Below are positions 1 to 64,000 of a DNA stretch of 64,000 nucleotides, in pieces; position 1 is the first letter of the stretch, and every line of letters starts with the position of its first letter. Under the pieces are notes generated by a model. It was not told where the DNA came from, searched no databases, and saw only the letters and a list, made by a program, of their open reading frames with translations. The position numbers and the translations under genes were made by a program. Location of the stretch: assembly GCA_965227295.1 (NCBI GenBank), contig OZ245742.1, positions 1,280,001 through 1,344,000 on the forward strand, read 5' to 3'. Source of the stretch: Leptonemataceae bacterium (GTDB lineage Bacteria; Spirochaetota; Leptospiria; Leptospirales; Leptonemataceae).

Positions 1-171
1 ATCGTGCACGCGCACTTCGATGTGCATGATCGAACCGTCCGGTCGATCGAAACGCCGCATGACGACGGCGTTGAACGTCTTCTTCAGAAAGTCTACGATC
101 TTCTGCGGTTCGCGGGCCGCAAGATACGCGGAGACGGAGGGATAGTCGGCGGGTTTGTAGAGTCGCTTCAT
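1..171 (-). CDS. VOC/glyoxalase (PhnB-like) family protein, 5' part (runs off the window)
   Basis: Translated by hand from ATG at 171: MKRLYKPADYPSVSAYLAAREPQKIVDFLKKTFNAVVMRRFDRPDGSIMHIEVRVHD; typical VOC N-terminus (F..F.A...DGSIMH.E). Not in ORF track. Confidence 0.75.
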   Translation of the reverse strand, partial: MKRLYKPADYPSVSAYLAAREPQKIVDFLKKTFNAVVMRRFDRPDGSIMHIEVRVHD

Positions 172-275
172 GAGTTCGATCTATCCCGATACGCCAAATC
201 GCGCAACCGAATCCCGCCGCTTTACTCCGATATCCCCCGGAATTCCTGTGGTAAAAAAAGAAACGGAACCGCTCT

Positions 276-1295
276 TTGACGTTCGTGCAGAGCCTCTACT
301 ACATCCGCCGCGGAAAACTCGAATGGCGGGACATTGCGGAACCGGAGATCGGCGCGCCGGAGCAGGCCGTCGTGGAGCCGCTCGTTGCCGGCCGCTGCGA
401 TCTGGATTACTTCATCGCGCTCGGTGTTACGCCGCTCACGCCGCCGTCGCCCATCGGCCACGAATTGATCGGGCGAATCACCGCCGTGGGTTCCGGCGTG
501 CGGAACTTTAACGTCGGCGATCGTGTCGTGGTGCCGTTTCACATCTCGTGCGGTCACTGCCGGAATTGCCGCAAGGATCTGCCGGCGTTTTGCAATTCGG
601 TAAGCCACGGCGCAACCTACGGCATCTCGGATTTCGGTGACTTCGGCGGCAGTCTCTCGGACGCGCTGCTCATTCCGTACGCCGACGCGATGTTGCACCG
701 GGTGCCCGACGCTGTGAGCGCCGTGGACGCGGTGGCGTGCAGCGATAATCTTACCGACGGTTGGAGGACCGTCGCTCCGTACGTCGATGCGGCGGAATCG
801 AAGCAGGTCCTCGTGGTCGGCGGCTCGTCCGTGGGTCTCTACGCGCTGATGGCCGCGAAGGCCCTGGGCCAGGAGGCGCACTACGTCGACACGCATCCCG
901 ATCGATTGCGCATCGCCGAGTCCCTGGGCGCAAAAATATTAAATGTAGATGATCCGAACTTAACGCGCCGCTATGCGCTGACCGTGGATTCAAGCGCGTC
1001 GGAAGCCGGGCTCCGGAAGGCCCTGCTTGCAGTGGAACCCGGCGGGATCTGTACCAGCACGGGCATCTACTTCGGCGACGTCAGCATTCCGTTCTGGGAA
1101 ATGTACAATACCGATGTGACGTTAAAGATCGGCCGGGCCGAGGCGGGCGTCTACATTCCGGAGATTCTACAGTACATCGAACGCGGCTCGCTGAAACCGG
1201 GTGACGTCATCACGGACACGATCGACTGGAAGGATGCAGCGCAACGCTACAAACAAAAGGCCGTGAAGATGATCGTCGTGAAGGAAGCCGCTTAG
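276..1295 (+). CDS. Zinc-dependent alcohol dehydrogenase (MDR family)
   Basis: GRCDLD, GHE catalytic Zn motif, structural Zn cluster CGHCRNC...C; start may be GTG at 285. Confidence 0.85.
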   Translation: MTFVQSLYYIRRGKLEWRDIAEPEIGAPEQAVVEPLVAGRCDLDYFIALGVTPLTPPSPIGHELIGRITAVGSGVRNFNVGDRVVVPFHISCGHCRNCRKDLPAFCNSVSHGATYGISDFGDFGGSLSDALLIPYADAMLHRVPDAVSAVDAVACSDNLTDGWRTVAPYVDAAESKQVLVVGGSSVGLYALMAAKALGQEAHYVDTHPDRLRIAESLGAKILNVDDPNLTRRYALTVDSSASEAGLRKALLAVEPGGICTSTGIYFGDVSIPFWEMYNTDVTLKIGRAEAGVYIPEILQYIERGSLKPGDVITDTIDWKDAAQRYKQKAVKMIVVKEAA

Positions 1296-1347
1296 TTTTA
1301 CGGCGCCGATCGCGCCGAAGGTCCGTGTGCCGAACCGCACTTGCGAA

Positions 1348-2205
1348 TCACCCCACGCTGATGTTCAGGTTGTCCACCACACCCGCGTACTGTTTGCGAA
1401 ACTGCCGCGGCGTGAGCCCGCTGAATTCGCGAAACATGCGAATGAGATGTGACTGGTCGGCGAAGTTCTGTTCGTGGGCCAGCTCCGTATCGTTGAGGAA
1501 CTCGTCACTGCGCAGCCGATCCAGGGTGCGGCGAAAACGACAAATGCGCGCAAAGGTACGCGGAGTGATACCTACGCTCGCGCGAAACTTACGTTCCAGG
1601 CTGCGTTCGGAGACGCCGAGCTTTATCGCAAGAGCGGCGATCTGTATGTCCCCACCGGCCTGATTGATTTCCGAGAGGCCGAAGCGTACGACCCAGTCCC
1701 CGTCGTCCCGGGAGCCGGCCGTGAGCACGCTCAACTGTCGGCAGAGCAATTTCAGGCGATCGGCGGCACGCGGTGTTTCGTCGAGTTGCTGCGTAAGAGT
1801 TCCTACAATTCCGGAGCGCAGTTCGTTCGGATGCGCGCAGCTGTCAGTGAGGTCCGCGGCATGGATGTGAAAGAGCGCACCCAGGGCGTCCGGTTGCAGG
1901 GCGGCGCCGACGGTTGCAACCCGGCCGTTGAGACTCATGGCGATGGGTTTTGTGGCCGGTCCGCAAACGCAGAGATCCGGCAAAGCGAACTCTTGCGTGA
2001 CGTCGAAGCGGCCGTTGTGACCGGGCTGGAAGATGAGAAAGCCGCTGCTCTCGGCGGTGAGGCGAAAGTCCCGACTTACCGCCGGTCCTTCCGCCTCGCC
2101 CTCGACGGACCAGAAGTAGCGTACGAACGGCCGAAGATTTTCCGGCGGTTCGATGCGTTGGTACTTCAGACCGGTTGCGGGTTGTTCTGCGGTTGCTTTG
2201 CCCAT
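1348..2205 (-). CDS. AraC-family transcriptional regulator
   Basis: N-terminal PPENLRPFVRYFW; C-terminal HTH SERSLERKF...G.TPR...FADQSHLIRMFREFSGLTP; start trimmed to ATG 2205. Confidence 0.85.
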   Translation of the reverse strand: MGKATAEQPATGLKYQRIEPPENLRPFVRYFWSVEGEAEGPAVSRDFRLTAESSGFLIFQPGHNGRFDVTQEFALPDLCVCGPATKPIAMSLNGRVATVGAALQPDALGALFHIHAADLTDSCAHPNELRSGIVGTLTQQLDETPRAADRLKLLCRQLSVLTAGSRDDGDWVVRFGLSEINQAGGDIQIAALAIKLGVSERSLERKFRASVGITPRTFARICRFRRTLDRLRSDEFLNDTELAHEQNFADQSHLIRMFREFSGLTPRQFRKQYAGVVDNLNISVG

Positions 2206-3017
2206 ACTCCGGTTCCGGCCGTGCGCTGAACGTACTCCTGGAAGTCCCGGGGCTTGCGATCCAGCGCTTCGATTACCCCATGGGACAGGCTGGAATTGCG
2301 CCCGTCCAGTACTTCCCGAAACAAATAATCGACCATGCTTACGACTTCCGGCGGCAGCCCGGCCTCGATCATGCCGGCGTTGTAGGCGTCGATCGGTACA
2401 GCCTGGTATTCGATGCGTTCGCCCAGGGACGCGCCGATTTCCTGCGCGCATTCGGCGAAGGTCATGAGCCGCGGGCCGGTGAGTTCGTAGAGTTTGTTGC
2501 GATGTTGCTCGCTGTTCGTAAGCGCAGCCGTGACGACGTCGGCGATGTCTTCGACATCCACGAAGGGTTCGAGCACGTCCTCCACGGGCAGGACGATGTG
2601 CCGTTGTTGCACGTTATCGAGCAGAAAGCTTTCGCTGAAGTTCTGCATGAACCAGCTGCAGCGCACCACGGTCCAGGCGAGTCCGGAGTCCATGACGATT
2701 TGTTCGCATTTCTGCGCCTCGGGTTCGCCGCGGCCGGAAAGCAGCACCAGGTGTTCCACGTTTTCTCGTTTCGCGCTTTCGGCGAACGCCGCGATGGCTT
2801 CCGAAGCGCCGGGCACGGCCAGGTCCGGATAGAACACGACATAGGCGGCCCGGATTCCGCGCAGGGCCGGCCCCCAGGTCTCGGGTTCGTTCCATTCGAA
2901 ACGCGGTGTGCTGCTGCGTGAAGCCGCGCGATGCGAGATGTTCTGCGCTCGCAATCGTTCCACAACCCGCCGTCCGGTCTTCCCGGTGGCGCCGGTGATT
3001 AAGATATCTTGATTCAT
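2166..3017 (-). CDS. NmrA-like NAD(P)H-binding protein
   Basis: MNQDILITGATGKTGRRV Rossmann motif; GGAGA RBS upstream of ATG 3017. Confidence 0.85.
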   Translation of the reverse strand: MNQDILITGATGKTGRRVVERLRAQNISHRAASRSSTPRFEWNEPETWGPALRGIRAAYVVFYPDLAVPGASEAIAAFAESAKRENVEHLVLLSGRGEPEAQKCEQIVMDSGLAWTVVRCSWFMQNFSESFLLDNVQQRHIVLPVEDVLEPFVDVEDIADVVTAALTNSEQHRNKLYELTGPRLMTFAECAQEIGASLGERIEYQAVPIDAYNAGMIEAGLPPEVVSMVDYLFREVLDGRNSSLSHGVIEALDRKPRDFQEYVQRTAGTGVWAKQPQNNPQPV

Positions 3018-3135
3018 AGGTTTCTCCAAAATTACCGACCAGGGCCGGCTGATGTTAGAGATCCTACGCGAAATCGCCGCGGGAAAATTGGACGAATCCG
3101 ACAATGCGCGAATCCGCACCGCTCCGCCACCGCTA

Positions 3136-3812
3136 CTTAATCTTACGGTTCGGGGCGTATCTGAACGTTCAGCGAGTTTTCGGTAGCTTAAGAGCTGTGT
3201 CTCCCGACGTTTGCCGTGAGACACACAGGGTAGGTTTCGCTACGAAGGCGGGGATCTTTTTGCTACGGCTGAGCGGGAGTTGTGGTATGTCGTTTTGTTA
3301 AGAATGCTGCGTTCGACCCGGACGCTGGTTTGCGACTCGGCTCCCGTAACGTTTCTTGCGACGAAGACGCCGCTCCGGTCCGCTTTACCACAAACCCCGG
3401 CACAACCTCCGCACGTCAGTTGGAACCAGTCGTGCCCATAAAAGTCTTAATGTACACTGGCCGCGACTTACATCACGATTCGGGGCGTGCTCGAACAAAC
3501 AAAAACGTTTCCGGTAGTTCAAGAGCTGTGTCCCGCACGCGCGGCCGTGAGACACATAAAGTAAATTGCGGAACCTTGAAGGGGTTTTTATGGCTACGGC
3601 GAAGCGGGAGTTGTGGTGTTTCGTTTTGCAAAGCACGCTGAATTCGACCCGGACGCGGGTTTGCGACTCAGTTCCGGCAGCGTTTCTTGCCGCGAAGACG
3701 CCGTTCCGGTGCGCCTTACCACATTCCCCGGCATAACCTCCGTTCATCTGCTGGAACCAGCCGTACCCATAAAAGTCTTAATGTACACTGGCCTCAACTT
3801 ACAACACAGTTC
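3136..3812. repeat. Two tandem copies of a ~330-bp intergenic repeat unit
   Basis: CCCATAAAAGTCTTAATGTACACTGGCC at 3435 and 3766 (period 331); TTCGGGGCGT at 3149 and 3479; GCGGGAGTTGTGGT and TTCGACCCGGACGC also recur. Confidence 0.9.
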
Positions 3813-3827
3813 TGGACTTCTGCGATT

Positions 3828-4766
3828 TCAACAGCCGTGGCTGACGGCGATGCCGTAACGATCACCGAGATAACACTGCACGGACTCGCGTTCGGTATCG
3901 GTGAGCAGCCGTTCGTAGAGCAGGAACTCGGCCACGGCGCCTTTGAGATAGATCAGGCTGCCCGGGTCCTGTCGGCCGCCGATGTAAAGGTTGTCCGTAT
4001 AGGCGCCGTCGGAATCGGCGGTGAACGTCGACGGATTGTAGGACGGCTCCGTTCCGTTGAGGTACAGGCGATGACTGGCGTGTGTTCCCTGGAAGGTGTG
4101 CGTGGCAATGCGCGGGACACCGTCGTTCCCCCAGTTCGTATCCAGGGTGCGCGTGGACGCGGTCAGGGCCTGGGCCGTCGGAGCGCCGCGACGGACGTAC
4201 AGGGTGTCGTTGAAGTTCATGTTCAAGTACATGCCGTCGCCGATGTTGGAATCGACGCTGTGCTCGTAGAGGAGGCGCGTCGGCTGGGCCGTGGAGTTGC
4301 TGTAGAAGACCGTAAAGATCGTAAAGTGCTGGATCTTCACGGAGGCCACGCTCAGTAGATTGCCGACGGTGCTGTCCGTGTCGCCGCCCTCGAAGACAAT
4401 GGCCGGTCGATTGTTGAACAGCGCATCCGCCGCGGTCCAGGCCGGATGCAGCGTGGTATCGTCCTGCGACGCCGCCGTGGGGGAAGTGCCGAGGTTGTTC
4501 CACGATTCCACCCGCCCGTTGTTGAATACGATGTTCTCCTCGTCGGCACGATAGCGTAGCAGCAGACTGTCCGTCACCGAGAGGACGGCATCCGGTGTGA
4601 TGGTGACGACAGGCACCGACAGGCCGGCGGCCAACAGGGCGAGCAATGTTACGTCGCGGCCGCTATCGGAGTCTTCGCGCGGATAGATGCCCGTCACAGG
4701 ATGCTGGTACATGCAACCGGTACAGAATAACAACGCGGCAAAGAATGTTAGGACGCGGCGGGCCAT
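3828..4766 (-). CDS. Putative lipoprotein with concanavalin/LamG-like C-terminal domain
   Basis: Signal/lipobox LLFCTGC; C-terminal LYIGGR...LKGAVAEFLLYERLLTDTERESVQCYL; start trimmed to ATG 4766. Confidence 0.6.
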   Translation of the reverse strand: MARRVLTFFAALLFCTGCMYQHPVTGIYPREDSDSGRDVTLLALLAAGLSVPVVTITPDAVLSVTDSLLLRYRADEENIVFNNGRVESWNNLGTSPTAASQDDTTLHPAWTAADALFNNRPAIVFEGGDTDSTVGNLLSVASVKIQHFTIFTVFYSNSTAQPTRLLYEHSVDSNIGDGMYLNMNFNDTLYVRRGAPTAQALTASTRTLDTNWGNDGVPRIATHTFQGTHASHRLYLNGTEPSYNPSTFTADSDGAYTDNLYIGGRQDPGSLIYLKGAVAEFLLYERLLTDTERESVQCYLGDRYGIAVSHGC

Positions 4767-4812
4767 GCTTATGCGAATGATACCATTCGGGAGCGGAGCG
4801 GCACAGTAAAAA

Positions 4813-5409
4813 TCAACACCGTAGAATCTTGCGAACACGTTTTTTGAGAGCCGGCAGCACGTCTTCTGCGAACCAGGGTTGCTTCTTCATCCACAGTTGG
4901 TTGCGCGGCGATGGATGGGGCAGCGGGATCATCGGCGTAGGCTTTGTTTTTAAGTACGTCTTCCAGGCGCGCACGGTGTCGGTGAGGTTGTCTTTGCGTC
5001 GGTCCGCGAGCATCCATTCCTGGGAGTAGATGCCCGCGAGGACGATCAGCTCCAGGCGCGTGAGTTTTTGCATGATGTCGTCGTGCCACGTCTGCCGGCA
5101 CTCCGGCCGCGGCGGCAGGTCGCCGGACTTGCCGGTGCCGGGATAACAAAAGCCCGCGGGCAACAACGCGAAGTTCTTTGCATCGTAAAACTCCTCGTCG
5201 CTCACGCCCAGCCACTCGCGCAGACGTTTGCCGCTGGGGTCGTTCCAGGGAATGCCGCTCTCGTGCGCCCGCACCCCCGGGGCCTGGCCGGCAATCAGAA
5301 TCTTCGCGGACGCGTGCAGTTGGAAGATCGGCTTCGGACCGAGGGGCAGATGCTCTTTACAGATGGTGCAGGCGCGAAGGTCTTTCAGAAGTTGTGGGAA
5401 GGTGGGCAT
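4813..5409 (-). CDS. Uracil-DNA glycosylase family protein
   Basis: ILIAGQAPG, WNDPSGKRLREW, FCYPG, LPHPSPRN motifs. Confidence 0.85.
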   Translation of the reverse strand: MPTFPQLLKDLRACTICKEHLPLGPKPIFQLHASAKILIAGQAPGVRAHESGIPWNDPSGKRLREWLGVSDEEFYDAKNFALLPAGFCYPGTGKSGDLPPRPECRQTWHDDIMQKLTRLELIVLAGIYSQEWMLADRRKDNLTDTVRAWKTYLKTKPTPMIPLPHPSPRNQLWMKKQPWFAEDVLPALKKRVRKILRC

Positions 5410-5548
5410 GATTCACAGTATGTCCCGTGATCAGCATGGTCAAGCCTGAGGCAGGCGTATGCATGAGAATATTTAAGTACCATTTAAAATAGTCCCGCTT
5501 CAAAAAAAGTGGTCGCGTCGCATTGAGGATGTCGATATTTTGAGCTGT

Positions 5549-6259
5549 ATGGGGGCGACTTCTCCGACAAAGACATTCACATACGTTGGAAACGGTGTGT
5601 ACTCCGTGCCGGAGGCGGCTCGACTCACGGGCATCCAGCCCGGCCGCATTCGTCGTTGGACGAAGGGTTATGATTTTCGGAAACGGGATCGTAGCCGCTC
5701 TCAGTCTTCCGCCTTATTTGCGGGTAGCTATAGGGATGTCGGCGGAAAGCCGGGGCTGAGTTTTCTTGATCTTATAGAGATTCGTTTCGTAGAAGCCTTC
5801 CGCAGCTATGGTGTAAGCTTGCAGGCAATTCGGATCGCCGCTCATCGCGCGGCCATTGAGTTAAACGTCGAGCACCCCTTCGCGACAAGTCGCTTCTACA
5901 CGGATCGGCATCGAATATTTTTGCGAGCCGCTGAGCAAGATCAGAATGTCGAATTGATCGATCTGGTAGGCAATCAGTACGCCATCGATGAAATACTCAC
6001 CCCTCACTTGATCGAAGGAATGGAATTTTCGGCATCCGATCTGGCCGAACGATGGTGGCCCCTCGGCAAACAGAAAGATGTATTAATTGATCCGAATCGC
6101 AGGTTCGGTCAGCCCGTTATTGGTTCTGTAAACATTCCTACTGTGATACTTGCCGGGGCATACGAAGCGAATGGCTCATACGAGGCTGTGGCCGAATGGA
6201 TGGAAGTCGATGAGCTGGCTGTACGGCTGGCCGTGGAATTCGAAAAAAGCCTGGCATAA
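5549..6259 (+). CDS. HTH + DUF433 protein, putative antitoxin (VapB45-like)
   Basis: N-terminal HTH YSVPEAARLTGI...IRRW, LSFLDLIE, C-terminal IDPNRRFGQPVI...AVEFE DUF433-like motif. Confidence 0.75.
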   Translation: MGATSPTKTFTYVGNGVYSVPEAARLTGIQPGRIRRWTKGYDFRKRDRSRSQSSALFAGSYRDVGGKPGLSFLDLIEIRFVEAFRSYGVSLQAIRIAAHRAAIELNVEHPFATSRFYTDRHRIFLRAAEQDQNVELIDLVGNQYAIDEILTPHLIEGMEFSASDLAERWWPLGKQKDVLIDPNRRFGQPVIGSVNIPTVILAGAYEANGSYEAVAEWMEVDELAVRLAVEFEKSLA

Positions 6260-6260
6260 A

Positions 6261-6656
6261 GTGAAAAAATTCTTCTTCGACACGAATGTGACCCCAAAGA
6301 TTTGCCGGGCGCTTCGGGAATTGGATTCTCAGTCCGAAATTGCGCATCTAAACGAAGTCTTCGATCCAGGTACGGCTGACACGGAGTGCATCTCCGCCCT
6401 TGCTCGCGATGGCCATGAAGTGGTCTTGACCGCCGATCTTCAGATCTTCAAGAATCCCCACGAAAGGCGTGCATGGCAAGAAACGGATCTGTGCATTTTT
6501 ACCCTGACGAAGGGCTACACGAAACTTGCTTTCTGGGAGCAGGCAGTGTTGCTAATACGCCTGTGGCCTGATGTAAAGAAGCGCGCTGCCAGAGCGAAGC
6601 CCCGTGAGATCTACGAACTTCCGCTCCGGGGCGGCAATATCAAAAAAATCTCCTGA
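6261..6656 (+). CDS. PIN-domain protein (VapC45/DUF5615-like), putative toxin
   Basis: GTG 1 nt after antitoxin stop; FFFDTNV...D.E.I...VVLTAD..I..NPHE PIN signature. Confidence 0.75.
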   Translation: MKKFFFDTNVTPKICRALRELDSQSEIAHLNEVFDPGTADTECISALARDGHEVVLTADLQIFKNPHERRAWQETDLCIFTLTKGYTKLAFWEQAVLLIRLWPDVKKRAARAKPREIYELPLRGGNIKKIS

Positions 6657-6780
6657 AATCAGCATGCCGCTCTTCCGGCCTGTCTGACCTAATCCGCCTC
6701 TCGTTACGCGAAATACAATTGACGAAAAACGTGTCGCATATCTTCCTGTCCAAAAGGCCGTATCCGGTCGGGAGCTTTGC

Positions 6781-8277
6781 ATGAGACGATACTTCAGCAC
6801 ACGCGCGGTTCACCTCGGATTGTGGACGCTCTTTCTGATGGCCGCCTGCGTTTTCCTCTGGAATCTTCTGTATGGCCCGTCCACCTGGACGGTCTTTCGC
6901 ACGACCATCCTCGAACTGGAGGTTTCCCTGGCGCTCCGGGTGGATTCGCTGTCCACGCTCCTGTTCGCCATGGTCTCGTTGCTCGGTGCCGCCATCGCGC
7001 GTTACGGCATTCGATACCTGGACGGCGAAGAACGGCAGTGGTACTTCTATCGTTACCTGGCGCTCACCGTTGTGGCGGTGTCGTTGTTCGTGCTTTCTTC
7101 TAACTTGCTGATGCTCTACGCCGCCTGGCTGGTGACGAGCTACGGCCTGCACAAGCTGCTCATTTACTACAGCGATCGCCCCCAGGCAATCTACGCCGCG
7201 CGCAAGAAGATCATCATCTCCCGCATCGGTGACGCCGTGCTGATCGCGGGCATCGCGCTCACGTACAACATCTTCGGTACGTTCGAGTTCGACGAAATCT
7301 TCGCCGAGGTGGCCTACATTTCCGCGGACTCTCCCGACGGACGCATGCTGGCCGTAGTCGGTTTTCTCTTCGTGGCCGGCGCCATGACCAAGTCGGCGCA
7401 ATTTCCGTTTCACTTCTGGTTGCCGGAAACCATGGAGACCCCCGCGCCGGTTTCCGCGCTCATGCACGCCGGCATCATCAACGCCGGCGGATTTTTGATC
7501 ACACGGTTGAGTCCCATCTTACAGGAAGCGACCGCGGCGCATCTCTTGCTTGTGCTCGTCGGCGCGTTCACGGCCGTCTTCGGTGTGCTGGTGATGATTA
7601 CGCAGAACGACATCAAAAAGAAGCTCGCCTACTCCACGATCGCGCAGATGGGCATGATGATGTTCGCCTGCGGTCTCAGCGCGTATACCGTGGCGCTCTT
7701 TCACATGTTCGCCCACAGCTTTTATAAGGCTCACGCCTTTCTTTCCACCGGTTCACTCATCGAAGAAACGAAGAAGATCGGCTTCAAACTCGTGCCGCCG
7801 CCGACCTTTGCCCTGTTGCTCATGAGTTTGATCGGACTGGGCATGGTGCTCTTCGGCCTGGAGTATGAGAACGGGAAACACTTCGCGCTCTTTACGTACG
7901 GCGCGGTGCTGTTCCTGGGGCTGTTTCAGAACATCGGCTCCGCGAAAGGGGAGCGTTATCCGGTACTGCGCGTCGGCCTCGGCATCTTCATCGGCCTCGG
8001 CATTGCCATCGGAGTCTACGCCCTGATTGAATACTCCATCGGTCGCTTCCTGCTGGGGCATATTCCGGAGGCCCTGGAGTCCGGCTCCTGGGCTTCGCCG
8101 CACGGCCTCGTCAGTCTTACGGCCTATGCGGTCTTCGTGGTCGGTCTGTGGCTGAGCGCCGCGCTCCAACGCCCTGCCGGCCCGCGTATGCGTCGCCTGT
8201 ACATGTATTTGTGGAACGGGGGATACTTCTCGCAGCAATCCACGCGAATCATTGCGAGCCTGGCTCCGGTTCGCTGA
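6781..8277 (+). CDS. dabB: Inorganic carbon transporter membrane subunit DabB (NuoL/ND5-like)
   Basis: TKSAQFPFHFWLPETMETPAPVSALMHAG, KKKLAYSTIAQMG, AHSFYKAHAFL; directly upstream of a DUF2309 gene. Confidence 0.85.
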   Translation: MRRYFSTRAVHLGLWTLFLMAACVFLWNLLYGPSTWTVFRTTILELEVSLALRVDSLSTLLFAMVSLLGAAIARYGIRYLDGEERQWYFYRYLALTVVAVSLFVLSSNLLMLYAAWLVTSYGLHKLLIYYSDRPQAIYAARKKIIISRIGDAVLIAGIALTYNIFGTFEFDEIFAEVAYISADSPDGRMLAVVGFLFVAGAMTKSAQFPFHFWLPETMETPAPVSALMHAGIINAGGFLITRLSPILQEATAAHLLLVLVGAFTAVFGVLVMITQNDIKKKLAYSTIAQMGMMMFACGLSAYTVALFHMFAHSFYKAHAFLSTGSLIEETKKIGFKLVPPPTFALLLMSLIGLGMVLFGLEYENGKHFALFTYGAVLFLGLFQNIGSAKGERYPVLRVGLGIFIGLGIAIGVYALIEYSIGRFLLGHIPEALESGSWASPHGLVSLTAYAVFVVGLWLSAALQRPAGPRMRRLYMYLWNGGYFSQQSTRIIASLAPVR

Positions 8278-8299
8278 CTTTTAACGGGAGTAACTTAGC

Positions 8300-10786
8300 A
8301 TGCAACAAGAAACCACCATCAGTACCGCTCCGAATCCTGAGTCGCTGGAAGATGTGTGCAGGCTCATTGAAGACAGTCTGCGCATCGCCGCCCCGGCCTG
8401 GCCGCTGCAGCATACCACCGCGGTCAATCCGTTCTGGTTTTTGCGGGATAAGACGTTTTACGAAACCGCCGTGGAGCTTACGCCCATCATTCATGCGCCG
8501 TTGTTCCTCCCCCTGGACGAGTACCTGAAGCGCTTTGATCGCGGCGAGATCAACGAGGACGCCCTGCTTACGGTCATTCACGAGGCGCGGGAGTTCGACT
8601 ACGACATTCCGGAGACCGTCAACGTCTTCGTGAACATCAGTCGCACCACCGAGAGTACGTCGCGCAAACATCCGAGCCTCGCGGAACACCTGCGTGACGA
8701 TCTCTTCTGGCATCGCACGGTGGTGAACGAAGTCGGCAAGTATGCCGCCGCGTACTTCGACGAGCACCAGGCCCTCGCAAAGTTTCCGTGGTACGATGAG
8801 TCGTTCTGGCAGGGCTGGCTGCAGGCCCGGGAGTGGGACAGTTCCATGGAAGCCCTCGGCGTGCCGCATTTCGCAACCTACGTCCGGGAATTCGCAGACC
8901 TCGGTCCCGCCGAAGCCGTCGCGTACATGCTGGATCGCATAGGGCTTGTTTCTTATGAAGGCCGCCGCGTGTACCTGCAACGACTCATCGCCACGGTCCT
9001 GGGCTGGGCCGCGCGCTTTCGGTACGACGAGTGGCAGGTGCAGTTGGAGCTTCCCCCGGATCGGCCGGCGCAGTTGATCGAACTGCTCGCGGTGCGCATG
9101 GCGTACGACTACGGTCTCTTTCAGCACGCCGGGGACAACGGTGAGGCCACGAAACTTTCGTACTGGCGTATGGCGTATAACGAAATCAACGAGCGTGCAT
9201 CGAAACGTTATCATCCCTTTCGTTTGCATTCGGTCTGGCAGGCCGCGGCGGAGCGTTCGTATCAAAAGCGTGTAGTGCGCGATCTGCAATTTCGCGACGG
9301 GGCGAAACTTGCGCCGGAGGTACAGATGGCGTTTTGCATCGACGTGCGTTCGGAGATGATTCGCCGGCACATCGAAGCGGAGCATTCGGACGTGGAGACC
9401 ATCGGCTTCGCCGGATTCTTCGGCCTGCCCATCGAATACCAGCGGCTGGATGAACGCGGTCCCGGTCGGCGGTTGCCGGTGTTGCTCGCTCCGGCGTTGC
9501 GCGTGCAGGAAAGCGCGAAGGGCGGTGCCAACGCCGACGGTGCGGCGGCCATGAAAGCACGTCGTCGTCCGGGGGATTCGTTTTTGCTGAGTTACTTCAA
9601 GAACATGCGCAAGGCGACGCTCTCGTCTTTTCTGTATGTGGAATTCTTCGGCATTCTCTCGATGGAGAACATGTTGCGTCGAACCTGGCAGAGCATTCTG
9701 CGCACCCTGCGCGGTGAGAGCATGCCTCGTCGCTTCGATGACCGCGCGTCGGGACCGGACATGCATCATCTTACAAAAGCGGACGGTACGCCGCTTAATG
9801 CGTCGGCGAAAGCGGGCACGGTGGCCGGCGTCTTGCGCAGCATGGGCCTGCGGGATCGTTTCGCGAAACTCGTGGTGCTGGCCGGACACGGATCGGCCAC
9901 GACCAACAATGCTTTTGCTTCATCGCTCGACTGCGGCGCCTGCGGCGGTCATGCCGGTGATGTGAACGCGCGATTGCTCGCCGCCGTGTTGAACGATGCG
10001 GACGTTCGCGCGGCTCTTGCGAAAGACCACGGCATCACGATTCCCGAAACGACGTTCTTTATTCCAGCCGTCCACGAGACCGTAACCGACGACATCTATC
10101 TGCTGGATGAAGAAACCGTACCGCTGGCCTATCAGGACGCCGTGAGCAAACTGCGCCATGCGCTGAGACGCGCATCGAAACGCACGCGACTAGAGCGCCG
10201 CTTTGCCCGCTCGCCGGTGGTGGATCGCCACACGTATCGCCGTTCGCGCAACTGGTCCGAGGTGCGTCCGGAGTGGGGCCTCGCCGGTAACGCGTGTTTC
10301 ATCGTCGCGCCGCGGGAACGAACGCGGGGCATGAACTTCATGTCGCGTTCGTTTTTGCATAACTACGACTGGGCGAAGGACGATCAGTTCGCCGTACTCG
10401 AAGCCATTATGACCGCGCCCATGGTCGTGACGAACTGGATCAACCTGCAGTACTACGCATCCGCCGTCGCGCCGGAAGTCTACGGGGCCGGCAGCAAGGT
10501 CCTGCATAACGTCGTCGATGAAAGCGGCGTAGTCGAAGGCAACGGTGGTGATCTGCGCGTGGGTCTGCCGATTCAATCCGTGCACGACGGCGAACGGCTG
10601 GTCCACGAACCGTTGCGGTTGAGCGTCTTCATCGAAGCGCCGCGCAAGGAAATCGAAGCGATTATTGAAAAGCACCAGGTCGTTCGGGAACTGGTGGACC
10701 ATGAGTGGCTGCACCTGCTGCACATCGACACAAAAACCGGCAGCGTGGAACGCCGGCATCCGGGAGGTGTGTATTCGCGCGTGTAA
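8300..10786 (+). CDS. dabA: Inorganic carbon transporter subunit DabA (DUF2309)
   Basis: IAAPAWPL...AVNPF; Zn-ligand motifs FCIDVRSE, GHGS, DCGACGG; WSEVRPEWGLAGNA; WINLQYYAS. Confidence 0.92.
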   Translation: MQQETTISTAPNPESLEDVCRLIEDSLRIAAPAWPLQHTTAVNPFWFLRDKTFYETAVELTPIIHAPLFLPLDEYLKRFDRGEINEDALLTVIHEAREFDYDIPETVNVFVNISRTTESTSRKHPSLAEHLRDDLFWHRTVVNEVGKYAAAYFDEHQALAKFPWYDESFWQGWLQAREWDSSMEALGVPHFATYVREFADLGPAEAVAYMLDRIGLVSYEGRRVYLQRLIATVLGWAARFRYDEWQVQLELPPDRPAQLIELLAVRMAYDYGLFQHAGDNGEATKLSYWRMAYNEINERASKRYHPFRLHSVWQAAAERSYQKRVVRDLQFRDGAKLAPEVQMAFCIDVRSEMIRRHIEAEHSDVETIGFAGFFGLPIEYQRLDERGPGRRLPVLLAPALRVQESAKGGANADGAAAMKARRRPGDSFLLSYFKNMRKATLSSFLYVEFFGILSMENMLRRTWQSILRTLRGESMPRRFDDRASGPDMHHLTKADGTPLNASAKAGTVAGVLRSMGLRDRFAKLVVLAGHGSATTNNAFASSLDCGACGGHAGDVNARLLAAVLNDADVRAALAKDHGITIPETTFFIPAVHETVTDDIYLLDEETVPLAYQDAVSKLRHALRRASKRTRLERRFARSPVVDRHTYRRSRNWSEVRPEWGLAGNACFIVAPRERTRGMNFMSRSFLHNYDWAKDDQFAVLEAIMTAPMVVTNWINLQYYASAVAPEVYGAGSKVLHNVVDESGVVEGNGGDLRVGLPIQSVHDGERLVHEPLRLSVFIEAPRKEIEAIIEKHQVVRELVDHEWLHLLHIDTKTGSVERRHPGGVYSRV

Positions 10787-10808
10787 GTTGCTTCGCGAAA
10801 GGCGCGGT

Positions 10809-11114
10809 CTACTTGATCAACGACACCAATTCATTGAGTGAGCAGTTTTTTTCGACGGGATGCCGGAGGGGTTTCGTAAGATTCAGCCGGTAGGTGTTAC
10901 GGCGACCTTCTTTTTGTCGTTTGATGTAGCCGCTCTCTTCGAGATCGGCGACGATGCGCTGTACCGCCCGCTCCGTAATGCCGACTTTCAGCGCCACGTC
11001 CCGCAGCACGCTTTCGGGATCGCGGGCCAGGCAGATGAGCACGTGCGAGTGGTTCGAAAGAAAGGTCCAGCCGGCCTCGGTGGATTTTGGTTTTACGGCG
11101 CTTTTCTTGTTCAT
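10809..11114 (-). CDS. Winged-helix (ArsR/MarR/AsnC-like) transcriptional regulator
   Basis: WTFLSNHSHVLICLARDP...VGITERAVQRIVADLEESGYI...GRRNTY; start trimmed to ATG 11114. Confidence 0.8.
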   Translation of the reverse strand: MNKKSAVKPKSTEAGWTFLSNHSHVLICLARDPESVLRDVALKVGITERAVQRIVADLEESGYIKRQKEGRRNTYRLNLTKPLRHPVEKNCSLNELVSLIK

Positions 11115-11230
11115 GACGACACCTGAAGCAGGAAACATGAATGATGTGTCATAAATAGCGCACGTGGCAGGAAATAACAAGTCAAAAAGCCGTGCCGGAA
11201 CGAACCGGCACGGCCCTGTCGCGATCGATC

Positions 11231-11980
11231 TCAGCGTCGCAGTTTCGAAAGCAACCGCAGGAATTCGATGTACAGCCAGATCAGCGTGACCATAAGTCCG
11301 AAGGCCGCGTACCATTCCATGTACCTGGGTGCCCCGGCTGCTTCGCCGCGTTCAATGAAGTCGAAGTCCAGAACCAGGTTCAGCGCCGCAATCACGACCA
11401 CGAACAAACTGAAGCCGATCCCGATGAGTCCGCTTTCGTGAATGTACGGGACCGACGTACCGAAGAGGTTCGCGCCGATGCTCACGAGATAGATCAACGC
11501 GATCCCGCCGGTGGCCGCCGCAATTCCCAAACGAAAGTTTTGTGTAACTTTGATGAGTCCGCTTTTGTAGACCATGAGCAGGGAGAACAACGTGCCGAAG
11601 GTCAGCATCACCGCCTGAATGACGATGCCCGGGTACTGCGCTTCGAAGACGGCGGAGAGCGCGCCCAGAAAGCAACCCTCCGCGGCGGCGTAGAGCGGTG
11701 CCGTGTACGGCGACGCCGTCGGTTTGAAGATCGTGACTAGCGCCAGCACCGCGCCGACACCTACCCCGCCCCACATGAACCAGGGCATGAGTTCGGTCTG
11801 CCCTTGAAAGAACTGATTCCAGGTATAGATCGCCGGAACCAGGAGAATGCCGAGGAGGATAACGGTCTTCGTGGCCGCGCCCTGCACGGTCATAGTCTCG
11901 CTGCCCGCCGCCGCGCTATCGTACGGACCGACAGCCTGTTGGAATGCGCTGTCACTCAGCGCAGGATTGGAAGTTCGCAT
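11231..11980 (-). CDS. Bax inhibitor-1/YccA family membrane protein
   Basis: MRTSNPAL start, multiple TM helices, LDFDFIE and EWYAAFGLMVTLIWLYIEFLRLL. Confidence 0.88.
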   Translation of the reverse strand: MRTSNPALSDSAFQQAVGPYDSAAAGSETMTVQGAATKTVILLGILLVPAIYTWNQFFQGQTELMPWFMWGGVGVGAVLALVTIFKPTASPYTAPLYAAAEGCFLGALSAVFEAQYPGIVIQAVMLTFGTLFSLLMVYKSGLIKVTQNFRLGIAAATGGIALIYLVSIGANLFGTSVPYIHESGLIGIGFSLFVVVIAALNLVLDFDFIERGEAAGAPRYMEWYAAFGLMVTLIWLYIEFLRLLSKLRR

Positions 11981-12049
11981 GCGTGATTGTCCGGCCCCCG
12001 TGCTCGCGCACAAGACATTTGTGTTTATTTATGATATCGCCGGCGACGG

Positions 12050-13405
12050 TTATTTCACATGAATCACGGCGATCATCACATCGTCCTTAAAACCTGCGAA
12101 GTCGTGGCGATTTCGGATGCGTTCCAGCACCGCCTCGATCAATGCCTCGCCGTCGAGTTCTTCGAGGCCGGCCAGAAGGACTTCCGCGTGAATGTCCGCG
12201 GTCTCACTGCCGTTGGAGCTTGCGTACTCGGTGAGACCGTCGGTGTAGAGAAAAAATCTGTCGCCCGGTTCCAGAGAGAAGGCCAGCTCTTGCGCGATGG
12301 GCCGCGCCACGCGATAGCCGAGCACGGAACCCTGCGTACGAATTTCCCGGAACGGCCGGCCCTGGGGTGCGTACATGGCCGCGGGATGACCGGCGTTCGC
12401 CAATCGCGCGCGCATGCGTTTGAAATCGAACATTACGTATACCGCCGACGCGTGATGACTGCCGAAGTCCCGGGACATGGTTTCGTCCAGGTGCTCCATC
12501 ATCTCCACGGGTTCCAGGCGCAGTCGGTACGGCATGCGCGCGAGTAGAACCTTAAGGGCCGCCGTCATCATGGCGCTGGAAATGCCGTGACCGGAGACGT
12601 CGGCCAGGAAGAGGCCCAGGTCGCCTTCGCGCAGGCGCACCAGGTCGTAAAAATCACCGCCGGTTTGATTCTCCGGCGAACGGTAGACGTCCAGGCGCAG
12701 GCGATCGTTCTCGCGGAAAGACGGAAAAAGATTCTCGTGTACTTTCTGCGCCATCGAAAGGTCGGCGCTCTCTTTCGCGATCTTACCGCGAAGTTCCAGA
12801 TAACGAACGCAGGCGAAGAGCAACACCGATTCGAGAAAGAGCGCGAGCAGGGCGGCCCATATCAATGTAAAGACGTGCTGAACCAGGAGCGCTTCGGATG
12901 CCTCGAAGTCCTGGAAGAACAAGATGTGGGCCAGCAAGAAGAGCAACACCGGCCAGCCGGAAAAACGGCCGGGGCGCAGGGCCTGCGATAATGTAAACGC
13001 GAGGTACGTTAAGAACTTTTCGTTTACATCCGCCGCACTCTCGGGCATGCCGAAGTGATACACGACGAGAAAGAGGGCGATGTAGTATACGGAGTAAAAG
13101 TATGAGTTCCACCGGTGGTGGACTTCTTTGAATGCGAAGAATGTGGTGACGACGGCGACGGCCACCAGGGATTCCATGAGTTCCGTTTGCGTACTTGCGT
13201 AAAGACCGGAGCCGTCCTCGAAGAAACCGAAGCTGAATTGAATCAGGCGCAGCAGGATTGTGCTCGCCCCGAAGATCAAGAGCGCGATGCGTTCAATGGA
13301 AGCGAGCAGGGCGCGCAACTGGCGGCCGTCCACGCCGCGGGGGACCTGGTTGCGCCAGAGGACGGTGTTCAGGAGATACGAGTAGCTTTTGGTCAGGTCG
13401 CGCAT
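12050..13405 (-). CDS. Membrane-bound PP2C/SpoIIE-family Ser/Thr phosphatase
   Basis: N-terminal TM segments; GGDFYD, ADVSGHG, ANAGHP, YTDGLTE, DDVMI motifs. Confidence 0.88.
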   Translation of the reverse strand: MRDLTKSYSYLLNTVLWRNQVPRGVDGRQLRALLASIERIALLIFGASTILLRLIQFSFGFFEDGSGLYASTQTELMESLVAVAVVTTFFAFKEVHHRWNSYFYSVYYIALFLVVYHFGMPESAADVNEKFLTYLAFTLSQALRPGRFSGWPVLLFLLAHILFFQDFEASEALLVQHVFTLIWAALLALFLESVLLFACVRYLELRGKIAKESADLSMAQKVHENLFPSFRENDRLRLDVYRSPENQTGGDFYDLVRLREGDLGLFLADVSGHGISSAMMTAALKVLLARMPYRLRLEPVEMMEHLDETMSRDFGSHHASAVYVMFDFKRMRARLANAGHPAAMYAPQGRPFREIRTQGSVLGYRVARPIAQELAFSLEPGDRFFLYTDGLTEYASSNGSETADIHAEVLLAGLEELDGEALIEAVLERIRNRHDFAGFKDDVMIAVIHVK

Positions 13406-13413
13406 GCCGCGGG

Positions 13414-13884
13414 TCAGCGCGCGGGGTAGTACACGATTTCGCGGACGATGGAGCCCTCGACGCGCAGTCCGATGTTCCAGCCCGTACGCAAGAAGTCATC
13501 CAGTTTTCTGAGCACCTTCAAACAGCGTGCCCGCGAACCGCAGGGATGGTGCAAGGCATGCGACGTGGCGTGAAAGGCCCATACCCCGGGATGAGTTGTT
13601 AATATCGTTACGAAGTGAGGCCCGTATTTTGCGACTTCGTCACCGTCGCGGACTTCATAAACAATGTGCGAGACATAGCGGCGGTTCGTTATGCGCGTTT
13701 CGATGCCCGATTCCACGTGCGGGTAGACGGAGTCCTCGGAGTAAACCGCGGAAGTTGTAAGTAATACTGAAAGTGCGAGCAGGAGGAAGAATGACTCCGA
13801 GGACCGAGGAAACCGAGGAGTTTTGGGAGGGGCGGCGTAGCCTGCACGTGTTCGGACTGCGAGAGCTGTCTTAGCCCGACCCAT
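13414..13884 (-). CDS. Hypothetical exported protein
   Basis: GAGGAG RBS upstream of ATG 13884, hydrophobic stretch FFLLLALSVLL; co-oriented between csrA and the phosphatase. Confidence 0.5.
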   Translation of the reverse strand: MGRAKTALAVRTRAGYAAPPKTPRFPRSSESFFLLLALSVLLTTSAVYSEDSVYPHVESGIETRITNRRYVSHIVYEVRDGDEVAKYGPHFVTILTTHPGVWAFHATSHALHHPCGSRARCLKVLRKLDDFLRTGWNIGLRVEGSIVREIVYYPAR

Positions 13885-13929
13885 CTTTTCAGCTCCTCAT
13901 GTTCTCCTCGAACCCTCGGTCCTCGGAGT
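13794..13929. repeat. Inverted pair of short REP-like elements (ACTCCGAGGACCGAGG...)
   Basis: ACTCCGAGGACCGAGGAAACCGAGGAG at 13794-13820 and its near reverse complement CTCCTCGAACCCTCGGTCCTCGGAGT at 13904-13929. Confidence 0.75.
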
Positions 13930-14168
13930 TAATCCTTCTTTTTCTTCTTCAGCAACTTCCCGAGATTCTGCAACGATTGCGGCGACGCCTTCGCGGCCTC
14001 TTTGTTCTGTTCCTGAATTTCCTTGTAAACTTCTGTTCGGTGCACACTAACAGAACGCGGCGCCCGGATGCCCAGTTTGATCTGGTCGCCCTTGATGTCC
14101 ACGACCACGATCTCAATGTCGTCACCGATCATAATGGACTCGTTGATTCTGCGCGCGAGGACGAGCAC
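13929..14168 (-). CDS. csrA: Carbon storage regulator CsrA
   Basis: [20 protein letters not shown]...[19 protein letters not shown]; follows fliW. Confidence 0.97.
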
Positions 14169-14624
14169 TCAGGCACCCCCCTCGTCGAGATGTTCCAGGA
14201 TCGGAACGCGTACGTGGTGTTTGCCGTGATGTGAAATGACCTGGCGGCCCAGATTCTCCGCGCCTTTGCGGTACACCAGGATCGGGCCCTGCAGGTTTGC
14301 GGTCATCTTCTCGGGGCTGTCCTCGGGAATCGTGACGATGGAAAAAATCTCGCAGTCCTCGACCTTTTCGGTGCCCAGGGATTGCAGATCACCGGGGGCC
14401 ACCTGCGGTTTGTAAGCTTCGATGAACAGAGCCGGATCGATGACCACGAAGGCCAGGTTCGGATCGTTTACGGACTGGAGCCACTGAAACGGGCTCTCGC
14501 CGGATTCCGCGAGCATTACGAATTCGTGGAACTCCTGAAAACCGAAGAGACCGTCCGGGAATCGGATCAGCTCTCCGGATTCGACTTCCACTTCGCCGAG
14601 GGCTTTCGTAGTCAACGTTGGCAT
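14169..14624 (-). CDS. fliW: Flagellar assembly factor FliW
   Basis: FPDGLFGF, F.WLQS...LAFVVIDP, MTANLQGPI; between flgL and csrA. Confidence 0.95.
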   Translation of the reverse strand: MPTLTTKALGEVEVESGELIRFPDGLFGFQEFHEFVMLAESGESPFQWLQSVNDPNLAFVVIDPALFIEAYKPQVAPGDLQSLGTEKVEDCEIFSIVTIPEDSPEKMTANLQGPILVYRKGAENLGRQVISHHGKHHVRVPILEHLDEGGA

Positions 14625-14656
14625 AAAAGAAAATACTAACCTTTGCGGGAATTACC

Positions 14657-15922
14657 TTAGCGCAGGAAATCCATCAGCTGCGGGCGGATGATGCGCGAGC
14701 CGACGTTCAGCGAGTACTGGTGAATCGTTTCAAGCCACTTAAGATTCATGATGGTCTCCGGGAAATCAATGCCCTCGCTTTCGGCGAGCAGCTCCTGCAT
14801 GTGCCCCTTATCCCAGGCGACGCGTTTGTCGTGTTCTTCCACGCGATTCTGGCGCGCGCCGACCTCGGCGCGATAACGTAACAGATTGTTCAGCGTTTCG
14901 TCGATGTTCGCCAGATCCCGGCCGCCGATTTCGGTGACGTCGCCGGCGAGCAGATCGTCGCGCAGTTTGATCAAAACATCGAAGGAACTCAGACCGGATA
15001 CCCGCGCGGAGTCGGCAAAATTGTTCGGCGGTTGCGAGTCGTCCGCGGAAATCAGCCCGAGATCTTGCAAGACGGTGCTGCCTTCCATATCTTCGAGCCA
15101 GATCTGATGCGGCGACGTGGACGACAGAGAAACAAAGTCCTGGCCGATGATCGACGCTTCCACCTCGAGGTTCGCGGCGTTGATCTTCGCAACGATGTCG
15201 TTGGCCGTATCGCCGGCGGCCACGCGAATTTCGGCGCCGTCGATGCGGAAAACCTGGTCGGTCGTGGCGCGATAGCCGGAGGTATCGGCAGACCCGGTCA
15301 CGGTCATGTTCGTTCCCCACAACGCTTTGTTGCCCGGAAAGTTCACGTCGATGTACTGATCGCGTTCGACCTCACGCAATTGTTTGCCGATGTCGCCGTG
15401 ATAGCGCACGCTTACGATTTGATTCTCTAACGTAACACCGTCGGCACCTTGAATGTTGGCCTGCACCGCTTCGAAGGGCGGGCGCTCCAGGGCGTGACCG
15501 GCGAACAGATAACGACCGGTGGCGTCCCGGGCGTTGCCGAGTTCGATCATGGCGCGCAGGTGTTGATCGATTTCTTTGGCGATGGCGTAGCGATCTTCGT
15601 TCTTTTCGCCGCCGTAGGTTCCGTTCGCACCCTGCACGGCCAGCACGCGGACGCGTTGCAGAATATCGGTAACCCGGGCCATCTCGCCGTCCACCAGGTC
15701 CAGGCGATTCTTTGCGTGCATGAGGTTCGTGTCGAACTGTTCGAGTTCATTGACGCGCGTGCGAAAGTACATTTGGTTTGTTGCAGCGGAAGGATCGTCC
15801 GCCGGCCGGCCGATGCGCCGTCCGGTTGCGAGCTGATCCTGTACTTTGTCGAACTCCCGCTGGTGCCGCTGCGTATTGCGCACCAGTGTGTTGTTTTTCA
15901 TGATATCAGTTATACGCATCAT
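14657..15922 (-). CDS. flgL: Flagellar hook-associated protein 3 FlgL
   Basis: MMRIT...LATGRRIGRPADDP, flagellin-like N/C termini ending LMDFLR. Confidence 0.93.
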   Translation of the reverse strand: MMRITDIMKNNTLVRNTQRHQREFDKVQDQLATGRRIGRPADDPSAATNQMYFRTRVNELEQFDTNLMHAKNRLDLVDGEMARVTDILQRVRVLAVQGANGTYGGEKNEDRYAIAKEIDQHLRAMIELGNARDATGRYLFAGHALERPPFEAVQANIQGADGVTLENQIVSVRYHGDIGKQLREVERDQYIDVNFPGNKALWGTNMTVTGSADTSGYRATTDQVFRIDGAEIRVAAGDTANDIVAKINAANLEVEASIIGQDFVSLSSTSPHQIWLEDMEGSTVLQDLGLISADDSQPPNNFADSARVSGLSSFDVLIKLRDDLLAGDVTEIGGRDLANIDETLNNLLRYRAEVGARQNRVEEHDKRVAWDKGHMQELLAESEGIDFPETIMNLKWLETIHQYSLNVGSRIIRPQLMDFLR

Positions 15923-15988
15923 AAGGTTATCCTAGGATCGATCGTCGTTGCCCCTGGCGCTCTAGCTTCACAAACTCTTTATCTTAAA

Positions 15989-16013
15989 CCCTCGTTCCCT
16001 CGGTCCTCGGAGT
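15989..16013. repeat. Third copy of the CCTCGGTCCTCGGAGT REP-like motif, in the flgK-flgL spacer
   Basis: CCCTCGTTCCCTCGGTCCTCGGAGT, same orientation as the 13904-13929 copy. Confidence 0.7.
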
Positions 16014-16024
16014 AGATTTTTTAG

Positions 16025-17971
16025 TTAAGCACCCATCCGATTGATGATCACTTCCAGCAGTTGATCCATTGTGTTGATCACGCGGGCGCTCGCGTTGTAC
16101 GCGTGCTGGAACTGCACCATGTTCGACATCTCTTCGTCGAGGCTCACGCCCATCACCGACTGACGAAAGTTGTTCAGTGAAACGAGGTCGTCCTTCAAAC
16201 GCAGCGAGGCGTCCGTGGCCGTGCGGGACTCGGTGCCGAGCTTCGCGATCAACGCGTTGTAGAATTCCTCGGCGTTCACCTCGCGGCCGACCATGTGCGA
16301 GTCCTGTTTCAACGACGCCGCGATCAACAGCGCGTTCGAACCGTCGCCGATGCCGCCCGGAGTGTTGTAATCGCCGGTGCCGCCGACGTCCCGGCCGCGA
16401 CCCGCGGCCACGCTGGCCGGATCCCGGCCCACGTCGTCGGAGACTTCCATGTAGGCGGCCGGATGAAAGACCGGCGTCAGCGTAAGGTCTTCCAGCGGCG
16501 CCCGCAGTTTCGAAAGTTCGTTGATGCGCCGGTAGTCGAAGGCCCCGGCCTGTCCGCTACTCTGGAGGACACCGGCATAGCCGACTAACAGCTCGCCGCT
16601 GTCTTCTAAGTGGCGAATCATGAAATTCGTGCGGCGATCACCCTCGGGCAGATCGGCGCGGGTGGCCTTAAACGAAAGCTGGTTGTCGTGGTTCAGGTAC
16701 GCCACGACGCCGGCGCCGGAGTCGTTAATGCGCCCGATGATCTCATCCATAGTTTCGTCGCGGGAGTAGTCGATGCGCACCGGCGAGTTGTTCGGGTCGT
16801 TCTTGTGCAGCGTGATGGTGCCGTCCACGCCGACGCGTTGCGTGGCGTCGATCTCGTTGGTACCGGTCACGCGAAAGAGGGCCGTGACTTCCGCGGAGCC
16901 GTCCTGGTTAAGGTCGAAGTTCCCGGAGGCGTTCTGGATGATGTACGAGCCGCGGGCGTTTGCGGACAGCGGACGCAGGTCAAAGAAGTCTTTGTTCGTG
17001 GTGCCGTTCATGCCGAAGCCGTCGCGGTGCACCTCGTTGACGATGTCGCTGATGTTCAGCGCGAAGGAATCCACGCTGTCGATGCGGTCTACGATGGAAA
17101 CGTCGCGCATCTCCAGCAGGCCGAGCAGCTTGCCGCCGCCGAGTACGATGTCGCGATCGTTGTGCTCCCACAGAACTTTGGCCATGCCCTCGTTCTGCGG
17201 ATCGGGTACGGTCTTTAACTTACGCTGGATTTCACCTTGTACTAAAGCTTGCTCGCCGATGAACACGAACAGTTCGTCGCGGTCGTTGCGCCCCACGCGC
17301 ACGTTCACAATTTTGGAAAGTTCTTCCAGGGCCGCGTCGCGTTTGTCCTTAAGATCGTTGGGCATGTCACCCAGGGCCTCGATCTTCAGAATGCGTTCGT
17401 TGAGATCGCGAATCTGACCGGCCAGAGAGTTGAGGCGATCCACTTCCGTGATTACCTCGCGGTTCGCGCGCTCACGCAAATCCGCGAGCTTGCCGTAGAC
17501 ATCATTGACGCGCGTCGCGAGGGCGCGACCGCGTTCCACGACCACTTCACGATGGGACATGTCCGCCGGAAAGTTGGCGAGCTCCTGCCAGGAGGCCCAG
17601 AAGTTGTTGGAAAGATTTCGCAGCGAGTTGTCGGAGGGTTCGTTGAATACGACCTCCATTTGCTCCAGATAGAGCTGCTTCGTATCCCAGAAATTTTTGT
17701 CGTTCTCCGCGACGATGATTTGATCGTCGTAAAACGCGTCGCGGATGCGTTCGATCTGCGCGACTTGAGCGCCCTGTCCCAACTGCCCTTTGGAGTTGGC
17801 CCGGTTCAGAGACGGGTTGTAGAGCGGGTCCATCGAGGTCATGGTGACCCGCTGGCGCGCGTAGTGTTCGTTGTCCGCGTTTGATATGTTATGGCCGGTC
17901 GTATTCAGCGCGGTCTGATGCGTAAACAGACCCCGCTTGCCGATTTCCAGGCCGCCGAATGTTGATCCCAT
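16025..17971 (-). CDS. flgK: Flagellar hook-associated protein 1 FlgK
   Basis: [15 protein letters not shown]...TTGHNISNA...YARQRV; C-terminal [23 protein letters not shown]. Confidence 0.95.
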
Positions 17972-18022
17972 GGCGATCTCCCGGGTGCCGCCTCCGAATC
18001 GGGGCGCACCACCATGCTAGAT

Positions 18023-18049
18023 CCGTCGGCGGAAGAGGAAAAAACCTGA
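18023..18049 (-). promoter_or_regulatory. Putative sigma-28 (FliA) promoter of the flgK operon
   Basis: Minus strand TCAG-N15-GCCGACGG about 50 bp upstream of flgK, resembling consensus TAAA-N15-GCCGATAA. Confidence 0.55.
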
Positions 18050-18104
18050 ACGGATTTTTAGTTTCGCACTTTACAAATCTCCAGTATGTTCTATTCTCTG
18101 GATT

Positions 18105-18389
18105 ATGTCACATGAGCAGGTCAATCGCATCCTGGCTCAGCACGGCCTCCAGCGCACGCCGTACACGGGCTGGCTGGCGAACCCCGCGGGCGGCCCCGAA
18201 TCCGCGATCTATGCGGGCGTCGACAGTCACGGCCGGCATTTCTTCCTGAGTTCCGGCGGTGCCACCCTCGCCACGTACGGCGAATTCGCCCGCGGCCGGG
18301 AAGTGACCATCCGTTCTCCCGAGGGCGGTAGCGATTTCAGTGTATGTCTGTTTACGCTGTGGATGCTGCTCGGCGAAACGGCGGCTTAG
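18105..18389 (+). CDS. Hypothetical protein
   Basis: 94-aa ORF divergent from flgK, fills the gap; no recognised motif. Confidence 0.5.
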   Translation: MSHEQVNRILAQHGLQRTPYTGWLANPAGGPESAIYAGVDSHGRHFFLSSGGATLATYGEFARGREVTIRSPEGGSDFSVCLFTLWMLLGETAA

Positions 18390-18449
18390 GTCTTGAATGA
18401 TTTCTCGCCCTGTGCACAGTTGGAGAGGATGGTTTGATGGGACGGTCCT

Positions 18450-19415
18450 CTATCTCCGGGACAGAATTTTCGCGATCCGATTGACGAGATATTGATCGAA
18501 GTCCGGGTGATTGGCGATTTCAAAGAGTTCGGCTCTGCCAGCGATATGCATTCTGAAGGATGCAAGGAACTCCTGCAAACTATCGGGCTTGCTACTGTTT
18601 ATATATCCGATAATACCGTTTATTGATTGTATTGCCTTGCGGGCTCGCTCCTCGGGGTAGAAATTATACACTATGCCTTCCAGGATCTCTTTCGGGTCCT
18701 GGCCGGTCGGCGGGATCGGCGACTCTTCGTAGGATCCAAATCTCCAGAAATAGACATCGTAATAGATGGATTCTATAATGTCGTGATCGGATGAAAACTC
18801 AGAATAATATCCAGGATCTAAGAACTCGCGATCTCTCTGGATATAGCACTGGGTCCCGGGCGAGCGAAAATTACCGATGATCCGTTTCGTCTTGTCCGCG
18901 ACAACGATCAATACCCCGGAAGGAAGTTCTCTGTAGAGCGCGATAACCGCGGCATGCAGCGAAATTCCGGCCTGTTTCTGAATCGTTTCCAATGCGGATC
19001 GCAGGTTTTCTTTTGCGAGACCCTGAATCCATTCCAGTGGCGCCAGCAATTCAGAAGCGAATCGATTTGCTTCCGCCTCCATAGCGTTATATATGTGCGC
19101 ATTGCCGATGTGGTTCCACGAATCGGTGTGGCAGCAAATCGTGCCGACGTGCCAGGGGATGAATAAGTGTCCGAGTTCGTGGGCTATTGTGAAGCGCTTT
19201 CGTGTTCTTGGAATGGTCGTATTGAGAATGATCTCCGGTTTCTCGTGACCCGTGTCTGCGCCGACTATGATCGCGTCGACATGGAAGGGAATAACGATCT
19301 CCTTGATCCTTGCGAAGCGGCGTGCGAAAGCAAAGATATCGACCGCTCGATTGTACTGGTATCTTTCCCGGACTCTCCTTGCGATAGCAAGTTCCGCCCG
19401 TAAATCAGTATCCAT
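18450..19415 (-). CDS. ImmA/IrrE family Zn metallo-endopeptidase (no N-terminal HTH)
   Basis: RKRFTIAHELGH (HExxH) and EAEANRFASELLAP. Confidence 0.88.
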   Translation of the reverse strand: MDTDLRAELAIARRVRERYQYNRAVDIFAFARRFARIKEIVIPFHVDAIIVGADTGHEKPEIILNTTIPRTRKRFTIAHELGHLFIPWHVGTICCHTDSWNHIGNAHIYNAMEAEANRFASELLAPLEWIQGLAKENLRSALETIQKQAGISLHAAVIALYRELPSGVLIVVADKTKRIIGNFRSPGTQCYIQRDREFLDPGYYSEFSSDHDIIESIYYDVYFWRFGSYEESPIPPTGQDPKEILEGIVYNFYPEERARKAIQSINGIIGYINSSKPDSLQEFLASFRMHIAGRAELFEIANHPDFDQYLVNRIAKILSRR

Positions 19416-19736
19416 CTATTTCAAATGACCGGACTGCTTTAACCAGTCGAATAAGCTCCTGGCTTCCTCTGGAGAGGCCGCACGGGCTGCGATTTGCTGG
19501 CCACTATGTTGATGAACAATATCGTCGAAGGGGATGCCGTTTTGTCGTGCGAAGAGAATGTAACGCAGGAAATCCGGCCGTTCCACCCAGTAACCGTACT
19601 CCATCTCATTCATACCGAGAAACTCGTGCAGCTTAAGACTGGAGTCGGATTCGTGCCACTCGTCAATTGCGTCATCGATTTCATCGGCCAAAAAGCGGCC
19701 TTCCAGGCAGGATTGTACGAAATTTTTATACATCAA
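19416..19736 (-). CDS. Small acidic hypothetical protein, candidate immunity/antitoxin
   Basis: GGGAGG RBS; start overlaps upstream toxin stop; stop abuts ImmA ATG; IDDAIDEWHES...HEFLGM..EY..W. Confidence 0.7.
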   Translation of the reverse strand: MMYKNFVQSCLEGRFLADEIDDAIDEWHESDSSLKLHEFLGMNEMEYGYWVERPDFLRYILFARQNGIPFDDIVHQHSGQQIAARAASPEEARSLFDWLKQSGHLK

Positions 19737-19956
19737 GAGTCCTCCCTTTCACAGCTTCTTTGATAAAATGCCCTGTGATCGCGTCCAGGCTGCCCAGGTG
19801 CTTTCCCCTTTTGTTAAAGGCTTCTATTTCTCCGTGCTGAGAATCCCACGTAAAATAACGATCATGGCGGGGGGAGCGCCAGACCTTCCGCCCCTCTCGA
19901 ATGCCGAAATACTCGCAGTTCGTAAAAAGAAAGCAATTATCCGGCGGTACGCGCAA
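19726..19956 (-). CDS. Stand-alone colicin E3-like cytotoxic ribonuclease domain
   Basis: RKVW...YFTWDSQHGEIEAFNKRGKHLGSLDAITG matches the colicin E3 C-terminal IYEWDSQHGELEGY...GQHLGSFDPKTG, keeping the Asp/His/Glu residues; TTG start, in-frame stop upstream at 20008-20010. Confidence 0.8.
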   Translation of the reverse strand: MRVPPDNCFLFTNCEYFGIREGRKVWRSPRHDRYFTWDSQHGEIEAFNKRGKHLGSLDAITGHFIKEAVKGRTLDV

Positions 19957-20148
19957 AATAGACCAGAGTCCCCGGGGTACAAGCGTATTTTTTGACCCCT
20001 TGTACCATCACCGCGACATATTTTCTCAAAAAGTGACGGGCGGATGAATTGTACCAGTGCTTTTTTGAATTTTTCTCAAACTCCCGCGCCCCTCGTACCA
20101 CCATGGAAAAACAATTGCCGCAAAGCCCGCCCCGGGATTCCGGAGCAT

Positions 20149-22761
20149 ATGACCGCATTCCTGAAGGACTGGCCGTTCGATCGGCGCATGCGTCTGCTCG
20201 GCGCCTACTTCCTCATCTACGTTGCTCTGCTTACTGTAAACCGTCTCATCTTCACGCTCGCCTACGCGTATCGTCTGGAAGATGAGCCGTTCACGAACGT
20301 CCTGCTCGCCTTCGCCATCGGTCTGCGTTTCGACGGTTCCGCGGCGGCCACGCTCATCGCCCCGTTCTTTTTGCTGGCGAGTGTGAACTTCTTAAATCGC
20401 TTCGCCGTGTATCGTTCCGTATGGAGCTTCGGTCCCATCGTCGTGCTGGTGGGAGTCATCGCGCTTTGCGTCGCCGATCTCATCTACTACGAGAACGGCA
20501 ACAAACACATCGGCTACGAGGCCTTCGCCTTTCTCGGCGACATCGGCCTGCTGTTCGGTTCCGCGCTGAGCCAGGATCCGTTGCGTGTCGTCGGTGGATT
20601 GCTGGCGCTCGGCCTGGTCATCGGCGGTGCTGTCTATCTCTACGCGCGTTACGTTCGCACGGAGTACGTCCCCGAGCGCATCGGCAAGGGCATCGGCCGT
20701 TTCGTGGTGTTGACCCTGCTGCTGATCATCGCGTTTCGCTCCGGATTGCAGGAGCGCATCATGCGTGCCGGGGAAGCCATCATCTCGCAGAATGATTTTT
20801 TAAACAACGTCGGCCTCAATCCGGTGTTCACCACGGTGGCGGATCTACGCAGCTTCTCCGTACCGGACTATCAGACCATGCCTCTCGATGAGGCCGTTTA
20901 CCTCGTGCGCCGGGAACTGGATTACGAAGGGGCAAGCTTCGTAAGCGACGAGTATCCCTTGCTGCGCAAGACCGCAACGACGCGCAACGGTCGCCCGCCG
21001 AACATCGTGCTCATCCTCATGGAAAACTGGACCGGTAAGTTCATCAAACCCATCGGCGGCGGCATGGTGGACGGCAAAGAAGTGACTCCGCGTTTCAATC
21101 AACTGGCCAACGAAGGTGTCTTCTTTCGAAACTTTGTGGCCACCGGCGGGCGCACGACGAGCGGGTTATTGGCCACGCTGACGGGTATGCCGGAAAAACC
21201 GGGCCTCACTGTTTTTCGTACGCACCACGTCGTGGGTACCTTTCGCGGCCTGCCGGAAATTTTGCGCGAGCTGGGTTACCATACCCTCTTCGTAACCGGC
21301 GGTCCGCTGGAGTTTACGAACAAGATCAACATCCTGCCGCAGTGGGGATTCACGGAAGTCCTGGGTCGTCGTCACATGGCGAAGATGGGCGATTACGAGG
21401 CCGACGCCTGGGGTTACTACGATGAAGACATCTTTCGTGTGTTCCGGGATCGCCTGTCCGCCCTGCACGCCGAGAATCCCGATCGTCCTTTCTTTGCCGT
21501 GGCGGAGTCACTCACGACGCACTATCCCTACGAGTTGCCCCACGAACGCTTCGCCATCTTCGACGACAGCACGCGGGACTACGAATTCCTGAACGTCTAT
21601 CACTACTCCGACTGGGCCCTGGGCGAACTCATGGACCGCCTGCGCACGGAGCCGTACTTCGACGACACCCTCTTTGTAATTATGGCGGATCATACTCACC
21701 ACCGCTATCTCAATTATTACGAGGACCGGCAAATCCCCGCCCTGTTCTATCAACCGTCTCGCCTGCGTCCCGAGGTGCGGGAACAGATCGCCACCCAGAC
21801 CGATCTCATTCCCACGCTGTTGAGCATGGTCGGGAAAGAAACCTACTTCTCCGCCATGGGCCGGGATCTCTTCGCGCCGGACATCAGCGAGTCGGCGTAC
21901 TTCGTCCACGGAAACTACTTCGGCTGGATCGAGAAGGATATCTTCTATTATCAGCTAACGGACGCGCTCTTCGGCGTCGGCTACAAACCCGACGAAACCG
22001 ATTTCGAAAAACCGCCGTGCGTCAGCGAACGCGGCGACTGTGACGTCTATCAACGCAAGAGCCTCGCGTTTCTCAATGCGAGCAATCGTCTCATCGATGC
22101 CAATCGCGTGTATCCGCCGGCGACGACGGACGGCCCGGAGCCTGTCGCGGCGAAAGACCTGGAACGGACGGGGTGTCCGGTGCACTCCGGAATTCTGGAG
22201 CGGGACCTGGAAGCCCGGGCCCTGGCGTTCGAAGCAGTGCGGGAAGCGGCGCGCTCTCCCTGGATTCCGCGTGCCACCGTGATCAACCAAATGTTAACAT
22301 ACATTCCGCCGACGAAGTCTGCACGCCGGGAGACGGCGGCCGCGTACTACGACAGCCAGTACTTTAAAGATGCCCGCGCCCGGCGTCCGGTGCGACCGAC
22401 CCGGCGTGAAGAGCAGGGCGTGGGCGCGGAACAACGTTCCGACGTCGGCGTGCATCTTTTGAAAATGGCCCCGGACTATCGTAGCGCCGAAGTCATTATG
22501 CGCATTGAAACGATCATCGAGAATCCGGAGGCCCTGGCGCTTGTACGGGAACGGGAGCAGGCCATGCTGGAGCGCGCGGCCCAACGGAAGGCGGACGACG
22601 CATCCACGGATGACGGGAGCGAATCGGCAAAGACACCCATGGTCCACCAGGATGTGCGCATGGGTCTCTCCCGATGGAAGCGCCACGACTGTCGTTGGTA
22701 TCCGGACCTGCCGGTGGGCAAGAACACGCAGGCGGGCAAACCGTCCGGGCCGCGGCCTTAG
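20149..22761 (+). CDS. LTA synthase/sulfatase-family membrane protein with C-terminal extension
   Basis: N-terminal TMs with GLRFD, PNIVLILMENW, GGRT(T) nucleophile, TTHYPY, ADH; start trimmed to ATG 20149 (GGAG RBS). Confidence 0.85.
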   Translation: MTAFLKDWPFDRRMRLLGAYFLIYVALLTVNRLIFTLAYAYRLEDEPFTNVLLAFAIGLRFDGSAAATLIAPFFLLASVNFLNRFAVYRSVWSFGPIVVLVGVIALCVADLIYYENGNKHIGYEAFAFLGDIGLLFGSALSQDPLRVVGGLLALGLVIGGAVYLYARYVRTEYVPERIGKGIGRFVVLTLLLIIAFRSGLQERIMRAGEAIISQNDFLNNVGLNPVFTTVADLRSFSVPDYQTMPLDEAVYLVRRELDYEGASFVSDEYPLLRKTATTRNGRPPNIVLILMENWTGKFIKPIGGGMVDGKEVTPRFNQLANEGVFFRNFVATGGRTTSGLLATLTGMPEKPGLTVFRTHHVVGTFRGLPEILRELGYHTLFVTGGPLEFTNKINILPQWGFTEVLGRRHMAKMGDYEADAWGYYDEDIFRVFRDRLSALHAENPDRPFFAVAESLTTHYPYELPHERFAIFDDSTRDYEFLNVYHYSDWALGELMDRLRTEPYFDDTLFVIMADHTHHRYLNYYEDRQIPALFYQPSRLRPEVREQIATQTDLIPTLLSMVGKETYFSAMGRDLFAPDISESAYFVHGNYFGWIEKDIFYYQLTDALFGVGYKPDETDFEKPPCVSERGDCDVYQRKSLAFLNASNRLIDANRVYPPATTDGPEPVAAKDLERTGCPVHSGILERDLEARALAFEAVREAARSPWIPRATVINQMLTYIPPTKSARRETAAAYYDSQYFKDARARRPVRPTRREEQGVGAEQRSDVGVHLLKMAPDYRSAEVIMRIETIIENPEALALVREREQAMLERAAQRKADDASTDDGSESAKTPMVHQDVRMGLSRWKRHDCRWYPDLPVGKNTQAGKPSGPRP

Positions 22762-22772
22762 CGCGGCAACCG

Positions 22773-23720
22773 TTAATCGATGCGTAAGATCTGATTGCCG
22801 GCACTTACGTAGAGGTCGTCGTCGACGGGGACCAGTCCGGCGGCGTTCGTAATCGTGGTGGAAAAGGGAAAGAACACAAAGCCGCGCCGTCCACCGAGAG
22901 ACATACGATACAGGTTGTTTACGCCGGCCGCATATACTCTTACGCCGTCGGTGGTGAGATGAGTCAACGTATCCTCGCTTACTTCAATGTCCGGGTCCGT
23001 GTCACGGTAGGCCTCGTCCAGGGCGTAGGCCCGCAATCGGCTGCCGCCCTCGTAAATCCAGAACAGGGCGTTGCCGTTCGTCGTCAGGTCCACGCCGTTG
23101 TGGATGCCCGACACCAGCAACTCGGCCGAACCTCCGTCCCGGGGGACGGTCACGACGCGGTCCGCTTCAAGGACAAAGATGCGATCGAGATCCAGCGCGA
23201 CAGCCCGGACGTCGGTGAAACCCGAGGCGAGTTCGATGATGTTGCCCGTAAGCACATCCACCCGGACCAGGGTCTGGTTGGAAAGCAGAGCATACACGTA
23301 TTGACTGCTGCTCGTGATGCTGAGGGGGGTGGCTGCAAACGTGGCGACGGATACGACCTGAGACGTGCGAATGTCCGCGCGACGAAGCCGCAGGTTGTCC
23401 TGGTCGGCGATGTAAAGACCGTTGCAGTCCGTGCTGATGTCACCCGGATGGCCGAAGCTGGCGGCTGTCGCAATGCCGTCCAGGTTGCCCGCCATGCTGC
23501 TGCCGACGAAGACCGACGCCGCCGGTTGCAGCCGAATCGCTTGCATTTCCTGGCCGTTGATTAGATTGCAGGTGATGGAATCGAGGTAGACGGCGTAGCC
23601 GCCCAGAAAGAGCAGAGCGTTGACCTCGTCATCGCTGCTCGCCTGGCTCCGGCAGGAGCCGATGAGGCTCAGGCAAACGAGCAACGTGAGTCGCATAAGG
23701 CCGTTGATTCTGCGGTTCAT
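22773..23720 (-). CDS. Putative lipoprotein, NHL/beta-propeller-like
   Basis: Lipobox LIGSC; G.LDG..TAASF.HPGDI, repeated LTT(N/D)G...Y blades. Confidence 0.6.
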   Translation of the reverse strand: MNRRINGLMRLTLLVCLSLIGSCRSQASSDDEVNALLFLGGYAVYLDSITCNLINGQEMQAIRLQPAASVFVGSSMAGNLDGIATAASFGHPGDISTDCNGLYIADQDNLRLRRADIRTSQVVSVATFAATPLSITSSSQYVYALLSNQTLVRVDVLTGNIIELASGFTDVRAVALDLDRIFVLEADRVVTVPRDGGSAELLVSGIHNGVDLTTNGNALFWIYEGGSRLRAYALDEAYRDTDPDIEVSEDTLTHLTTDGVRVYAAGVNNLYRMSLGGRRGFVFFPFSTTITNAAGLVPVDDDLYVSAGNQILRID

Positions 23721-23745
23721 AAAGCGTCCTCAATAAGATTACGTA

Positions 23746-25452
23746 GTGCAATCGGATGGCAATGAAAAAAAACCGGCGCCGGATTCCCGCGTGAATCTGG
23801 CGCACACTGTATTGAGAGATGCGCTCGATGCAAAAGGTTTCGCCGAATTTACCGTTCGGGGCGAAAGCATGTATCCGTTGCTTCGTCCCGGGATGACGAT
23901 CCGCGTTGTTCGCTGTGCGGAGAAAGATCTGCGCGTGGGAGACATCATCATCTTCCGCAGCCGCGACGATCTTCTGGCACATCGAATCGTCGCAAAGCAT
24001 GGCTCCTCCCTCTGGATCGCAAAAGGGGATAATACCTTCATTTCGGACGACCCCGTCGCTTTCGAGGAGATCCTCGGCCGGGTCATCGCCGTCGCCGGGG
24101 AGGAGTACATCTACGGTTCTCGCGACGTGATGCTTGCGCGGCTCTCGCACCGTCAGGGTCGCATCGTTTCCGAACTGCGTTCTCGCAGCGAACGCCGACG
24201 ATCGTCGACCGGCCGGCGCGTGAAACGCGAGAACGTCCTGGCCTGGCCGCTGCGCCTGGCGTTGCGTCCGTATCTGTGGTTGGTGCGTCTCATCGCGGCC
24301 GGACATCCGAACCGCGACGGCGGGCGCCTGCCCATGGACGACACAGTCGACATACATCCGGGCACGCTGCAAATGGTTCGCCGTCGTGCCGCGGTCGCCG
24401 GCCGGCCCGCCACGGATTTGAGCTGGGTCGCCGTGGATCCGTTGATCGGTTTTCTGGGCGATGCGTTGCGAACTTCACCGCCGCGACCGGAACGCCTGGC
24501 GAAGTACATGCAGACCTGGAACGCCGCGGTGCGGGCGCTGCGTTGCCTGGCGGACGCAAACATTCAGACAATCATCTTTAAGGGCCTGGTCTTCGCGGAA
24601 GAACTCTACGACAGCCCGTTGCATCGTCCCATGCGTGATGTGGATTTGCTCGTGCGCCCGGACGACTTCGCGGCGGCGTGTCGCTGTTTGTCGGCCGCGG
24701 GTTTTATGATTCATGACGACTTTCCGGAGCGGCGCCCCCATGCGGTTTCGGACGCGGAAGTTTTCCCGGCGGATGCGTGGGCGCCGGGAGAGCTGACCTT
24801 CGTCGATGAGCGCGGAGTGGAGATCGATCTGCACTGGCATCTGATTCCGGAACACTGGCTACGCCCATGCCGTAACATACTTTTAGATGAAGTCTGGCGA
24901 GACGCTCGCCCCTTTCAATTCGAAGGCGGCAGTGTCTGGACCATGAGTGACGTACATACGGCCGCGTACCTGACGTTGAATCTGAGCCGCAACGCTTATC
25001 GTTCTTTATTCGCGTACCTGGATCTGGATCGATTGTGGCGCCGGCAGGGCCGTGACTTCGCGCAAGAGTTCTTCGATACGTGTCGGCGCTGGCGCATTCG
25101 CATCGCCGCGGATTATGCCCTTCGTTACTTGAAGTATTTGTGCGACACTCCGGTACAGATTTCGCGGCGACTGCGCCTGCGTCCGGGTCTGCCGCGGCCG
25201 GTTCGTCTCTTAAAAGATTCGCGACGCTGGCGCAGTGACGGTTACATGTACTTCGTGCAACTGGCGACACTGGACCGGCTGCGCGACGCCCTGGGCGTCA
25301 TCGTGCGGTTGGTTCTTCCTCCGCGCGGTTGGTTGCGACGACGCTACGGTGAGCGGGCTTCGTTCGTCCATCACTGGAGGCACGTCTTTCGTGCTTTGAC
25401 GGAACGGCGGACGAACTCAGGGAATGCGGACGGAACCGATGGGACTCGTTGA
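23746..25452 (+). CDS. Fusion: S24/S26-family peptidase + nucleotidyltransferase (NTP_transf_5-like)
   Basis: N-terminal VRGESMYPLL.PG...GDIIIF...HRIV...KGDN; C-terminal FKGL...LY..P..RPMRDVDLLV and IDLHW. Confidence 0.82.
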   Translation: MQSDGNEKKPAPDSRVNLAHTVLRDALDAKGFAEFTVRGESMYPLLRPGMTIRVVRCAEKDLRVGDIIIFRSRDDLLAHRIVAKHGSSLWIAKGDNTFISDDPVAFEEILGRVIAVAGEEYIYGSRDVMLARLSHRQGRIVSELRSRSERRRSSTGRRVKRENVLAWPLRLALRPYLWLVRLIAAGHPNRDGGRLPMDDTVDIHPGTLQMVRRRAAVAGRPATDLSWVAVDPLIGFLGDALRTSPPRPERLAKYMQTWNAAVRALRCLADANIQTIIFKGLVFAEELYDSPLHRPMRDVDLLVRPDDFAAACRCLSAAGFMIHDDFPERRPHAVSDAEVFPADAWAPGELTFVDERGVEIDLHWHLIPEHWLRPCRNILLDEVWRDARPFQFEGGSVWTMSDVHTAAYLTLNLSRNAYRSLFAYLDLDRLWRRQGRDFAQEFFDTCRRWRIRIAADYALRYLKYLCDTPVQISRRLRLRPGLPRPVRLLKDSRRWRSDGYMYFVQLATLDRLRDALGVIVRLVLPPRGWLRRRYGERASFVHHWRHVFRALTERRTNSGNADGTDGTR

Positions 25453-25902
25453 ACAGGAGTCGGCCGCGTCCGTGTCTGTCGGGCAGGCTTCGTAGAGTTT
25501 CAGGGTGCCCCCGTGTTCCGCGAGCATGCCGGCGGAAACCGTAATCAGAATGGTGTGTCGATCGCCGGCGGCCACTTCCAGTTCCAGCGGCTGGGCGTAC
25601 TCTTCGTCTCCTCGCGGGTTTTGTAAGAGCAGGGGCGCGGGCCGGTCGTCGATCCAGGCGCGGATTTCTTTCAGTAAAATGATTTCATGAAAGCGCCCCG
25701 GGTTCTCCACTTCTATGCGTCCGACTTCCACGGCCGCCGATCGATCCGGCGGCACGGTCACCGCCTGGCGAAACAAGAATCGGGCGCGCGCCCGTCCGTC
25801 GTCTAATGTTGTACCAAAGAATATTAACGCAACAAAGAATGCCGTGATTCCGGCGCTCCAGAGAAGAGCCATTGTAGTCACGGAAGCACGGATGGTACTC
25901 AT
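25417..25902 (-). CDS. Hypothetical membrane-anchored protein
   Basis: ATG 25902 overlaps methyltransferase TGA (ATGA); N-terminal TM helix. Confidence 0.55.
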   Translation of the reverse strand: MSTIRASVTTMALLWSAGITAFFVALIFFGTTLDDGRARARFLFRQAVTVPPDRSAAVEVGRIEVENPGRFHEIILLKEIRAWIDDRPAPLLLQNPRGDEEYAQPLELEVAAGDRHTILITVSAGMLAEHGGTLKLYEACPTDTDAADSCSTSPIGSVRIP

Positions 25903-26735
25903 GATGCCGCGCCTGTCAGGGCGAAGTGCACCTGCTCGACGGCCGGGGCGAGGGCGCCCTCTTCGACGTCGACAATGTGCAGGCCGGCCGCGGCGAACTC
26001 GGCTTCGACTTCCGCGCGGTTCCGGAAGTAGTGAATGAACTCCACTCGAAAATGATCGCCGGACTGCACGGCCGTGTTGCCGAAGCTCAGGCAAGCGAGC
26101 GCCTTTTTCCACGCCATGAAGCGCCGACCGATCCCCGGGCCGATGTAGGCCGAGAGCACGATCACGCCGGATTCTCGTAACATTCGTTTACACTTTCTTA
26201 AGAGGTCCTCCCGGTGGCGTCGCCCGGGTATGCACGAGTACATGCCCGGAGAAATGATGACAACGTCGTAGAGCGGGGCGTCGGCATCATCCGGAAAGGC
26301 CGCGATGTTTTTGTCGAAAGGAACGACGCCGCGTTCGAAGTGAGCGCGGTCACCGAAACTCTGCGTATTTTGCCGCGCGCTTTCGAGGATGGCCGGGATG
26401 CCCTCGACGCCGGTGACGTGAAAGCCATGGTCGAGGAGCACCAGGGCCTCCCGGCCGCCGCCGCAAAAAAGGTCCAGGGCTTGCGGCGGCGCGGACTTGC
26501 TCCGGCCCCGGGCAATGGGAAAGACCCGGCGTTCGTACATAAGCCGTTCGCCCTCGGAAAGAAAACCGCTCCGATTCATGGCCGGCCCCTGCCAGACCGC
26601 GGCATGGCCGCTGTAGAGTCCGGCGCTGAACCGGGAGAGCCGGTCCGGTGGTAGAATGCAGAGCGTGGTCACGTCGACGGCGTTGCGGACGACGGTGGCG
26701 ATCTTGCGTAGAATGCGTACCAGAAGAATCTTCAT
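25899..26735 (-). CDS. Class I SAM-dependent methyltransferase
   Basis: Motif I LDLFCGGGREA, VTGVE, YDVVI, MLRESGVIVL. Confidence 0.82.
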   Translation of the reverse strand: MKILLVRILRKIATVVRNAVDVTTLCILPPDRLSRFSAGLYSGHAAVWQGPAMNRSGFLSEGERLMYERRVFPIARGRSKSAPPQALDLFCGGGREALVLLDHGFHVTGVEGIPAILESARQNTQSFGDRAHFERGVVPFDKNIAAFPDDADAPLYDVVIISPGMYSCIPGRRHREDLLRKCKRMLRESGVIVLSAYIGPGIGRRFMAWKKALACLSFGNTAVQSGDHFRVEFIHYFRNRAEVEAEFAAAGLHIVDVEEGALAPAVEQVHFALTGAAS

Positions 26736-26759
26736 AGAATTCGATGAGTGCGTTCGTTT

Positions 26760-28967
26760 TCAAAACGGCCGCACGAAACCTTTCTCCCGCAGCCGGAACG
26801 GATCGAGCCGTTCCGCGTTCTTTTTATGATTCGTGACAGCGTCCGCCGACAGGCCGATCTCCGCGCCGATTTGCGCGAGGCGTGCGTGACAGTGCGCTGC
26901 CGTAACTTTCCAGGAACTACAGTTACGAAAAAGTTCCGCCGCCGCGTGTAAATCCTGTTCCGCGGCCGGACTTGCGACGGCAAGGTGGCGGGCCCGGAGC
27001 AAATGGCTTTCGCCGGCCAGGTTTTCCAGTTCGGCGTCCGCAGGATACAACGTGCGCGCCCACCGGAGCCACGGCAACGCCGAATCCACGGCGGCCGCAA
27101 CCGCCGCGGGGTCTCCGGAACTTTCGGGATTCCGGGGTTTGAGTACCCACACGAGCCAGGCGTTCTTATGTCGATACGGCTCCAGTGCCTCCAGTGCCTG
27201 CTCGCGCGCAAAGACCGCGAAGCCATGATACGTGACACCGACGCAGAGGATGAGTGCGGCCACGGCCGGCCAGGTATTTCGGGGCGCAGGCGACGGCATT
27301 GGATCCGCATCCTGTTTCGATGAAGGCAATGCCAGAAGGACGGCTAACGCTACGAGCACCATGGCCGCATAGAACGGCTGAATGAAATGATAGTTCATAA
27401 GACCCTGGAGCAGAAACGAAACGAGGGCCGTGCCCGCGGCGAGGGCCAGTGTGCCTGGCAGGCCCGGGACGAATAGACTGCGCCGGGCCGACTCGATCGC
27501 GTAGGCCGTGAGAAAGAGGATCAGAGCGGCGAAGGGGATGCCTGCATCGAGGCACAGTTGCAGGAGCAGGTTGTGTGCGTGCAGTCCGGCTCCCTGCATA
27601 CGGTAGTCGTGGGCAAGATGATAGAAGCCCGCGCCGCGGAGATCCGGTATCGGCATCGCGGCCAGCACGGAGTAGTGATTCGCGCCCGTGCCGAACAACG
27701 GTACTTCGGCGATTGCATTCAGGGCCAGTGTCCATAAAGCGAATCGCTGGCGTAATGTCGTAAACAAAAAGAAGTCCGGGTCCGTGCTGCGATCTTTCAT
27801 GAACCACAACCAGACCACAACGCCGGCCATCAGCGCGAGAACGCCCGCACCCACGAAAACGATGCGCCGATGGGAACGGGCGGAATCCGGCTTAGATTCT
27901 TCTGAGTGTAATCTTACAAATGCGAGGGCGAACAGAAAAACCGCGATCGCCATTCCGCTGAGGTACGCGAAGCGCGCGGCCGTTGTTATGAGTAAAAAGC
28001 CCAGAACCGGGACGATCCCCAGGGCGACGCCCATGCCGATCCGGTGCGCAAACTTTTCGGTTTGCGGGCCGTGCTTCGAAAAGAGTGATCGCAAGATTGC
28101 CGGCACGGCAACGAGCAGGGGCAGCAGGAAAACCAGCCAGCCGCCGGCATCGTTGGAGTTGACGCCGCCCAGGCTGTCCTTCTTGGCAAAGAAAAGATCC
28201 ATTGTTGGAACGCTGCGAAAGAGATGCTGTGCGCCGACTGCGAGCCAGCCCAGGTTCAGCAAGCATACACCGATCCACACCAGCGCCGTGCCTGCCGCAT
28301 CTTCCCGGGCGCGGGCGTACGTAAATAAGAAGAGAAAGACGAGCACAATGCTCAGACCGACGGCCGGTATGCTCTGGTAGTAGTTGGGCGCTACCAGGCC
28401 GGCGATGACAAACCACAGCCAGGCCGAGCCCCCGGCAATCAAGAAGACCGGATGCCGCCGCCGCAAACTTTGTAGAACCTTTTGAAGATCGTCGGCGTAC
28501 TCTACGCCGAGGTACGCCGCGGCACAGACCAGCGGCAGGATGCCGCCGGGGTTCCAAACGTAGACCCACAAGAACGGAAACGATAAGAACCAGAGCAACG
28601 TCGCCAGAGCGACCATCCGCGGCGGAACCCCGCGCCAGATCGCGATTAACATTAGAAAAAAGTAAGCGTAGAACCAGAACCGGTGATAGAACCGCAGGCC
28701 CGTTATGCCGGTATCGATGTAAATCGACGCGGCCCGGACCGCCGTGACAAAAACCAACAGTGCGCCAAGACATGCGATAGCGGCGAATGCGTCTCGTCTG
28801 TTTTGATGAGATTGTTCGCCACCGAAGTAGCGTGCACCTGCCAGAGAGACGAGCAAGATCCCCAGGGTAGGCCACAGGAGTTCTCGTACAAAAGTGTACT
28901 GAACGCCCGCGGACAGGCCGCTGCAGAGCAACACGGCCAGAATCAATATCCGAAGGGCCCACATCAT
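26760..28967 (-). CDS. O-antigen ligase (Wzy_C)-like polytopic membrane protein
   Basis: Many TM helices; R..LW..AL..I...PLFGTG and HAHNLLLQL..DAG motifs; helical C-terminal tail. Confidence 0.78.
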   Translation of the reverse strand: MMWALRILILAVLLCSGLSAGVQYTFVRELLWPTLGILLVSLAGARYFGGEQSHQNRRDAFAAIACLGALLVFVTAVRAASIYIDTGITGLRFYHRFWFYAYFFLMLIAIWRGVPPRMVALATLLWFLSFPFLWVYVWNPGGILPLVCAAAYLGVEYADDLQKVLQSLRRRHPVFLIAGGSAWLWFVIAGLVAPNYYQSIPAVGLSIVLVFLFLFTYARAREDAAGTALVWIGVCLLNLGWLAVGAQHLFRSVPTMDLFFAKKDSLGGVNSNDAGGWLVFLLPLLVAVPAILRSLFSKHGPQTEKFAHRIGMGVALGIVPVLGFLLITTAARFAYLSGMAIAVFLFALAFVRLHSEESKPDSARSHRRIVFVGAGVLALMAGVVVWLWFMKDRSTDPDFFLFTTLRQRFALWTLALNAIAEVPLFGTGANHYSVLAAMPIPDLRGAGFYHLAHDYRMQGAGLHAHNLLLQLCLDAGIPFAALILFLTAYAIESARRSLFVPGLPGTLALAAGTALVSFLLQGLMNYHFIQPFYAAMVLVALAVLLALPSSKQDADPMPSPAPRNTWPAVAALILCVGVTYHGFAVFAREQALEALEPYRHKNAWLVWVLKPRNPESSGDPAAVAAAVDSALPWLRWARTLYPADAELENLAGESHLLRARHLAVASPAAEQDLHAAAELFRNCSSWKVTAAHCHARLAQIGAEIGLSADAVTNHKKNAERLDPFRLREKGFVRPF

Positions 28968-29031
28968 AAAAAAAACATAGTGATTTAATCAAACGGTGTG
29001 CGTAAATATGATTTATAGTTGACGTTCACTC

Positions 29032-29391
29032 ATGGCCGGTGTCACTTTCGCACTCATGACTGAAACACAGAATCGCCCTCCGGAAAGTCAGGGCATCGCC
29101 ATTACTGAGGAGACTCGATTTCAAGCGCACGAAGATCTTTCGTGGCGTGAAATCGAAGGACAAATGGTTTGCATGAACCTGAAGTCCGGCGAGTACTTTA
29201 CGTTCAACGGAGTCGGCCGGGAAATCTGGCAGGCTGTTGCGGACGAGCGCGGTAATACGCGGGACATCGTCGCGAAGATTGTAAGTGAGTATGCGGTCGA
29301 AGAAAGTGTTGCGCAAAAGGATAGTAAAGAATTCTTAAGAAACTTGCTGGAAGCCGGTTTGATTCGGCCTGTGGATAGTCAACAAAATTGA
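29032..29391 (+). CDS. PqqD family protein / RiPP recognition element (RRE)
   Basis: WREIEGQMV..NLKSGEYFTFNGVGREIW...IV.EYAVEE..A.KD..EFL..L.EAGLI, classic PqqD pattern; alternative start ATG 29056. Confidence 0.92.
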   Translation: MAGVTFALMTETQNRPPESQGIAITEETRFQAHEDLSWREIEGQMVCMNLKSGEYFTFNGVGREIWQAVADERGNTRDIVAKIVSEYAVEESVAQKDSKEFLRNLLEAGLIRPVDSQQN

Positions 29392-29432
29392 TGAATCGTT
29401 CATCGACGACAGTTTAACTTTCGAGGGTAACT

Positions 29433-29585
29433 ATGAAAAACGAAAAGAAAAAGTATGAGTCGCCGTCACTGGAAAGCCGGAATGGCGGTAAAGACTACGC
29501 CGCTCCGACGTTCGAGCGCCACAATCCGCTCAACGAAGTGTCGGCAACCTACTACTATACGTACTACTACTATTACTACTACTGA
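29433..29585 (+). CDS. Putative RiPP precursor peptide with poly-Tyr core (50 aa)
   Basis: Translated by hand: MKNEKKKYESPSLESRNGGKDYAAPTFERHNPLNEVSATYYYTYYYYYYY*; GAGGG RBS at 29423-29427; lies between PqqD and kinase; YxxPxL motif; below ORF-track length cutoff. Confidence 0.85.
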   Translation: MKNEKKKYESPSLESRNGGKDYAAPTFERHNPLNEVSATYYYTYYYYYYY

Positions 29586-29594
29586 GAGAAAGCG

Positions 29595-30680
29595 GTGATC
29601 GGGTTACCGGGGCTTCCCATCGAAGTAGCCGGCCCGCCTTCTCCGGTGCGGGATGCAGTCGAAGCGGCTTTCGGCTTCTGCGCATTTCGAAATAGTAGCG
29701 ATACAAATCACATACGGCTGGAGGTTCGTTTTCTCGATAGCGAGTCCGAATCTCTGGCGGCCCGGGTTCCGGGATTCCTGAGCGCCCGCGTGGCGCTTCT
29801 GGAGCAGGAGCCTTCGCCCGTGTCCTCCGGTCTGGCTTACGTCAGTGAAGGGGGCAGCCGGCAGGGTTCCGGAACCGTCCTTGCAGATCCGCATTCCATA
29901 TGCGCGGCCTGGAGCGACTCCGCAGAGTCGCTGTCCTTATACGTCCGCAAGCGACGGCCAGAACCGGGCCTTTTGCCGTCCGTGCAAGCCCTGCTGATCC
30001 CCCTGCTGCGCGACCTTCTCCTTCGAAGAGATGCCTGTCTCCTTCATGCAGGCTCGGTCCGCACGCGGAACGATGAGGGATTGCTGGTCCTCGGAGATAA
30101 TGGAGCTGGAAAGACTACGGCCGTTCTGGCGCTGGCCCGGGCGGGAGGAGCCTTGCTTGCCGACGATCTGAACGTTTTGCGCAGGGCCGAGAGCGATGCT
30201 CGCCCATCGTTTGAAATCTGCGCGGTCCCGGAAGCGATCAATCTGACCGAGGACGAGAACACGGCGCGCTTTTTTCCGGAGCTGGCCGGTAGTCTGGGGC
30301 GAGCCCGGCCGGAGAACGATCGGCCGAAGGTAGCGGTTGCGCCCGATGAAGTCCTGCAACGACTCGGGGCGACGTCACGAACGGATCGTTGCTTCGCGAA
30401 CGGAGTTTTGATTCTGGATATCACGCCGGAGACTCCGTCCGCGTCGGAACGATTCGAAAGACTGCCGGCAGCACAGGTGTTGCCGTTGCTCCTGCGGGCC
30501 AACGTCTTCGCCGGTGGACAATCACCGGGAGCGGCCTTCGCAAATCTCGCGGAGTTTGTGGAAACCGTTCCGGGATACCGTGTGCGCACGGGGCCCGACC
30601 CGGCTGAAATGGCCCGGGAGATCTTGAACTACTTTGGGCATACACACGTAGCCGGGAGCATTCCCGGAGGGAGAGCATAA
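29595..30680 (+). CDS. HPr kinase-related (HprK-like) P-loop kinase
   Basis: LLHAGSV...LVLGDNGAGKTT...LLADD motif set. Confidence 0.8.
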   Translation: MIGLPGLPIEVAGPPSPVRDAVEAAFGFCAFRNSSDTNHIRLEVRFLDSESESLAARVPGFLSARVALLEQEPSPVSSGLAYVSEGGSRQGSGTVLADPHSICAAWSDSAESLSLYVRKRRPEPGLLPSVQALLIPLLRDLLLRRDACLLHAGSVRTRNDEGLLVLGDNGAGKTTAVLALARAGGALLADDLNVLRRAESDARPSFEICAVPEAINLTEDENTARFFPELAGSLGRARPENDRPKVAVAPDEVLQRLGATSRTDRCFANGVLILDITPETPSASERFERLPAAQVLPLLLRANVFAGGQSPGAAFANLAEFVETVPGYRVRTGPDPAEMAREILNYFGHTHVAGSIPGGRA

Positions 30681-32144
30681 ATGAACGCAAGCGCGGAGAA
30701 CACAGCACAGTCCTGGCCGCAAATGGAAGCCCTGCAGCGTCTCATGCGAGTCAGATCGCTGTTGCAAGACGGGCTGTCTTCGCTACCGGCCCTGATCGAC
30801 ATCCTGGCCGGCGACGATCCCACCGCGGCGGCCGAGGCGCACCAGGGTTTGATGGGCATGCTCCCGCTGGCATCCCTCTATGAACGGCGGCCCGAGGATT
30901 TTGTCGTCGCGGATGCGGACGAAATTCGCGCACCGATCCCGGATTGGCTGAAGGCGTCGTGTGATGGATGGGGGACCACGGAAGACTTCGCCTCTTTATG
31001 CGTGGAGCGTCTTGCGGAATTCCGCACCGGAGCACCGGAGCGTGCTCGCGTATTGCTGGAGCGCCTGGTAAACTTCTGGGGTATTCGGCGCCGGCTGGCC
31101 GAACTGCTCGAGGCGCGCGGTTTGAGCGATCTGCGCCGGACGTACGAAGAACTCATCGTCGAGACGGATGACATTCATTTTCCCGAGCAGATCTGCCTTT
31201 CGCCGACCCAGGCCTGTCAGCTCAAATGTTCGTTTTGTTACTCCGCGGATCTTCCTAATGTACACAAAGATGATATTAGCGACTCGAAGACACTTGAGCT
31301 GCTCGACTGGATGCATTCTAAGAACATTAAGCGTCTGAGTTTCGCCGGCGGCGAGCCCACATTGTTCCGCTACTTTCCGGCGCTCATTCGCAAAGCCGCC
31401 GAATACAAAATGGAAATCTTTCTTACGACGAACGGCCTCATGGCGCCGGCCGTCGTAGACGCGCTCATCGAAGTTCGACCGTTGTGCATCACCATGCATC
31501 TTACCGAAGAGGTTCTGGACGCACCGAAGCTCCTGGCACTCTTCGAACGCAACGCTCGGTCTTTCCTTGACCAGGGCATCTATACGATCATCCGGGCGAA
31601 CTTCATGGAGCCGGAGCAGGACCTGGAGCGCTACTTTCACACGGCGGAGAAACTGGGCATCAAAGAGATTCGTTGCGCCGTGCCCGTTCCCTCCGAACAA
31701 AGCGGTCACGATTACGTGCGCGAAGAGGACATGGACGCCATGGGGCGTTATCTCGGGGACTTCGTCGCCGGCGGGGCCCGGCGCGGTATCAAAACGGTAC
31801 TCAGTAAACCCTTTCCGGTCTGCAAACTTCCGGAGCACGCGGCGAAGGCCTTCCTGGCCAACGGCTCTCTCGGCGTGAATTGTCCGGTCCATCTTACGGA
31901 CTACTCGCACAACATCATGCTGTATCCGGACGGGAGTTTTTCGCCCTGCCTCGCTTTGAATATGAAGAGCGGCACGACCATCTACGATTATGACGGTGTC
32001 CGGGAGGCGGCCCAGGAGTACCGGTCGCGCATTGAGGACATGACCGAACAACCTATGTTTCCCGATCATTGTCCGAAGTGCCCGCTGTGGCAGGGCGCGC
32101 GCTGCGTGGGAGGATGTCTCGGCTATCGCGTCGCCGATTCCTGA
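30681..32144 (+). CDS. Radical SAM/SPASM-domain peptide maturase
   Basis: CQLKCSFC (CxxxCxxC), FAGGEPTL, TTNG; C-terminal NC...DGSFSPC...CPKC.....RCVGGC SPASM-type cysteines. Confidence 0.9.
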   Translation: MNASAENTAQSWPQMEALQRLMRVRSLLQDGLSSLPALIDILAGDDPTAAAEAHQGLMGMLPLASLYERRPEDFVVADADEIRAPIPDWLKASCDGWGTTEDFASLCVERLAEFRTGAPERARVLLERLVNFWGIRRRLAELLEARGLSDLRRTYEELIVETDDIHFPEQICLSPTQACQLKCSFCYSADLPNVHKDDISDSKTLELLDWMHSKNIKRLSFAGGEPTLFRYFPALIRKAAEYKMEIFLTTNGLMAPAVVDALIEVRPLCITMHLTEEVLDAPKLLALFERNARSFLDQGIYTIIRANFMEPEQDLERYFHTAEKLGIKEIRCAVPVPSEQSGHDYVREEDMDAMGRYLGDFVAGGARRGIKTVLSKPFPVCKLPEHAAKAFLANGSLGVNCPVHLTDYSHNIMLYPDGSFSPCLALNMKSGTTIYDYDGVREAAQEYRSRIEDMTEQPMFPDHCPKCPLWQGARCVGGCLGYRVADS

Positions 32145-32151
32145 TATCAGC

Positions 32152-33903
32152 ATGGCATCTTCCGATCCCCGGACAGGCGCCCGGATCGACCCGGCGGCGC
32201 GACGCGGTTTTGCGGCCTTTCTTGCGGCGTACCTGCGTCCGTTTCGTAAGCTTGCGCTCATCGTAACTTTCACATCGGTGCCGTTGTTCGGGCTGGCTTT
32301 TGTGATTCCGGTCTCCTTTAAGAACGCGACGGATTTTTTCCGACAGGCGGACGCGCTGTACTCCGTGGCCTTCTGGATGGCCGTGGGGTTGGGCGCGCTC
32401 GTGCTTAAGGCAATCTTCGACGTTATTAACGCCTACGGCCTTACCGTTCTGCACGCGAGCCTGGCCCGGGACATCCGCGCCGATCTCTACGCGCGTTTAC
32501 AGGCGGCCTCGTTCGACGTACACATTCGCAGTCGCAGCGGGGAGGTGGCGAACCTGTTGAGCAACGACGTGCAGCACGCCGCCATGGGTGCGTTACAAAT
32601 CTACTTCACGGCGTTTTATTATCCGCTGTTGATCGCGGTGCTTTCGGCTGTGATGTTGTACTTCAGCCCGCAGTTGTTTTTGCTGTCGCTGCTTTCGTTT
32701 CCTATCATCAGCCTGGCTGTTTCGTTCACCGCGCGGCGAGCGCATCATGCCGAGCGGCAGTTTCTCGATCGTCACGCGCGGGTGATGGGCATGTTGATCG
32801 AATCCCTCGTGAACGTGAAGCAGATCAAGGCCCTGGGTATCGAAGATCGCGGCCGGGCGAACCTCCGGGCCGTCGACGAAGAACTCCTGGGCTATCGCAA
32901 ACGCGCGCAGTTCATGGAAAGCCTCGCCGGGCCCATCACCGAAGTAACGAACGGTGTCATGCTCACGCTCATGGTCCTCGTGGCGTACTATCTTGTTGCA
33001 AACAATCAGGCCGACTACGGCGAAATCATCGGTTGCCTGGTGGCCGCGGTGCAACTGCGCGCACCGGTGCGCGCTTTCGCCGTGCAATGGATGGACATGC
33101 AAAAATCCCGCGCGGCCGTGCGACGCATTGAATGGATCGTGGGAGTACCGGCCGAAGGCGGGCAAAGCGACGCAGCGGAGTCGGAGCCCATGCAGGTAAA
33201 CTCGGTACAATTCGAGAACGTCTCGTTCTCGTACGACGGGAAACACGAAATTCTGCGCGGCCTCGATTTTACATTACGCCGCGGCGAACGTGTGGCCGTG
33301 CGCGGTCCGAGCGGCAGCGGCAAGACGACGTTCGTGGATCTGCTGGTGGGATTCTATCCACCGGCCGCGGGACGCATCCTCGTAAACAATCAGAATCTAT
33401 CGGCGTTGCGGCCGGATCACTGGCGGCGCAACATCGGCATTGTAACCCAGGAGCCCTTGTTGTTCGAAGGCAGCATCGAGGAAAACGTACGCATCGCCGA
33501 TCCCGACGCGGAGTCGGAACGCATCGAACGCGCCATGCACCTGGCCGGCATGTCGGCTATGCTTGCGGCCTTGCCGGAGGGCGGCGCGACCCAGGTCGGC
33601 GAGCGCGGCAAACGACTCTCCGGAGGTGAACGCAAACGTGTAGCCCTGGCGCGTGCCCTGGTGCGGCCGATCTCGCTGCTCGTTCTCGATGAGGCTACCA
33701 GCGAACTCGACGCCGACATCGAAGAGAGCATTCTGGAATCCATCGACCAACTCGCCGCCGATCTTCTGATCGTACACGTTTCACATCGCGACGCAATCCT
33801 CCGGCATTGTGATCGCGTGCTGGACTTCAAGCCGGGGGCGCCGGTTTGCGAAGTCCCATTGTCGGAAATACAGCCGCGCCCGCGCCGGGAGGTGCTCACG
33901 TGA
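32152..33903 (+). CDS. ABC exporter (fused TMD-NBD), no C39 peptidase domain
   Basis: TM domain then GPSGSGKTT, LSGGERKR, LVLDEATS, VSHR. Confidence 0.92.
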   Translation: MASSDPRTGARIDPAARRGFAAFLAAYLRPFRKLALIVTFTSVPLFGLAFVIPVSFKNATDFFRQADALYSVAFWMAVGLGALVLKAIFDVINAYGLTVLHASLARDIRADLYARLQAASFDVHIRSRSGEVANLLSNDVQHAAMGALQIYFTAFYYPLLIAVLSAVMLYFSPQLFLLSLLSFPIISLAVSFTARRAHHAERQFLDRHARVMGMLIESLVNVKQIKALGIEDRGRANLRAVDEELLGYRKRAQFMESLAGPITEVTNGVMLTLMVLVAYYLVANNQADYGEIIGCLVAAVQLRAPVRAFAVQWMDMQKSRAAVRRIEWIVGVPAEGGQSDAAESEPMQVNSVQFENVSFSYDGKHEILRGLDFTLRRGERVAVRGPSGSGKTTFVDLLVGFYPPAAGRILVNNQNLSALRPDHWRRNIGIVTQEPLLFEGSIEENVRIADPDAESERIERAMHLAGMSAMLAALPEGGATQVGERGKRLSGGERKRVALARALVRPISLLVLDEATSELDADIEESILESIDQLAADLLIVHVSHRDAILRHCDRVLDFKPGAPVCEVPLSEIQPRPRREVLT

Positions 33904-36047
33904 ATACCGTAGTAGAACCCTTAGATCGTACTTATCTTGAGTTAAGCGCCGAACCGCAGGCCTGGCCGCGTTCCCGGGAGGACGGCCGCACGCGGTTGTT
34001 GTTGCTTGCGCTCAACGTGCCGGGTTACTATTCTCTGCCCGTGCGTTTGCTGGCCCTGCAAACCGAGAACGACGCCGAACTGCGTGCGCGCTACGACGTG
34101 CGTTACTTCGAGGCCTTCCTCGACAATTCCATCGAAGATCACCTCGCCCTCCTGGAGGCCTGGCAGCCGGATCTGCTTGCCTGTTCGGTGAACATCTGGA
34201 ATCGCGACGCGTTGTTGGATCTGTGCGGTCGGTATCGTGTATCGAATCCGAATGTTCGTGTGATCGGCGGCGGGCAGGAGGTCTCGAACTCGTGTTACAA
34301 TTTCCTCGAAAGCCATGTGGAGTTCGACTACATCGTGGACGGCGAGGGTGAAATTCCCTTCCGCGAATTTTTGAACGAGTGGGAGCCGGGAGAACTCCGG
34401 CTGCGGAATCCCGCGGCGGTCTCGGGCCTGCACTACCGAAACGGAAGTGAGGTCGCCTTTACGTGTCCCGGTCGGACCATCGACGACCTGGATGAGATCG
34501 TTTCGACGAACCTGGCGAGTCTGGCCCCGGTGGGTGACGACAAACTGAAGATGGGTGTACTCTTAGAAGGAACCCGGGCCTGTCCGTTTCGCTGCGCGTT
34601 CTGTTTCGAGGGCGACAAACGAACGAAAACGCGCTTTTCCAGCACGGAACGCTTAACAGAAGAAGCGATGCACTTAATGGATCTGGGCGTAAAAAAGTTC
34701 CACATGCTGGATCCCATCATTTGCGCCAGCCGTCCGGAGCGGCTGGAGGGAATCGCCCGTCTTTTTGATCGCATCCAGAGCCGCGACCCGGAGGCCTTCA
34801 TATTCGTGGAAGCCTACGCCGATCTCATTACGCCGGAGGTGGCGGACTGTTTGCGAGTGTGCTCGGTCCTGGACCTGGGCTTGCAATCCGTCAATCCGCT
34901 GACCACGAAATCCATCCGCCGGCCGTTCAAGCGTGACCGGTGGCTGAACGGCGTCGAACTCTTGCGCGAACGCGGGATTCCGTTCAACGTGTACCTCATC
35001 TCCGGTTTGCCGCACGAAACCTTCGATACGTTCCTCGACGGAATTCAGTTCGTGCTGCACGAGAATCCCACGCGCATTTTTTTCAATGAGCTGTGTCTCT
35101 TGAACGGAACCGAACTGCGAATGCGCGCCGATGAATTCGGCTACGACTACGATCCCGCGCCCCCGTACTTTGTTTTCGGTAACACCTGGATGCCGCGCCC
35201 GGTGTTGCGCATGGCGCAGACGCTTTCTAAAATCGTCGAGCGCAATCACAACTACTCCGGCCCCGTTCTTTTTCCGTATCTGCCCTGGGTTTCCGAGGCG
35301 CCGCGTACCGAAACGCGCGAAGTCCTCGTGGATGCGGAACGAGCGCTGCATGACGGTGCTTATTTTCAGGAATGCGAAAACGACATTCGCGCCGGCGGCA
35401 CCGATGTGCACATCGATTGCGGTCTTGCTTTCGATTCTGCGCGTTTCGACGACTTACTGAACCTGTGCGGTCGTCTGCAATTCGCCGGAGCCGTACGCAT
35501 GAACCTGCGGGCCGCTCCGAATCTACTTACGGACATCGAAAAACTGACGGCGCTGATGAATCGTCTCGTGCTGCACTTTCGCATTCTCTACGACGCTTCC
35601 GGGCACGAAGCCGCGGACCTGCGTGCGGCCGTGGACGCTCTGGATCGCGAGTATCGACTCATGCGCGGGACGCACGCGCGACCGAACGTCGAAATTATTC
35701 TGATGCGTCCGCCGGTGGAGCGTTTGCCGGAGTTGATCCGAGATTGCGCGCGGCGGGTGTATTTGATTTCCATTTACGATCCGGACCAGGACGGCGAGAC
35801 CGGCGGCCTGGATGCAAATACGGCGCGGCAACTTTTTGAAGATGCCATGCAACGACAGGCCTGGCTGCGTCTGCCGCGCAAACACATGCGAGAAGTTCTG
35901 GTGGCGCTCGGACGCGAACTCGACGGCGAGCATGGTCTGGAAGATCGAGCCGATGCGATTACGGAAAAGCTCGCCGTTCTGGGCTTTGCCGGGAATCCGG
36001 TGGAGCAACGTTCGAATGTATCCGGAGCACCCGTTGCAAAGATTTAG
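33900..36047 (+). CDS. B12-binding domain radical SAM enzyme
   Basis: SVNIWN, IGGGQEVS, DGEGE, RACPFRCAFC, GLQS, GLPHET; GTG 33900 overlaps ABC stop (GTGA) with GGAGG RBS. Confidence 0.88.
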   Translation: MNTVVEPLDRTYLELSAEPQAWPRSREDGRTRLLLLALNVPGYYSLPVRLLALQTENDAELRARYDVRYFEAFLDNSIEDHLALLEAWQPDLLACSVNIWNRDALLDLCGRYRVSNPNVRVIGGGQEVSNSCYNFLESHVEFDYIVDGEGEIPFREFLNEWEPGELRLRNPAAVSGLHYRNGSEVAFTCPGRTIDDLDEIVSTNLASLAPVGDDKLKMGVLLEGTRACPFRCAFCFEGDKRTKTRFSSTERLTEEAMHLMDLGVKKFHMLDPIICASRPERLEGIARLFDRIQSRDPEAFIFVEAYADLITPEVADCLRVCSVLDLGLQSVNPLTTKSIRRPFKRDRWLNGVELLRERGIPFNVYLISGLPHETFDTFLDGIQFVLHENPTRIFFNELCLLNGTELRMRADEFGYDYDPAPPYFVFGNTWMPRPVLRMAQTLSKIVERNHNYSGPVLFPYLPWVSEAPRTETREVLVDAERALHDGAYFQECENDIRAGGTDVHIDCGLAFDSARFDDLLNLCGRLQFAGAVRMNLRAAPNLLTDIEKLTALMNRLVLHFRILYDASGHEAADLRAAVDALDREYRLMRGTHARPNVEIILMRPPVERLPELIRDCARRVYLISIYDPDQDGETGGLDANTARQLFEDAMQRQAWLRLPRKHMREVLVALGRELDGEHGLEDRADAITEKLAVLGFAGNPVEQRSNVSGAPVAKI

Positions 36048-36059
36048 AAGGTACTGTTC

Positions 36060-37550
36060 ATGAAAGCTACGTTTCTCGGCCATCAGGGGTGGATGCTGGA
36101 ATCCTCCGACGCGCGCTTGTTGATCGATCCGATCATCACTCCGTACTATCGCAACTCCGCGTATACGAAGATGTGGATGTATCCGCCGCGGGAGATCGAT
36201 CTCGCCGCGATGGGTTCGGTGGACGCGATCTATCTTTCGCATGAACACGAGGATCACTTTCACATCGAGTCGCTGCACCTCTTCAGTCGCGACACGAAGT
36301 TGTACGTGAGCGGTAACATTTCCGGTGCGGCCGTGCGCATTCTCGAAGAGATGGGCTTTCTCGTGCGCCGGCTCTACGCCCTGGAGCAGGTGGAGATCGG
36401 CGAGCACATGACTATGACCGTTTACCCGCCGCCGGCATCGCCCACGGAGCACTGGGTCCTCCAGCCGTTCGTTCTGGAAGATGAGGACTATCGCCGTTCG
36501 TTCTTCAATCCCGTGGACTGCCAGATCTCGGATCAGTTCATCGCCATGCTCGACAAAGAGCGCGTCGCTGAACTCGGACTGGTTTGTGTCGCGAACAATA
36601 CGCAGAACATTCCCGCGCTGGTGCATCCGAATCAATATCTTCCGGGGCGGCGCCGCACGGCCATGAACCTGCGCCCCGCCAACGTCCTGCACAGTCACCT
36701 GGAACTCGGCAACCTTCCGTTCATGCGAGAGATCGCCATCGTCGGTTGCGGATTTATTTCCGAAGACAATCCCTTCGGTCTTTATCTGAATCAGTCCCAG
36801 GCCGAACTCGGCGCGGTAATGGAAAAGTACAGCGTGGGCGCCGTCCGTATTTTCGGACCGCAGCCGGGAGAAGCGGTGGACCTTCGCGGCGACGGCGCAA
36901 CGCGCATTCCGGCACCGCAGGACGGTTTTGTGCGACCGTCGACGGAAGGCGAAGCAGTCCTGGCCTGGGCCGAACAAACCAACTACGTTCCTGATCCTTT
37001 CACGTACGAGTACGATCCGGTCTCGACGAAACTCCTGCACGCGGAAGAACAGGAGCGTCTCGGCGCCGCGCTGGATGCTTTCGCCATACGCATGGCCGGC
37101 CATCGTTTTCAAATCGAGATGACTCAGTCCAACCTGGACGATCACGGCAATCCGGTCGGGGCGGGGCGTCTGTTGTTGATCTTGATGTACGAAGATGGGA
37201 ACGGTGAACGGCGCAAGCTCTACTATGAGTATCGCCCTGCTGATACACGCTTCTACGCGCTGGAGAAACAGGGCATTACGGAATTCGATCTCGCCCATCG
37301 TTACCCCTTCGGTTACGAATGCTGGGCGAAGGATCTGCTCGGATTGCTCGAAGGCGATGTTACCGTGTATGAGATCATCAACTTCAGGAACCGCTTCTGG
37401 CATCCGCAGCGACACATGGTGGAACGCGCGCACTTCCCGCTCGTGTTAAACGATTTGTTTGCGCCGGAGTGCATACCGGAGCTGACATATCAGATCTATC
37501 GCCGTGCGTACGACCGGGCGCGCGCGTCATCGGAAGCGCGTCCGGTTTAA
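36060..37550 (+). CDS. Metallo-beta-lactamase-fold enzyme
   Basis: TFLGHQG...LLIDP, SHEHEDHFH (HxHxDH); last gene of the rSAM operon. Confidence 0.82.
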   Translation: MKATFLGHQGWMLESSDARLLIDPIITPYYRNSAYTKMWMYPPREIDLAAMGSVDAIYLSHEHEDHFHIESLHLFSRDTKLYVSGNISGAAVRILEEMGFLVRRLYALEQVEIGEHMTMTVYPPPASPTEHWVLQPFVLEDEDYRRSFFNPVDCQISDQFIAMLDKERVAELGLVCVANNTQNIPALVHPNQYLPGRRRTAMNLRPANVLHSHLELGNLPFMREIAIVGCGFISEDNPFGLYLNQSQAELGAVMEKYSVGAVRIFGPQPGEAVDLRGDGATRIPAPQDGFVRPSTEGEAVLAWAEQTNYVPDPFTYEYDPVSTKLLHAEEQERLGAALDAFAIRMAGHRFQIEMTQSNLDDHGNPVGAGRLLLILMYEDGNGERRKLYYEYRPADTRFYALEKQGITEFDLAHRYPFGYECWAKDLLGLLEGDVTVYEIINFRNRFWHPQRHMVERAHFPLVLNDLFAPECIPELTYQIYRRAYDRARASSEARPV

Positions 37551-38149
37551 TCATCGGACTCCGTTTTCGTGGGCCGGCCTTCGATGCGCGCAAGAATTCC
37601 CTGGCCTTGCTGAATGACTGCATCGATGCGGGTGCGCCGGTATCCGCGAATCGCGGCCTGGTGTAAATAACGTTCCGCAAGATCGCGTCGGCCGGCCAGT
37701 TCCGCCAACACCGCCAGGTTGTAAAACGGCAACGGGTAGAGCGGATCGATGGCGAGCGCCGCTTCGAAGTCGGAGCGCGCTTCGTCCAGGCGACCCAATT
37801 GCAGCCGCGCCGTTCCCAGATTATACAACGCCATCGCTTCCACGTCCGGCGTGTAGATACTGAACGCCAGCCAGAGATACTTTTTCAAGTGCGGCTTCTC
37901 GCGAATCATGTCGAGAAATCGTCGCGAATGCTCCAGCGATTCTTCGAATTGTTCCAGATCGTATGACCTCCGCCCGCGAAACAAATCGCGAAAGAGCATG
38001 CCCTGCACCCGCCCGGGAATCAGTACGATCAGTCCGAGAGTTATGACGACGTAGATCGAAGGGTACAGCAGATAGATTCCCACCACACAGCCGAGACCTG
38101 CGGCGAGCAACGCGACGTAAGCGATCTTATAGCGCAAAGTACGATTCAT
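37547..38149 (-). CDS. Membrane-anchored tetratricopeptide repeat protein
   Basis: Two N-terminal TMs; ALYNLG...LG.LDEA..DFEAALAIDP.Y..PFYNLA. Confidence 0.75.
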   Translation of the reverse strand: MNRTLRYKIAYVALLAAGLGCVVGIYLLYPSIYVVITLGLIVLIPGRVQGMLFRDLFRGRRSYDLEQFEESLEHSRRFLDMIREKPHLKKYLWLAFSIYTPDVEAMALYNLGTARLQLGRLDEARSDFEAALAIDPLYPLPFYNLAVLAELAGRRDLAERYLHQAAIRGYRRTRIDAVIQQGQGILARIEGRPTKTESDD

Positions 38150-38802
38150 GTCAGTTCCTCCGTGAACGCCGTGAAGCTATCGTATACCACGTCCGCATCT
38201 CGCAACATATCCGCTTCGAACGTTGTAGTTAATCCCGCGCAAAACATGCCGGCCGCCTTCGCCGCCGCGATGCCGGCCGGCGTGTCTTCAATCACCAGAC
38301 ACTCCGTTGCGGCCGCATCGATGTTTTGTGCTGCGAACAGGAAGACGTCCGGTGCCGGCTTGCCTGCACCCCCGGCGTCCGTCACGGTGTAGACGTGGCC
38401 GCCGAAGCGCGGGCGCAGTTGCAACCGCGCGTCCACGACGTCCAGCAGATCGTTGCGCATGGACGTGGCCACGGCTAACTTTAGATTGTATGATCTTACC
38501 GCCTCGTAAAACTCCGCAAAACCCGCCATCAATTCTACACGTTCAGCAAAAAGATCGCGAATGATCACGAGCCGCGCGGCGGCCAGGTCGTCCACGGTCT
38601 CCGTGAGATTGTAGTACTCGCGCAGCGCGGCGGTGCCGTCGCGCAACGAACGACCGGCCATGAGATGTTTGACGCCCGCTCGATCATACTGCAACCCGCG
38701 CGCTTCCAGTAGGATCCGCTGCGATTCATCCCAGAGCGGCTCCGTGTCGACGATCACGCCCTCGGCGTCGAAGATCACGGCGGTGAAGTTACCGAGTTTC
38801 AC
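38146..38802 (-). CDS. HAD-family phosphatase (beta-PGM/CbbY-like)
   Basis: AVIFDAEGVIVDTEP, VATS, GKPAPDVFL, VIEDTPAGIAAAKAAGM; GTG 38802 with GGAGG RBS. Confidence 0.85.
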   Translation of the reverse strand: MKLGNFTAVIFDAEGVIVDTEPLWDESQRILLEARGLQYDRAGVKHLMAGRSLRDGTAALREYYNLTETVDDLAAARLVIIRDLFAERVELMAGFAEFYEAVRSYNLKLAVATSMRNDLLDVVDARLQLRPRFGGHVYTVTDAGGAGKPAPDVFLFAAQNIDAAATECLVIEDTPAGIAAAKAAGMFCAGLTTTFEADMLRDADVVYDSFTAFTEELT

Positions 38803-39107
38803 GGCGTGCGCCTCCGCATCCAGGGCAGCGTCGCCGCCAGACCGCCCATAAGAAGTCCGCAGGATTGCAGAACGCTTGGATCCCAGACGGATCCCATGAA
38901 CATTGTGTTTCGACACGAGGGACAGGCTTTGCCAGCCGGTGCGCCGGCGTACTGCAACGCAGAGACCTCGGCCACGACCTCCGTCCCACCCCGGCGCCGA
39001 AGGACCGCCGCCCCGATAGCCAGGCCGGCACACCGAGAACAGCCCCAGGCGTAGCCTTCCGCTTCGGCGCGCTGTTGCAGCGCTTGCTCACAAACCGGGC
39101 AGTGCAT
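38799..39107 (-). CDS. Small Cys-rich (zinc-ribbon-like) hypothetical protein
   Basis: CPVC, CSRC, CPSC pairs; stop overlaps HAD start. Confidence 0.55.
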   Translation of the reverse strand: MHCPVCEQALQQRAEAEGYAWGCSRCAGLAIGAAVLRRRGGTEVVAEVSALQYAGAPAGKACPSCRNTMFMGSVWDPSVLQSCGLLMGGLAATLPWMRRRTP

Positions 39108-39127
39108 ATTCACCCATCGCGGTTCGC

Positions 39128-39673
39128 GTGAACATCGTCAACGAACATGCTTGCACGCAGAAAGATGCAAATCACGTTGTGATTGTGAGCGACGAACTCG
39201 AACTCCGCCGCAAATGGACGTTTCGCCGCGGCGAACATAGCATCGTACTGATCAAAAAACGTCTCGAATCGGCGCAGCATGTGTACATGAAGGCCTTCCT
39301 CTGGGCGCTTTATATAGAAGAGTATCCCGGATTGATCGTGGAGAAATCCATCGGCGATCGTTACAAGCCGGACCTGGTCGCACTCAACGGCGAAGGCCGG
39401 CCGCGGTTCTGGGGCGAAGCCGGGGCCACCCGCGGCTCGAAGGTGCGTTCGATATTGCGGCGTTATCCGGGCACACGGCTGGTCCTCGCAAAGTGGGACG
39501 GGAACACGCAGATGCTTGCGCAGCAGTACCGGGCGGTGTTGAAGAATCTACGCCTGGAGCATCCGGTGGAACTGTTGAACTTTCCCGAGGACGCGGCGCA
39601 GCGGTTCATCGACGAACGCGGCGAAATTCAGGTGCAGCATGACGATCTGGAGATCATTCGCTTGAACTCGTAA
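39128..39673 (+). CDS. Hypothetical protein, YaeQ-like
   Basis: ES..HV.MKA...YKPDLV......RFWGEAG pattern; start uncertain (possibly GTG 39185). Confidence 0.5.
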   Translation: MNIVNEHACTQKDANHVVIVSDELELRRKWTFRRGEHSIVLIKKRLESAQHVYMKAFLWALYIEEYPGLIVEKSIGDRYKPDLVALNGEGRPRFWGEAGATRGSKVRSILRRYPGTRLVLAKWDGNTQMLAQQYRAVLKNLRLEHPVELLNFPEDAAQRFIDERGEIQVQHDDLEIIRLNS

Positions 39674-39695
39674 CAGCCCGGCTCAAGCTGCGGCT

Positions 39696-40148
39696 ATGAG
39701 TGAGACCCGCCTCAGAGTTCGTAACGAAAACTTTCGCGAGCGCGCCCAGGAGATCTGGAATCGCGCCAACTTCATTCGCGAAGTCGGCTACGAACTCATC
39801 CTGCTCGAACCCGGTCGCTGTGAATCCCGCCTGGTCATAGCTGACAGGCACCTGCAACAAAATTCCTTCGTGCACGCCGGTGTCATTGCGACCATGGCCG
39901 ATCACAGCGGCGGTACGGCAGGTGGGAGTTTGATTGCCGCGGATGAGGTCGTACTGACCCTGGAGTTCAAGGTCAATCTTCTACGGCCGGCGCTCGGCGA
40001 AGAACTGCGCTGTATTTCAACCGTGCTGAAAAACGGCCGAACCGTGATTGTGTCGGAATCGGAAGTGTATACGGTAAAGAAAGGTCGCGAGAAGTTAGCG
40101 GCCAAGGCGACGGTCACCCTGGCCGTGGTGGGGGCGAATTACGAATAG
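39696..40148 (+). CDS. PaaI-family thioesterase
   Basis: Q..FVHAGVIATMADHSGG...LTLEFKVNLLRPA. Confidence 0.88.
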   Translation: MSETRLRVRNENFRERAQEIWNRANFIREVGYELILLEPGRCESRLVIADRHLQQNSFVHAGVIATMADHSGGTAGGSLIAADEVVLTLEFKVNLLRPALGEELRCISTVLKNGRTVIVSESEVYTVKKGREKLAAKATVTLAVVGANYE

Positions 40149-40171
40149 CGGCGATCGGGTCTGGCGCGATT

Positions 40172-40690
40172 TCAACCGTTCACGTTCAGCAAGAGCGCCT
40201 TCTGACGATCGTCCGCTTCCTGTTTGCGGCCGGACTTCGGGGCGTAGGTTTTATCCCGCTCCGGATCTTCCGTGAGTTCGGTGAGCAGATAGTGAATGCG
40301 TCCGGTGGTGTCGGAAAGTAGCCGGTTGTTTTCTTCGGTCTCCCGCTTCAAAGCGTACGCCGTTTCGCGGTATTCGTCCGCCACGGATTCCAGCTCCAGG
40401 TTCGCCTGTGCGTTTGCCTCGTGATCCGTAACCAGGCGGACGACCTTGCGGAGCGTCATGCCCTCGCTGCGATCGTTTTCGCCGTAGCGATCAAGCAGGA
40501 GACGGAGGGCCGCCTCGCGCTGCACTTCCAGGCCTTCGACTTCTTTCAGAAAGATTTCCGATTTGCCCGTGAGTTCCTTCAGGCGTTTGCCGTCGGCGGT
40601 GAGGATCGCCCGGCGTTTGCGGCGCTCGTTCTCCAGCGCGGCCCGGAAGAGCATGAGTTCCTGATTCAGAATGTCGTGCAGCGTCGTCAT
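40172..40690 (-). CDS. flgN: Flagellar export chaperone FlgN-like
   Basis: Helical L..LE..KR.AI...D...L..LT...LK...E.NN.LL..., TY.P.G and C-terminal LLNVNG; ATG 40690 with GAGG RBS; sigma-28-like promoter upstream. Confidence 0.7.
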   Translation of the reverse strand: MTTLHDILNQELMLFRAALENERRKRRAILTADGKRLKELTGKSEIFLKEVEGLEVQREAALRLLLDRYGENDRSEGMTLRKVVRLVTDHEANAQANLELESVADEYRETAYALKRETEENNRLLSDTTGRIHYLLTELTEDPERDKTYAPKSGRKQEADDRQKALLLNVNG

Positions 40691-40712
40691 GATGCTTTCC
40701 TCTCTGTCTGTA

Positions 40713-40739
40713 CAATCGGTCGGTCCGCAAAAAACATGA
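40713..40739 (-). promoter_or_regulatory. Putative sigma-28 promoter of flgN
   Basis: Minus strand TCAT-N15-ACCGATTG; spacer begins GTTTTTT as in the flgK candidate. Confidence 0.5.
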
Positions 40740-40798
40740 GAAAAAACCGCTCGAAATATAGTTGACCGCCGTCGCGGAAACGCGCGTCTAAAAGCGTA

Positions 40799-42109
40799 AT
40801 GAAAAGCCTGAAGTCGTCCTTCCCCACATTTCTCTTCGTGCACACGTCCGCCCTGCTGGCCGTTTCCCTCGGCCTGCTCGTCGTCTGCGGCGGGGGCGGC
40901 AGCGCCCAGCGCTCGGATCGCACCAGCGACATCAATGCGAACGAATGCCGGAGCGGGCAGATCGCGACGATGGGCGAGGCGCCGATCTTTGCATCCCAGG
41001 CGGCGGCGCGCGACAAAGCCAAAGAGGATGCCTGTCGCAAGGCCGTGGAGAAGTGCATCGGAGAAGAGGTGGCCAGTGAGTCGGGCGTTTCCGACGGCCA
41101 GGCCATCGCCAACGAGGTCTTCACGAAAGCGCGCGGCATTTGTAAAAACGACCAGATCCTCGACGAGACCACCTACAAAATCGACACCACAACCATGCTG
41201 CGCATCCAGGTGCGTTTCACGGTCAAACAGTCCGACGTTCGCGACACCATCGATACCATGAAGGAACTCGCGGGCAATCCGAAGGTTCTGGTTCTCATCC
41301 GTGAAGAGTACAACCTGCCGCCGAAGCAAGTCGAGGGCTTCGCCTCGCGCAGCGGCAAGGCGGCGTCGACCCTGCGGGACTTCCTCATATCCAAAGGCTA
41401 CACCGTTCTGGATCCCGGCAGCATCGCCCGGGGCATGAACGAGGCGGACCTGGCCGCAAACCCGGGGAGCATCCCGGACGAACTCAAGGATCGTGCGGCA
41501 AAGGCCGGCGCCGATGTGTTGATCATCGGGCGGATCGAAACGAATCCCCAGGACATCAGCGCTCTGGCCGGCTCGGACTTTAAGTCGTACCGCGCCGAGG
41601 GCAACGTATCCATGCTCGCGCTGTGGGGCTACGGCCAGGTGCTGGGTGAGTTCTCGGACAGCCAGCCCGGCGCTCAGGTAAGCAAGCTTTCGGCGGCGCG
41701 GGCATCCGTGGAGGCTTTCGCGAAAGGGCGAAACAAGAACAAGGTCGAAGGCCTGGCGGGCTTCGTACACAAGCGGCTGACCAACGAGTGGTCCATCATC
41801 ACGCGCAATAATAAGATCAAACTCAACATCACCGGCATCGATCAAAAGGAAGCCGGTGTCTTTCGCGACAACCTGCAGGAAGCCACCGCGGTGAAGCGAG
41901 TGAACCCGATCTCCGCTGAAGGCGAGAACGTTGTGTGGGACGTAACGTATCCGGGACGGAGTTTCGCTCTGGCGGACACACTCGGATTCTACGGCGACAA
42001 CCCGCAAATGTTCACGGCGCTACAGTTCAACTGCAAAAAGATCAAAGTGGACAGCGTAAAGCGCGGCGAGATTTCGATCAGCCTCTACGGCGGCGGCTGC
42101 GGCGGCTAG
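40799..42109 (+). CDS. lipL46: LipL46-like lipoprotein
   Basis: GEAPI...AR.KA..DA...GE.....SGVSDGQ, GNP...VL, LWG.G, W..TYPG, KRG pattern recalled from Leptospira LipL46. Confidence 0.75.
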   Translation: MKSLKSSFPTFLFVHTSALLAVSLGLLVVCGGGGSAQRSDRTSDINANECRSGQIATMGEAPIFASQAAARDKAKEDACRKAVEKCIGEEVASESGVSDGQAIANEVFTKARGICKNDQILDETTYKIDTTTMLRIQVRFTVKQSDVRDTIDTMKELAGNPKVLVLIREEYNLPPKQVEGFASRSGKAASTLRDFLISKGYTVLDPGSIARGMNEADLAANPGSIPDELKDRAAKAGADVLIIGRIETNPQDISALAGSDFKSYRAEGNVSMLALWGYGQVLGEFSDSQPGAQVSKLSAARASVEAFAKGRNKNKVEGLAGFVHKRLTNEWSIITRNNKIKLNITGIDQKEAGVFRDNLQEATAVKRVNPISAEGENVVWDVTYPGRSFALADTLGFYGDNPQMFTALQFNCKKIKVDSVKRGEISISLYGGGCGG

Positions 42110-42171
42110 TACAGTACAGGTGATCCGGCAGCGCGCTGTTCCGGCGCGTCTGCCTTACGTACGACACACGA

Positions 42172-43047
42172 TTAGAATAACACTTCCTGGCGGTGAGAGC
42201 TTTCGGCCTCGGCGTAACGGCGTGCCGGGGACTCTCCGCCGATGGCGCCCGCGGAGCCTGTCAGGGTTTCCCGCGTCGTGACCAGTCGATAGCGGCTGCG
42301 TTCCCCGAACTCCGGTGCTTCTGAGCGGGCCACGATCTGCCCGGTGCGGAACAGTTCGATGACGACGGCGGCTGTTAACTTATGTTTGCGTGAAGTCAGG
42401 CGGCGCTCAGCATCCTGCAGGCATTGGTAGAGCGGCAGGACGCCGCGGTAGAACCAGGCCACGGGCGAAAGCATGGGGTTATCCGGAAAGACCTCGTCCA
42501 GGTATTCGGGAAAGTCCACGTCCGTGGCGGAACTCTGCGATTGGGAGCGTACTTCCGCAATGTAAGCATAAAGACGGTGGCAGCGCTCTTTTTCCGAACG
42601 GACCCGGCACTCCAGGCCGAGCCAGCGGGCCCAGGCCCGGCGCTCGCGAACGGGCATGCGGGCCAGTTCGCCGTACAGGAAGTTCATTTTGCGGAAGCGT
42701 TGGTCCGCGGCCAGGAGGTCCAGGGCTTCCCCACTGATGACGCAACGTTGTTCGTCCGGCCAGATGGTATACGGGCTTTTTTTGAGCGCGCTATGCTCGG
42801 CGGGGTCCAGGCATTCGCCGGACACTGAGCCGAAAGACGACAGTACTTTGAAGAACGTTTCGCTGAGGCCGGACTGTTCCAGATTGTCGAAGGGGCGACC
42901 GAGGCGTTCGTAACTGTCTTTGATGACGCGACCCAGGCGAACCCGGTCCAGGTTGTTGCGGAGGATTATTTTCAGGAGCTTTTGAATACGCAGGAGTTCT
43001 GCGTTTGGCAGATGAGAATATAACTCTACGAGGTGGTTCTCAATCAC
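42172..43047 (-). CDS. Hypothetical protein
   Basis: 291-aa ORF whose start overlaps the purD stop. Confidence 0.6.
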   Translation of the reverse strand: MIENHLVELYSHLPNAELLRIQKLLKIILRNNLDRVRLGRVIKDSYERLGRPFDNLEQSGLSETFFKVLSSFGSVSGECLDPAEHSALKKSPYTIWPDEQRCVISGEALDLLAADQRFRKMNFLYGELARMPVRERRAWARWLGLECRVRSEKERCHRLYAYIAEVRSQSQSSATDVDFPEYLDEVFPDNPMLSPVAWFYRGVLPLYQCLQDAERRLTSRKHKLTAAVVIELFRTGQIVARSEAPEFGERSRYRLVTTRETLTGSAGAIGGESPARRYAEAESSHRQEVLF

Positions 43048-44309
43048 AGGGCCTTCTCCCCTATATCCTGTCGGTAGAACGTACCATCGGCTTCGATGTT
43101 TTTTATGCGATTGTACGCTGCGTCTCGGGCGGCCGCGAGGTTCGGAGCAACGGCAGTAACACCCAGAATGCGCCCGCCGGTGCTCAGGATGCGATGATCC
43201 TCGGTCCGCCGGGTTCCAGCGTGAAAAAGGATTATGTCCCCTTCGCCCATGTCAACGTTTTTTAGCAAAATGTCCTTTTTATAAGTTCCGGGATAGCCTC
43301 CGGCCGCGAGCACCACGATAACTGCCGCGCCGGTGTGGAATCGCAGCGGCCGATCCGGCAAAGATCCGGTCGCCGAAAGGGTTGCCAGGTCCAGGAGGTC
43401 CTCATGCAGCAGGCGCAGCAGGGCCTGGGTCTCCGGGTCTCCGAAGCGGACGTTGAACTCCACCGTGCGGGCCCGGCCGTCCTTGACCATCAGGCCGGCA
43501 TAGAGCAGGCCGCGATAGGGATGGCCGTCGGCCTTCATGCCGGCCACGGCCCGATCGAGGATTTCGGTCTGGACCTGCTGCATCAGACTCGCGTCCACAA
43601 ACGGAACGGGAAGATACGCACCCATGCCGCCGGTGTTCGGCCCCTGGTCGCCGTCGTGAGCGCGCTTGTGATCCTGGGAGGCCAGAAACGGAACCGCCCG
43701 CTCCCCGTCGCAGATGGCGAAGACCGAGGCCTCTTCTCCATCCATGAACTCTTCTATTAGAACACGACGCCCGGCGTCACCAAAGACCCCGCCTTCCAGG
43801 CAATCGCGGAGGGCTTTCTCGGCTTCGGCGTAGTTCGGAGCCACGGTCACGCCTTTTCCGGCCGCGAGGCCGTCCGCTTTGATGACGATGGGCGGTTCCA
43901 TTGTGTGCATGAATTCCAGGGCCGGCCGAACCTCGGTGAATGTCTCCGCCCGCGCCGTGGGAATGCCGTGGCGAACCATGAAGGACTTCGCGAAATCCTT
44001 CGAGCCCTCAAGTTGCGCCGCCGCTTTAGAAGGTCCGAAGACCGGACAGATTCCCTCCAGGGCATCCGTGATCCCGTCGACCAGTGGTTGTTCGGGACCG
44101 GCGACCACGAGATCGTAACGCTCGCGTTTCACGTGATCCACTATCGTGGAGAGTTCGCCGAGGGACAGACCGGGCGCCCGCACGATTGCGTCCGGCGGAA
44201 AGCCGCCGTTACCGGGGAAGGCATGGAGGCTGCCGAGCTTCGGGCTCTGCGAGATTTTCCAGAAGAGGGCGTGCTCACGTCCGCCGGAGCCGAGGATGAG
44301 GGTCTTCAT
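43044..44309 (-). CDS. purD: Phosphoribosylamine--glycine ligase
   Basis: LGSGGREHAL, GPEQPL, LEGSK.FAK, KADGLAAGKGV, QDHKR, NTGGMGAY, EFNVRFGDPE. Confidence 0.97.
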   Translation of the reverse strand: MKTLILGSGGREHALFWKISQSPKLGSLHAFPGNGGFPPDAIVRAPGLSLGELSTIVDHVKRERYDLVVAGPEQPLVDGITDALEGICPVFGPSKAAAQLEGSKDFAKSFMVRHGIPTARAETFTEVRPALEFMHTMEPPIVIKADGLAAGKGVTVAPNYAEAEKALRDCLEGGVFGDAGRRVLIEEFMDGEEASVFAICDGERAVPFLASQDHKRAHDGDQGPNTGGMGAYLPVPFVDASLMQQVQTEILDRAVAGMKADGHPYRGLLYAGLMVKDGRARTVEFNVRFGDPETQALLRLLHEDLLDLATLSATGSLPDRPLRFHTGAAVIVVLAAGGYPGTYKKDILLKNVDMGEGDIILFHAGTRRTEDHRILSTGGRILGVTAVAPNLAAARDAAYNRIKNIEADGTFYRQDIGEKAL

Positions 44310-44373
44310 GCGAAGCAGGGCACCGCCGTCCGGGAGGCCGGTCAACAGGAATCAAAAAAGGGCCCGGAAAAGC

Positions 44374-44410
44374 TTGACATGATAACAGTGGAAGGTAATA
44401 ATGTTATCAT
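44374..44410 (+). promoter_or_regulatory. Sigma-70 promoter overlapped by an inverted-repeat operator (vapBC)
   Basis: TTGACA 44374-44379, 17 bp, AATAAT 44397-44402; perfect IR ATGATAACA (44379-44387) / TGTTATCAT (44402-44410). Confidence 0.7.
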
Positions 44411-44411
44411 C

Positions 44412-44636
44412 ATGATGCGCACCCAGATCAGCCTCAGTGAAGAGGAGTACGACCTGGCTAAGGCCGAGGCCGCCCGCCTGGGCATTTCGCTCGCGGAACT
44501 ACTGCGCCGTTCGCTACGGCAGACGCTGCCCATCAACCAGGAGCGGCAGTGGATGCGTTTCTGCGGTATGGTGGAGTCCGGGGATCGGCATTCCAGCCGG
44601 AACATCGACGAGCTGATCTATGGCCAGAAAGACTGA
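44412..44636 (+). CDS. Ribbon-helix-helix (CopG-like) antitoxin, VapB-type
   Basis: MMRTQISLSEEEY..AK.EA.R.GISLAELLRR...S.NIDELIYG; overlaps PIN gene start. Confidence 0.8.
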   Translation: MMRTQISLSEEEYDLAKAEAARLGISLAELLRRSLRQTLPINQERQWMRFCGMVESGDRHSSRNIDELIYGQKD

Positions 44637-45054
44637 CGTCGTTGCCCGCGGCGAAGCCTACGTCGACACGTCCGCCTTCATCGCGTTTCTGGATCGCTCG
44701 GATACCTATCACGCGCTGTTCGCGCGCCTGTTTTCCCGCCCGCCGCAATTGTTCACCACGGCCCTCGTCATCGGTGAAGGTCACGCCTGGTTCCTGCGTC
44801 GCTACGATGAAACGCGGGCCATGCAGTTCTTGTTGTTCATCGAGGAGTTGAGCGAGGTCCTCTCGATCGTGGACGTCGGCGCTTCGGAACTGGACGGCGC
44901 TCGCAAGATCTTGCTAAATTACGGCGACCAGAAGCTAACGATCGCCGACGCGACGGGCCTGCATCTCATGAAGAAGCGCCGCGTTAAGTCGTGCTGGAGT
45001 ACGGATCGGCATCTGAACTTAAACGGCGTGCCGCTGGTGATTCACGAGTTGTAA
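44620..45054 (+). CDS. PIN-domain toxin, VapC-type
   Basis: YVDTSAFIA...D.YH...VIGE...LTIADA...STDRH. Confidence 0.85.
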   Translation: MARKTDVVARGEAYVDTSAFIAFLDRSDTYHALFARLFSRPPQLFTTALVIGEGHAWFLRRYDETRAMQFLLFIEELSEVLSIVDVGASELDGARKILLNYGDQKLTIADATGLHLMKKRRVKSCWSTDRHLNLNGVPLVIHEL

Positions 45055-45059
45055 ACTGC

Positions 45060-47774
45060 TCAGGCACCGAAACGTTTTAGCGCGCTCTGAAATGCGGCGA
45101 GCTGCTCTTCGGCTTCGGTAAGCTTCATTTTTTCTTTTTCCACGACTTCCGGCGGCGCGTTCTTGAGGAAGCCTTCGCTGCTCAGTTTCTTTTCCAGGCC
45201 GGTTTTGCGCCCTTCAATCTTTTTTACTTCGCCCTTGAGACGTTTGATTTCTTTCTCGATGTCCAGCACGCCTTCCAACGGCAGGTAGACCTCGCCTTCG
45301 CTGAAGGTTTCCATAGCATCGAACTTACCGGAATCGTACTTCGTTTCCACGCGCACGTCTTCGGTCTTTGCGAGGCGCTCCAGCGCCATGGCTTTGTCCG
45401 CCGCGGCCCCGGCCAGGTCCCGGTCCTCGCTGCGAATGATGATTTTTACTTTTTTGTCCGGCGGGATGTTCGTCTCCGCGCGGATCGTGCGAACGGCGCT
45501 GATCACTTCCTGCAATAGGCGCAGGGCCCGGGCCGGGGCTTCGGCCTGTTCCGGAAGGTTCGGTACCGCGGGCCAGGGCGCGGCGGCGAGAAATTCGTCG
45601 CGTTCGTTCGCCGGCTTCTGCCAGTGTTTGAGGCGATCATACAGCTCTTCCGTAATGAACGGCATGAACGGATGCAAAAGACCGAGCATGGAACGCAGTA
45701 CGAAGAATACGGTTTGTCTCGCGGCCTCGGCGGATTCTTCCGAGGCCTTGCCGAACATGCGCGGCTTGATGAACTCAATGTACCAATCGCAGAAGAAACG
45801 CCAGACGAACGTATACGCTTTATCGGCCGCAATGTGAAACTTGTACTCGTCGATGGTCCGTGCCGTTTCTTTCGTTGCGGCGTCCAGCTCGGCCAGGATC
45901 CACCAGTCTTCGGCTTCGAGGGCGAAAGACGTAAGTTTGTTCGATTGCGGTTGCCAGTCCTCGGGGAGGTTCATCAACACGAAGCGGCTGGAGTTCCAGA
46001 TCTTATTCGCGAAGTTCTGGTAACCCTTGAGACGGCTTTCGGAATAGAGCGTGTCCTTGCCCTCGGCCAGCGTGGCGACCAGGAAGAAACGAAACGCGTC
46101 GGCGCCGTAGTTTTCAACGGCCTGCAACGGATCGACGACGTTGCCTTTGGTCTTGGACATCTTCTCGCCGTTCTCATCACGCATGAGGCCGTGGATGTAG
46201 ATCTCACGGAACGGCGGCGCCTTCATGAAGTGCAGGCCGAGCATCATCATCCGCGCGACCCAGAAGAAAATAATGTCGAAGCCCGTAACGAGCACGCTGG
46301 TGGGATAGAACGTCTTCAGGTCCTCGGTTTCGTCCGGCCAGCCCATGGTCGAGAAGGGCCAGAGCCCTGAAGAAAACCAGGTGTCGAGGACGTCCTCGTC
46401 CTGCGTGAGTGCAACGGATTTGCCGTAGTGTTTCTGCGCGAGTTCCGCGGCCTCGCCTTCGTCATGGGCTACGAAGAGCTCGCCGTCCGGGCCGTACCAG
46501 GCGGGGATACGATGACCCCACCACAACTGCCGGGAGATACACCAGTCGCGAATTTCGTACATCCAGTGAAAGTAGGTGTTCTCCCACTGCCTCGGTACAA
46601 ACTTTACATCGCCGGACTTTACGGCTTCGATGGCCGGCTCCGCCAGGGGCTTGATCTTTACGAACCACTGCGTCGAGACAATCGGTTCGACCACGGCGCC
46701 GGAGCGTTGGGAGCGCCCCACGGACATGGCGTGTTCTTTCGATCCGCGTTCGAGACCGAGTTCGGCCAGGTCCTGTTTGATTTTTTTGCGCGCGTCAAAG
46801 CGGTCCAGGCCTTCGTATTTGCCTCCGTTCGCGTTGATGCTCGCGGTTTCGTCGAAGATGTTGATGAATTCGAGATTGTGGCGTTTGCCGGTTTCGTAGT
46901 CGTTCGGATCGTGGGACGGTGTAACCTTTACTGCGCCGGTACCGAACTCCGGGTCCACCAGCTCCGCGTCGCCGATGATCGCTATCTCTCGTTCCAGCAG
47001 CGGGTGCTTTACGGTCTTGCCGATCAGATCTTTGTAACGTTCGTCGTCCGGATGCACGGCGATGGCCGTATCACCCAGCATGGTTTCCGGGCGCGTCGTG
47101 GCGACGACGATCTCGTTCACACTGCCGTTCGCTTCGCTCAAAGGATAGGCAAACGAATACAGCTCGCCCTGATAACCTTCATCGTACTCGACTTCCAGGT
47201 CCGAAAGAACCGTGCGGGTGACCGGATCCCAGTTCACTAATCGCGAATCACGATAGATTAAGCCCTCGTTGTAGAGATCGACAAAGACTTTGCGTACGGC
47301 CCGGGACAGGCCCTCGTCCATCGTAAAGCGCTCACGGCCCCAGTCCACGGAGAAGCCCATGCGCTTTTGCTGACGCTGGATGTTGCCGCCGTACTTCTCT
47401 TTCCACTCCCAGACCTTTTCGATGAATTTTTCGCGGCCCAGGTCATGCCGGGACTTGCCTTCATTTTCCTGAAGCGTGCGTTCCACGCGCACCTGCGTGG
47501 CAATGCCGGCGTGATCCGTACCGGGTAACCAGAGCGTGCGCCGGCCGCGCTTGCGTGCGGCGCGAATGAGTACGTCGGGTATGGTTTGATCGAGGGCGTG
47601 GCCTACGTGCAGGTCACCGGTCACGTTCGGCGGGGGAATGACGATTGAGTACGCGTCTTCGGCCGAAGCGTCGCCGTACTCCGGCCGGAAGACGCCGGCT
47701 TTTTCCCAGGCGTCGATCCAGCGGGACTCGACGGCGGCGGGATCATAGCGGGAATCCAATTCCTCGATGGCCAT
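45060..47774 (-). CDS. valS: Valine--tRNA ligase
   Basis: PPPNVTGDLHVGH, GTDHAGIATQ, DWCISRQLWWGHRIP, KMSKTKGN; start trimmed to ATG 47774. Confidence 0.97.
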   Translation of the reverse strand: MAIEELDSRYDPAAVESRWIDAWEKAGVFRPEYGDASAEDAYSIVIPPPNVTGDLHVGHALDQTIPDVLIRAARKRGRRTLWLPGTDHAGIATQVRVERTLQENEGKSRHDLGREKFIEKVWEWKEKYGGNIQRQQKRMGFSVDWGRERFTMDEGLSRAVRKVFVDLYNEGLIYRDSRLVNWDPVTRTVLSDLEVEYDEGYQGELYSFAYPLSEANGSVNEIVVATTRPETMLGDTAIAVHPDDERYKDLIGKTVKHPLLEREIAIIGDAELVDPEFGTGAVKVTPSHDPNDYETGKRHNLEFINIFDETASINANGGKYEGLDRFDARKKIKQDLAELGLERGSKEHAMSVGRSQRSGAVVEPIVSTQWFVKIKPLAEPAIEAVKSGDVKFVPRQWENTYFHWMYEIRDWCISRQLWWGHRIPAWYGPDGELFVAHDEGEAAELAQKHYGKSVALTQDEDVLDTWFSSGLWPFSTMGWPDETEDLKTFYPTSVLVTGFDIIFFWVARMMMLGLHFMKAPPFREIYIHGLMRDENGEKMSKTKGNVVDPLQAVENYGADAFRFFLVATLAEGKDTLYSESRLKGYQNFANKIWNSSRFVLMNLPEDWQPQSNKLTSFALEAEDWWILAELDAATKETARTIDEYKFHIAADKAYTFVWRFFCDWYIEFIKPRMFGKASEESAEAARQTVFFVLRSMLGLLHPFMPFITEELYDRLKHWQKPANERDEFLAAAPWPAVPNLPEQAEAPARALRLLQEVISAVRTIRAETNIPPDKKVKIIIRSEDRDLAGAAADKAMALERLAKTEDVRVETKYDSGKFDAMETFSEGEVYLPLEGVLDIEKEIKRLKGEVKKIEGRKTGLEKKLSSEGFLKNAPPEVVEKEKMKLTEAEEQLAAFQSALKRFGA

Positions 47775-47824
47775 AGGAATGACACGGAAACGAGGGGCGG
47801 CGCACGGTAAAACCGAAAATTTGC

Positions 47825-48157
47825 TCAGGGCTCGAAGTTCTCGGGCACTGCCTGTTCGCGGCGTCTGCGTTCGGCGGCGGTGTTCAACGGATCGCACGGC
47901 GACGACTGCGGGTCTGCGATGCGCACCCACTTTTCGTAGTCGATGGTCCCGTCTTCTTTCAGGAAGTCGCGTTCAATGAAGTGCGTTTCGCCGACGTAGA
48001 TGTTGAAGCTGGGATCGCAAGGGTCCGGTTCCGACGTTTCGTTCATGAGTGAACTGTAGGTTCGCTTCAACCAGGGAACGTCCTCGCACGCCGTTACAGT
48101 CGTTGCGAGACATAACACGAGCAGGCGCGGGGCGATGTACATGATGCGAAATGACAT
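47825..48157 (-). CDS. Hypothetical lipoprotein
   Basis: Signal-like N-terminus ending VTAC. Confidence 0.45.
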   Translation of the reverse strand: MSFRIMYIAPRLLVLCLATTVTACEDVPWLKRTYSSLMNETSEPDPCDPSFNIYVGETHFIERDFLKEDGTIDYEKWVRIADPQSSPCDPLNTAAERRRREQAVPENFEP

Positions 48158-48227
48158 GCCGAATCCAGTATATCACATGATCGGTTCGCCGCAATCGAGA
48201 ACTCAGTCGCCGCCGACGAAATAACAT

Positions 48228-49166
48228 TCACGGAATTCGCAGGGTTCCCCGGGAGACCTGCACGGCCCCGCCGCCGACGGCCGGCGGAAGCGTGTCCCCA
48301 TTCCTGCGTTCGATGCGAATGTCCAGGTAGCTCGGCCGTCCCATCTCCACTCCCTGTTCAATGCGATACTCGAAGCGCCCATCGGGGCAAGTCTGAATCT
48401 TGCGACTCGTGCCGGCCAGGTAGCCTGCGAAAGCGACGGCGGCGGCCCCCGTCGCCGGGTCCTCGGGAATGCCCAGGGCCGGGGCAAACATGCGCGAGCG
48501 AACATGAGCCCCGGGATGTTCCGGCTCGAAGCAGAAGACATAAACCTCTCCTGCACGCATGTTAGCAAATACGCGATCGTATGCGTCGCGGCGAATGCAT
48601 GCGGTGCCGAGCACGCTGCGATTGCGGACCGGCACCATGAGAAAGGGAACGCCGCCGGAGGCCGTGGCGGGCGCGAACTCCGCGCCTTCAAATTCGTTGC
48701 CGATGTCGCCAGCGTCGATGCCGAGGACCTCTGCCAGGGCCTGCGTTTCAGGGGCCTCGGGATGCACGTCTACCGAACGTGCCGCGGTAAGACGGGCAAA
48801 GGCCGGCCGGTCGCCGTTCCATTCGATGTCCACGGTGACCGGACCGATACCTTCGTGCAAGATGAGTCGACTCGCGCTGCCGCCGGACGGTGGATTGCCG
48901 ATTTCGGCAAGAGTCAACGCCGAGCCGATCGTGGGATGGCCGGCGAAGGGCAGCTCTTTCGCCGGTGTGAAGATGCGTACTGGAAACTCCGATGCCGCCC
49001 GGGCCGGGCCCACGAAGACGGTTTCCGAGAGATTGAATTCGCGCGCAATCTTTTGCATGGCGTCGTCGCCGAGGCGGCCTTCCGGATCCAGTACGATTGC
49101 CAGGGGATTGCCGCCGAAAAGCCTGTCCGTAAAAACATCACAGGTAAAGAACTCGTACGTATTCAT
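48228..49166 (-). CDS. PhzF-family isomerase
   Basis: DVFT...GGNPLA, NLSETVF, RIFTP..ELPFAGHPT, EDPATG, EQG.EMGRPS. Confidence 0.92.
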   Translation of the reverse strand: MNTYEFFTCDVFTDRLFGGNPLAIVLDPEGRLGDDAMQKIAREFNLSETVFVGPARAASEFPVRIFTPAKELPFAGHPTIGSALTLAEIGNPPSGGSASRLILHEGIGPVTVDIEWNGDRPAFARLTAARSVDVHPEAPETQALAEVLGIDAGDIGNEFEGAEFAPATASGGVPFLMVPVRNRSVLGTACIRRDAYDRVFANMRAGEVYVFCFEPEHPGAHVRSRMFAPALGIPEDPATGAAAVAFAGYLAGTSRKIQTCPDGRFEYRIEQGVEMGRPSYLDIRIERRNGDTLPPAVGGGAVQVSRGTLRIP

Positions 49167-50410
49167 CGCCGGACCTCCGTTACGTTTGCATTGACTTCTG
49201 ATAATGCGAACTTAAGGGTTTGCCCGAGCCTGCGAATCCCTTCGAAAATGCGGTCTTCGTCGGAATTTGAAAAGTTCAATCGCATGAAACGATCCCCGTC
49301 GGTGGTATCGCCGGCGAAAAAGCAGCCCCCGGGGACAAAAAGTACGTCACGGTTTCGCGCGCGCTCGAGTATGGCATTTGCCGAAAGGGAGTCCGGCAAT
49401 CGGCACCAGAAGAACATGCCGCCCTCGGGAACACGATAGCGGACCTCCGCGGGAAATTCACTTTCCATCGCTGCATGCATCGCATCGCGACGGCGGCGGT
49501 ACTTACGGCGGAGGAACTCGATGTGTTCGTCCAGATTGGAGGTTCGCAAGAATTCGGCGAGGATGTGCTGGCCGAGCTCGCCCGTGTGCAGATCCGCCGC
49601 CTGCTTGAGTCGCACGAGGCGGTCCAGGACGGCCCGCGGTGCGTGCACCCATCCGATGCGCAGGCCCGGTGCCGCGATTTTTGAGAAACTCCCGAGCAGG
49701 ATTACATTCTCCGAAAGTGTGCGAATGGCCGGCGGCCGCGAAGAGGAAGTATCACCATAGTACAATTCGCCGTACGGATCATCTTCAATCACTACGGCAC
49801 TTCCGGAATCCGCCAGCCGGGCGACCTCCCGGCGTTTTGCGGCCGAGCACGTGATACCGGACGGATTCTGAAAGTTCGGCGTTGTATAGAACAAGGGCGG
49901 CTTGCCGGCGTTGCGCTGCAGTGCGGTGCAGGTCTCCGTAAGTGTCCGTGTGCAAACCCCGTCCGCCTCCAGCGGCACTTCTGCAAACCTCGGCTCGTAG
50001 CATTCAAATGCCTGGAGCGCGCCGAGGTACGAAGGAGCCTCGACTACTACGGCGTCTCCGGAATTCAGGAGAGCCCGGCCCAGGAGATCCAGCGCCTGCT
50101 GGGAGCCGTTCGTTATTAAGATATCTTCAGCAAAAGCTAAAACACCACGCTGTCTGCGCAATCGTGCGGCTATCATCTCCCGGAGTTCCGTCAGCCCCTC
50201 GGACAACCCGTACTGGAGTGCCGCGCGTCCCGTGCCTTCGTCGGCCAGTATTCGCTGTGCTGCCGCGGCGAATGCCGGCGTCGGGAACGCTTCCGCGGCG
50301 GGCAGGCCTCCGGCAAACGAGATCGTCTCCGGATCTACGGCCGCTTTCAGCATTTCCCGGATGTGCGACGTGCGGATGCGCCGGGTTCTCTCCGCGAACT
50401 TCCAGTCCAT
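49163..50410 (-). CDS. PLP-dependent aminotransferase class I (LysN/Aro8-like)
   Basis: ISFAGGLP, ITNGSQQALDL, PNFQNPSG, EDDPY, GSFSKIAAPGLRIGW; start trimmed to ATG 50410. Confidence 0.9.
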   Translation of the reverse strand: MDWKFAERTRRIRTSHIREMLKAAVDPETISFAGGLPAAEAFPTPAFAAAAQRILADEGTGRAALQYGLSEGLTELREMIAARLRRQRGVLAFAEDILITNGSQQALDLLGRALLNSGDAVVVEAPSYLGALQAFECYEPRFAEVPLEADGVCTRTLTETCTALQRNAGKPPLFYTTPNFQNPSGITCSAAKRREVARLADSGSAVVIEDDPYGELYYGDTSSSRPPAIRTLSENVILLGSFSKIAAPGLRIGWVHAPRAVLDRLVRLKQAADLHTGELGQHILAEFLRTSNLDEHIEFLRRKYRRRRDAMHAAMESEFPAEVRYRVPEGGMFFWCRLPDSLSANAILERARNRDVLFVPGGCFFAGDTTDGDRFMRLNFSNSDEDRIFEGIRRLGQTLKFALSEVNANVTEVRR

Positions 50411-50528
50411 GCACGCATCATACATGTTTTCCTGGATTCGAGAAGGTACAGTCGCGGGAATTGTAATCATAACAGTTGTTAAAAAAACTCGCTTGCTATG
50501 GATACAGTTTTCCCGAAAACTCGCTCCC

Positions 50529-51995
50529 GTGAAAACTGCGCCCTACCGATACGAGCAACTGGCGGCGCGCCTGGCGGAACGCATTCGCGAAGGCGGGCTT
50601 CCGCCGGGGGAGCGGCTGCCGTCCGTACGCGCACTCAGTCGAAAAGAACGCGTCAGCATTTCTACGGCGCTGCACGCCTATGAACTCCTGGAACGCCAGG
50701 GCCTGGTGCGATCGCGCCCGCAGTCCGGTTACTATGTGGACTACGATACCGCGGCCTATTTCCCGTCGCCGGAGGTCAGCCGCCCACCCCTGCGCCCGGC
50801 CTATGTTGATGTCGGAGAAACCATCATTGATCTACTGGCCATCGCCCGGAGCGGAGAGTACGCTCCGTTTGCTGCCGCGGTACCCGCCGAGGAGCTGCTG
50901 CCCGTGCGTCGCATGAATAAGATCATGGCGGATCTTTGCCGGCGCGCAGATAACCCCGGCCTGCGCTACGAACTACCTCCGGGGAATGCTGAATTGCGTC
51001 GCCAGCTCGGCCGGCTTTCGTTTGATCGTGGTGAAAGCCTGGGCGCGGATGATTTCATCATCACCACCGGATGCATGGAGGCGTTGAACCTCGGGTTGCG
51101 CGCCGTGGCTCGCCCCGGTGCGGTGATTGTCATCGAGTCGCCGGTGTATTACGGCATCTTGCTGACGATTGCGAGTCTCGGCATGCAGGCCCTGGAAATT
51201 CCGACGCATCCCGCCGGGGGAGTGCGTCTGGCGGAACTGGAGAAGATTCTGAAGCGCCGCCGCGTCGACGCGTGTCTGTTTTCTCCGAACTTCAACAATC
51301 CCCTGGGTTCGTTGCTGGCCGAGGAATCTAAACATGATCTTGCAAGAATCTTAGAAAAGTACAATACGCCGCTCATCGAAGACGACATCTACGGGGATCT
51401 CCATTTTGACGAAGCGCGTCCGCGGACGGTGAAGTCGTTCGATCGTAAGGGCCAGGTATTGCTGTGTTCGTCGTTTTCGAAGACGCTTGCGCCGGGCTAT
51501 CGAGTGGGGTACATCGCGCCCGGGGACCGCTGGCGACGGGACGTCGAGAAACTCAAGTTCATGAACACCGTGGCGACGAACAGTCCCGGCCAGGCGGTAC
51601 TGGCGGAATTTCTACGCGGCGGAAGTTACGATCGTCACCTGCGTAAGTTGCGCCGGGCGTTTCGGGAGCAGACGACGACAGCCCTGGCCCTGATTCGCGA
51701 AAGTTTTCCGGAAGGCACGCGCATCAGCCCGGCGCGCGGAGGCTTTGTGTTGTGGATCGAACTTCCGGAAGGCAGCGACAGTCACGTCCTGTACAATCGC
51801 GCGCTGGAACACGGCATTGCGATTCTACCGGGCCTCGCGTTTTCCAATACCGATCGTTTTCGTCGGTGCATCCGGTTGAGTTGCGGCCATCCCTGGAATG
51901 AGCGCAATCGCGCGGCGCTGCGTAAGCTCGGAGAACTGGCCGACGGTGTACGTCGCGGTACGCGGCGACGATCAGTTCGTCAGCGGCATGCGTAG
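50529..51995 (+). CDS. MocR/GntR-family PLP-binding transcriptional regulator
   Basis: GERLPSVR...VSIST...AY..LE..G...SRPQSGYYV followed by aminotransferase domain (NNPLG, EDDIY, SFSKTLAPG); GTG 50529. Confidence 0.9.
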   Translation: MKTAPYRYEQLAARLAERIREGGLPPGERLPSVRALSRKERVSISTALHAYELLERQGLVRSRPQSGYYVDYDTAAYFPSPEVSRPPLRPAYVDVGETIIDLLAIARSGEYAPFAAAVPAEELLPVRRMNKIMADLCRRADNPGLRYELPPGNAELRRQLGRLSFDRGESLGADDFIITTGCMEALNLGLRAVARPGAVIVIESPVYYGILLTIASLGMQALEIPTHPAGGVRLAELEKILKRRRVDACLFSPNFNNPLGSLLAEESKHDLARILEKYNTPLIEDDIYGDLHFDEARPRTVKSFDRKGQVLLCSSFSKTLAPGYRVGYIAPGDRWRRDVEKLKFMNTVATNSPGQAVLAEFLRGGSYDRHLRKLRRAFREQTTTALALIRESFPEGTRISPARGGFVLWIELPEGSDSHVLYNRALEHGIAILPGLAFSNTDRFRRCIRLSCGHPWNERNRAALRKLGELADGVRRGTRRRSVRQRHA

Positions 51996-53852
51996 ATAAC
52001 CGTCGGCGTGACTCGAGTTCGCCGCTTTGAAGGATGCATAGAGCCGTAAGAACGCGGCATCGTAAGTCAGGCGGCCGGGAGTAAGTTGATAGTTGCTGAG
52101 CTGGCCGGACAGATCGATGTTCGCGCAGGAAGTTCCGTCGGCATGGCACCGAATCAAAGCGGCTGACCCCGCTCCGCCGTGAGCAGACTCCGGATCGATA
52201 CGATAGCTGAGATACAGGCGGTTGAGCTCCGGAATAATGACGATGCCGCCGAAATGAGCGGATGGCGGCGGATTATCCGGCAGGCTGAGCCTTGTGCAGT
52301 TCTGCATGTTTGCGGAATCGCAACGCATGAGGTGCGGGCGATATTCGATGATGGGCTGGCCGCCGGAGTAACCGACAACTTCCGCCTCCGTGCCGGCACC
52401 GAAGATCTGACCGGTGCGATGATTGTAGCCGAACTTCAGGTCCTCGAAATAGTTCAGGTTCCAATTGCGTTGCTCACACGAGCCGCCACGATTATTGCAA
52501 ACCACGACGCTGCGAGAGTTGCGGCCGGTGTAGGCGATGAGTTTTCGTTCCTCGGGAATCAGCAGGGCGTTTTGTCTGCCCCGCTTACGATCGACTCCGG
52601 TGGCGAGGGGCCTGAGAGTGCAACCCGTGCCGTCAAGATTGCAGCGATGCAGATACAGCGTGGTTTCGCTGGATTCTTCGTCGTAAGCCGCACTCACACC
52701 GAGTAGTTTGCGTGAGAGAGGATCGTCTGTCACACTGGCGGGCGCGTCGGACAATTCCGCCGGCCGATACAGGGATTCGTAGGTGCAGCTTGCTGGATTG
52801 CCCGGCGTACACAGGAAGAGGGACGGGGCCCCGGGGTCCGTTATCGTGAGCAGGCGTTGCTCCAGATCATCAAAGAAGGCCGTCGGAAATTTTGGGCTGG
52901 CGTTGGGAAAACTCGAGCCGGCATCGCTGATGCTGCACGTTGTCATGGCGCCGTTGCATGCAGTGAATTCCAGAAAGCCGCTGCCTCCCATGCCTGTTGC
53001 CAGAAGTTTGCCATTGACCGCGTCGAATCCGAAGTCATCAATGCGGGACAGGCTGCCGCTGTCCGTAATAGAATGTCGCGAAACATTAGCGGGAACCACG
53101 TCGTAACCGGAAAGATCCGGCTCCACGTCGCGGACGAGCAGATACGTGGAAGCATCCCGACCGTTGCTATTGCGCAGTGTGATTTCCAGTTGTCGGTCAT
53201 AGCACCTGCCGTCGGTGCTGGTGTGGACCGTCAGACCCTGAGGGATGTCATAGTTGTCCGGTGTAAACGTAAGGCTGTTCGGACTTACGGAAAATCCGCT
53301 CGCTCCGCCCGTAATGCGACCGATGCCGGTATTGAACGTAAGGCTTTCAGCGGGCTGATGCAACAGCCGGACCGAAACGTTCGCCGTAGCGCCCTCGGAC
53401 ACAATGACGTCGCCGTAGCTCAGGACTCGTACGGGTGCTGTTCCGGCGGAGGTCACCGTAAAGCTGAGCGTGCCGCTGACGAGGCTGCCGTCCGGCAGAA
53501 CAATCAATTGAAAGGTAAACAGGGTGCCGTCGGTTTGCTCGACGTTTACAATGTAGGTGCCGGCGACCAGGCGTGTGGCAAACTGGCCCAATTCGTCCGT
53601 CTCTACTTCGATCACGAACTCCGGGCTGTCCAAAGGAGCGATGCTGAGCCGCGAGTTCGCGACGGGCGTTCCGTCCGGATCGTACAGGTAAGAAGAAACA
53701 AAGAGACCGCTTGCGCGATTTATGATGTCGGTAAAGGCAGCGGCGCCGAGGAGGTTGGCGTCCAGAAAATCGCTGCGGGGGGCGGCGTGGCAGGCTGCGA
53801 GGAAAGCGATGATGCCGGATGTAATTATAGTACGAACGTTCCCGGCCTTCAC
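51972..53852 (-). CDS. Large lipoprotein with Ig-like N-terminal part and Cys-pair repeats
   Basis: Lipobox FLAAC; repeated C-x(6-7)-C motifs (CNLDGTGC, CNNRGGSC, CHADGTSC). Confidence 0.6.
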   Translation of the reverse strand: MKAGNVRTIITSGIIAFLAACHAAPRSDFLDANLLGAAAFTDIINRASGLFVSSYLYDPDGTPVANSRLSIAPLDSPEFVIEVETDELGQFATRLVAGTYIVNVEQTDGTLFTFQLIVLPDGSLVSGTLSFTVTSAGTAPVRVLSYGDVIVSEGATANVSVRLLHQPAESLTFNTGIGRITGGASGFSVSPNSLTFTPDNYDIPQGLTVHTSTDGRCYDRQLEITLRNSNGRDASTYLLVRDVEPDLSGYDVVPANVSRHSITDSGSLSRIDDFGFDAVNGKLLATGMGGSGFLEFTACNGAMTTCSISDAGSSFPNASPKFPTAFFDDLEQRLLTITDPGAPSLFLCTPGNPASCTYESLYRPAELSDAPASVTDDPLSRKLLGVSAAYDEESSETTLYLHRCNLDGTGCTLRPLATGVDRKRGRQNALLIPEERKLIAYTGRNSRSVVVCNNRGGSCEQRNWNLNYFEDLKFGYNHRTGQIFGAGTEAEVVGYSGGQPIIEYRPHLMRCDSANMQNCTRLSLPDNPPPSAHFGGIVIIPELNRLYLSYRIDPESAHGGAGSAALIRCHADGTSCANIDLSGQLSNYQLTPGRLTYDAAFLRLYASFKAANSSHADGYLRMPLTN

Positions 53853-54659
53853 TTACAGCCTCCACTCAAATTCGACGAAAAATCCGCGGTCTTCGAGTTC
53901 TTTTTTTCGTCGCGCCGGACTGAGCTCCGCCGTGTTCCGACTGAAGGTATGTAGATGAAACGATGCTCCGCGATCGTTTGCATCCTCAAATCCAGGGAGG
54001 TCTTGCGTGTCGGGCGCGAAGTACGCGTCGGCCAGGTTCCAGACGTATACCGCGCCCGCGAGGAGGGCGATCCAGTCCAGACGGCGGGCCGAAGCTTCGG
54101 CGCGGGATTGGGCTTGTTGACCGAGGTCGGCAGCATAGAAACTGAACGGCAGTGTGAGCGAGACGTTGGCGTAAGATGCGACAGCGAGGTTCCGGGCGGA
54201 GTCGAGTTCCGCCTGAGCGGATCGCCACATCTTTTGCTCATTCAGGTATTGGTAACCCAACAGGAGCAGGGACGCAAGAAAAACTCCGCCCCGTACGGGG
54301 TGTTCGTTTCGCCACTGGCCCCATCCGGGAACGACGGCGGAGCGGCCCGCGGACGACCAGCCGCCGGCGGGCAGCCATTCATCGGGAACGTCGCCGGGAG
54401 AGCCGTTTTCCGGGCGCTCCCAATCCACGTCGGCGATCTCAATGCGGCTTATGTCGCGCTCGCGTACGAGGATGGTGTTCCCGTCTTCAAAGATCAGGAA
54501 ATGACCGTCGCGGCCCGGTGTGGTCTTGACGTTCTCGTACACCCGTCCGTCATGCAGGTATACCGAATCCGCGCGCAGAGAATCGCTCCCTGCGAACAGC
54601 AACGTCAGGCTCAAGAGCGCCGCCGCCAAAACGACCGCGCGGGATGTTGTGGGGATCAC
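53853..54659 (-). CDS. Exported hypothetical protein (DUF5683-like RSAVVPGWGQW motif)
   Basis: Signal peptide, ADSVYLHDGR, RSAVVPGWGQW, YVWNLADAY. Confidence 0.6.
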   Translation of the reverse strand: MIPTTSRAVVLAAALLSLTLLFAGSDSLRADSVYLHDGRVYENVKTTPGRDGHFLIFEDGNTILVRERDISRIEIADVDWERPENGSPGDVPDEWLPAGGWSSAGRSAVVPGWGQWRNEHPVRGGVFLASLLLLGYQYLNEQKMWRSAQAELDSARNLAVASYANVSLTLPFSFYAADLGQQAQSRAEASARRLDWIALLAGAVYVWNLADAYFAPDTQDLPGFEDANDRGASFHLHTFSRNTAELSPARRKKELEDRGFFVEFEWRL

Positions 54660-55540
54660 CGCTGCTCCGGTTGATCCGGTAGCGCCTCAATCTTCTTCAC
54701 TTTGTTGCGGGCTACCGTGATCGTACTGTGCTCCGTGCGCAGTTCAACGGTATCCCCTTGATCGGTCAAATAACCTTCGTAACTCCGGCCGTCCTGGAGC
54801 GTCAGTCGGACGAAGCGTGGAACGGGCCGGGCTTCCACGTCTTCGTCTGCATCTTCCTCAATCACGACCGGTGACCATCCGCGAGCAGTGGCCGCGGTTT
54901 CGTCCAGACCGGCGAGTTCGGCGACGGCTTTGCTGGAAAGCGGGCCGGGTTCCGGCAGAACGGGATCCCCTTCGGATATGGTGAGTTCCATGCGATCTTC
55001 AAGAACCACGGACGTCCCGGTCCGGGAATCGTGAACCTCCACCGGACCTTCCAGGACCTCCAGCACGGCGGCGAAGCGTGTCAGTCGCAGGCGGACGGTG
55101 GTCCCCAGGAGTTCGTATTGTACGCGCTCGGTCTGGAGGATGATGGGACGACGCTCGTCTCTGGCTTTGCGCGTGGTGACGAAAAGTGAGCCGCCCTTCG
55201 GCTGCAGGACCAGGCGGCCGGTGCTTTGCTGGAAGTGTAGTTGTGCATCCCGCGTTCCCGCTTCGAAGCGAAAACCGGCGTGGCCTGAATCGGTAAATTC
55301 CAGGACGGAACCGGGCTGGAGCCGTAACGTGTCGCCGCCATGAAAGACGACTTCGCCGTAGGCCAGGGGCCGGGCGTTGCCGTCCCGCACCAGTTCTACG
55401 GAATCCGCGCGATCCACCAGGAGCGGCCTCGGTCCGGTGCCGGAATCACTCAGCTGGACGAACGCCAGGCCGGCGACAATCAAGACCGCCGCCGCGGCAG
55501 CGTAGATCCAGGTGCGGTTCGCGGGACGGGCCGCCGGCAC
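54656..55540 (-). CDS. FecR-like anti-sigma/sensor protein (start uncertain; frame open to 55699)
   Basis: Single TM, GDTLRL, LLGT...LEVLEGPVEV FecR-like motifs; downstream of ECF sigma. Confidence 0.65.
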   Translation of the reverse strand: MPAARPANRTWIYAAAAAVLIVAGLAFVQLSDSGTGPRPLLVDRADSVELVRDGNARPLAYGEVVFHGGDTLRLQPGSVLEFTDSGHAGFRFEAGTRDAQLHFQQSTGRLVLQPKGGSLFVTTRKARDERRPIILQTERVQYELLGTTVRLRLTRFAAVLEVLEGPVEVHDSRTGTSVVLEDRMELTISEGDPVLPEPGPLSSKAVAELAGLDETAATARGWSPVVIEEDADEDVEARPVPRFVRLTLQDGRSYEGYLTDQGDTVELRTEHSTITVARNKVKKIEALPDQPEQR

Positions 55541-55613
55541 AGCCAGTTCGGTCAGAGCGGCGTCGATGCGAGTGCGGACGCGTTCGGGAATGACGGGTGC
55601 CGGGACGGCCAGA

Positions 55614-56198
55614 TCACGCCAGGGTGAGGGCCAGTGCTCCGGTTCTTCTTCCAGTAATTGTTCTTTCCGGATCGAGGCCGGCCTCGCGAAATTTCGTAAT
55701 CAGTGCGTCCAGTCCGGTCCGCATCAGCCGGTAGACTGTGGCCCGGGAAAGATCCAGCGAGGAGCAGATCTCCGGGAGTGAGCGCTGTTCCAGCAGTCGG
55801 AGCCGCAGAACCCGCCGGGTCCGCTCGGGCAGTTCGGGATCGGAAAGGGACTCCAGAAACAGCGTCCGAATTTGAGCCTGGGTCTCCTGCTCCTCCATAG
55901 AATCCGCGTCGCCCTGACGGCTATCCTCTATATCGATGGTGGCACGGGTTATCTCATTTTTTCTGCGATTGTGATGGCGGTAGTACTCATTTCGGGCCAT
56001 GCGCTTGAGGTAGTGCGCGGCCGTAGAGGCGAAGATTCGCTCCTTGCGGACCTCCTGGATGAACTTCAGGCACACGGTCTGCAACATGTCCGCCGCCGTT
56101 TCCTCGTCCCGGCTGAGGGCGCACAGGTAGCGGAAGAGCACGTCCTGCTCGCCCCGTAAAAAAGAGTCCAGTTCTGCGACGGTGAGATACTCGGCCAT
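55614..56198 (-). CDS. ECF-type RNA polymerase sigma factor
   Basis: Region 2 LFRY...A.D.LQ...YL.RMARN; region 4 LPER.R.VL.LR...EI...L.LSRATVYR. Confidence 0.82.
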   Translation of the reverse strand: MAEYLTVAELDSFLRGEQDVLFRYLCALSRDEETAADMLQTVCLKFIQEVRKERIFASTAAHYLKRMARNEYYRHHNRRKNEITRATIDIEDSRQGDADSMEEQETQAQIRTLFLESLSDPELPERTRRVLRLRLLEQRSLPEICSSLDLSRATVYRLMRTGLDALITKFREAGLDPERTITGRRTGALALTLA

Positions 56199-56367
56199 AC
56201 GCGGCGGCGTGCCAGCCCTGCTATCGGTATCCCCGGAACACGGAAGTGTCTCAGGGAAAAATCATGTAACCGCCCTGGAGGACGGTCGTCTCAAGTCCCA
56301 CAAGCGATACCATACAGGGTATATTATTCGCGATCGAAGCATCGCCCCTGTATGCGGGAGGTACAAC

Positions 56368-56682
56368 ATGGCACAGGCAACAACCGACGCAACCTTTCAA
56401 CAGGATGTCCTCGAAAGCGACGTCCCGGTCCTGGTGGACTTCTGGGCCGAGTGGTGCGGCCCCTGTCGAGTTCTGGGGCCCGTGATCGACAACGTCTCCC
56501 AGAAGACCGAAGGCCGTGCAAAAGTATTTAAGCTCAACGTGGACGAAAATCCGGAGACGGCTCAGAGATTCGGCATCACCGCCATCCCCACGGTCCTCGT
56601 CTTCAAAGACGGCAAGCTGGATCAGTCCATCGTCGGTGTTCGTCCGGAACCGGCGTATCTGACGGCACTCAGCGCGGCTTAA
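56368..56682 (+). CDS. trxA: Thioredoxin
   Basis: VLVDFWAEWCGPC; GGAGG RBS before ATG 56368. Confidence 0.95.
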   Translation: MAQATTDATFQQDVLESDVPVLVDFWAEWCGPCRVLGPVIDNVSQKTEGRAKVFKLNVDENPETAQRFGITAIPTVLVFKDGKLDQSIVGVRPEPAYLTALSAA

Positions 56683-57691
56683 CCTGGATTTCTAACGTAA
56701 AATCACCGGATGTTACGCCCTTCGGTGCGGCGACTCCGATGAGAATATTGTAACCGTTGCGGATGGCCATGAATTTCACGGACTCCGCTTTGCCGGGTTG
56801 CGGATTGCGGTAATCCAGGGACGCTTCGCAGACGGCACTGTGGATCTCCGGCGGCACGGTGGTGGTATCGTTGGAACCGAGGCGCACGGCGTAGAGGGAG
56901 AGATCCAGGGACGGATCCTTCGGCACGGCCCTTATTTCGATGCTGCTGTTCGGCGGCAGTTGGGTGCGAAACAGGACATGGTGGCCGCGGAACTTCTCGA
57001 ACTGCGTCGCCGGGAAGCAGGCAACCTGGGAGCTATCCGCCCAACCGCGCAGGGGGATCGCCTGGCCGTTGCCGAGATTGCCCTGTACACGAACGGTATC
57101 GCCCGTTTTGCTCGCGACTTCCGTAACCTGGACCGGTCCGCTCAGTTCCGGCTCCTCCTCGCGAGTCTTTAGTTCTATCGTTAGCTGGAAGCGGCCGGAG
57201 ATAGTGCCGGCGGGGCTCGAAACCCCGATGAGCACGTTGTAGGGATTCCGGATGGCGTTCAGCCGAACCTGCTGTTCTTTTCCCGGATTCGGGCGGCCGA
57301 AGTTGTAGGAAGCCTCACACGAGACGGCGCTGCTGACGTCCGGCGGTAGATTGTAGCTGTTCGTTCCGATGGCATAGGCGAAGAGGTTTAGATCCACGCC
57401 GGCTTGAGGCTTCGCCGTGATGTTCATGATCGAGTAGGGTGGGATCTTCACGGCGTAGTAGACCGTGTGGCCACGGAAGCTCTCGAATTGCGTCGCGGGG
57501 AAACACGCCATGGAACTCCGCGCGGCCCAGCTCAGATCACCGATGGGCGCTCCTTTATTGAAGAAACCCGTTACTTGCGCAGTGCTGTTGGGCTCAATTT
57601 CGATCAATTCGACGCCGGAAGGCCAGCCGGACTCCGCCAGGAGCGGCAGGGCGGCCGAGAGGGTCAGGATGGCTGCGATTCGTGCGTACAT
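56669..57691 (-). CDS. Secreted protein made of two tandem homologous domains
   Basis: Signal peptide; WA.(R/S)S..ACFPATQFE.FRGH and AIRN.YN.LIGV occur twice. Confidence 0.75.
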   Translation of the reverse strand: MYARIAAILTLSAALPLLAESGWPSGVELIEIEPNSTAQVTGFFNKGAPIGDLSWAARSSMACFPATQFESFRGHTVYYAVKIPPYSIMNITAKPQAGVDLNLFAYAIGTNSYNLPPDVSSAVSCEASYNFGRPNPGKEQQVRLNAIRNPYNVLIGVSSPAGTISGRFQLTIELKTREEEPELSGPVQVTEVASKTGDTVRVQGNLGNGQAIPLRGWADSSQVACFPATQFEKFRGHHVLFRTQLPPNSSIEIRAVPKDPSLDLSLYAVRLGSNDTTTVPPEIHSAVCEASLDYRNPQPGKAESVKFMAIRNGYNILIGVAAPKGVTSGDFTLEIQVKPR

Positions 57692-58147
57692 GGGCGTGCC
57701 TCGTGCGGTAATTCTGAGACGTAAGGATGCTCTTCCGGGATCATCTGAATAGCAAAAATCCCTCCGTTGACGAGTTTGTGCCTGAAAGAGTTCCTACATT
57801 GCTGGATGATTGCACCAAAAATATGCAGGGATTAACTCCAGGCACCCCCAAGCAGGCCGGAAAGCCATTCTTTGGTGCGTGAACGCTGTTTGATAAAAGA
57901 TCCGCTGGATGCGTCGGCCCGGCGTTATTGATACTTTGGCGGTATAGCGGTTTAGATTCATCAAACCTTCCTGTAATGGTAATTAGCGACGTTCAGTTGC
58001 TTCGCCGTGATCTTCTATAATAAGCCACGCCTCGGGGTGTACGCGCCAATTTTCTATTGCATTTACGTGACTTTGCTCCGGGTGGCACGCGACTTGCGAT
58101 AGCAGAATCATACAAACACAACACAGAGTTAATCCAAAAAGAGGTTC

Positions 58148-59104
58148 ATGATGAAAAAGCTGATTACAATTTTGATTTCGTTCCTGGTCACCGGCGCGGT
58201 GTACGCCGGTGGCTCGGGTTCTTCTTCCGGTCCGCTGTCCAACAGCAACCCGATCGTCCTCGGACACGGTATTCTTGGTTTCGATGATTCCGACGGCCTG
58301 CTCTTCGGCATCCTCCAGTACTGGGGCGACGTAGACGAGTATCTGCGCGACCAGGGCGCTCCGGTTCTTACCACCGGTAAAACCGCGGTTCAGGGCCTGA
58401 ACGTTCGCGCGAAACAACAGGCCGACCAGATTGCCTACTGGATGGCCGCGAACGGTTACAATAAGGTCAATTACTTCGGTCACTCCCAGGGCGGCCTCGA
58501 CGGGCGTTACATGATCACCAACTCTACCTGCGGCAACACGCAGCAGGGTTACAGCATCTGCATGCGCAACGCAGTTCGAGTATTCACGTCCATCAACACG
58601 CCGCACCGCGGCAGCCCGGTGGCTGACGTCGTGCTCAATGTTATCCCGGGCTGGCTGCAGCCTTTTGCGGCCGCGGTCCTCAACACCTTCGCAGCGCTGA
58701 TCTACTCGGACAGCCAGCAAGATCTGCTCGCCATGGCCGACTCGCTTACCGTTGCTGCCGCGAACGCTTTCAACAGCAACACGCCGAACGTATCCGGTGT
58801 GAAATACTACAGCTACGGCTCGAAAATCAACGTTCCGGACCTGATTCAGCACCCGCTGATGGGCATTACGTATCCGGCAACCTGGGCCGGCGGTCTGTTC
58901 TACGGACAGGGCGGCGCCAACGACGGTATCGTTCCGCACTCCTCGCAGAAGTGGGGAACCTGGAAAGGCGGACCGAGCATCCCGTGGACGGCCACCGGTG
59001 TCGACCACCTGCAGGCTACGAACTTCCAGTTCACCGGCCAACTGTGGTACGATGTTGACGGTTACTACCTGAAGATGGCGAAGAACGCCATGAACAACCA
59101 GTAA
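58148..59104 (+). CDS. Secreted triacylglycerol lipase (alpha/beta hydrolase)
   Basis: PIVLGHG, GHSQGG nucleophile elbow, TPHRGSPVAD, NDGIV, DHL. Confidence 0.9.
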   Translation: MMKKLITILISFLVTGAVYAGGSGSSSGPLSNSNPIVLGHGILGFDDSDGLLFGILQYWGDVDEYLRDQGAPVLTTGKTAVQGLNVRAKQQADQIAYWMAANGYNKVNYFGHSQGGLDGRYMITNSTCGNTQQGYSICMRNAVRVFTSINTPHRGSPVADVVLNVIPGWLQPFAAAVLNTFAALIYSDSQQDLLAMADSLTVAAANAFNSNTPNVSGVKYYSYGSKINVPDLIQHPLMGITYPATWAGGLFYGQGGANDGIVPHSSQKWGTWKGGPSIPWTATGVDHLQATNFQFTGQLWYDVDGYYLKMAKNAMNNQ

Positions 59105-59125
59105 TCTCCGATTACTACCAGTTAC

Positions 59126-59159
59126 GAAACCCGCGGTCTCTTCGGAGTCGCGGGCTTCC
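59126..59159 (+). terminator. Hairpin downstream of the lipase, possible terminator
   Basis: CCCGCGGTCTC-TTCG-GAGTCGCGGG stem with UUCG loop; weak U-tail. Confidence 0.5.
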
Positions 59160-59199
59160 TGCGTACACCCGCTTGAGTTATGAGCAGCGTATCGAAGAT

Positions 59200-59688
59200 T
59201 CGCAAGCAACGCTTCGAGACTTGAGTCGCAAGCCCGCGTCCGGGTCGAGGCGGACCATCTTAACAAAACGACATACCACAACTCCCGCTCAGCCGTAGCC
59301 AAAAAAACCTTCATCATTCCGCGACTCACTTCATGTTTCTCACGGCAATCGCAACGAACCGCAGCTCTTGAGCTACCGGAAACGCGCGGGTTGTTCGCAC
59401 ACGCGCCGAATCGTGGTGTAAGTGAAGGCCAGTGTACATTAAGACTTTTATGGGTACGGCTGGTTCCAGCTCACGTGCGGAGGTCATGCCGGGGAAATGT
59501 GGGGTGCGCACCGGAACGGCGTCTTCGTCGCAAGAAACGTGACGGGAGCCGAGTCGCAAACCAGCGGCCGGGCCGAAGCTAACATTCTTAACAAAACGAC
59601 ATACCGCAACTCCCGCTCAGCCGTGGCCATATAAACCCCTTCACGATTCGACGACTTACCCCATGATTCTCGCAGGCAACGCCGCGAA
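59200..59688. repeat. About 1.5 tandem units of the same ~330-bp repeat as 3136-3812, inverted
   Basis: GGCCAGTGTACATTAAGACTTTTATGGG at 59427 (reverse complement of the core); TAACAAAACGACATACC at 59261 and 59589 (period 328). Confidence 0.9.
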
Positions 59689-61344
59689 TCACTGCTTTTC
59701 AGATTCTTTCCGTTTTGATAGCCGTAAGTCCTGGCGCAGAGCGCGCACCAGGCCCCAGCAAATCAAGACCAGGATGATGGTCAGAGGCAGCGCCGTGGTG
59801 ATCGAGGCGGTCTGTAACGCCTCCAATGCTTTCGTGCCGCCCGTGTACAGCAACGTGGCAGCCACGCCCCCTTCGAGCAGGGCCCAGAAGATACGTTGAC
59901 TCACAGGCGGATCGTGATGACCGCCGGCGGTGATGATGTCGATGACCAGAGAGCCCGAGTCCGACGATGTGATGAAGTACGACGCCACGACAAAGGTGCC
60001 CAGTAACGATGCCAGGGAGATGAAGACGTCGTTGACCGGCAGGCGTTCCAGCATGAGATAGAGTGCGCGCGGGACGTTGTTAGTGTAATCCTCGTATAGA
60101 ATTGCGGCGATGGCGTTGTCGTGAAAGACGGCAGTGCTTTCGGCGTTCGCAATCACGGCGTCCGACGGCATTCCCGGAGCGGTCTCACTCACCGCGGAAA
60201 TGACGCCGCCTTCGAAAAGATCCATGTGGATGGCCGTGTTGCCGAATACGGAGAGCCAGAAAAACGTCAGGAGCGTCGGCGCTAATAGCACTCCCAGGAC
60301 GAACTCGCGGATGGTGCGGCCCCTGGAAATGCGCGCGATGAAGATGCCCACGAAGGGCGACCAGGAAATCCACCAGGCCCAATAGAAGATCGTCCAGCTC
60401 TTTTGCCAGTTACTGTCCTGATAGGCCGCATTCCAGAACGTGGACGTAATGAGGCGCTGCGTGTAGTCGCCGGTGTTTTGTACGAAGGACTTTAACAGAA
60501 AGATGGTCGGGCCGGCGAGAAAAACAAAGAGCAGCAAAATCGTACCCAGCGCGATGTTCATGTTGGAGAGCCAGAGGATGCCGCGCTCCAGGCCGGACAC
60601 CACGGAGATTGTGGCCGCGAACGTAATGATCGCAATCAGTAACAACTGATTCTCTAAACTTAGATCCAGAACGCCGATGTAGTGCAGGCCGGCGTTCACC
60701 TGCATCACGCCCAGGCCCAGCGAAGTGGCGATGCCGAAGAGCGTGCCCAGCACCGCGAAAGTATCGATGACATCTCCGATGAGTCCGTGGATGCGCTCGC
60801 CGAAGATCGGCTCCAGCGCGGAACGAATGGAGAGCGGTTTGTTTTTGCGATGCGTGAAGTATGCCAGCGCGAGACCGATGACGATGTAGATGCCCCAGGC
60901 GTGAAGGCCCCAGTGAAAGAACGTGAACTGCATGGCATCCCGCGCGGCCTCCACGGTGCCCGGTTCGCTGAACGGCGGATTCGCAAAGTGCGTCACCGGT
61001 TCGGCGACGGACCAGAAGATCAGACCGATTCCCATGCCCGCGCTGAAGAGCATGGCGAACCAGGAAAGCCGGCTGAAATCGGGCTTTGCGTCGTCCGGCC
61101 CGAGGCGAATGCGACCGTAGGGACTGAAGTACAGCCAGATCGAAAAGAACAGGAATCCGCCGACTGCGAGAATGTAGAACCAGCCGAGATAAGTGGCAAG
61201 GCCGTCCTGGACCAGGCCGGCGATGTCCCCGGTTTGCTCGGGAAAGGCGACGCCGAAAAAGAGGAAGAGAGCGATGAGTCCGGCGGAAACGGGAAAGACG
61301 AAAACGTTGAAGTGCAGTCCGTAACGGTTGAATATTTTTTGCAT
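59689..61344 (-). CDS. BCCT-family (betaine/choline/carnitine) transporter
   Basis: SWFAMLFSAGMGIG, FFHWGLHAW, WTIFYWAWWISWSPFVG.FIARISRGRTIREF; start trimmed to ATG 61344. Confidence 0.93.
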   Translation of the reverse strand: MQKIFNRYGLHFNVFVFPVSAGLIALFLFFGVAFPEQTGDIAGLVQDGLATYLGWFYILAVGGFLFFSIWLYFSPYGRIRLGPDDAKPDFSRLSWFAMLFSAGMGIGLIFWSVAEPVTHFANPPFSEPGTVEAARDAMQFTFFHWGLHAWGIYIVIGLALAYFTHRKNKPLSIRSALEPIFGERIHGLIGDVIDTFAVLGTLFGIATSLGLGVMQVNAGLHYIGVLDLSLENQLLLIAIITFAATISVVSGLERGILWLSNMNIALGTILLLFVFLAGPTIFLLKSFVQNTGDYTQRLITSTFWNAAYQDSNWQKSWTIFYWAWWISWSPFVGIFIARISRGRTIREFVLGVLLAPTLLTFFWLSVFGNTAIHMDLFEGGVISAVSETAPGMPSDAVIANAESTAVFHDNAIAAILYEDYTNNVPRALYLMLERLPVNDVFISLASLLGTFVVASYFITSSDSGSLVIDIITAGGHHDPPVSQRIFWALLEGGVAATLLYTGGTKALEALQTASITTALPLTIILVLICWGLVRALRQDLRLSKRKESEKQ

Positions 61345-61437
61345 AGTGCTATCAGGAAGGAGAAGATCGGAGAGTCCCTGCCAGCGTGACGGAATTCGGG
61401 TAAGCGTCAAGGAGTTCGGCAAAGAGCGGTTTTTCGC

Positions 61438-61764
61438 TCAGCCGAGGATGTCGAGGAACATGCCCTGGTTCACCTGTTCGCGAGAACGGAAGACGCGCTC
61501 GGAGTAGGCATCGGGGCCGGATTCGTTGTCACGGATGCGTTGGAGATCGCGGCGAAACTCGGCGGCTTCGGCGGAGCGATCCCGTGCTACGCGGGCGTTT
61601 TCGACGGTGGCATCCCGCGGCATGCTGAGGCGCGATGGTTCCACGCCGCCGCGAACCGCGGTTACGGGATCGACGGCGCGGTTGTTGTAGTGCTGCACGG
61701 GATAGGCGTAATGCCCCTGTACTCGCGAGGCGTTAAAGGAGCCGCTTTCGATGCCGCCGATCAT
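61438..61764 (-). CDS. Small hypothetical protein, candidate sigma-28-regulated motility protein
   Basis: ATG 61764; ends QGMFLDILG; consensus sigma-28 promoter immediately upstream. Confidence 0.55.
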   Translation of the reverse strand: MIGGIESGSFNASRVQGHYAYPVQHYNNRAVDPVTAVRGGVEPSRLSMPRDATVENARVARDRSAEAAEFRRDLQRIRDNESGPDAYSERVFRSREQVNQGMFLDILG

Positions 61765-61774
61765 GGTGTATTGA

Positions 61775-61801
61775 TTATCGGAATTTGGGCGGCGGGCTTT
61801 A
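61775..61801 (-). promoter_or_regulatory. Sigma-28 (FliA) consensus promoter
   Basis: Minus strand TAAA-GCCCGCCGCCCAAAT-TCCGATAA (TAAA-N15-xCCGATAA). Confidence 0.7.
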
Positions 61802-61837
61802 GATGCTTCGGGGCGTTTTTGCCGGGGATCTTCTGGC

Positions 61838-61869
61838 CACAGAGGCACAGAGGCACAGAGGCACAGAGA
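61838..61869. repeat. Short tandem repeat (CACAGAGG)x3 + CACAGAGA
   Basis: Read directly: cacagagg cacagagg cacagagg cacagaga, intergenic. Confidence 0.85.
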
Positions 61870-61963
61870 GCAGGCGTGGGATGGGCGGTGGTCAGATGAT
61901 GTGCGGCGTTGGGTGTCGGGTTCGTTCTATTCTGGATCGGCGGGCCATGGTAGTCTGCTTGTT

Positions 61964-62371
61964 ATGAACGATTCGATTTCTCTTAAGATTTACGTTGCGC
62001 TGGCCGGGCTGATCGCTCTCGCGATCGGCGGAATGATTCTCCTCGCGCCGACGCAGTTCTATGCTACGAACGGCATCGTCCTCGGTAGTGACGCGAGCTT
62101 GTTGAACGAGATCCGTGCGTCCGGTGGTTTGCTCGTCGGTGCGGCGGGATTGATTTTGGCCGGCCTGGTGTATGCGGAACTGCGGTTTGTGGCGGTACTG
62201 CTCGCGACGGTGTTGTATCTGGCATACGGTTTGGCGCGGTTGATCGGATTCGCGATGGATGGCCTGCCGGCGGACGGATTGGTGACGGCGACAGTGATCG
62301 AGTTGGTGTTGGGGGGAGTCGGAGTGGCTGTGATGATTCGCGGGTACTGGATCAATTCTTCGGACTATTGA
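61964..62371 (+). CDS. DUF4345-like small membrane protein
   Basis: Four TMs; LLNEIRASGG, YGLARLIG..MDGLP, E in last helix; start ATG 61964. Confidence 0.7.
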   Translation: MNDSISLKIYVALAGLIALAIGGMILLAPTQFYATNGIVLGSDASLLNEIRASGGLLVGAAGLILAGLVYAELRFVAVLLATVLYLAYGLARLIGFAMDGLPADGLVTATVIELVLGGVGVAVMIRGYWINSSDY

Positions 62372-62387
62372 CCATCTCACGCAATTT

Positions 62388-62678
62388 TTGTTGCAGGGCG
62401 ACGACCGGCCGGGGATTATTCAGCCATGTCTCCGAACCTCAGCCCGGCCAATCGAGATCGCGCACAAGTATGAGTATCTGGCGTTTACGTACAAGGTGCA
62501 CCGCCTGGGGATTCCCGATCTGCTGGGACGCCAGTGGCTGGAGCTGTGGATTCGCAGCCTCGCCATGACCGAAGAATTTCACGACGTCCACAATTCGTAC
62601 GAAGGTTACTATCCTGAGTTCGAAGCTTTCGTGGACGATCTGCTCAAGAGTACGCCGGCGGCACTTAACGTTCCGTAA
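62388..62678 (+). CDS. Hypothetical protein
   Basis: 96-aa ORF filling the gap; start uncertain. Confidence 0.35.
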   Translation: MLQGDDRPGIIQPCLRTSARPIEIAHKYEYLAFTYKVHRLGIPDLLGRQWLELWIRSLAMTEEFHDVHNSYEGYYPEFEAFVDDLLKSTPAALNVP

Positions 62679-63759
62679 ACATCTCTTTGATCACCGCTTC
62701 CGCCATCTTATCTTTCATCAAGAACCCGCGCTTATACGCTCGCCCTTCGTAACTGTCGAGCGTCGTCGCGTACTTCCAGATCCACACGCCGGCCGGTGCG
62801 CCGGCCCGCGTGAAGGCCTCACGCATGGCACGATATGCAAAAGCCTGGAGTTCCTGGTCCGCGGCGTATTCGGGGTTCGGCCACGCATGCGGCATGCGTA
62901 CGGCATGATCGTGGGAGGGAAAACCGAGTTCGGTGAGCAGCACCGGCCGGTTCAACGAACGCGCGTGCGCGTAGTGCTCACGGAGCTTCGCCGCGTAGTG
63001 ATCGGCGAGTTCGTCGAGGGAAGGATCGCCGTGTTGGTCGACGTCGTAGCGATAGTAGAAATCGAGGCCGATGTAGTCGAGGTCTTCCCAGAACTCGATG
63101 TTCTTCGCGTTCCAGGCCTCGCAGGCATACGTAAGTTTGCCTGAGTAGATCTTACGGACCTTTGCGATCAGCGTGCGCCAGTGTTTTGTTTCCCGGGAGA
63201 GTGCCACCAGTTCGGTGCCCACCGCGAAGACCTCCGCGCCGCCAGCTTCCGCGATGCGCGCCTGCTCCAGCAGAAAGGTTGCGTATGCCGCGAACCAGCG
63301 GTCCAGGTCGGCCGGATCCTCGAAGCGGATCTTGCTGCGCCACTGCTGCGCCGCGTCGTTGGTCCAGCCGCCCACCCATACGTGGGGTTTCAGCAGGACC
63401 GTGAAGCCGGCCGCCTTCGCCGCGGCGATTTCTTGCGCGAGATCCGCCGTTGTGAGCGTGGGATCGTTCCACTGGAGGTCCGTGCTGTGATTGCCCTCCT
63501 GGTATGCGAACGTATTGAACTGGACGCTGTCGTAGCCGGCGGCTTTCAGGTGTTTGTAGAGACCGCTGGTGGCATTGTGGCCGTATCCGGAGCCGCGGCG
63601 ATGGACGTGGGCAATCGCCGCGCCGCGAAATTCCAGGGCTTTGCCGGGAGGCGCGGTGTAGCTTTCTTGTTCCGGCGGCCGACAGAGTACGAGCCCCAGG
63701 CCCGAGATGGACAGTATGAGTAACATTCCCCGAATAAAACTTATGCGATTGTTGCTCAT
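62665..63759 (-). CDS. Glycoside hydrolase family 113-like TIM-barrel protein
   Basis: VLLKPHVW, FAVGTEL, GKLTYA, LDYIGLDFYY, VLLTELGFPS; start either ATG 63759 or ATG 63726. Confidence 0.75.
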   Translation of the reverse strand: MSNNRISFIRGMLLILSISGLGLVLCRPPEQESYTAPPGKALEFRGAAIAHVHRRGSGYGHNATSGLYKHLKAAGYDSVQFNTFAYQEGNHSTDLQWNDPTLTTADLAQEIAAAKAAGFTVLLKPHVWVGGWTNDAAQQWRSKIRFEDPADLDRWFAAYATFLLEQARIAEAGGAEVFAVGTELVALSRETKHWRTLIAKVRKIYSGKLTYACEAWNAKNIEFWEDLDYIGLDFYYRYDVDQHGDPSLDELADHYAAKLREHYAHARSLNRPVLLTELGFPSHDHAVRMPHAWPNPEYAADQELQAFAYRAMREAFTRAGAPAGVWIWKYATTLDSYEGRAYKRGFLMKDKMAEAVIKEMFTER

Positions 63760-64000
63760 ATCGTTACTGCTTGCCGCCCCGGGTTGCGGCAGGGCCTGGG
63801 AGCGCGACAACGGCGTGCCCCTGGATCGGGCGGACCTTCCGCTTTCGCTGGAACCGTTGCAGAGCGGCAGTCCGATCTGGGTGATCCAGGATTACAACTA
63901 CTTCCAGACGAATTCCGTGATGTTCGTCCATCCGGACGGCGCGTGGTTCTTCGACGCCGGCTGGACCTACAAGTCCGCGCGGCAAATTCTCTGGAAAGCC
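63743..64000 (+). CDS. Lipoprotein, probable MBL-fold hydrolase, 5' part (runs off the window)
   Basis: Translated by hand: MRLLLISLLLAAPGC...IWVIQDYNYFQTNSVMFVHPDGAWFFDAGWTYKSARQILWKA; not in ORF track. Confidence 0.55.
   Translation, partial: MRLLLISLLLAAPGCGRAWERDNGVPLDRADLPLSLEPLQSGSPIWVIQDYNYFQTNSVMFVHPDGAWFFDAGWTYKSARQILWKA

Follow-up and report, generated by a model that had tools for sequence, protein, structure and literature searches.

A putative RiPP gene cluster with an oligo-tyrosine core peptide in a Leptonemataceae bacterium

The DNA analysed was a window of 64,000 nt, the whole stretch from 1,280,001 to 1,344,000 on the forward strand of contig OZ245742.1 (Leptonemataceae bacterium, assembly GCA_965227295.1). 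The nearest named relatives of the ValRS encoded in the window were found in Leptospiraceae/Leptospirales MAGs (59–67% identity), consistent with the spirochaete origin assumed in the preliminary description of this DNA. The genes and features of interest, numbered from the first base of the window, are as follows.

23746–25452, plus strand: fusion protein, S24/S26-like peptidase domain with NTP_transf_5, 568 aa
25417–25902, minus strand: hypothetical protein, probably ~161 aa from the ATG at 25902, hydrophobic N-terminus
25899–26735, minus strand: class I SAM-dependent methyltransferase, 278 aa (Pfam Methyltransf_25/12/11)
26760–28967, minus strand: polytopic membrane protein with Wzy_C (O-antigen ligase/polymerase-like), 735 aa (Pfam)
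29032–29391, plus strand: PqqD-family RRE, leader-peptide chaperone (Pfam PqqD)
29433–29585, plus strand: putative precursor peptide, 50 aa (conserved leader motif, Tyr run, Shine-Dalgarno sequence)
29595–30680, plus strand: HprK-like P-loop kinase, 361 aa (family profile, motifs)
30681–32144, plus strand: radical SAM enzyme with SPASM-type C-terminal domain, 487 aa
32152–33903, plus strand: half-size ABC exporter (TMD + NBD), 583 aa (Pfam ABC_membrane + ABC_tran)
33846–36047, plus strand: cobalamin-dependent (class B) radical SAM enzyme, hereafter B12-rSAM, 733 aa from a TTG (Pfam)
36060–37550, plus strand: MBL-fold metalloprotein, 496 aa (Pfam Lactamase_B_3)
37540–37559, plus strand: terminator-like hairpin at the operon end (consensus scan)

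A tightly packed plus strand operon had been proposed for 29032–37550 and the open reading frames and domains do lie as described, with gaps of 12 nt or less, or overlaps, after the precursor gene. The intergenic distances are 41 nt between PqqD and precursor, 9 nt between precursor and kinase, 0 nt between kinase and SPASM-type enzyme, 7 nt between the latter and the ABC gene and 12 nt between B12-rSAM and MBL genes. The B12-rSAM start overlaps the ABC gene; if translation began instead at a GTG at 33900, 4 nt would be shared with the end of the ABC gene. The hairpin at 37540–37559 is a weak signal, the number of terminator-like sites in the region being not above shuffled expectation. The Wzy_C gene is divergent from the PqqD operon, and the first in-frame ATG of the hypothetical protein overlaps the methyltransferase stop codon.

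Relatives of the locus were sought with the SPASM-type enzyme as anchor. When 5.8 billion proteins were searched by word index and 7999 candidates scored, 10 proteins including the query reached E ≤ 0.001, giving nine relatives of 34–41% identity. An exhaustive profile search of 1.84e9 representatives (50%-identity) listed 150 matches, 20 of which scored at least 350 bits with the next at 278 bits. Both the anchor enzyme and the cluster thus appear to be rare. A scan of reference genomes gave seven loci, four with full-length matches (L001–L004, from Nitrospirota and Desulfobacterales MAGs) and three matching only the radical SAM core. The Tyr-run open reading frame, HprK-like kinase and ABC exporter were each found in 4/4 of the full-length loci, and PqqD, NTP_transf_5 and B12-rSAM in all three whose contigs reach far enough (L001, L002 and L004). 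Gene order is the same across the related loci, with starts and stops overlapping in L002 and L004. Absence of co-occurrence in other genomes had been named beforehand as the finding that would count against a cluster, and the genes do co-occur. The proposed membership is upheld for the RRE, precursor, kinase, both radical SAM enzymes, exporter and NTP_transf_5; it is unsupported for the MBL, methyltransferase, Wzy_C and hypothetical genes because tblastn found no counterpart of these in L001–L004. Among 15 distant relatives of the SPASM-type enzyme that were scanned, two are HprK–radical SAM fusions and one is a B12-rSAM–radical SAM fusion, which ties the kinase, B12-rSAM and SPASM-type activities together.

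A Shine-Dalgarno sequence, GAGGG, lies 7 nt before the start of the precursor gene, which encodes MKNEKKKYESPSLESRNGGKDYAAPTFERHNPLNEVSATYYYTYYYYYYY, a peptide that matched no Pfam or NCBIfam family. A leader motif, K-x-Y-x-x-P-x-F-x-x-H, lies upstream of the presumed C-terminal core YYYTYYYYYYY. In an alignment of the window, L001, L002 and L004 sequences (n = 4), K20, Y22, P25, F27, H30 and the Tyr run are invariant. A Tyr-run precursor with the leader motif is present in 5/5 loci (the window and L001–L004), the L003 copy having no in-frame canonical start codon. Six-frame translation gave exactly one Tyr run of at least four residues in each of these five sequences, always on a Y..P.F..H leader, and none in the three spurious loci where only the radical SAM core matched. 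For this reason the link of Tyr run and leader motif to the true loci is more than chance. Three further homologues in protein collections, with cores YYYYFW, YYYYVYYYS and YYYYTYYYYYYY, bring the sample, a small one, to eight distinct precursors against five loci. The cores comprise 6–12 almost purely aromatic residues; Asp and Glu are absent from 8/8 and Ser is C-terminal in only 1/8.

The PqqD protein matched Pfam PqqD at 1.5e-16, its best NCBIfam models were lasso-type PqqD chaperones, under cut-off, and it is 33–34% identical to its L001, L002 and L004 counterparts, whose genes immediately precede the precursor gene. Prediction of a complex between the PqqD protein and the precursor gave a score of 0.52 (best of three controls 0.00), the agreement between runs being at least 73% of contacts and the partner pLDDT at least 53. 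Of 157 solved complexes, 116 reach the mark applied to such predictions, as do 2 of 215 mismatches; only 18 of those 157, along with both passing mismatches, reach it with scores of 0.60 or less. These counts hold only roughly here since the prediction used custom 4-row alignments. The pass may reflect likeness to solved RRE–leader complexes, and the prediction lends weak support to binding of the precursor by PqqD.

The single kinase protein from the window matched Pfam HprK under cut-off (18.8 vs 33.3 bits), and a profile of six family members matched HprK crystal structures at E 7.7e-7. The kinase, found in L001–L004 by tblastn, has an intact Walker A (GDNGAGKTT) and an LLADD motif, the invariant residues being G170, G172, K173, T174, T175, D190 and D191. 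No obvious kinase target like the C-terminal Ser of paeninodin-type peptides is seen in the core.

The SPASM-type enzyme has its core CxxxCxxC at C179/C183/C186, an all-helical N-terminal domain (residues ~1–166) and a C-terminal domain with seven invariant Cys. Pfam SPASM gave no match at E ≤ 0.01, and the label is used on account of these seven Cys and of the fold neighbours. Among the best 25 of 50 NCBIfam matches, no radical SAM/peptide-maturase family came near its cut-off. The AF2 model (pLDDT 83.5) has as nearest solved structures SuiB (7.2e-12 by fold), SkfB, ChlB and CteB, plus anSME, and the sequence profile also puts SuiB nearest. These structural neighbours are in line with the expectation that the enzyme acts on a peptide. 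Radical SAM/SPASM maturases known to cross-link aromatic residues include SuiB (streptide), PqqE, the 'triceptide' cyclophane enzymes and the darobactin enzyme DarE.

The window exporter lacks a C39 peptidase domain (Pfam) and is 39–43% identical to the product of the ABC gene directly after the SPASM-type gene in L001–L004. The B12-rSAM, 37–38% identical to its L001, L002 and L004 counterparts, contains Pfam B12-binding and Radical_SAM domains. It matched the KedN5-family model at 2.1e-35, yet with 122 bits against a cut-off of 700, and the solved structures of CysS (3.1e-19) and TokK (2.7e-17).

The gene at 23746–25452 had been called an S26 peptidase–nucleotidyltransferase fusion. Its NTP_transf_5 domain is clear (residues 256–465, Pfam 3.1e-35) while the peptidase domain (residues 34–114) falls just under the cut-offs, both for Pfam Peptidase_S24 (8.6e-5; 22.7 vs 23.3 bits) and for the archaeal-type signal peptidase I model sigpep_I_arch of NCBIfam (1.7e-12; 47.5 vs 51.85 bits). 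Aligned to SEC11A (E 0.011), the Ser, His and GDN boxes are kept. This architecture recurs in Atlas clusters, and in L001, L002 and L004 the cluster includes an NTP_transf_5 gene. The fusion is a candidate leader peptidase and phospho-group glycosyl/nucleotidyl transferase. In L001 and L004 a gene for a B2-like leader protease immediately precedes PqqD, and no peptidase of any kind was seen in L002.

Of the remaining genes, the Wzy_C protein matched its Pfam model at 1.9e-11, every NCBIfam match of the methyltransferase was far below cut-off and the hypothetical protein had no Pfam or NCBIfam match. The MBL-fold protein (Lactamase_B_3, 2.5e-8; HEHEDH at residues 61–66) has no domain assigned to its C-terminal two thirds; its Atlas look-alikes are MBL-fold families of 457–499 aa. 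The MBL, methyltransferase and Wzy_C proteins may add lineage-specific tailoring.

Judged from sequence comparison, the conserved set is the precursor, PqqD-type RRE, HprK-like kinase, SPASM-type radical SAM enzyme, ABC exporter, NTP_transf_5 and B12-rSAM. The locus is probably a RiPP biosynthetic gene cluster whose core is an oligo-tyrosine tail. The product looks like an undescribed natural-product family, here read as a new RiPP family, and a search of the accessible literature found no publication on such a cluster. All of the chemical steps (cross-links, methylation, biaryl coupling, O-phosphorylation/glycosylation, hydroxylation) are ones we infer from the genes, and a possible pathway would run as follows. 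The lasso-like YxxPxF leader would be bound by the PqqD protein, which would present the peptide. The SPASM-type enzyme would abstract hydrogen to form C–C or C–O cross-links inside the Tyr run, on the model of SuiB, PqqE and the cyclophane-forming maturases working on aromatic residues. The B12-rSAM might either C-methylate Tyr or couple the rings of Tyr(i) and Tyr(i+2) in the manner of PbsB, a B12-rSAM described in the accessible part of PMC12257519 as forming a Tyr-x-Tyr biaryl bond. The kinase would O-phosphorylate a hydroxyl, either of Tyr or of Thr/Ser at the leader–core junction or C-terminus, and the NTP_transf_5 domain would then attach a sugar or nucleotide to the phosphate; compare pseudomycoidin, where according to the accessible part of PMC9266682 PsmK phosphorylates and PsmN adds hexoses. 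A very insoluble peptide would in this way become soluble. Finally, the leader would be removed by the Sec11-like peptidase domain, or by the lasso-B2-like protease in relatives, and the product exported by the ABC transporter.

The poly-Tyr peptide might instead be a sacrificial scaffold from which modified Tyr is released as a tyrosine-derived cofactor, pigment or signal, on the pattern of PqqA yielding PQQ and MftA yielding mycofactocin; a homopolymeric core would give several product units per peptide. This is unlikely. A PqqD partner and a radical SAM/SPASM enzyme acting at C-terminal Tyr do follow PQQ/mycofactocin logic, and repeated identical chemistry would suit a homopolymeric core. 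However, PqqE and MftC models match the SPASM-type enzyme only weakly (6c8v, 4.7e-5; mycofact_rSAM, 2.4e-5), far under cut-offs. PqqB has an MBL fold and the window contains an extra MBL-fold metalloprotein, but its gene is missing from 4/4 related loci and the Pfam/NCBIfam scans showed no homologues of PqqB/C/F or MftD/E/F. The W, F, V, T and S variants of the core argue that the whole tail matters. The dedicated exporter is conserved in 5/5 loci, and ABC exporters of this kind usually accompany exported peptides and are not known to be typical of PQQ or mycofactocin clusters.

Several genes would suit a cell-envelope glycoconjugate locus, with the kinase, NTP_transf_5, Wzy_C and adjacent LtaS-like proteins working on a glycan or lipid and the peptide at most a primer or anchor. 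These are Wzy_C and a nearby LtaS/sulfatase-like protein in the window, a GT4 gene in L001, GT2, PMT_2-TPR and acyltransferase_3 genes in L004, and Kdo/WaaP-like kinases inside the cluster in L002 and L004. Such genes vary by locus, however, while the RRE, precursor, two radical SAM enzymes and exporter are constant, and the structural neighbours of the SPASM-type enzyme are peptide maturases. The envelope explanation is thus very improbable.

A further alternative is a derived lasso cluster, in which a cyclase and B2 protease from elsewhere in the genome would still form a lariat and the genes here would be only tailoring genes. The lasso leader motif is YxxPxL, which the YxxPxF of the precursor resembles, and the PqqD proteins score best with lasso-type chaperone models. 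The paeninodin/pseudomycoidin type shares with these loci the PqqD-type RRE, HprK-like kinase, NTP_transf_5 and half-size ABC exporter, kinase and NTP_transf_5 tailoring being known in lasso clusters from the accessible part of PMC9266682. The leader Y-x-x-P is also shared, as is a B2-like protease in L001 and L004, where it adjoins PqqD as does an Asn-synthase homologue in L004. The latter, however, passes the cut-off for glutamine-hydrolysing AsnB (400.6 vs 267.1 bits) and fails that for lasso cyclase (232.3 vs 525). None of the cores (0/8) has the Asp/Glu required as acceptor for the macrolactam, and a terminal Ser is the exception. The two radical SAM enzymes are a further difference, such enzymes being unmentioned for those clusters in the accessible part of PMC9266682. 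As the preliminary description had stated, the window has no lasso cyclase: Pfam scans of its 59 ORFs gave no Asn_synthase or Transglut_core3, and L002 has none either. A lasso peptide was rejected, since both cyclase and B2 protease are missing from the window and its core contains no Asp/Glu; a derived lasso cluster is highly improbable.

A regulatory role for the short ORF, as a leader peptide and not an enzyme substrate, on which the ribosome stalls at Tyr codons when Tyr-tRNA is scarce and so controls the genes downstream, is barely credible: a single-residue run in a short ORF heading an operon is a hallmark of attenuation leaders (his and phe operons) and between the ORF and SPASM-type gene of L001 lies a strong hairpin followed by a T-tail (9889–9924), but the window ORF ends just 9 nt before the kinase start with no terminator-like site after, no plus strand site of this kind follows the ORF in L002 or L004, tyrosine biosynthesis genes are absent from the operon, the ORF always lies downstream of a PqqD-type peptide-binding protein and its N-terminal part is conserved as amino acids across phyla, for which an attenuator has no need.

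With a RiPP cluster as the preferred reading, other known systems can be compared. SynChlorMet cassettes (ScmC/D/E/F) combine a PqqD-like protein with radical SAM/SPASM proteins and are broadly similar in gene content, but the PqqD protein of the window reaches 20.9 bits where the ScmD model requires 100. For the SPASM-type enzyme, neither ScmE nor ScmF figures in the best 25 of 50 NCBIfam families, and ScmC gave no NCBIfam match to the kinase at E ≤ 0.01. The literature search found no paper naming this cassette. Cittilins and biarylitides have very short, Tyr-rich ribosomal cores, as here, with biaryl/aryl-ether cross-links made by P450s, which need oxygen. The present cluster has radical SAM enzymes instead of a P450, and its relatives occur in Desulfobacterales and Nitrospirota MAGs. 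SuiB/streptide-type maturases share the CxxxCxxC, the Cys-rich auxiliary-cluster domain and an aromatic substrate. The window enzyme is ~18% identical to SuiB, its helical N-terminal domain is not a wHTH RRE, and its presumed substrate is a homopolymeric Tyr core, not a K-x-x-x-W or Omega-x-x motif. Biphenomycin, by its description in the accessible part of PMC12257519, is alike in having a B12-rSAM (PbsB) whose substrate, a RiPP precursor, carries aromatic residues close together, the rings of Tyr-x-Tyr being coupled by a C–C bond; the MNIO, arginase, hydroxylase and FHAFRF motif of that pathway are all absent here. Among NCBIfam models and solved structures, the window B12-rSAM best matches the methylases CysS and TokK and the KedN5 family.

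The window encodes a short peptide ending in a run of tyrosines, and most of the enzymes in the plus-strand genes around it are kept together in distant genomes. The genes are as follows, in window coordinates and with the source of each assignment in brackets.

Genes of the putative cluster and of the adjoining minus-strand trio
23746-25452, plus strand, Sec11/S26-like peptidase domain fused to NTP_transf_5 (Pfam/NCBIfam)
25417-25902, minus strand, hypothetical protein, from its first ATG (ORF translation)
25899-26735, minus strand, methyltransferase (Pfam)
26760-28967, minus strand, Wzy_C protein (Pfam)
29032-29391, plus strand, PqqD (ORF listing, Pfam/NCBIfam)
29433-29585, plus strand, precursor ORF of 50 codons (ORF listing)
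29595-30680, plus strand, HprK-like P-loop protein (ORF listing, Pfam/NCBIfam)
30681-32144, plus strand, radical SAM protein P0001 (ORF listing, Pfam/NCBIfam)
32152-33903, plus strand, half-size ABC exporter lacking C39 (ORF listing, Pfam/NCBIfam)
33846-36047, plus strand, B12-binding radical SAM protein (ORF listing, Pfam/NCBIfam)
36060-37550, plus strand, MBL-fold protein (ORF listing, Pfam/NCBIfam)

From PqqD onwards the plus-strand genes are spaced by 41, 9, 0 and 7 nt, then overlap, and are finally 12 nt apart. The minus-strand trio of Wzy_C, methyltransferase and hypothetical genes is divergent from PqqD and convergent on the peptidase-NTP_transf_5 fusion gene. The positions and identities assigned in the preliminary description were borne out by the ORF listing and the Pfam and NCBIfam scans. 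Three labels need qualifying: SPASM, where the Pfam model was unmatched, and HprK and peptidase, both below their cut-offs. Neither Rfam (gathering thresholds) nor a tRNA search matched anything in the window, and counts from promoter and terminator scans of the window were not above the shuffled expectation.

Searches with P0001 indicated how far the system extends. A word-index search of 5.8 billion proteins scored 7999 candidates, of which 10 had E<=0.001, namely the query and nine relatives at 34-41% identity. A profile search run exhaustively over 1.84 billion representatives produced 30,862 matches at E<=0.001, as expected for the radical SAM core; 20 of the 150 best reached at least 350 bits, the next scored 278 bits, and the N-terminal domain was lost in matches thereafter. 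Judged by these counts P0001 is a rare enzyme. In the reference genomes 74 pattern matches were found and seven were confirmed by tblastn. In four of the seven the match spans residues 15-485, with 35-37% identity; L001 and L004 are from Nitrospirota MAGs, L002 and L003 from Desulfobacterales MAGs. The other three match the radical SAM core only and were used as negative controls.

Co-occurrence was examined by searching the loci with 18 window proteins (tblastn) and by Pfam on 57 of the 61 ORFs picked there, four L003 ORFs being left out. The recurrence in other genomes on which the preliminary description had made its cluster depend was found: 4/4 related loci have the HprK-like kinase and the ABC exporter, and PqqD, the B12-binding radical SAM protein and NTP_transf_5 occur in all three loci whose contigs extend far enough, L003 being a 4.2-kb contig that runs from the precursor to inside the ABC gene. 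Wherever the contig reaches, precursor, PqqD, radical SAM and ABC genes occur together in 5/5 loci, the window included. A precursor beside an RRE and modifying enzymes is therefore kept as a unit, which is the arrangement that marks a RiPP cluster. Gene order in the related loci is the same as in the window, with start-stop overlaps in L002 and L004. The wider membership first proposed held for the NTP_transf_5 domain of the peptidase fusion and is unsupported for the MBL, methyltransferase and Wzy_C genes, which, like both hypothetical genes, had no counterpart in the loci by tblastn.

The related loci carry further genes, which are listed here.

Additional features of the related loci
L001:5222-6322, minus strand, small radical SAM paralogue
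L002:17404-18384, small radical SAM paralogue
L004:17461-18453, small radical SAM paralogue
L002:13233-14054, Kdo/WaaP-like kinase between the ABC and NTP_transf_5 genes
L004:13299-14162, Kdo/WaaP-like kinase between the ABC and NTP_transf_5 genes
L002:18391-20523, HprK-NTP_transf_5 fusion
L004:4545-6701, minus strand, HprK-NTP_transf_5 fusion
L001:8672-9241, plus strand, lasso-B2-like cysteine protease directly upstream of PqqD
L004:8899-9378, plus strand, lasso-B2-like cysteine protease directly upstream of PqqD

The small radical SAM paralogues (326-366 aa) share 52-55% identity with one another. Those of L002 and L004 lie directly 3' of the B12-binding radical SAM gene, the slot that the MBL gene takes in the window, so the MBL gene may be a non-orthologous replacement. 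The two B2-like proteases share 35% identity, and the one from L004 scored 31.3 bits against a lasso_biosyn_B2 cut-off of 33. When the lasso cyclase/AsnB, B2, small radical SAM and Kdo-kinase proteins of the loci were used in tblastn against the window, nothing was found except the expected paralogous radical SAM match. In the clusters of L002 and L004 there are as many as three kinase-like domains and two NTP_transf_5 domains. The flanks of L001 (2222-4792 and 18155-19245) hint at a mobile context, one carrying SSB and a homologue of a type IV secretion coupling protein and the other HTH and rve transposase genes. The distribution of the cluster over Leptospirales-like, Nitrospirota and Desulfobacterales genomes is patchy, and horizontal spread is plausible.

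The precursor in the window, MKNEKKKYESPSLESRNGGKDYAAPTFERHNPLNEVSATYYYTYYYYYYY, has a Shine-Dalgarno sequence, GAGGG, 7 nt 5' of its ATG. A short ORF ending in a tyrosine run lies directly 3' of PqqD in every locus with a full-length match, the L003 contig starting at the precursor. The ORFs of L002 and L004 read MKKEYEAPMFVKHDPLESVAAVTYYYYYY and MKNYEKPIFMKHKAIESAATVYYYYYYY, and those of L001 and L003 end in SVSQWYYYYYYYWY and KKEYEAPIFIKHDPLESVAAVTYYYYYY. In the alignment K, Y, P, F and H are invariant in the leader motif K-x-Y-x-x-P-x-F-x-x-H, which is followed by the tyrosine run. Six-frame translations of the window and of L001-L004 each contained exactly one run of at least four tyrosines, always joined to the leader motif, and those of the three control loci (46 kb) contained none. 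A profile search with the precursors found three further small proteins with the cores YYYYFW, YYYYVYYYS and YYYYTYYYYYYY. These observations together indicate that the precursor is a conserved gene. Conservation of motif and run across loci also rules out a (TAC)n microsatellite as the source of the tyrosines. No family in Pfam or NCBIfam was matched by the precursor. The L003 copy (L003:1-140) has no in-frame ATG, GTG or TTG after the upstream stop, and an ATG one frame off lies just before a G5A6 homopolymer; an error in the MAG assembly is plausible, as alternatively is a real frameshift.

Two patterns were seen ahead of the run. The B2-bearing loci L001 and L004 have S or T two positions before the aromatic run (n=2 loci); S or T at that position is the lasso rule. 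The window, L002 and L003, where B2 is missing, have T directly before the run and V-S-A or V-A-A ahead of the T (n=3 loci). The latter resembles the A-x-A site of signal peptidase, the comparison being one of two loci with three and the numbers tiny.

The best NCBIfam matches of the window PqqD were lasso_PqqD_Bac (50.1 bits, cut-off 80) and lasso_PqqD_Strm (41.6 bits, cut-off 70). Because the PqqD proteins prefer lasso-type chaperone models and the leader carries the conserved motif, a recognition module inherited from lasso pathways is suggested. Structure prediction of the PqqD-precursor complex scored 0.52, the best of three controls scoring 0.00. Of 157 solved complexes 116 pass the mark, as do 2 of 215 mismatches, and passing scores at or below 0.60 came from only 18 of the 157 and from both passing mismatches. 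The runs agreed in at least 73% of contacts with a partner pLDDT of at least 53, the prediction using custom shallow alignments and a model that may remember solved RRE-leader complexes. The predicted complex thus lends weak support to binding of the precursor by PqqD.

In P0001 the CxxxCxxC motif (C179, C183, C186) is invariant in 8/8 sequences, and seven cysteines are invariant in the C-terminal part (C381, C401, C423, C464, C467, C475 and C479). This candidate auxiliary-cluster domain has SPASM fold neighbours as well as its seven cysteines, yet Pfam SPASM was unmatched at E<=0.01. The spacing of the cysteines differs from that of the textbook seven-cysteine motif. An AF2 model built from an eight-row alignment had a mean pLDDT of 83.5 and a pTM of 0.85. 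Residues 8-166 form an N-terminal domain that, being all-helical in the model, is not a winged-helix RRE. A fold search gave SuiB (E 7.2e-12), SkfB, BlsE, DesII, ChlB, CteB, anSME and TigE as the nearest solved structures, and SuiB also came first with the sequence profile (2.9e-14). Of the 50 NCBIfam families matched, the 25 best include no radical SAM family for which P0001 approaches the cut-off, and 14 more distant relatives that were scanned reached no cut-off. Among 15 distant relatives there are natural fusions of the radical SAM enzyme with an HprK-like domain (two), a B12-binding radical SAM domain (one) and Peptidase_MA_2 (two). These fusions are independent evidence that such activities work together. 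N-terminal HEAT repeats in one distant relative accord with the all-helical N-terminal domain modelled for P0001; the fusion and HEAT-type relatives are P0207, P0233, P0197, P0262, P0278 and P0155.

The B12-binding radical SAM protein has the domains of class B enzymes, PF02310 (B12-binding, 8.1e-10) and PF04055 (Radical_SAM, 1.3e-18), and its nearest structures are the iterative methylases CysS (3e-19) and TokK (3e-17). Its closest family model is that of the KedN5 C-methyltransferases, but with 122 bits against a cut-off of 700 it falls outside that family. Its match to the PADLOC candidate-defence model PDC-M51A (3.4e-30, residues 97-457) is read as generic class B similarity. A role in defence was rejected, as the PADLOC scan of eight cluster proteins otherwise gave only generic radical-SAM-core matches (viperin models, residues 172-254) and one methyltransferase match. 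The MBL protein has an intact HEHEDH motif and resembles uncharacterised MBL families of 457-499 aa; its single-sequence AF2 model was unusable (mean pLDDT 33.1).

The kinase has an HprK-type P-loop and ADD motif, with G170, G172, K173, T174, T175, D190 and D191 invariant in 6/6 sequences. A profile of the six members found HprK crystal structures at E 7.7e-7; the window kinase alone was below the cut-off of Pfam HprK. Aligned with human SEC11A (E 0.011), the peptidase domain of the fusion retains the Ser, His and GDN boxes, and it came just under the cut-offs of the NCBIfam archaeal-type signal peptidase I model (1.7e-12) and of S24. The same peptidase-NTP_transf_5 fusion recurs in Atlas clusters of 50-99 members. 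The leader peptidase thus seems to vary by lineage, B2-like in L001 and L004 and Sec11-like in the window. In the pseudomycoidin pathway PsmK phosphorylates and PsmN adds hexoses, a model for tailoring by a kinase and an NTP_transf_5 protein (PMC9266682), and a 2014 genome-mining paper places HPr kinases in some lasso clusters.

A pathway can be proposed on this basis. PqqD would bind the lasso-like leader motif, and the SPASM-type radical SAM enzyme would cross-link the aromatic tail. The B12-binding enzyme may C-methylate, or alternatively couple Tyr(i) to Tyr(i+2); PbsB, a B12-binding radical SAM enzyme of a biphenomycin-like pathway, joins the two tyrosines of a Y-T-Y motif by a biaryl bond from C-epsilon to C-epsilon (PMC12257519). 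If PsmK and PsmN are a guide, the kinase would O-phosphorylate a hydroxyl and NTP_transf_5 would then glycosylate or nucleotidylate it. The leader would be removed by the Sec11-like domain in the window and by the B2-like proteases in L001 and L004, and the ABC transporter would export the product. The cluster is classed as a new family within radical-SAM-modified RiPPs. It is possible, though less likely than not, that the product defines an unrecognised RiPP class, a homo-oligotyrosine multiply cross-linked by two radical SAM enzymes without oxygen into a ladder-like polyphenolic, which the lasso-derived kinase and NTP_transf_5 protein O-phosphorylate or glycosylate. If so, it would be an anaerobic counterpart of the biaryl peptides made by P450 enzymes, and a lasso-type module of leader, RRE and B2 protease would have been captured by a different core chemistry. 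Should both radical SAM enzymes act on the tyrosine run, a new scaffold would be made and new catalysts for anoxic aromatic C-C or C-O coupling or methylation would be at hand. The family shows how a RiPP pathway can be assembled by joining non-lasso core chemistry to a recognition module of the lasso type (leader motif, PqqD, in some cases a B2 protease, and kinase and NTP_transf_5 tailoring). With 7-8 genes in ~8.5 kb plus one outlying gene, the pathway is small and directly accessible to heterologous expression. A literature search, mostly outside subscription journals, found no homopolymeric tyrosine core and no such combination of enzymes; a prior description, for example in a radical-SAM RiPP atlas, is possible. 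None of the cluster enzymes reaches a curated NCBIfam cut-off, this being judged for P0001 among the 25 best of 50 families matched.

The most serious rival is that the poly-tyrosine peptide is a sacrificial scaffold for a tyrosine-derived small molecule, following the logic of PQQ and mycofactocin. P0001 scored 23.7 bits against mycofact_rSAM (cut-off 265), its match to the PqqE structure (4.7e-5) covers the core only, and window scans showed no PqqB/C or MftD/E/F domains. This absence of accessory genes, the conserved ABC exporter and the core variants with W, F, V, T and S make a scaffold improbable. Compared with the SynChlorMet cassette, the window PqqD scored 20.9 bits against ScmD (cut-off 100), ScmC gave no match with the kinase at E<=0.01, and ScmE and ScmF were not among the 25 best of 50 families matched by P0001. 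No paper on that cassette was found, again mostly outside subscription journals. An envelope-glycan pathway has some support from the glycosyltransferase, Wzy_C and Kdo-kinase genes in the neighbourhood, but these differ by locus whereas the peptide set is constant.

A true lasso product is contradicted by the cores, as none of the eight has an acidic residue after the leader and the macrolactam needs Asp or Glu at position 7-9. The preliminary description had seen no lasso cyclase, and this was upheld: no lasso cyclase or Asn_synthase domain was present among the 59 window ORFs scanned with Pfam, and tblastn with the AsnB-type protein of L004 found none. B2 protease (Transglut_core3) was likewise missing from these 59 ORFs and from L002. 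The L004 protein, the sole Asn-synthase homologue among the loci, passes the cut-off for glutamine-hydrolysing AsnB (400.6 against 267.1 bits) but fails that for lasso cyclase (232.3 against 525). That the short ORF is a tyrosine-sensing attenuator is contradicted by the 9-nt gap to the kinase gene in the window, by the lack of a terminator-like site after the ORF in the window, L002 and L004, and by a leader conserved across phyla, L001 alone having a strong hairpin after the ORF.

The best reading of the host is a Leptospirales-like spirochaete, to judge from the window ValRS, which is 59-67% identical to Leptospiraceae/Leptospirales MAG proteins, its best matches overall being 73-75% identical. 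The LtaS-like, TPR and HAD genes flanking the cluster had no counterpart in the loci by tblastn except for one generic TPR match. Just upstream of the peptidase-NTP_transf_5 gene, at 20044-23720, a 905-aa LtaS/sulfatase-family membrane protein is encoded beside a putative lipoprotein of 315 aa that weakly matches the beta-propeller-like DUF6923, a pair without counterpart in the related loci. Upstream of the cluster, at 14169-17971, there are flagellar genes for FliW, FlgK and an FlgL-like protein of the flagellin family; downstream, at 40172-42007, a protein of 611 aa is encoded that carries an FlgN domain at its C-terminus. A DabB-like (Proton_antipo_M) and DabA (PF10070, E 1e-232) pair at 6781-10786 is probably an inorganic-carbon uptake system.

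Follow-up and report, generated by a model that had tools for sequence, protein, structure and literature searches.

A gene cluster in a Leptonemataceae genome that combines a small peptide ending in about ten tyrosines with predicted modifying enzymes

The closest known family to the gene cluster described here is that of the linear polyphosphorylated peptides (LPP, Popov et al. 2026, PMC13381572). In the LPP study, Ser-to-Tyr variants were not phosphorylated by the kinase LppK, and deletion of lppN led to no change. Furthermore, work on phosphorylated lasso peptides describes that BsfK did not phosphorylate Ser-to-Tyr variants (PMC6993621 / PMC10368454) and that PsmN is needed for placing a hexose on the phosphate (PMC6993621). 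Among B12-dependent radical-SAM (rSAM) enzymes, PbsB has been reported to cross-link both tyrosines of a YTY peptide (PMC12257519), and CysS, a C-methylase, is called iterative in the title of PMC12846815.

The window, i.e., the whole stretch of 64,000 nucleotides analyzed, contains a real gene cluster consisting of a small peptide ending in about ten tyrosines and its predicted modifying enzymes (Table 1). An open-frame check and family profile matches placed all genes named in an earlier note on this DNA at the positions given there, and its tightly packed plus-strand operon was likewise recovered, with gaps of 9, 0 and 7 nt, an overlap and a gap of 12 nt from the precursor onward. The region 23600-37700 was identical (0 differences) to a contig of sequencing run X1, which may be the source of the same DNA. 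At the spacer, one weak sigma-70-like site was found on the minus strand (28992-28963), but the region has three such sites where chance alone would give 5.3. The gene of the hypothetical protein probably begins at ATG 25902 and not at 26112, and the B12 enzyme probably starts at GTG 33900, as suggested by a preceding GGAGGT, which results in a 4-nt overlap with the upstream gene.

Table 1. Features of the cluster, with positions counted from the first letter of the window.
Feature	Position	Strand	Evidence
Signal peptidase I domain of archaeal type (SpI, S26) fused to PF14907 nucleotidyltransferase	23746..25452	+	TIGR02228 + PF14907
Hypothetical 161-aa membrane-anchored protein with a single TM segment at the N-terminus	25417..25902	-	
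Class I SAM-dependent methyltransferase	25899..26735	-	Methyltransf_25 4.4e-7
Wzy_C (O-antigen ligase / O-oligosaccharyltransferase-like) membrane protein	26760..28967	-	PF04932 1.9e-11
Spacer between divergent operons, AT-rich (30% GC), 64 nt; probable promoter region	28968..29031	.	
Discrete PqqD-type RiPP recognition element (RRE)	29032..29391	+	PF05402 1.5e-16
50-aa precursor peptide; two YxxPx[LF] motifs in the leader, TYYYTYYYYYYY at the end of the core	29433..29585	+	Homologous peptides in 15 other loci
HprK-like peptide kinase	29595..30680	+	TIGR04352 2.8e-5 (weak)
Radical SAM/SPASM enzyme rSAM1; 165-residue all-helical N-terminal domain, not RRE	30681..32144	+	Radical_SAM 4.5e-13
MsbA-like ABC exporter without peptidase domain	32152..33903	+	PF00664 + PF00005
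B12-dependent radical SAM; C-terminal, probably degenerate second rSAM-like domain	33900..36047	+	PF02310 + PF04055
Metallo-beta-lactamase (MBL)-fold enzyme (HEHEDH), Lactamase_B_3; accessory gene of family-level variant	36060..37550	+	

Related clusters were detected within the same family in two further genera, in other families of the same phylum, and in Desulfobacterales- and Nitrospirae-labelled genomes. The idea that the system is special to spirochaetes did not hold, since most of the related loci were Desulfobacterales-type and unnamed metagenome contigs. Co-occurrence, which the earlier note had named as its own refutation test, was counted only for loci with at least 15 kb of sequence (n = 13), and all 13 encode an RRE, a poly-Tyr precursor, an HprK-like kinase, a PF14907 nucleotidyltransferase, a B12 enzyme of the same subfamily and at least one rSAM/SPASM enzyme. 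As several loci are close kin (e.g., G253 and G408, which have one and the same precursor), they correspond to approximately nine lineages, judged by eye without a tree. Two loci (G932 and G1062) were first found by the B12 enzyme alone, and an RRE and a poly-Tyr precursor were then detected in both. Moreover, in a sample of 401 genomes from the phylum of G158, the four genomes picked out by rSAM1 were also the four picked out by the full-length B12 enzyme. In G018, representing another genus, the entire layout of the window is repeated, including genes for the peptidase, the methyltransferase, Wzy_C and the MBL enzyme, on two contigs overlapping by 150 nt at 99.3%; the originally proposed boundaries (23746..37550) therefore hold. 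Because the cluster recurs in unrelated environmental bacteria and pairs a known phosphate- and sugar-decorating kit with two uncharacterised radical enzymes, its product is probably a so far undescribed tyrosine-based natural product. The literature and family libraries searched contained no description of this cluster family.

The precursor (MKNEKKKYESPSLESRNGGKDYAAPTFERHNPLNEVSATYYYTYYYYYYY), whose position the earlier note left out, begins with a lasso-type YxxP leader and continues with TYYYTYYYYYYY, its last 12 codons specifying ten Tyr. Compared with all 178,703 stop-ended frames of at least 12 codons in the whole genome, this tail is the sole one of its kind, the next best frame reaching five Tyr. 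The Tyr codons are a mixture of TAC (8) and TAT (2), and the run is therefore not a pure microsatellite. The profile libraries searched yielded no family match for the peptide. Across 16 YxxP precursors (positions computed for 14 and read by eye for two), His is present at +9 in 13 and Leu, Ile or Val at +12 in all; none has Asp, Glu or Cys in the core, i.e., after +16 (0/16), and the Tyr count varies between 5 and 12. In the register taken from the leader alignment, with the cleavage site predicted rather than mapped, the position equivalent to LPP Ser3 is occupied by Tyr (nine), Thr (five), Ile (one) or Gly (one), and by Ser in 0/16; the core of G156 contains no Ser or Thr after +16. The RRE, the only PqqD-type copy in the genome, has the lasso-type RREs TbiB1, 9x90 and TfuB1 as its closest solved sequences. 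A complex model of RRE and precursor reached 0.59 (best control 0.03), with three runs agreeing in at least 75% of contacts and a partner pLDDT of at least 51, and gives weak support to the pairing: 116 of 157 solved pairs and 2 of 215 mismatched pairs came up to the mark, but 18 solved and both mismatched pairs did so at 0.60 or below, and complexes similar to this one are already solved.

All 11 aligned homologues of the kinase keep His151, GxxGxGKT (G170-x-G172-K173-x-T175) and D190-D191 unchanged, and these are the residue types required by BsfK. In two loci (L004 and G932), the kinase occurs only as a fusion with the nucleotidyltransferase. The nucleotidyltransferase domain of the window (NTP_transf_5, PF14907, 3.1e-35) carries a DxD motif, RPMRDVD, at position 294 of the fusion protein, and the signal peptidase domain scores 47.5 bits, just below the TIGR02228 cut-off of 51.85, sharing Ser41, His79 and KGDN..D with its G018 homologue, where both domains are encoded by two separate adjacent genes. 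The fusion protein is a candidate leader peptidase and phosphate-capping enzyme, for which no TM segment was predicted. SpI was not found in 11 of the 13 large loci, and a TIGR02228 search of G156, G158 and G253 returned nothing.

Detailed analysis of rSAM1 revealed CxxxCxxC and seven SPASM cysteines, and a subfamily of about 20 representatives at E<1e-98 (next 7e-77). Its N-terminal domain matched nothing in Pfam or the Atlas. Triceptides (three-residue cyclophanes) arise at aromatic-x-x motifs through rSAM/SPASM enzymes that belong to the GrrM/XyeB/FxsB/YhhB/AmcB families; these models were absent among the best 25 of the 50 matches listed for rSAM1, whose best matches there (E 7e-13) were to generic models. 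The top fold matches were SuiB, BlsE and SkfB. The earlier reading of the rSAMs as peptide enzymes is supported insofar as the high matches are mostly peptide maturases (SuiB, SkfB, sactipeptide maturase 5why, ChlB at rank 12, and TigE), but the non-peptide enzymes BlsE, DesII and the viperins also rank high. G018 and G1062 have no rSAM1, and the window has no rSAM2; neither enzyme is therefore essential on its own. The B12 subfamily is sharply delimited (81 of 86 matches at E<1e-77, next at 2e-31). Its closest solved sequences, CysS (9.1e-38) and TokK (2.1e-35), the latter also iterative, align over the cobalamin and rSAM domains, leaving out the C-terminal third, by appearance a second rSAM-like domain, whose CxxxCxxC is present in 27 of 38 aligned members and missing from the window copy.

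The earlier note also expected export and named an S26 peptidase. Both genes are present in the window; however, neither is universal, the ABC exporter occurring in 10/13 large loci (orthologues 34-45% identical; missing from three stretches) and SpI in 2/13. The MBL gene is restricted to the window, G017 and G018, its homologues (48-50% identical) directly following the B12 gene, and UlaG-like proteins, RNase J, NAPE-PLD and CmlA tie as fold matches (Z 17.6-18.1). The methyltransferase has a 30% identical homologue at the same position in G018; the remaining 11 large loci yielded none. The Wzy_C protein has about 14 hydrophobic segments by a crude hydropathy count and a positional homologue in G018; in an organism that O-glycosylates Tyr, the transferase is predicted to be WsfB, a Wzy_C protein (PMC2943079). 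It is uncertain whether the hypothetical gene belongs to the cluster: its product matched nothing in Pfam or NCBIfam, and the G018 gene in its position has no detectable similarity (E 0.12).

Taken together, we consider it fairly probable that the cluster represents an undescribed family of ribosomal modified peptides with a poly-Tyr core, built on an LPP/phospho-lasso chassis to which radical-SAM enzymes were added. The product would most likely be a phosphorylated, sugar-capped peptide with tyrosines radically cross-linked and/or C-methylated, and within this proposal it is linear, not a lasso. After translation of the short gene, the RRE would grip the YxxPx[FLMV]xxHxx[LI] leader, a step well supported by conservation. 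By analogy with LppK, BsfK and PsmN, the kinase would then phosphorylate a hydroxyl near the leader-core junction, here Thr39 or Ser37, or, as the bolder option, a tyrosine, and the PF14907 enzyme would add a sugar or nucleotide cap to the phosphate. Subsequently, the rSAM/SPASM and B12 enzymes would act along the Tyr run. As the core lacks Cys and is almost entirely Tyr, C-C or C-O cross-links from Tyr to Tyr would be the most likely outcome of the SPASM enzyme's action. For the B12 enzyme, we lean towards repeated CysS/TokK-like C-methylation of unactivated carbons, e.g., Tyr C-beta; PbsB-like Tyr-Tyr aryl coupling would be a tentative second option, and some other reaction is improbable. 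In the window variant only, the MBL enzyme may hydroxylate the peptide or trim the phosphoester, the methyltransferase may cap a phenol or the N-terminus, SpI would cut off the leader near Ser37, the ABC pump would export the core, and the Wzy_C protein may place a glycan on a Tyr hydroxyl.

A more far-reaching version is unlikely in our estimation: oxygen-independent radical chemistry would work the Tyr run repeatedly into a stapled, methylated aromatic oligomer, the HprK-like enzyme would be a RiPP tyrosine kinase, PF14907 would produce a sugar- or nucleotide-capped phospho-Tyr diester, the B12 protein would be a two-radical-domain cobalamin enzyme, and the product would be tied to the cell surface. 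If true, such an oligomer would be an anaerobic counterpart of oxidative dityrosine cross-linking, and the whole would amount to a new RiPP class with new rSAM chemistry.

It is improbable that the peptide is a sacrificial scaffold from which modified tyrosines, several per precursor, are excised for a small Tyr-derived cofactor or metabolite, in the manner of PQQ or mycofactocin. PqqD, rSAM/SPASM and MBL-fold proteins constitute the PqqD/E/B kit, and it is a C-terminal Tyr that serves in mycofactocin; the resemblance to both, the varying Tyr count, three loci without a visible exporter, and PqqE and PqqB among the fold matches would fit this. However, PqqB ranks only 26th (Z 14.8) and PqqE is not on top, the MBL gene is confined to three genomes, no excising peptidase is conserved, an MsbA-like exporter is present in most loci, and the leader and kinase/nucleotidyltransferase kit belongs to the LPP/lasso type, in which the products remain peptides. 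A low probability was likewise assigned to a cell-envelope component, i.e., a phospho-glycosylated poly-Tyr peptide serving as anchor, primer or cross-linker of surface polysaccharide. It is favored by the Wzy_C genes of the window and of G018, by an LtaS-like sulfatase encoded upstream in the window, by DUF2079 membrane proteins encoded next to G018 and G932, and by GT4, GT2, GT9, sulfotransferase, AsnB-type amidotransferase (4/13) and Kdo/WaaP-type kinase (5/13) genes in or beside related loci, as well as by the location of LPP and paeninodin clusters in capsule loci; but no glycan-related gene is conserved family-wide, and none was found in the G348, G253 and G408 stretches. As it alters the destination and not the core chemistry, it partly overlaps the preferred linear phosphopeptide.

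Highly improbable is a fosfomycin-type non-peptide metabolite made by kinase, nucleotidyltransferase and B12 methylase, with the Tyr-rich frame as a tyrosine-sensing attenuator leader or bystander. Attenuator leaders typically carry tandem codons for one amino acid, as seen here, relatives of the kinase weakly match FomB (E about 1e-3), and CysS and TokK use non-ribosomal substrates; but the frame lies within the operon directly after the RRE, its RRE-binding leader is kept across phyla, no terminator-like site was detected behind the frame and no Rfam element was found, the next gene follows 9 nt on, and no tyrosine-pathway genes lie downstream. A lasso peptide with cyclase and B2 protease encoded elsewhere, suggested by the lasso-type RRE and leader and by AsnB-like genes in 4/13 related loci, can be dismissed almost entirely, since the macrolactam of lasso peptides needs an acidic residue, Asp or Glu, at position 7-9 of the core and 0/16 cores contain either, since the genome (93.55% complete) has no PF13471 match and the cluster no Asn_synthase (nearest strong match about 160 kb off), in agreement with the cyclase absence seen earlier, and since the enzyme of L006 reaches 381 bits with the model of a glutamine-hydrolysing asparagine synthase (cut-off 267), but with that of the lasso cyclase 219, far under the cut-off of 525.

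As a RiPP substrate, a core of homopolymeric tyrosine is unusual, and it makes the enzymology easy to read, because nearly any mass shift must affect either Tyr or one or two Ser/Thr residues at the junction. The cluster further offers two uncharacterised radical-SAM subfamilies, a test case for HprK-like RiPP kinases on Tyr, which the two characterised ones cannot phosphorylate, and a way into the function of PF14907 enzymes (LppN, PsmN). The smallest relatives, with precursors of 28-29 residues and six genes, are therefore suited to heterologous work. Desulfamplus magnetovallimortis is a cultured organism and a possible producer, since P0253, a full-length member of the B12 subfamily, is named in its source as a protein of this species.

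In comparison with other known systems, sactipeptides and ranthipeptides, which carry Cys donors in the core, were ruled out by the absence of Cys after +16 in 16/16 precursors. The SynChlorMet cassette (TIGR04248-04251), not named in the literature searched, also combines PqqD, an HprK-like protein and paired rSAM/SPASM enzymes; membership was rejected because all Scm scores were far under cut-off (ScmD 20.9 versus 100 in the window; ScmC 18.1 versus 125 and ScmF 20.5 versus 400 in relatives). CysS and TokK differ in acting on non-ribosomal substrates and in matching without the C-terminal third of the window enzyme. Biphenomycin-like RiPPs, with PbsB likened by its published description, resemble the cluster in that a B12-rSAM works, or here would work, on a peptide core that is aromatic, but leader and core differ, no MNIO or arginase Pfam match was obtained among the window cluster genes, and an FHAFRF-type motif is absent from the precursors. 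The phospho(glyco)lasso clusters (paeninodin, pseudomycoidin PsmK/PsmN, BsfK; PMC6993621, PMC10368454) have in common the RRE, the YxxPxL leader, an HprK-like kinase whose catalytic residues are of the same types and a nucleotidyltransferase with DxD, whereas here cyclase, B2 protease and ring-forming acid are missing and radical-SAM enzymes are present. The earlier note's placement among such kits is refined in that LPP rather than paeninodin or SynChlorMet is the nearest known family. The cluster differs from LPP in its two radical-SAM enzymes (none in the LPP core, with 0 mentions in the LPP main text and a single column heading in a domain matrix of its supplement), its short Cys/Asp/Glu-free poly-Tyr core, Ser in 0/16 precursors at the LPP phospho-site, SpI in only 2/13 loci and its occurrence outside Bacillota. 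Of the LPP leader consensus YxxPxVLxHQxIxFETxxS, Y, P, His at +9 (13/16) and the aliphatic residue at +12 (16/16) match, and the FET part differs. [quoted passage not shown]

The putative precursor peptide of the window (MKNEKKKYESPSLESRNGGKDYAAPTFERHNPLNEVSATYYYTYYYYYYY) carries the motif YxxPx[LF] twice and features ten tyrosines among its last 12 residues. This tail was unique among the 178,703 stop-ended frames of at least 12 codons in the whole genome, the next best frame containing five. No family match was obtained for the peptide in Pfam, NCBIfam, or the ESM Atlas (no Atlas match at 0.9 or above). In total, 16 poly-Tyr precursors of the YxxP type, including that of the window, were identified, plus one Tyr-rich peptide with a different leader (genome G661). 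Tandem YxxP motifs were found in three precursors of the window's own family, the other 11 tabulated precursors encoding one motif each; the precursor of genome G715 ends with YYYSLYYTYYYYYYY. A microsatellite or assembly artefact was rejected, because TAC and TAT codons are mixed in all 15 precursor-like ORFs listed, and conservation was seen at the protein level, with Trp/Phe substitutions. A poly-Tyr RiPP system very probably exists.

Scans of sequence collections with the radical SAM/SPASM enzyme of the window (rSAM1) yielded three genome and ten metagenome loci, and a poly-Tyr ORF was present in seven out of seven informative ones. The six others were set aside: two partial matches outside the subfamily (L012 and L013; E = 3e-9 and 2e-5) and four contigs of 2.5–3.0 kb with upstream DNA too short to reveal a precursor (L005, L008, L009, and L011). 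Genome searches added G017 and G018, belonging to the same family as the window. Carriers were also detected in 4 out of 401 genomes of the phylum of G158 (G158 and the new G348, G408, and G253), 3 out of 401 genomes of the window's own phylum (its own and the new G715 and G661), and 4 out of 266 genomes of the order of G158 (G157, G158, and the new G932 and G1062). In the sample from the phylum of G158, the four genomes picked out by rSAM1 were identical to those picked out by the full-length radical SAM enzyme dependent on B12 (hereafter B12 enzyme); G932 and G1062 were detected via the B12 enzyme alone, and RRE and precursor were then present in both. Excluded were G022 (partial B12 match of 27%, without cluster genes in 16 kb) and 13 genomes that matched the B12 profile only in its generic N-terminal half.

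Thirteen large loci (at least 15 kb) were compared (the window, G018, G156, G158, L004, L006, L010, G348, G408, G253, G715, G932, and G1062), several of which are close kin, so that by eye they represent about nine lineages. G017, G157/L002, and L007 stayed outside this set, since less than 15 kb of contiguous DNA surrounds their precursors. An RRE, a precursor, an HprK-like kinase, a PF14907 nucleotidyltransferase (NTase), the B12 enzyme, and at least one rSAM/SPASM enzyme co-occurred in all 13 loci, which supports the proposal of the earlier note that these genes form a unit. The search profiles were built partly from the same loci, making the scores circular for those loci; other searches support their homology to the genes of the window. 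A second rSAM/SPASM type of 326 aa, approximately 22% identical to rSAM1 (rSAM2), was found in 12 of the 13, rSAM1 in 11, the ABC exporter in 10, a Kdo/WaaP-type kinase in five, and an AsnB-type amidotransferase in four; signal peptidase I (SpI), methyltransferase, Wzy_C, and MBL were present in two each. At the order level (156 genomes), rSAM1 was carried by the window's genome only, the B12 enzyme by four genomes, and MBL by three. None of these three was found in the two remaining congeneric genomes, the flanks of which are not syntenic, so that an insertion boundary could not be placed. None of 72,556 plasmid records matched over 80% of the query.

Two operons and a convergent peptidase-nucleotidyltransferase gene, as previously described for the window, were recovered at the positions compiled in the table. 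RRE, precursor, kinase, fusion, methyltransferase, Wzy_C, and hypothetical genes are single-copy (tblastn, 5.94 Mb genome), and the GC content of the cluster is 59.4% vs 59.8% for the genome.

Positions of the cluster genes, neighboring features, and related loci
Feature	Location	Strand	Remarks
Flagellar hook-associated genes (FlgK, flagellin-like), IrrE/M78 peptidase	window 14657-19415	-	
Bin of lowest GC in the window	window 18001-20000		GC 0.52
LtaS-like membrane sulfatase-family gene	window 20044-22761	+	1 kb upstream of cluster; long C-terminal extension matching no known family; three paralogues in genome
Predicted lipoprotein	window 22773-23720	-	signal end LIGSC, by eye; divergent from S26-NTase gene; weak DUF6923 repeat match
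S26-PF14907 (SpI-NTase) fusion	window 23746-25452		end overlapped by small hypothetical gene
Wzy_C membrane protein, class I methyltransferase, small hypothetical gene		-	first begins 64 nt upstream of RRE
RRE (PqqD-type)	window 29032-29391	+	
Precursor	window 29433-29585	+	tandem YxxP
HprK-like kinase	window 29595-30680	+	
rSAM1	window 30681-32144	+	
ABC exporter (MsbA-like)	window 32152-33903	+	
B12 enzyme	window 33900-36047	+	
MBL	window 36060-37550	+	
Precursor, L037	L037:4758-4916		tandem YxxP
Precursor, L019	L019:12-167		tandem YxxP
Expanded cluster, G715	L069:1153-13416		
Atypical locus, G661	L068:2982-9950		
Kinase-PF14907 fusions	L003:18391-20523; L004:12450-14555; L092:1-2106; L095:5658-7796		alongside stand-alone NTase
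Split cluster, G1062	L093:13032-20000; L094:1-4048		

The cluster boundaries of the earlier note also held, as G018 carries SpI, NTase, methyltransferase, Wzy_C, and MBL in a matching arrangement. There, SpI and NTase are encoded by two neighboring genes that converge on those for AsnB, a hypothetical protein, methyltransferase, and Wzy_C; the divergent part encodes, in order, RRE, precursor, kinase, ABC, B12-rSAM, MBL, a second RRE (the window has one), and rSAM2. Contigs C291 and C144 of this genome share an overlap of 150 nt (99.3%), and C144 probably joins C183, because the B12 gene is split across both contig ends. In G017, a contig of 6.8 kb encodes the precursor, the kinase, ABC, B12-rSAM, and MBL. 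These two layouts indicate that the accessory genes are part of a family-level cluster variant.

Other loci differed in composition. The version in G715 is expanded: besides RRE, precursor, ABC, B12-rSAM, NTase, and kinase, it comprises four rSAM genes, a 260-aa gene related to these, and an rSAM-like domain encoded by a gene of its own. In G661, a 68-aa peptide ending with TTYYYYTTYYY is surrounded by four rSAM genes (B12-rSAM, rSAM1-like, rSAM2-like, and DynA/anSME-like). Its leader has, by eye, a twin-arginine-type signal look instead of YxxP, and no RRE, kinase, or NTase was found in 11.6 kb; the locus was therefore set aside in spite of its related enzymes and Tyr-rich peptide. In four loci, the HprK-like kinase is fused to PF14907, suggesting that kinase and NTase activities may be coupled. 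In G1062, two genes split the cluster between ABC and NTase, one of them large, helicase-like, and on the opposite strand; an additional 233-aa P-loop kinase-like gene was observed as well.

Regarding the enzymes, 7,999 scored candidates included nine homologues of rSAM1 other than rSAM1 itself; approximately 20 representatives matched at E<1e-98, followed by a fall to 7e-77. rSAM1 retains CxxxCxxC (179-186) and seven SPASM cysteines, and no curated family came near its cut-off. In its structure model (mean pLDDT 82), the N-terminal 165 residues are predicted to be all-helical, not an RRE, and gave no usable ESM Atlas match; the best fold match was SuiB, followed by BlsE, SkfB, DesII, the sactipeptide maturase 5why, viperins, ChlB, and TigE. 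For the B12 enzyme, 81 out of 86 matches lay at E<1e-77 before a fall to 2e-31, with members from sources named Syntrophotaleaceae, Nitrospirota, Thermodesulfovibrionales, Planctomycetota, Desulfobacter, Desulfamplus, Methanoperedenaceae archaeon, and Leptospiraceae, among others (taxonomy as named by the sequence sources). CysS and TokK are nearest to this subfamily among solved sequences, and the nearest curated model is the KedN5 C-methyltransferase (122 bits vs a cut-off of 700). A second CxxxCxxC in the C-terminal third occurs in 27 of 38 aligned members and is absent from the window copy. In G715 and G661, the B12 gene is followed by a separate gene weakly resembling the rSAM HxsC4, with weak profile similarity to the B12 C-terminal domain (probability 30%, E = 5.6e-4).

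The preferred reading, which we consider likely as a whole, combines phosphate decoration, radical Tyr modification, and variant steps. The precursor would be phosphorylated near the leader–core junction and the phosphate capped by the NTase; the kinase keeps its His, Walker A, and Asp-Asp motifs, the NTase its DxD, and PsmN is described as needed for hexose on phosphate (PMC6993621). The tyrosines may be radically cross-linked and/or repeatedly C-methylated; PbsB is described as joining two Tyr rings (PMC12257519). In the window variant, hydroxylation or phosphoester trimming would be added. MBL features HxHEDH in 16 of 16 aligned members, and its fold matches are tied within 1 Z, hydrolases ranking alongside CmlA, a diiron hydroxylase (Z 17.6, rmsd 4.4, 233 aligned). 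Methylation, SpI cleavage, and export would complete this variant, the peptidase retaining Ser41/His79/Asp. An excised Tyr-derived small molecule as the product is improbable. Tyr O-glycosylation is possible in the window variant, the Wzy_C protein WsfB, a predicted transferase, offering a precedent (PMC2943079); an envelope-bound glycopeptide as the final product is as improbable as the excised small molecule. Far less credible is a non-peptide pathway with the Tyr-rich ORF acting like an attenuator. The modeled RRE–precursor complex scored 0.59 vs 0.03 for the best control (75% or more of contacts shared between runs, partner pLDDT 51 or higher), which is weakly consistent with precursor binding by the RRE. 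Of 157 solved pairs, 116 reached the mark applied, as did 2 of 215 mismatched ones; 18 of these solved pairs and both mismatched pairs lay at 0.60 or below, and similar complexes are already solved. A lasso peptide is barely conceivable, as the core lacks Asp/Glu and no B2 protease was found in the genome.

No account of a poly-Tyr RiPP was found in the literature searched, with most subscription journals and bioRxiv supplements outside its coverage, and term searches of the RRE-Finder paper (PMC7470986) and of a review on B12-rSAM enzymes (PMC12931638) returned nothing relevant. The family is real and apparently undescribed; what is new in it is its poly-Tyr core, along with the subfamily of the B12 enzyme. 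A sactipeptide was rejected because the core lacks Cys, and a SynChlorMet cassette because all Scm model scores were far below cut-off. The nearest known family is that of the linear polyphosphorylated peptides (LPPs), for which the source (PMC13381572) describes an archaeal-type SpI, an RRE that is discrete, a kinase resembling HprK, an NTP transferase, as well as an exporter resembling MsbA, together with the leader YxxPxVLxHQxIxFETxxS, cleavage after Thr, polyphosphorylation of Ser3, and occurrence in Bacillota only. All five LPP genes are carried by the window, and the register of the family leaders matches, 13 of the 16 having His+9 and all 16 an aliphatic residue at +12. In contrast to LPPs, none of the 16 family precursors has Ser at the Ser3-equivalent position; Tyr was reportedly not accepted there by LppK (PMC13381572), nor by BsfK at its phospho-site (phospho-lasso papers PMC6993621 and PMC10368454). 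Unlike the poly-Tyr family, the text of the LPP paper features no radical SAM enzyme, and six supplementary files contain none of the strings YYYY, B12, or Leptospir-. Judged from these sequence features, the shared genes and leader register on the one hand and the missing Ser3 equivalent and LPP radical SAM on the other, the window system is not a member of the LPPs, yet is LPP-like in its predicted recruitment and phosphate decoration.

Follow-up and report, generated by a model that had tools for sequence, protein, structure and literature searches.

The window, a stretch of 64,000 nucleotides of contig OZ245742.1 from a Leptonemataceae bacterium, carries on its plus strand a tightly packed row of genes for a PqqD-family protein, a short peptide, an HprK-like kinase, a radical SAM enzyme (hereafter rSAM1), an ABC exporter, a B12-binding radical SAM enzyme (B12-rSAM) and an MBL-fold hydrolase. 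The peptide gene, delimited by reading of the ORF and by family alignments, occupies positions 29433..29585 (+) and is flanked by the PqqD gene (29032-29391) and the HprK-like gene (29595-30680). It begins with an ATG at 29433, ends with a TGA at 29583-29585, and encodes the 50 residues MKNEKKKYESPSLESRNGGKDYAAPTFERHNPLNEVSATYYYTYYYYYYY. A Shine-Dalgarno sequence, GAGGG, is found at 29423..29427 (+), 5 nt 5' of the ATG. The original prediction of a 50-residue ORF with this ribosome-binding site, located between the PqqD and kinase genes, is therefore confirmed by the sequence. Its description of the C-terminus, as a tyrosine tract with mixed TAC and TAT codons and an ACG interruption, also holds codon by codon. 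The putative core, T39-YYY-T-YYYYYYY, is encoded at 29547..29582 (+), as defined by codon reading and by its counterpart at a related locus, L058. The codons of this tail are ACC TAC TAC TAT ACG TAC TAC TAC TAT TAC TAC TAC, followed by TGA; that is, 10 of the last 11 residues are Tyr, encoded by 8 TAC and 2 TAT codons, with a single ACG among them.

The genome in which this tract resides comprises 5,938,550 bases, with a GC content of 59.8%. In six-frame translation the tract is the only run of five or more tyrosines, and a scan of both strands shows it to be the only (TAY)n run with n of at least 5; the 11 other Tyr runs in the genome are each of length 4. Because it is unique in the genome, the tract is not one of many microsatellites. 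The peptide has no match among the Pfam and NCBIfam models. A scan of positions 28700-30000 for promoters and terminators returned nothing above shuffled sequences, with one terminator-like site (at 28782) against 1.3 expected. The GC content over 16-42 kb of the window resembles that of the genome, and gives no sign of an island.

The gene at 29032..29391 (+) encodes a PqqD-family RRE, i.e., a peptide chaperone, of the lasso-B1-like type (PF05402, E 1.5e-16). Its best NCBIfam match is lasso_PqqD_Bac, at 50.1 bits and thus under the cut-off of 80. This is the only PqqD gene in the genome, and it lies 3.6 kb from the only match to PF14907 (NTP_transf_5). The latter, at 23746..25452 (+), encodes an S24/signal-peptidase-like N-terminal domain (PF00717, E 8.6e-5) fused to an NTP_transf_5 nucleotidyltransferase (PF14907, E 3.1e-35), and scores 47.5 bits against the sigpep_I_arch model, for which the cut-off is 51.85. 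This fusion gene probably belongs to the cluster, and its signal-peptidase-like domain is a possible candidate for the leader peptidase. Divergent from the PqqD gene, at 26760..28967 (-), is a gene for a Wzy_C (O-antigen-ligase-like) membrane protein (PF04932, E 1.9e-11). A homologous fragment (31% identity over 122 residues, E 1e-6) occupies the same divergent position upstream of PqqD in L058; whether the Wzy_C gene is a member of the cluster is uncertain. A methyltransferase gene also lies upstream on the minus strand.

The HprK-like P-loop kinase, at 29595..30680 (+), begins 9 nt after the stop codon of the peptide. Its assignment relies on a weak match to Hpr_kinase_C (E 0.0013) and on its predicted fold: by sequence, only marginal HprK matches are found in the PDB (E 0.28), whereas the structural model (pLDDT 77.4) finds HprK/P (1kkl, E 4.9e-7) as its best fold match, and also matches PEP carboxykinase. 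Residues H151, K173, D190 and D191 are invariant in 7 homologues. The best NCBIfam match of the kinase is TIGR04352, 'HprK-related kinase A', at 23.4 bits against a cut-off of 200, so it is not a member of that family. In the TIGR04352 system, the kinase is paired with a PqqD-family protein and a nucleotidyltransferase, and we know of no precursor for it; the PqqD protein of the window matches the lasso, GeoRSP, WgkC and ScmD models instead.

The gene that follows, at 30681..32144 (+), encodes rSAM1, an enzyme of about 490 residues (PF04055, E 4.5e-13) with a SPASM-like C-terminal domain. The motif C179-x3-C183-x2-C186 and seven further cysteines are invariant among its homologues, and its model (pLDDT 83.5) is closest, among PDB folds, to SuiB, SkfB, ChlB, CteB, anSME and TigE, all of them SPASM/twitch enzymes that modify peptides. 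The best of these structural matches is SuiB, the streptide enzyme (5v1s, E 7.2e-12, TM about 0.47-0.53). SuiB, SkfB, CteB and ChlB share with rSAM1 the CxxxCxxC motif and a Cys-rich C-terminal domain, at sequence identities of 13-18%. There is no match to the Pfam SPASM model; nevertheless, with its CxxxCxxC motif, its Cys-rich putative auxiliary-cluster domain and its matching fold, rSAM1 has the features of a SPASM/twitch RiPP maturase. It differs from these maturases in that residues 1-166 form an all-helical N-terminal extension, where the maturases have a built-in RRE.

Three more genes complete the row. The ABC exporter, at 32152..33903 (+), is a fused TMD-NBD protein (PF00664, PF00005) without a peptidase domain. 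The B12-binding radical SAM enzyme, at 33846..36047 (+) (PF02310, PF04055), is a presumed C-methyltransferase, which matches the KedN5-family and RiPP C-methyltransferase NCBIfam models below their cut-offs; its listed TTG start overlaps the ABC gene, and so the true start may lie downstream. Lastly, a lineage-specific MBL-fold metallo-hydrolase of 496 residues is encoded at 36060..37550 (+) (PF13483, E 2.5e-8). Its nearest Atlas clusters are MBL-fold hydrolases, and a homologue with 45% identity adjoins a PqqD gene and a gene for the shorter radical SAM enzyme rSAM2 (see below) in a genome of the same taxonomic family (G021, locus L002). As no enzyme of the cluster reaches any curated NCBIfam cut-off, all of the chemistry considered below is assigned by analogy.

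Short ORFs related to the peptide were found at 25 loci besides the window, and a search of 1.84 billion proteins yielded 40 short cluster representatives. Only 9 homologues of rSAM1 were found among 5.8 billion proteins, at 34-41% identity, and 40 related genomes contain no orthologue (best match, 24% identity). Scans with an alignment of the rSAM1 homologues yielded 4 relevant genome loci and 11 metagenome loci. Upstream of the rSAM gene in 8 of these 15 rSAM-anchored loci is a short ORF with a terminal Tyr run, e.g., MKKEYEAPMFVKHDPLESVAAVTYYYYYY; in the remaining 7, the contig begins within the kinase or rSAM gene or a short way ahead of it. A degenerate DNA pattern derived from the invariant columns of the peptide alignment, K-x-Y-x-x-P-x4-H-x10-YYYY, was also scanned against 185,579 species genomes. 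It matched 25 stretches, of which 19 encode family peptides (4 on contigs already known, 15 new) and 6 are chance matches, in which stops interrupt the frame or the frame stays open past the tract. Among the related genomes, kinase homologues were found only in G016 and G021, and two genomes of the window's own taxonomic family, reached through the kinase, carry peptides like that of the window (L057 and L058). The corresponding ORF that the original prediction led one to expect in homologous clusters is thus present in the eight rSAM-anchored loci, in the 15 new pattern loci and in the two same-family genomes. The MAGs that harbor the family are labelled Desulfobacterales, Desulfobulbaceae, Geobacter, Smithella, Syntrophobacteraceae, Nitrospirota and Cloacimonadota, in addition to the window's lineage.

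A profile of 21 peptides, searched against the 1.84 billion representatives, matched 43 of them at E <= 0.001. Of these, 40 are at most 60 residues long; P0033 and P0056, whose sequences were read, and presumably P0034, all long proteins, are not family peptides. A run of at least three tyrosines is found in 39 of the 40 short representatives, and YYYY in 34. The run starts 18 or 19 residues past the motif Tyr in 38 of the 39, and the peptide ends 0-3 residues beyond the run in 33. The longest run ranges from 3 to 9 tyrosines across the short representatives, and reaches 12 in a locus from a Geobacter MAG (L036). The C-termini are variable: the window peptide ends in Tyr, and a few members (e.g., L025, P0016 and P0017) end in Ser. 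An AGGAGG-type match of 5-6 nt precedes the start codon in most members; in one member, L014, in-frame ATG, GTG and TTG codons are all absent. No source provides a name for the profile-matched peptides.

The divergence between loci is predominantly synonymous. The peptides of L016 and L030 differ by 10 synonymous and 1 non-synonymous changes in 30 codons, and those of L015 and L024 by 5 synonymous and 0 non-synonymous changes in 29 codons. Tyr codons swap freely between TAC and TAT from locus to locus, and tract length shifts in frame only, from 3 to 12 Tyr; out-of-frame variation of the tract, which would have contradicted the original prediction, is therefore not what is seen between loci. 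In L058 the tail is T-YYY-T-YYYYYY, that is, the pattern of the window written with other codons (ACA TAT TAC TAT ACT... in L058 and ACC TAC TAC TAT ACG... in the window). The interrupting Thr is therefore conserved, rather than a slip. The excess of synonymous changes, the conserved Thr and the uniqueness of the tract together uphold the earlier reading that selection at the protein level, and not slippage, maintains this tail. Thus, we conclude from the comparison between loci that the 50-residue ORF is a real gene under purifying selection.

The window peptide is unusual in that it contains two leader motifs. The first, Y8-E-S-P-S-L (Y8-L13; 29454..29471, +, from the alignment with L057 and L058), is the Y-x-x-P-x-L motif that the original prediction had singled out as the leader element. 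The second, K20-D-Y22-A-A-P25-T-F27-E-R-H30 (29490..29522, +), corresponds to the family-wide motif K20-x-Y22-x-x-P25-x-F27-x-x-H30, defined by an alignment of 21 sequences, and is the presumed RRE recognition site. K20, Y22 and P25 are invariant in the 21 aligned family sequences, at least 90% of which also have H30; the leader pattern shared across the family is K-x-Y-x-x-P-x-F-x-x-H-x-P-L-E-S-V. Both motifs, Y8-E-S-P-S-L and Y22-A-A-P-T-F, also occur in the peptides of the two same-family genomes, L057 and L058. The first is kept only in the window's lineage and is missing from the short-leader members. The exact Y-x-x-P-x-L of the original prediction is thus a feature of this lineage, and the motif conserved across the family is the second one, K20...H30, rather than Y8-L13.

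A model of the complex between PqqD and the peptide gives a score of 0.53, against 0.02 for the best control, with at least 76% contact agreement between runs and a partner pLDDT of at least 52, and is weakly suggestive of binding. Of 80 solved complexes, 58 reached the mark used for this model, as did 2 of 110 mismatched pairs; these counts hold only roughly here, since the model was built on our own alignments. Among the passes at a score of 0.60 or less are only 7 of the 80 solved complexes, but both of the passing mismatches. A pass could also reflect the memory of the model, if a similar RRE-leader complex has already been solved.

The genes around the peptide follow a consistent pattern. 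The PqqD, HprK-like kinase and NTP_transf_5 genes accompany the peptide wherever the contig reaches. A PqqD homologue adjoins the peptide in other loci too, among them 13 of the 15 new ones; in the remaining 2 the contig leaves no room for it. The HprK-like kinase recurs throughout, sometimes doubled or fused to NTP_transf_5, and the NTP_transf_5 gene is present in the related loci that extend far enough. Thus, as judged from gene content, the peptide is genetically tied to a PqqD protein of the lasso-B1-like type and to two enzymes, the HprK-fold kinase and the NTP_transf_5 protein. No other enzyme recurs across the whole family.

The radical SAM complement varies. Orthologues of the B12-rSAM, at 34-49% identity, occur in most loci, as does a second, shorter SPASM-like enzyme of about 330 residues (rSAM2). 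The latter was not found in the window, where the search returns only rSAM1, at 22% identity. rSAM1 itself is encoded in about half of the loci and is absent from L034, L036, L047, L051, L053 and L055; since five loci with the peptide (L034, L036, L047, L051 and L053) lack it, no single radical enzyme is universal. The ABC exporter is kept after the rSAM1 or kinase gene in many loci. SPASM-type and/or B12 radical SAM enzymes, together with an exporter, are nearly always encoded beside the peptide. A lasso-B2-like Transglut_core3 gene precedes PqqD in L013, L015, L020, L024, L025, L034, L036, L042/L055, L047, L051 and L053. Some loci include additional genes, for a Kdo/WaaP-like kinase, a formyltransferase or a GT9 glycosyltransferase (L055); the WaaP-like kinase gene is missing from the window cluster.

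Together, a short ORF beside a PqqD gene, in which both leader and core are conserved, and tailoring enzymes that are co-conserved with this peptide across taxa, are the marks of an RRE-dependent RiPP system. In our assessment, the 50-residue ORF is probably the precursor of a conserved RiPP family that is, as far as the searches reached, undescribed, and the associated machinery would act as proposed below. The role envisaged in the original prediction, namely that the peptide is the substrate of the flanking enzymes, is one that we infer from these associations.

Among known systems, the closest in organization are those of the lasso peptides paeninodin (PadeK/ThcoK) and pseudomycoidin (PsmK/PsmN). 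These have in common with the present family a split B1 (PqqD)/B2 module, a Y-x-x-P-x-L/F leader motif, a kinase, an enzyme annotated as a nucleotidyltransferase and an ABC exporter. According to one published account, kinases of the PadeK/ThcoK type work on the leader-bearing precursor ahead of B2 and C, phosphorylating the hydroxyl of its C-terminal Ser; they can attach as many as four phosphates, and are characterized by conserved His-Lys-Asp-Asp residues (PMC9266682). PsmN, annotated as a nucleotidyltransferase, is described there and in a second account as adding a hexose to the phospho-Ser of pseudomycoidin (PMC9266682; PMC6993621). Relative to these systems, the window has neither a lasso cyclase nor B2, and SPASM and B12 radical SAM enzymes are added. 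The core is a Tyr run with no guaranteed Asp/Glu acceptor, and there is no conserved C-terminal Ser of the kind that the lasso-tailoring kinases modify; the window peptide ends in Tyr. The kinase and nucleotidyltransferase are likened to PadeK/ThcoK/PsmK/PsmN by description, the invariant H, K, D and D residues noted above being read from the 7 homologues and only putatively equivalent to the published motif; homology between the two tailoring pairs is thus a lead suggested by analogy. A second point of comparison is provided by the PQQ (PqqA/D/E) and mycofactocin (MftA/B/C) pathways, which likewise combine a small precursor, in which a Tyr is critical, with a chaperone of the PqqD type and a radical SAM enzyme with an auxiliary-cluster domain; the window genes, in contrast, score far under the cut-offs of those families.

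On the basis of these analogies, PqqD would bind the K-x-Y-x-x-P-x-F...H leader and offer the C-terminal Tyr run to the enzymes. The HprK-like kinase, like the lasso-tailoring kinases, would phosphorylate a hydroxyl of the leader-bearing precursor, and the NTP_transf_5 enzyme could then put a further group on the phosphorylated site. The SPASM radical SAM enzyme may form C-C or C-O cross-links inside the Tyr run, and the B12-rSAM may carry out C-methylation, prior to export of the product by the ABC transporter. In most relatives the leader would be removed by the B2-like protease. In the window's genome this step might fall to the signal-peptidase-like domain of the nucleotidyltransferase fusion, or to the MBL hydrolase.

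One alternative is that the product is a genuine lasso peptide whose leader is very short. In such a case, the precursor would be cut directly after P-x-F and the new N-terminus linked to a largely conserved Glu/Asp that follows 7-8 residues downstream (E35 in the window), leaving the poly-Tyr segment as a bulky tail. The window PqqD is lasso-B1-like, B2-like protease genes flank PqqD in many relatives, and a kinase and a nucleotidyltransferase are known lasso tailoring genes. In addition, an Asn-synthase homologue is found in 5 loci (L015, L024, L025, L034 and L036), and 35 of 39 representatives have an acidic residue 7-9 positions beyond P-x-F. That residue is missing, however, in the other 4 and in L013, and the Tyr core itself contains no Asp or Glu. 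The window's genome (93.55% complete) has no PF13471 match, i.e., no B2-like protease, and no Asn-synthase homologue lies in the window, the nearest being about 167 kb from the cluster. Moreover, the L015 enzyme passes the cut-off for glutamine-hydrolysing asparagine synthase (400.6 bits against 267) but fails that for lasso cyclase (232 against 525), and the complete 17-kb loci L016 and L030 encode neither B2 nor Asn synthase. To our knowledge, such a leader would also depart from those of known lasso peptides, with cleavage falling immediately beside its motif, and the first residue of the core would not be a small one. The canonical lasso reading is rejected on these grounds, i.e., no B2 in the genome, no cyclase in the window and no guaranteed acceptor, and the short-leader variant has only a slim chance of being correct, though a lasso topology could conceivably apply to the subset of loci with Asn synthase. 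The comparison with PQQ and mycofactocin raises another alternative, namely that the peptide is the precursor of an intracellular redox cofactor and not of an exported natural product. The same trio of a peptide with a C-terminal Tyr, PqqD and a radical SAM enzyme with a SPASM-like domain is present, and the named loci belong to MAGs labelled Desulfobacterales, Nitrospirota, Geobacter, Smithella and others. On the other hand, both the window and many loci contain a gene for an ABC exporter, and none of the scanned cluster genes qualifies as a member by any PQQ- or mycofactocin-specific model: with the mycofactocin rSAM model, for example, the score is 23.7 bits where 265 are required, and scores with the other curated models likewise fall far short. 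We know of no counterpart in those pathways of the Tyr run, the kinase, the nucleotidyltransferase, the B12-rSAM or the exporter. We therefore assign the cofactor alternative a small probability.

Two further readings would deny the peptide a biosynthetic role altogether. In the attenuator leaders of the his and phe operons, a very small ORF ahead of the operon ends in a run of one type of codon, and the resemblance to the present arrangement counts in favor of a regulatory leader peptide, whose Tyr codons would sense charged tRNA-Tyr by attenuation. Yet there are only 9 nt between the stop codon and the next gene, with no terminator-like site there, and none of the genes that follow serves Tyr synthesis. 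What is conserved is the amino-acid sequence of the N-terminal motif, with a fixed spacing, which an attenuator does not need, and the ORF is tied to the PqqD gene. Lacking a terminator or antiterminator after the ORF, and a cognate amino-acid operon, this very improbable alternative was rejected. Finally, a short ORF with a low-complexity tail could in principle arise by chance over a TAC microsatellite. This reading is contradicted by the uniqueness of the tract in the genome and its mixed codons, and by homologues from several phyla, among which tract length varies in frame and synonymous changes predominate; it was rejected as well, and its probability is close to nil.

Our preferred interpretation remains that of an RRE-dependent RiPP with radical SAM tailoring, whose combination of core and enzymes is, as far as could be checked, unprecedented. 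No description of a poly-Tyr RiPP, or of a cluster of HprK, PqqD and radical SAM genes, was found in NCBIfam, in Pfam or in the main text of openly available papers; within that scope, the earlier remark that no characterised RiPP class is known to have an almost pure poly-Tyr core stands. A more specific proposal, to which we give an even chance, is that the family constitutes a new RiPP class, in which the leader-handling machinery of lasso systems (B1, alone or together with B2) has been taken over although no lasso is formed. The Tyr run, at its fixed distance from the motif, would act as a multi-hydroxyl aromatic scaffold. The HprK-fold kinase and the NTP_transf_5 enzyme would phosphorylate, nucleotidylate or glycosylate this scaffold, and the SPASM and B12 radical SAM enzymes would introduce cross-links or methyl groups. 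The exported product would be an anionic polyphenolic peptide of rigid structure, for which no counterpart is known.

It is chemistry that distinguishes one RiPP class from another, and a core made almost entirely of Tyr is unlike that of any class that we found described. The family is small but widespread, and its natural variants, which have from 3 to 12 Tyr and differing sets of enzymes, could help to assign roles to these enzymes. Because an HprK-fold kinase and the uncharacterised NTP_transf_5 family are here linked to a defined putative peptide substrate, the function of both is directly testable. Furthermore, the family may reveal new radical SAM chemistry on tyrosine.

Two long antisense ORFs were called within the cluster, at 30996-32273 and 35523-37433 (both on the reverse strand; 425 and 636 aa, respectively). 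They overlap the rSAM and MBL hydrolase genes, both of which have Pfam matches, and the antisense ORFs are probably high-GC artefacts. As listed, the B12-rSAM gene begins at a TTG codon inside the end of the ABC exporter gene, and the two genes share 58 nt (33846-33903). The true start is probably farther downstream, because homologues align to the protein only from about residue 27-30. Upstream of the cluster, a gene for an IrrE/M78 peptidase-like protein (18450-19415, reverse strand) and another for a 905-aa sulfatase-domain protein (20044-22761, forward strand) were noted; no tie of either to the cluster was seen.

Immediately upstream of the PqqD gene, and divergent from it, is the gene of a Wzy_C (O-antigen-ligase-like) membrane protein (26760-28967, reverse strand). 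A gene for a Wzy_C membrane protein is likewise divergent from, and upstream of, the PqqD gene at a related locus in a genome of the same taxonomic family (L058:162-509, reverse strand). The Wzy_C protein may have a part in the peptide system.

A genome of this taxonomic family, G021, contains a second small operon, MBL hydrolase-PqqD-rSAM2, at locus L002 (contig C183), where rSAM2 denotes a second, shorter SPASM-like radical SAM enzyme. This operon and the poly-Tyr peptide of G021 are on different contigs; the system may be divided between two loci.

A sub-family of peptides is represented by the cluster at L055:8925-15093 (contig C28 of genome G041). Its peptides have the tail YYYY[LVI][FW], and the peptide gene is 5' of those for a lasso-B2-like protease (B2) and PqqD. 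The cluster also encodes a formyltransferase, an HprK fusion of 669 aa, rSAM2, a GT9 heptosyltransferase-like protein and NTP_transf_5. A search of G041 for an orthologue of the B12-rSAM found none.

At a further related locus, the family peptide (L014:31-138; …KKEYEAPIFIKHDPLESVAAVTYYYYYY) was found to have no in-frame ATG, GTG or TTG. An out-of-frame ATG is located directly 5' of a G/A homopolymer. The start codon is missing either through an assembly indel or because it was lost.

Lastly, among the profile matches in 1.84 billion representatives are long proteins that are not family peptides. One, of 382 aa (P0033), contains about five tandem copies of the motif K-K-P-Y-x-x-P-x-L-x-D-H-G; in the profile search, these repeats match the leader portion of the peptide profile in 4 stretches (E 5.7e-7). 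Another, of 1000 aa (P0034), has 10 such stretches. Hence the leader-like motif is not confined to short peptides, but exists as a repeat in large proteins too.
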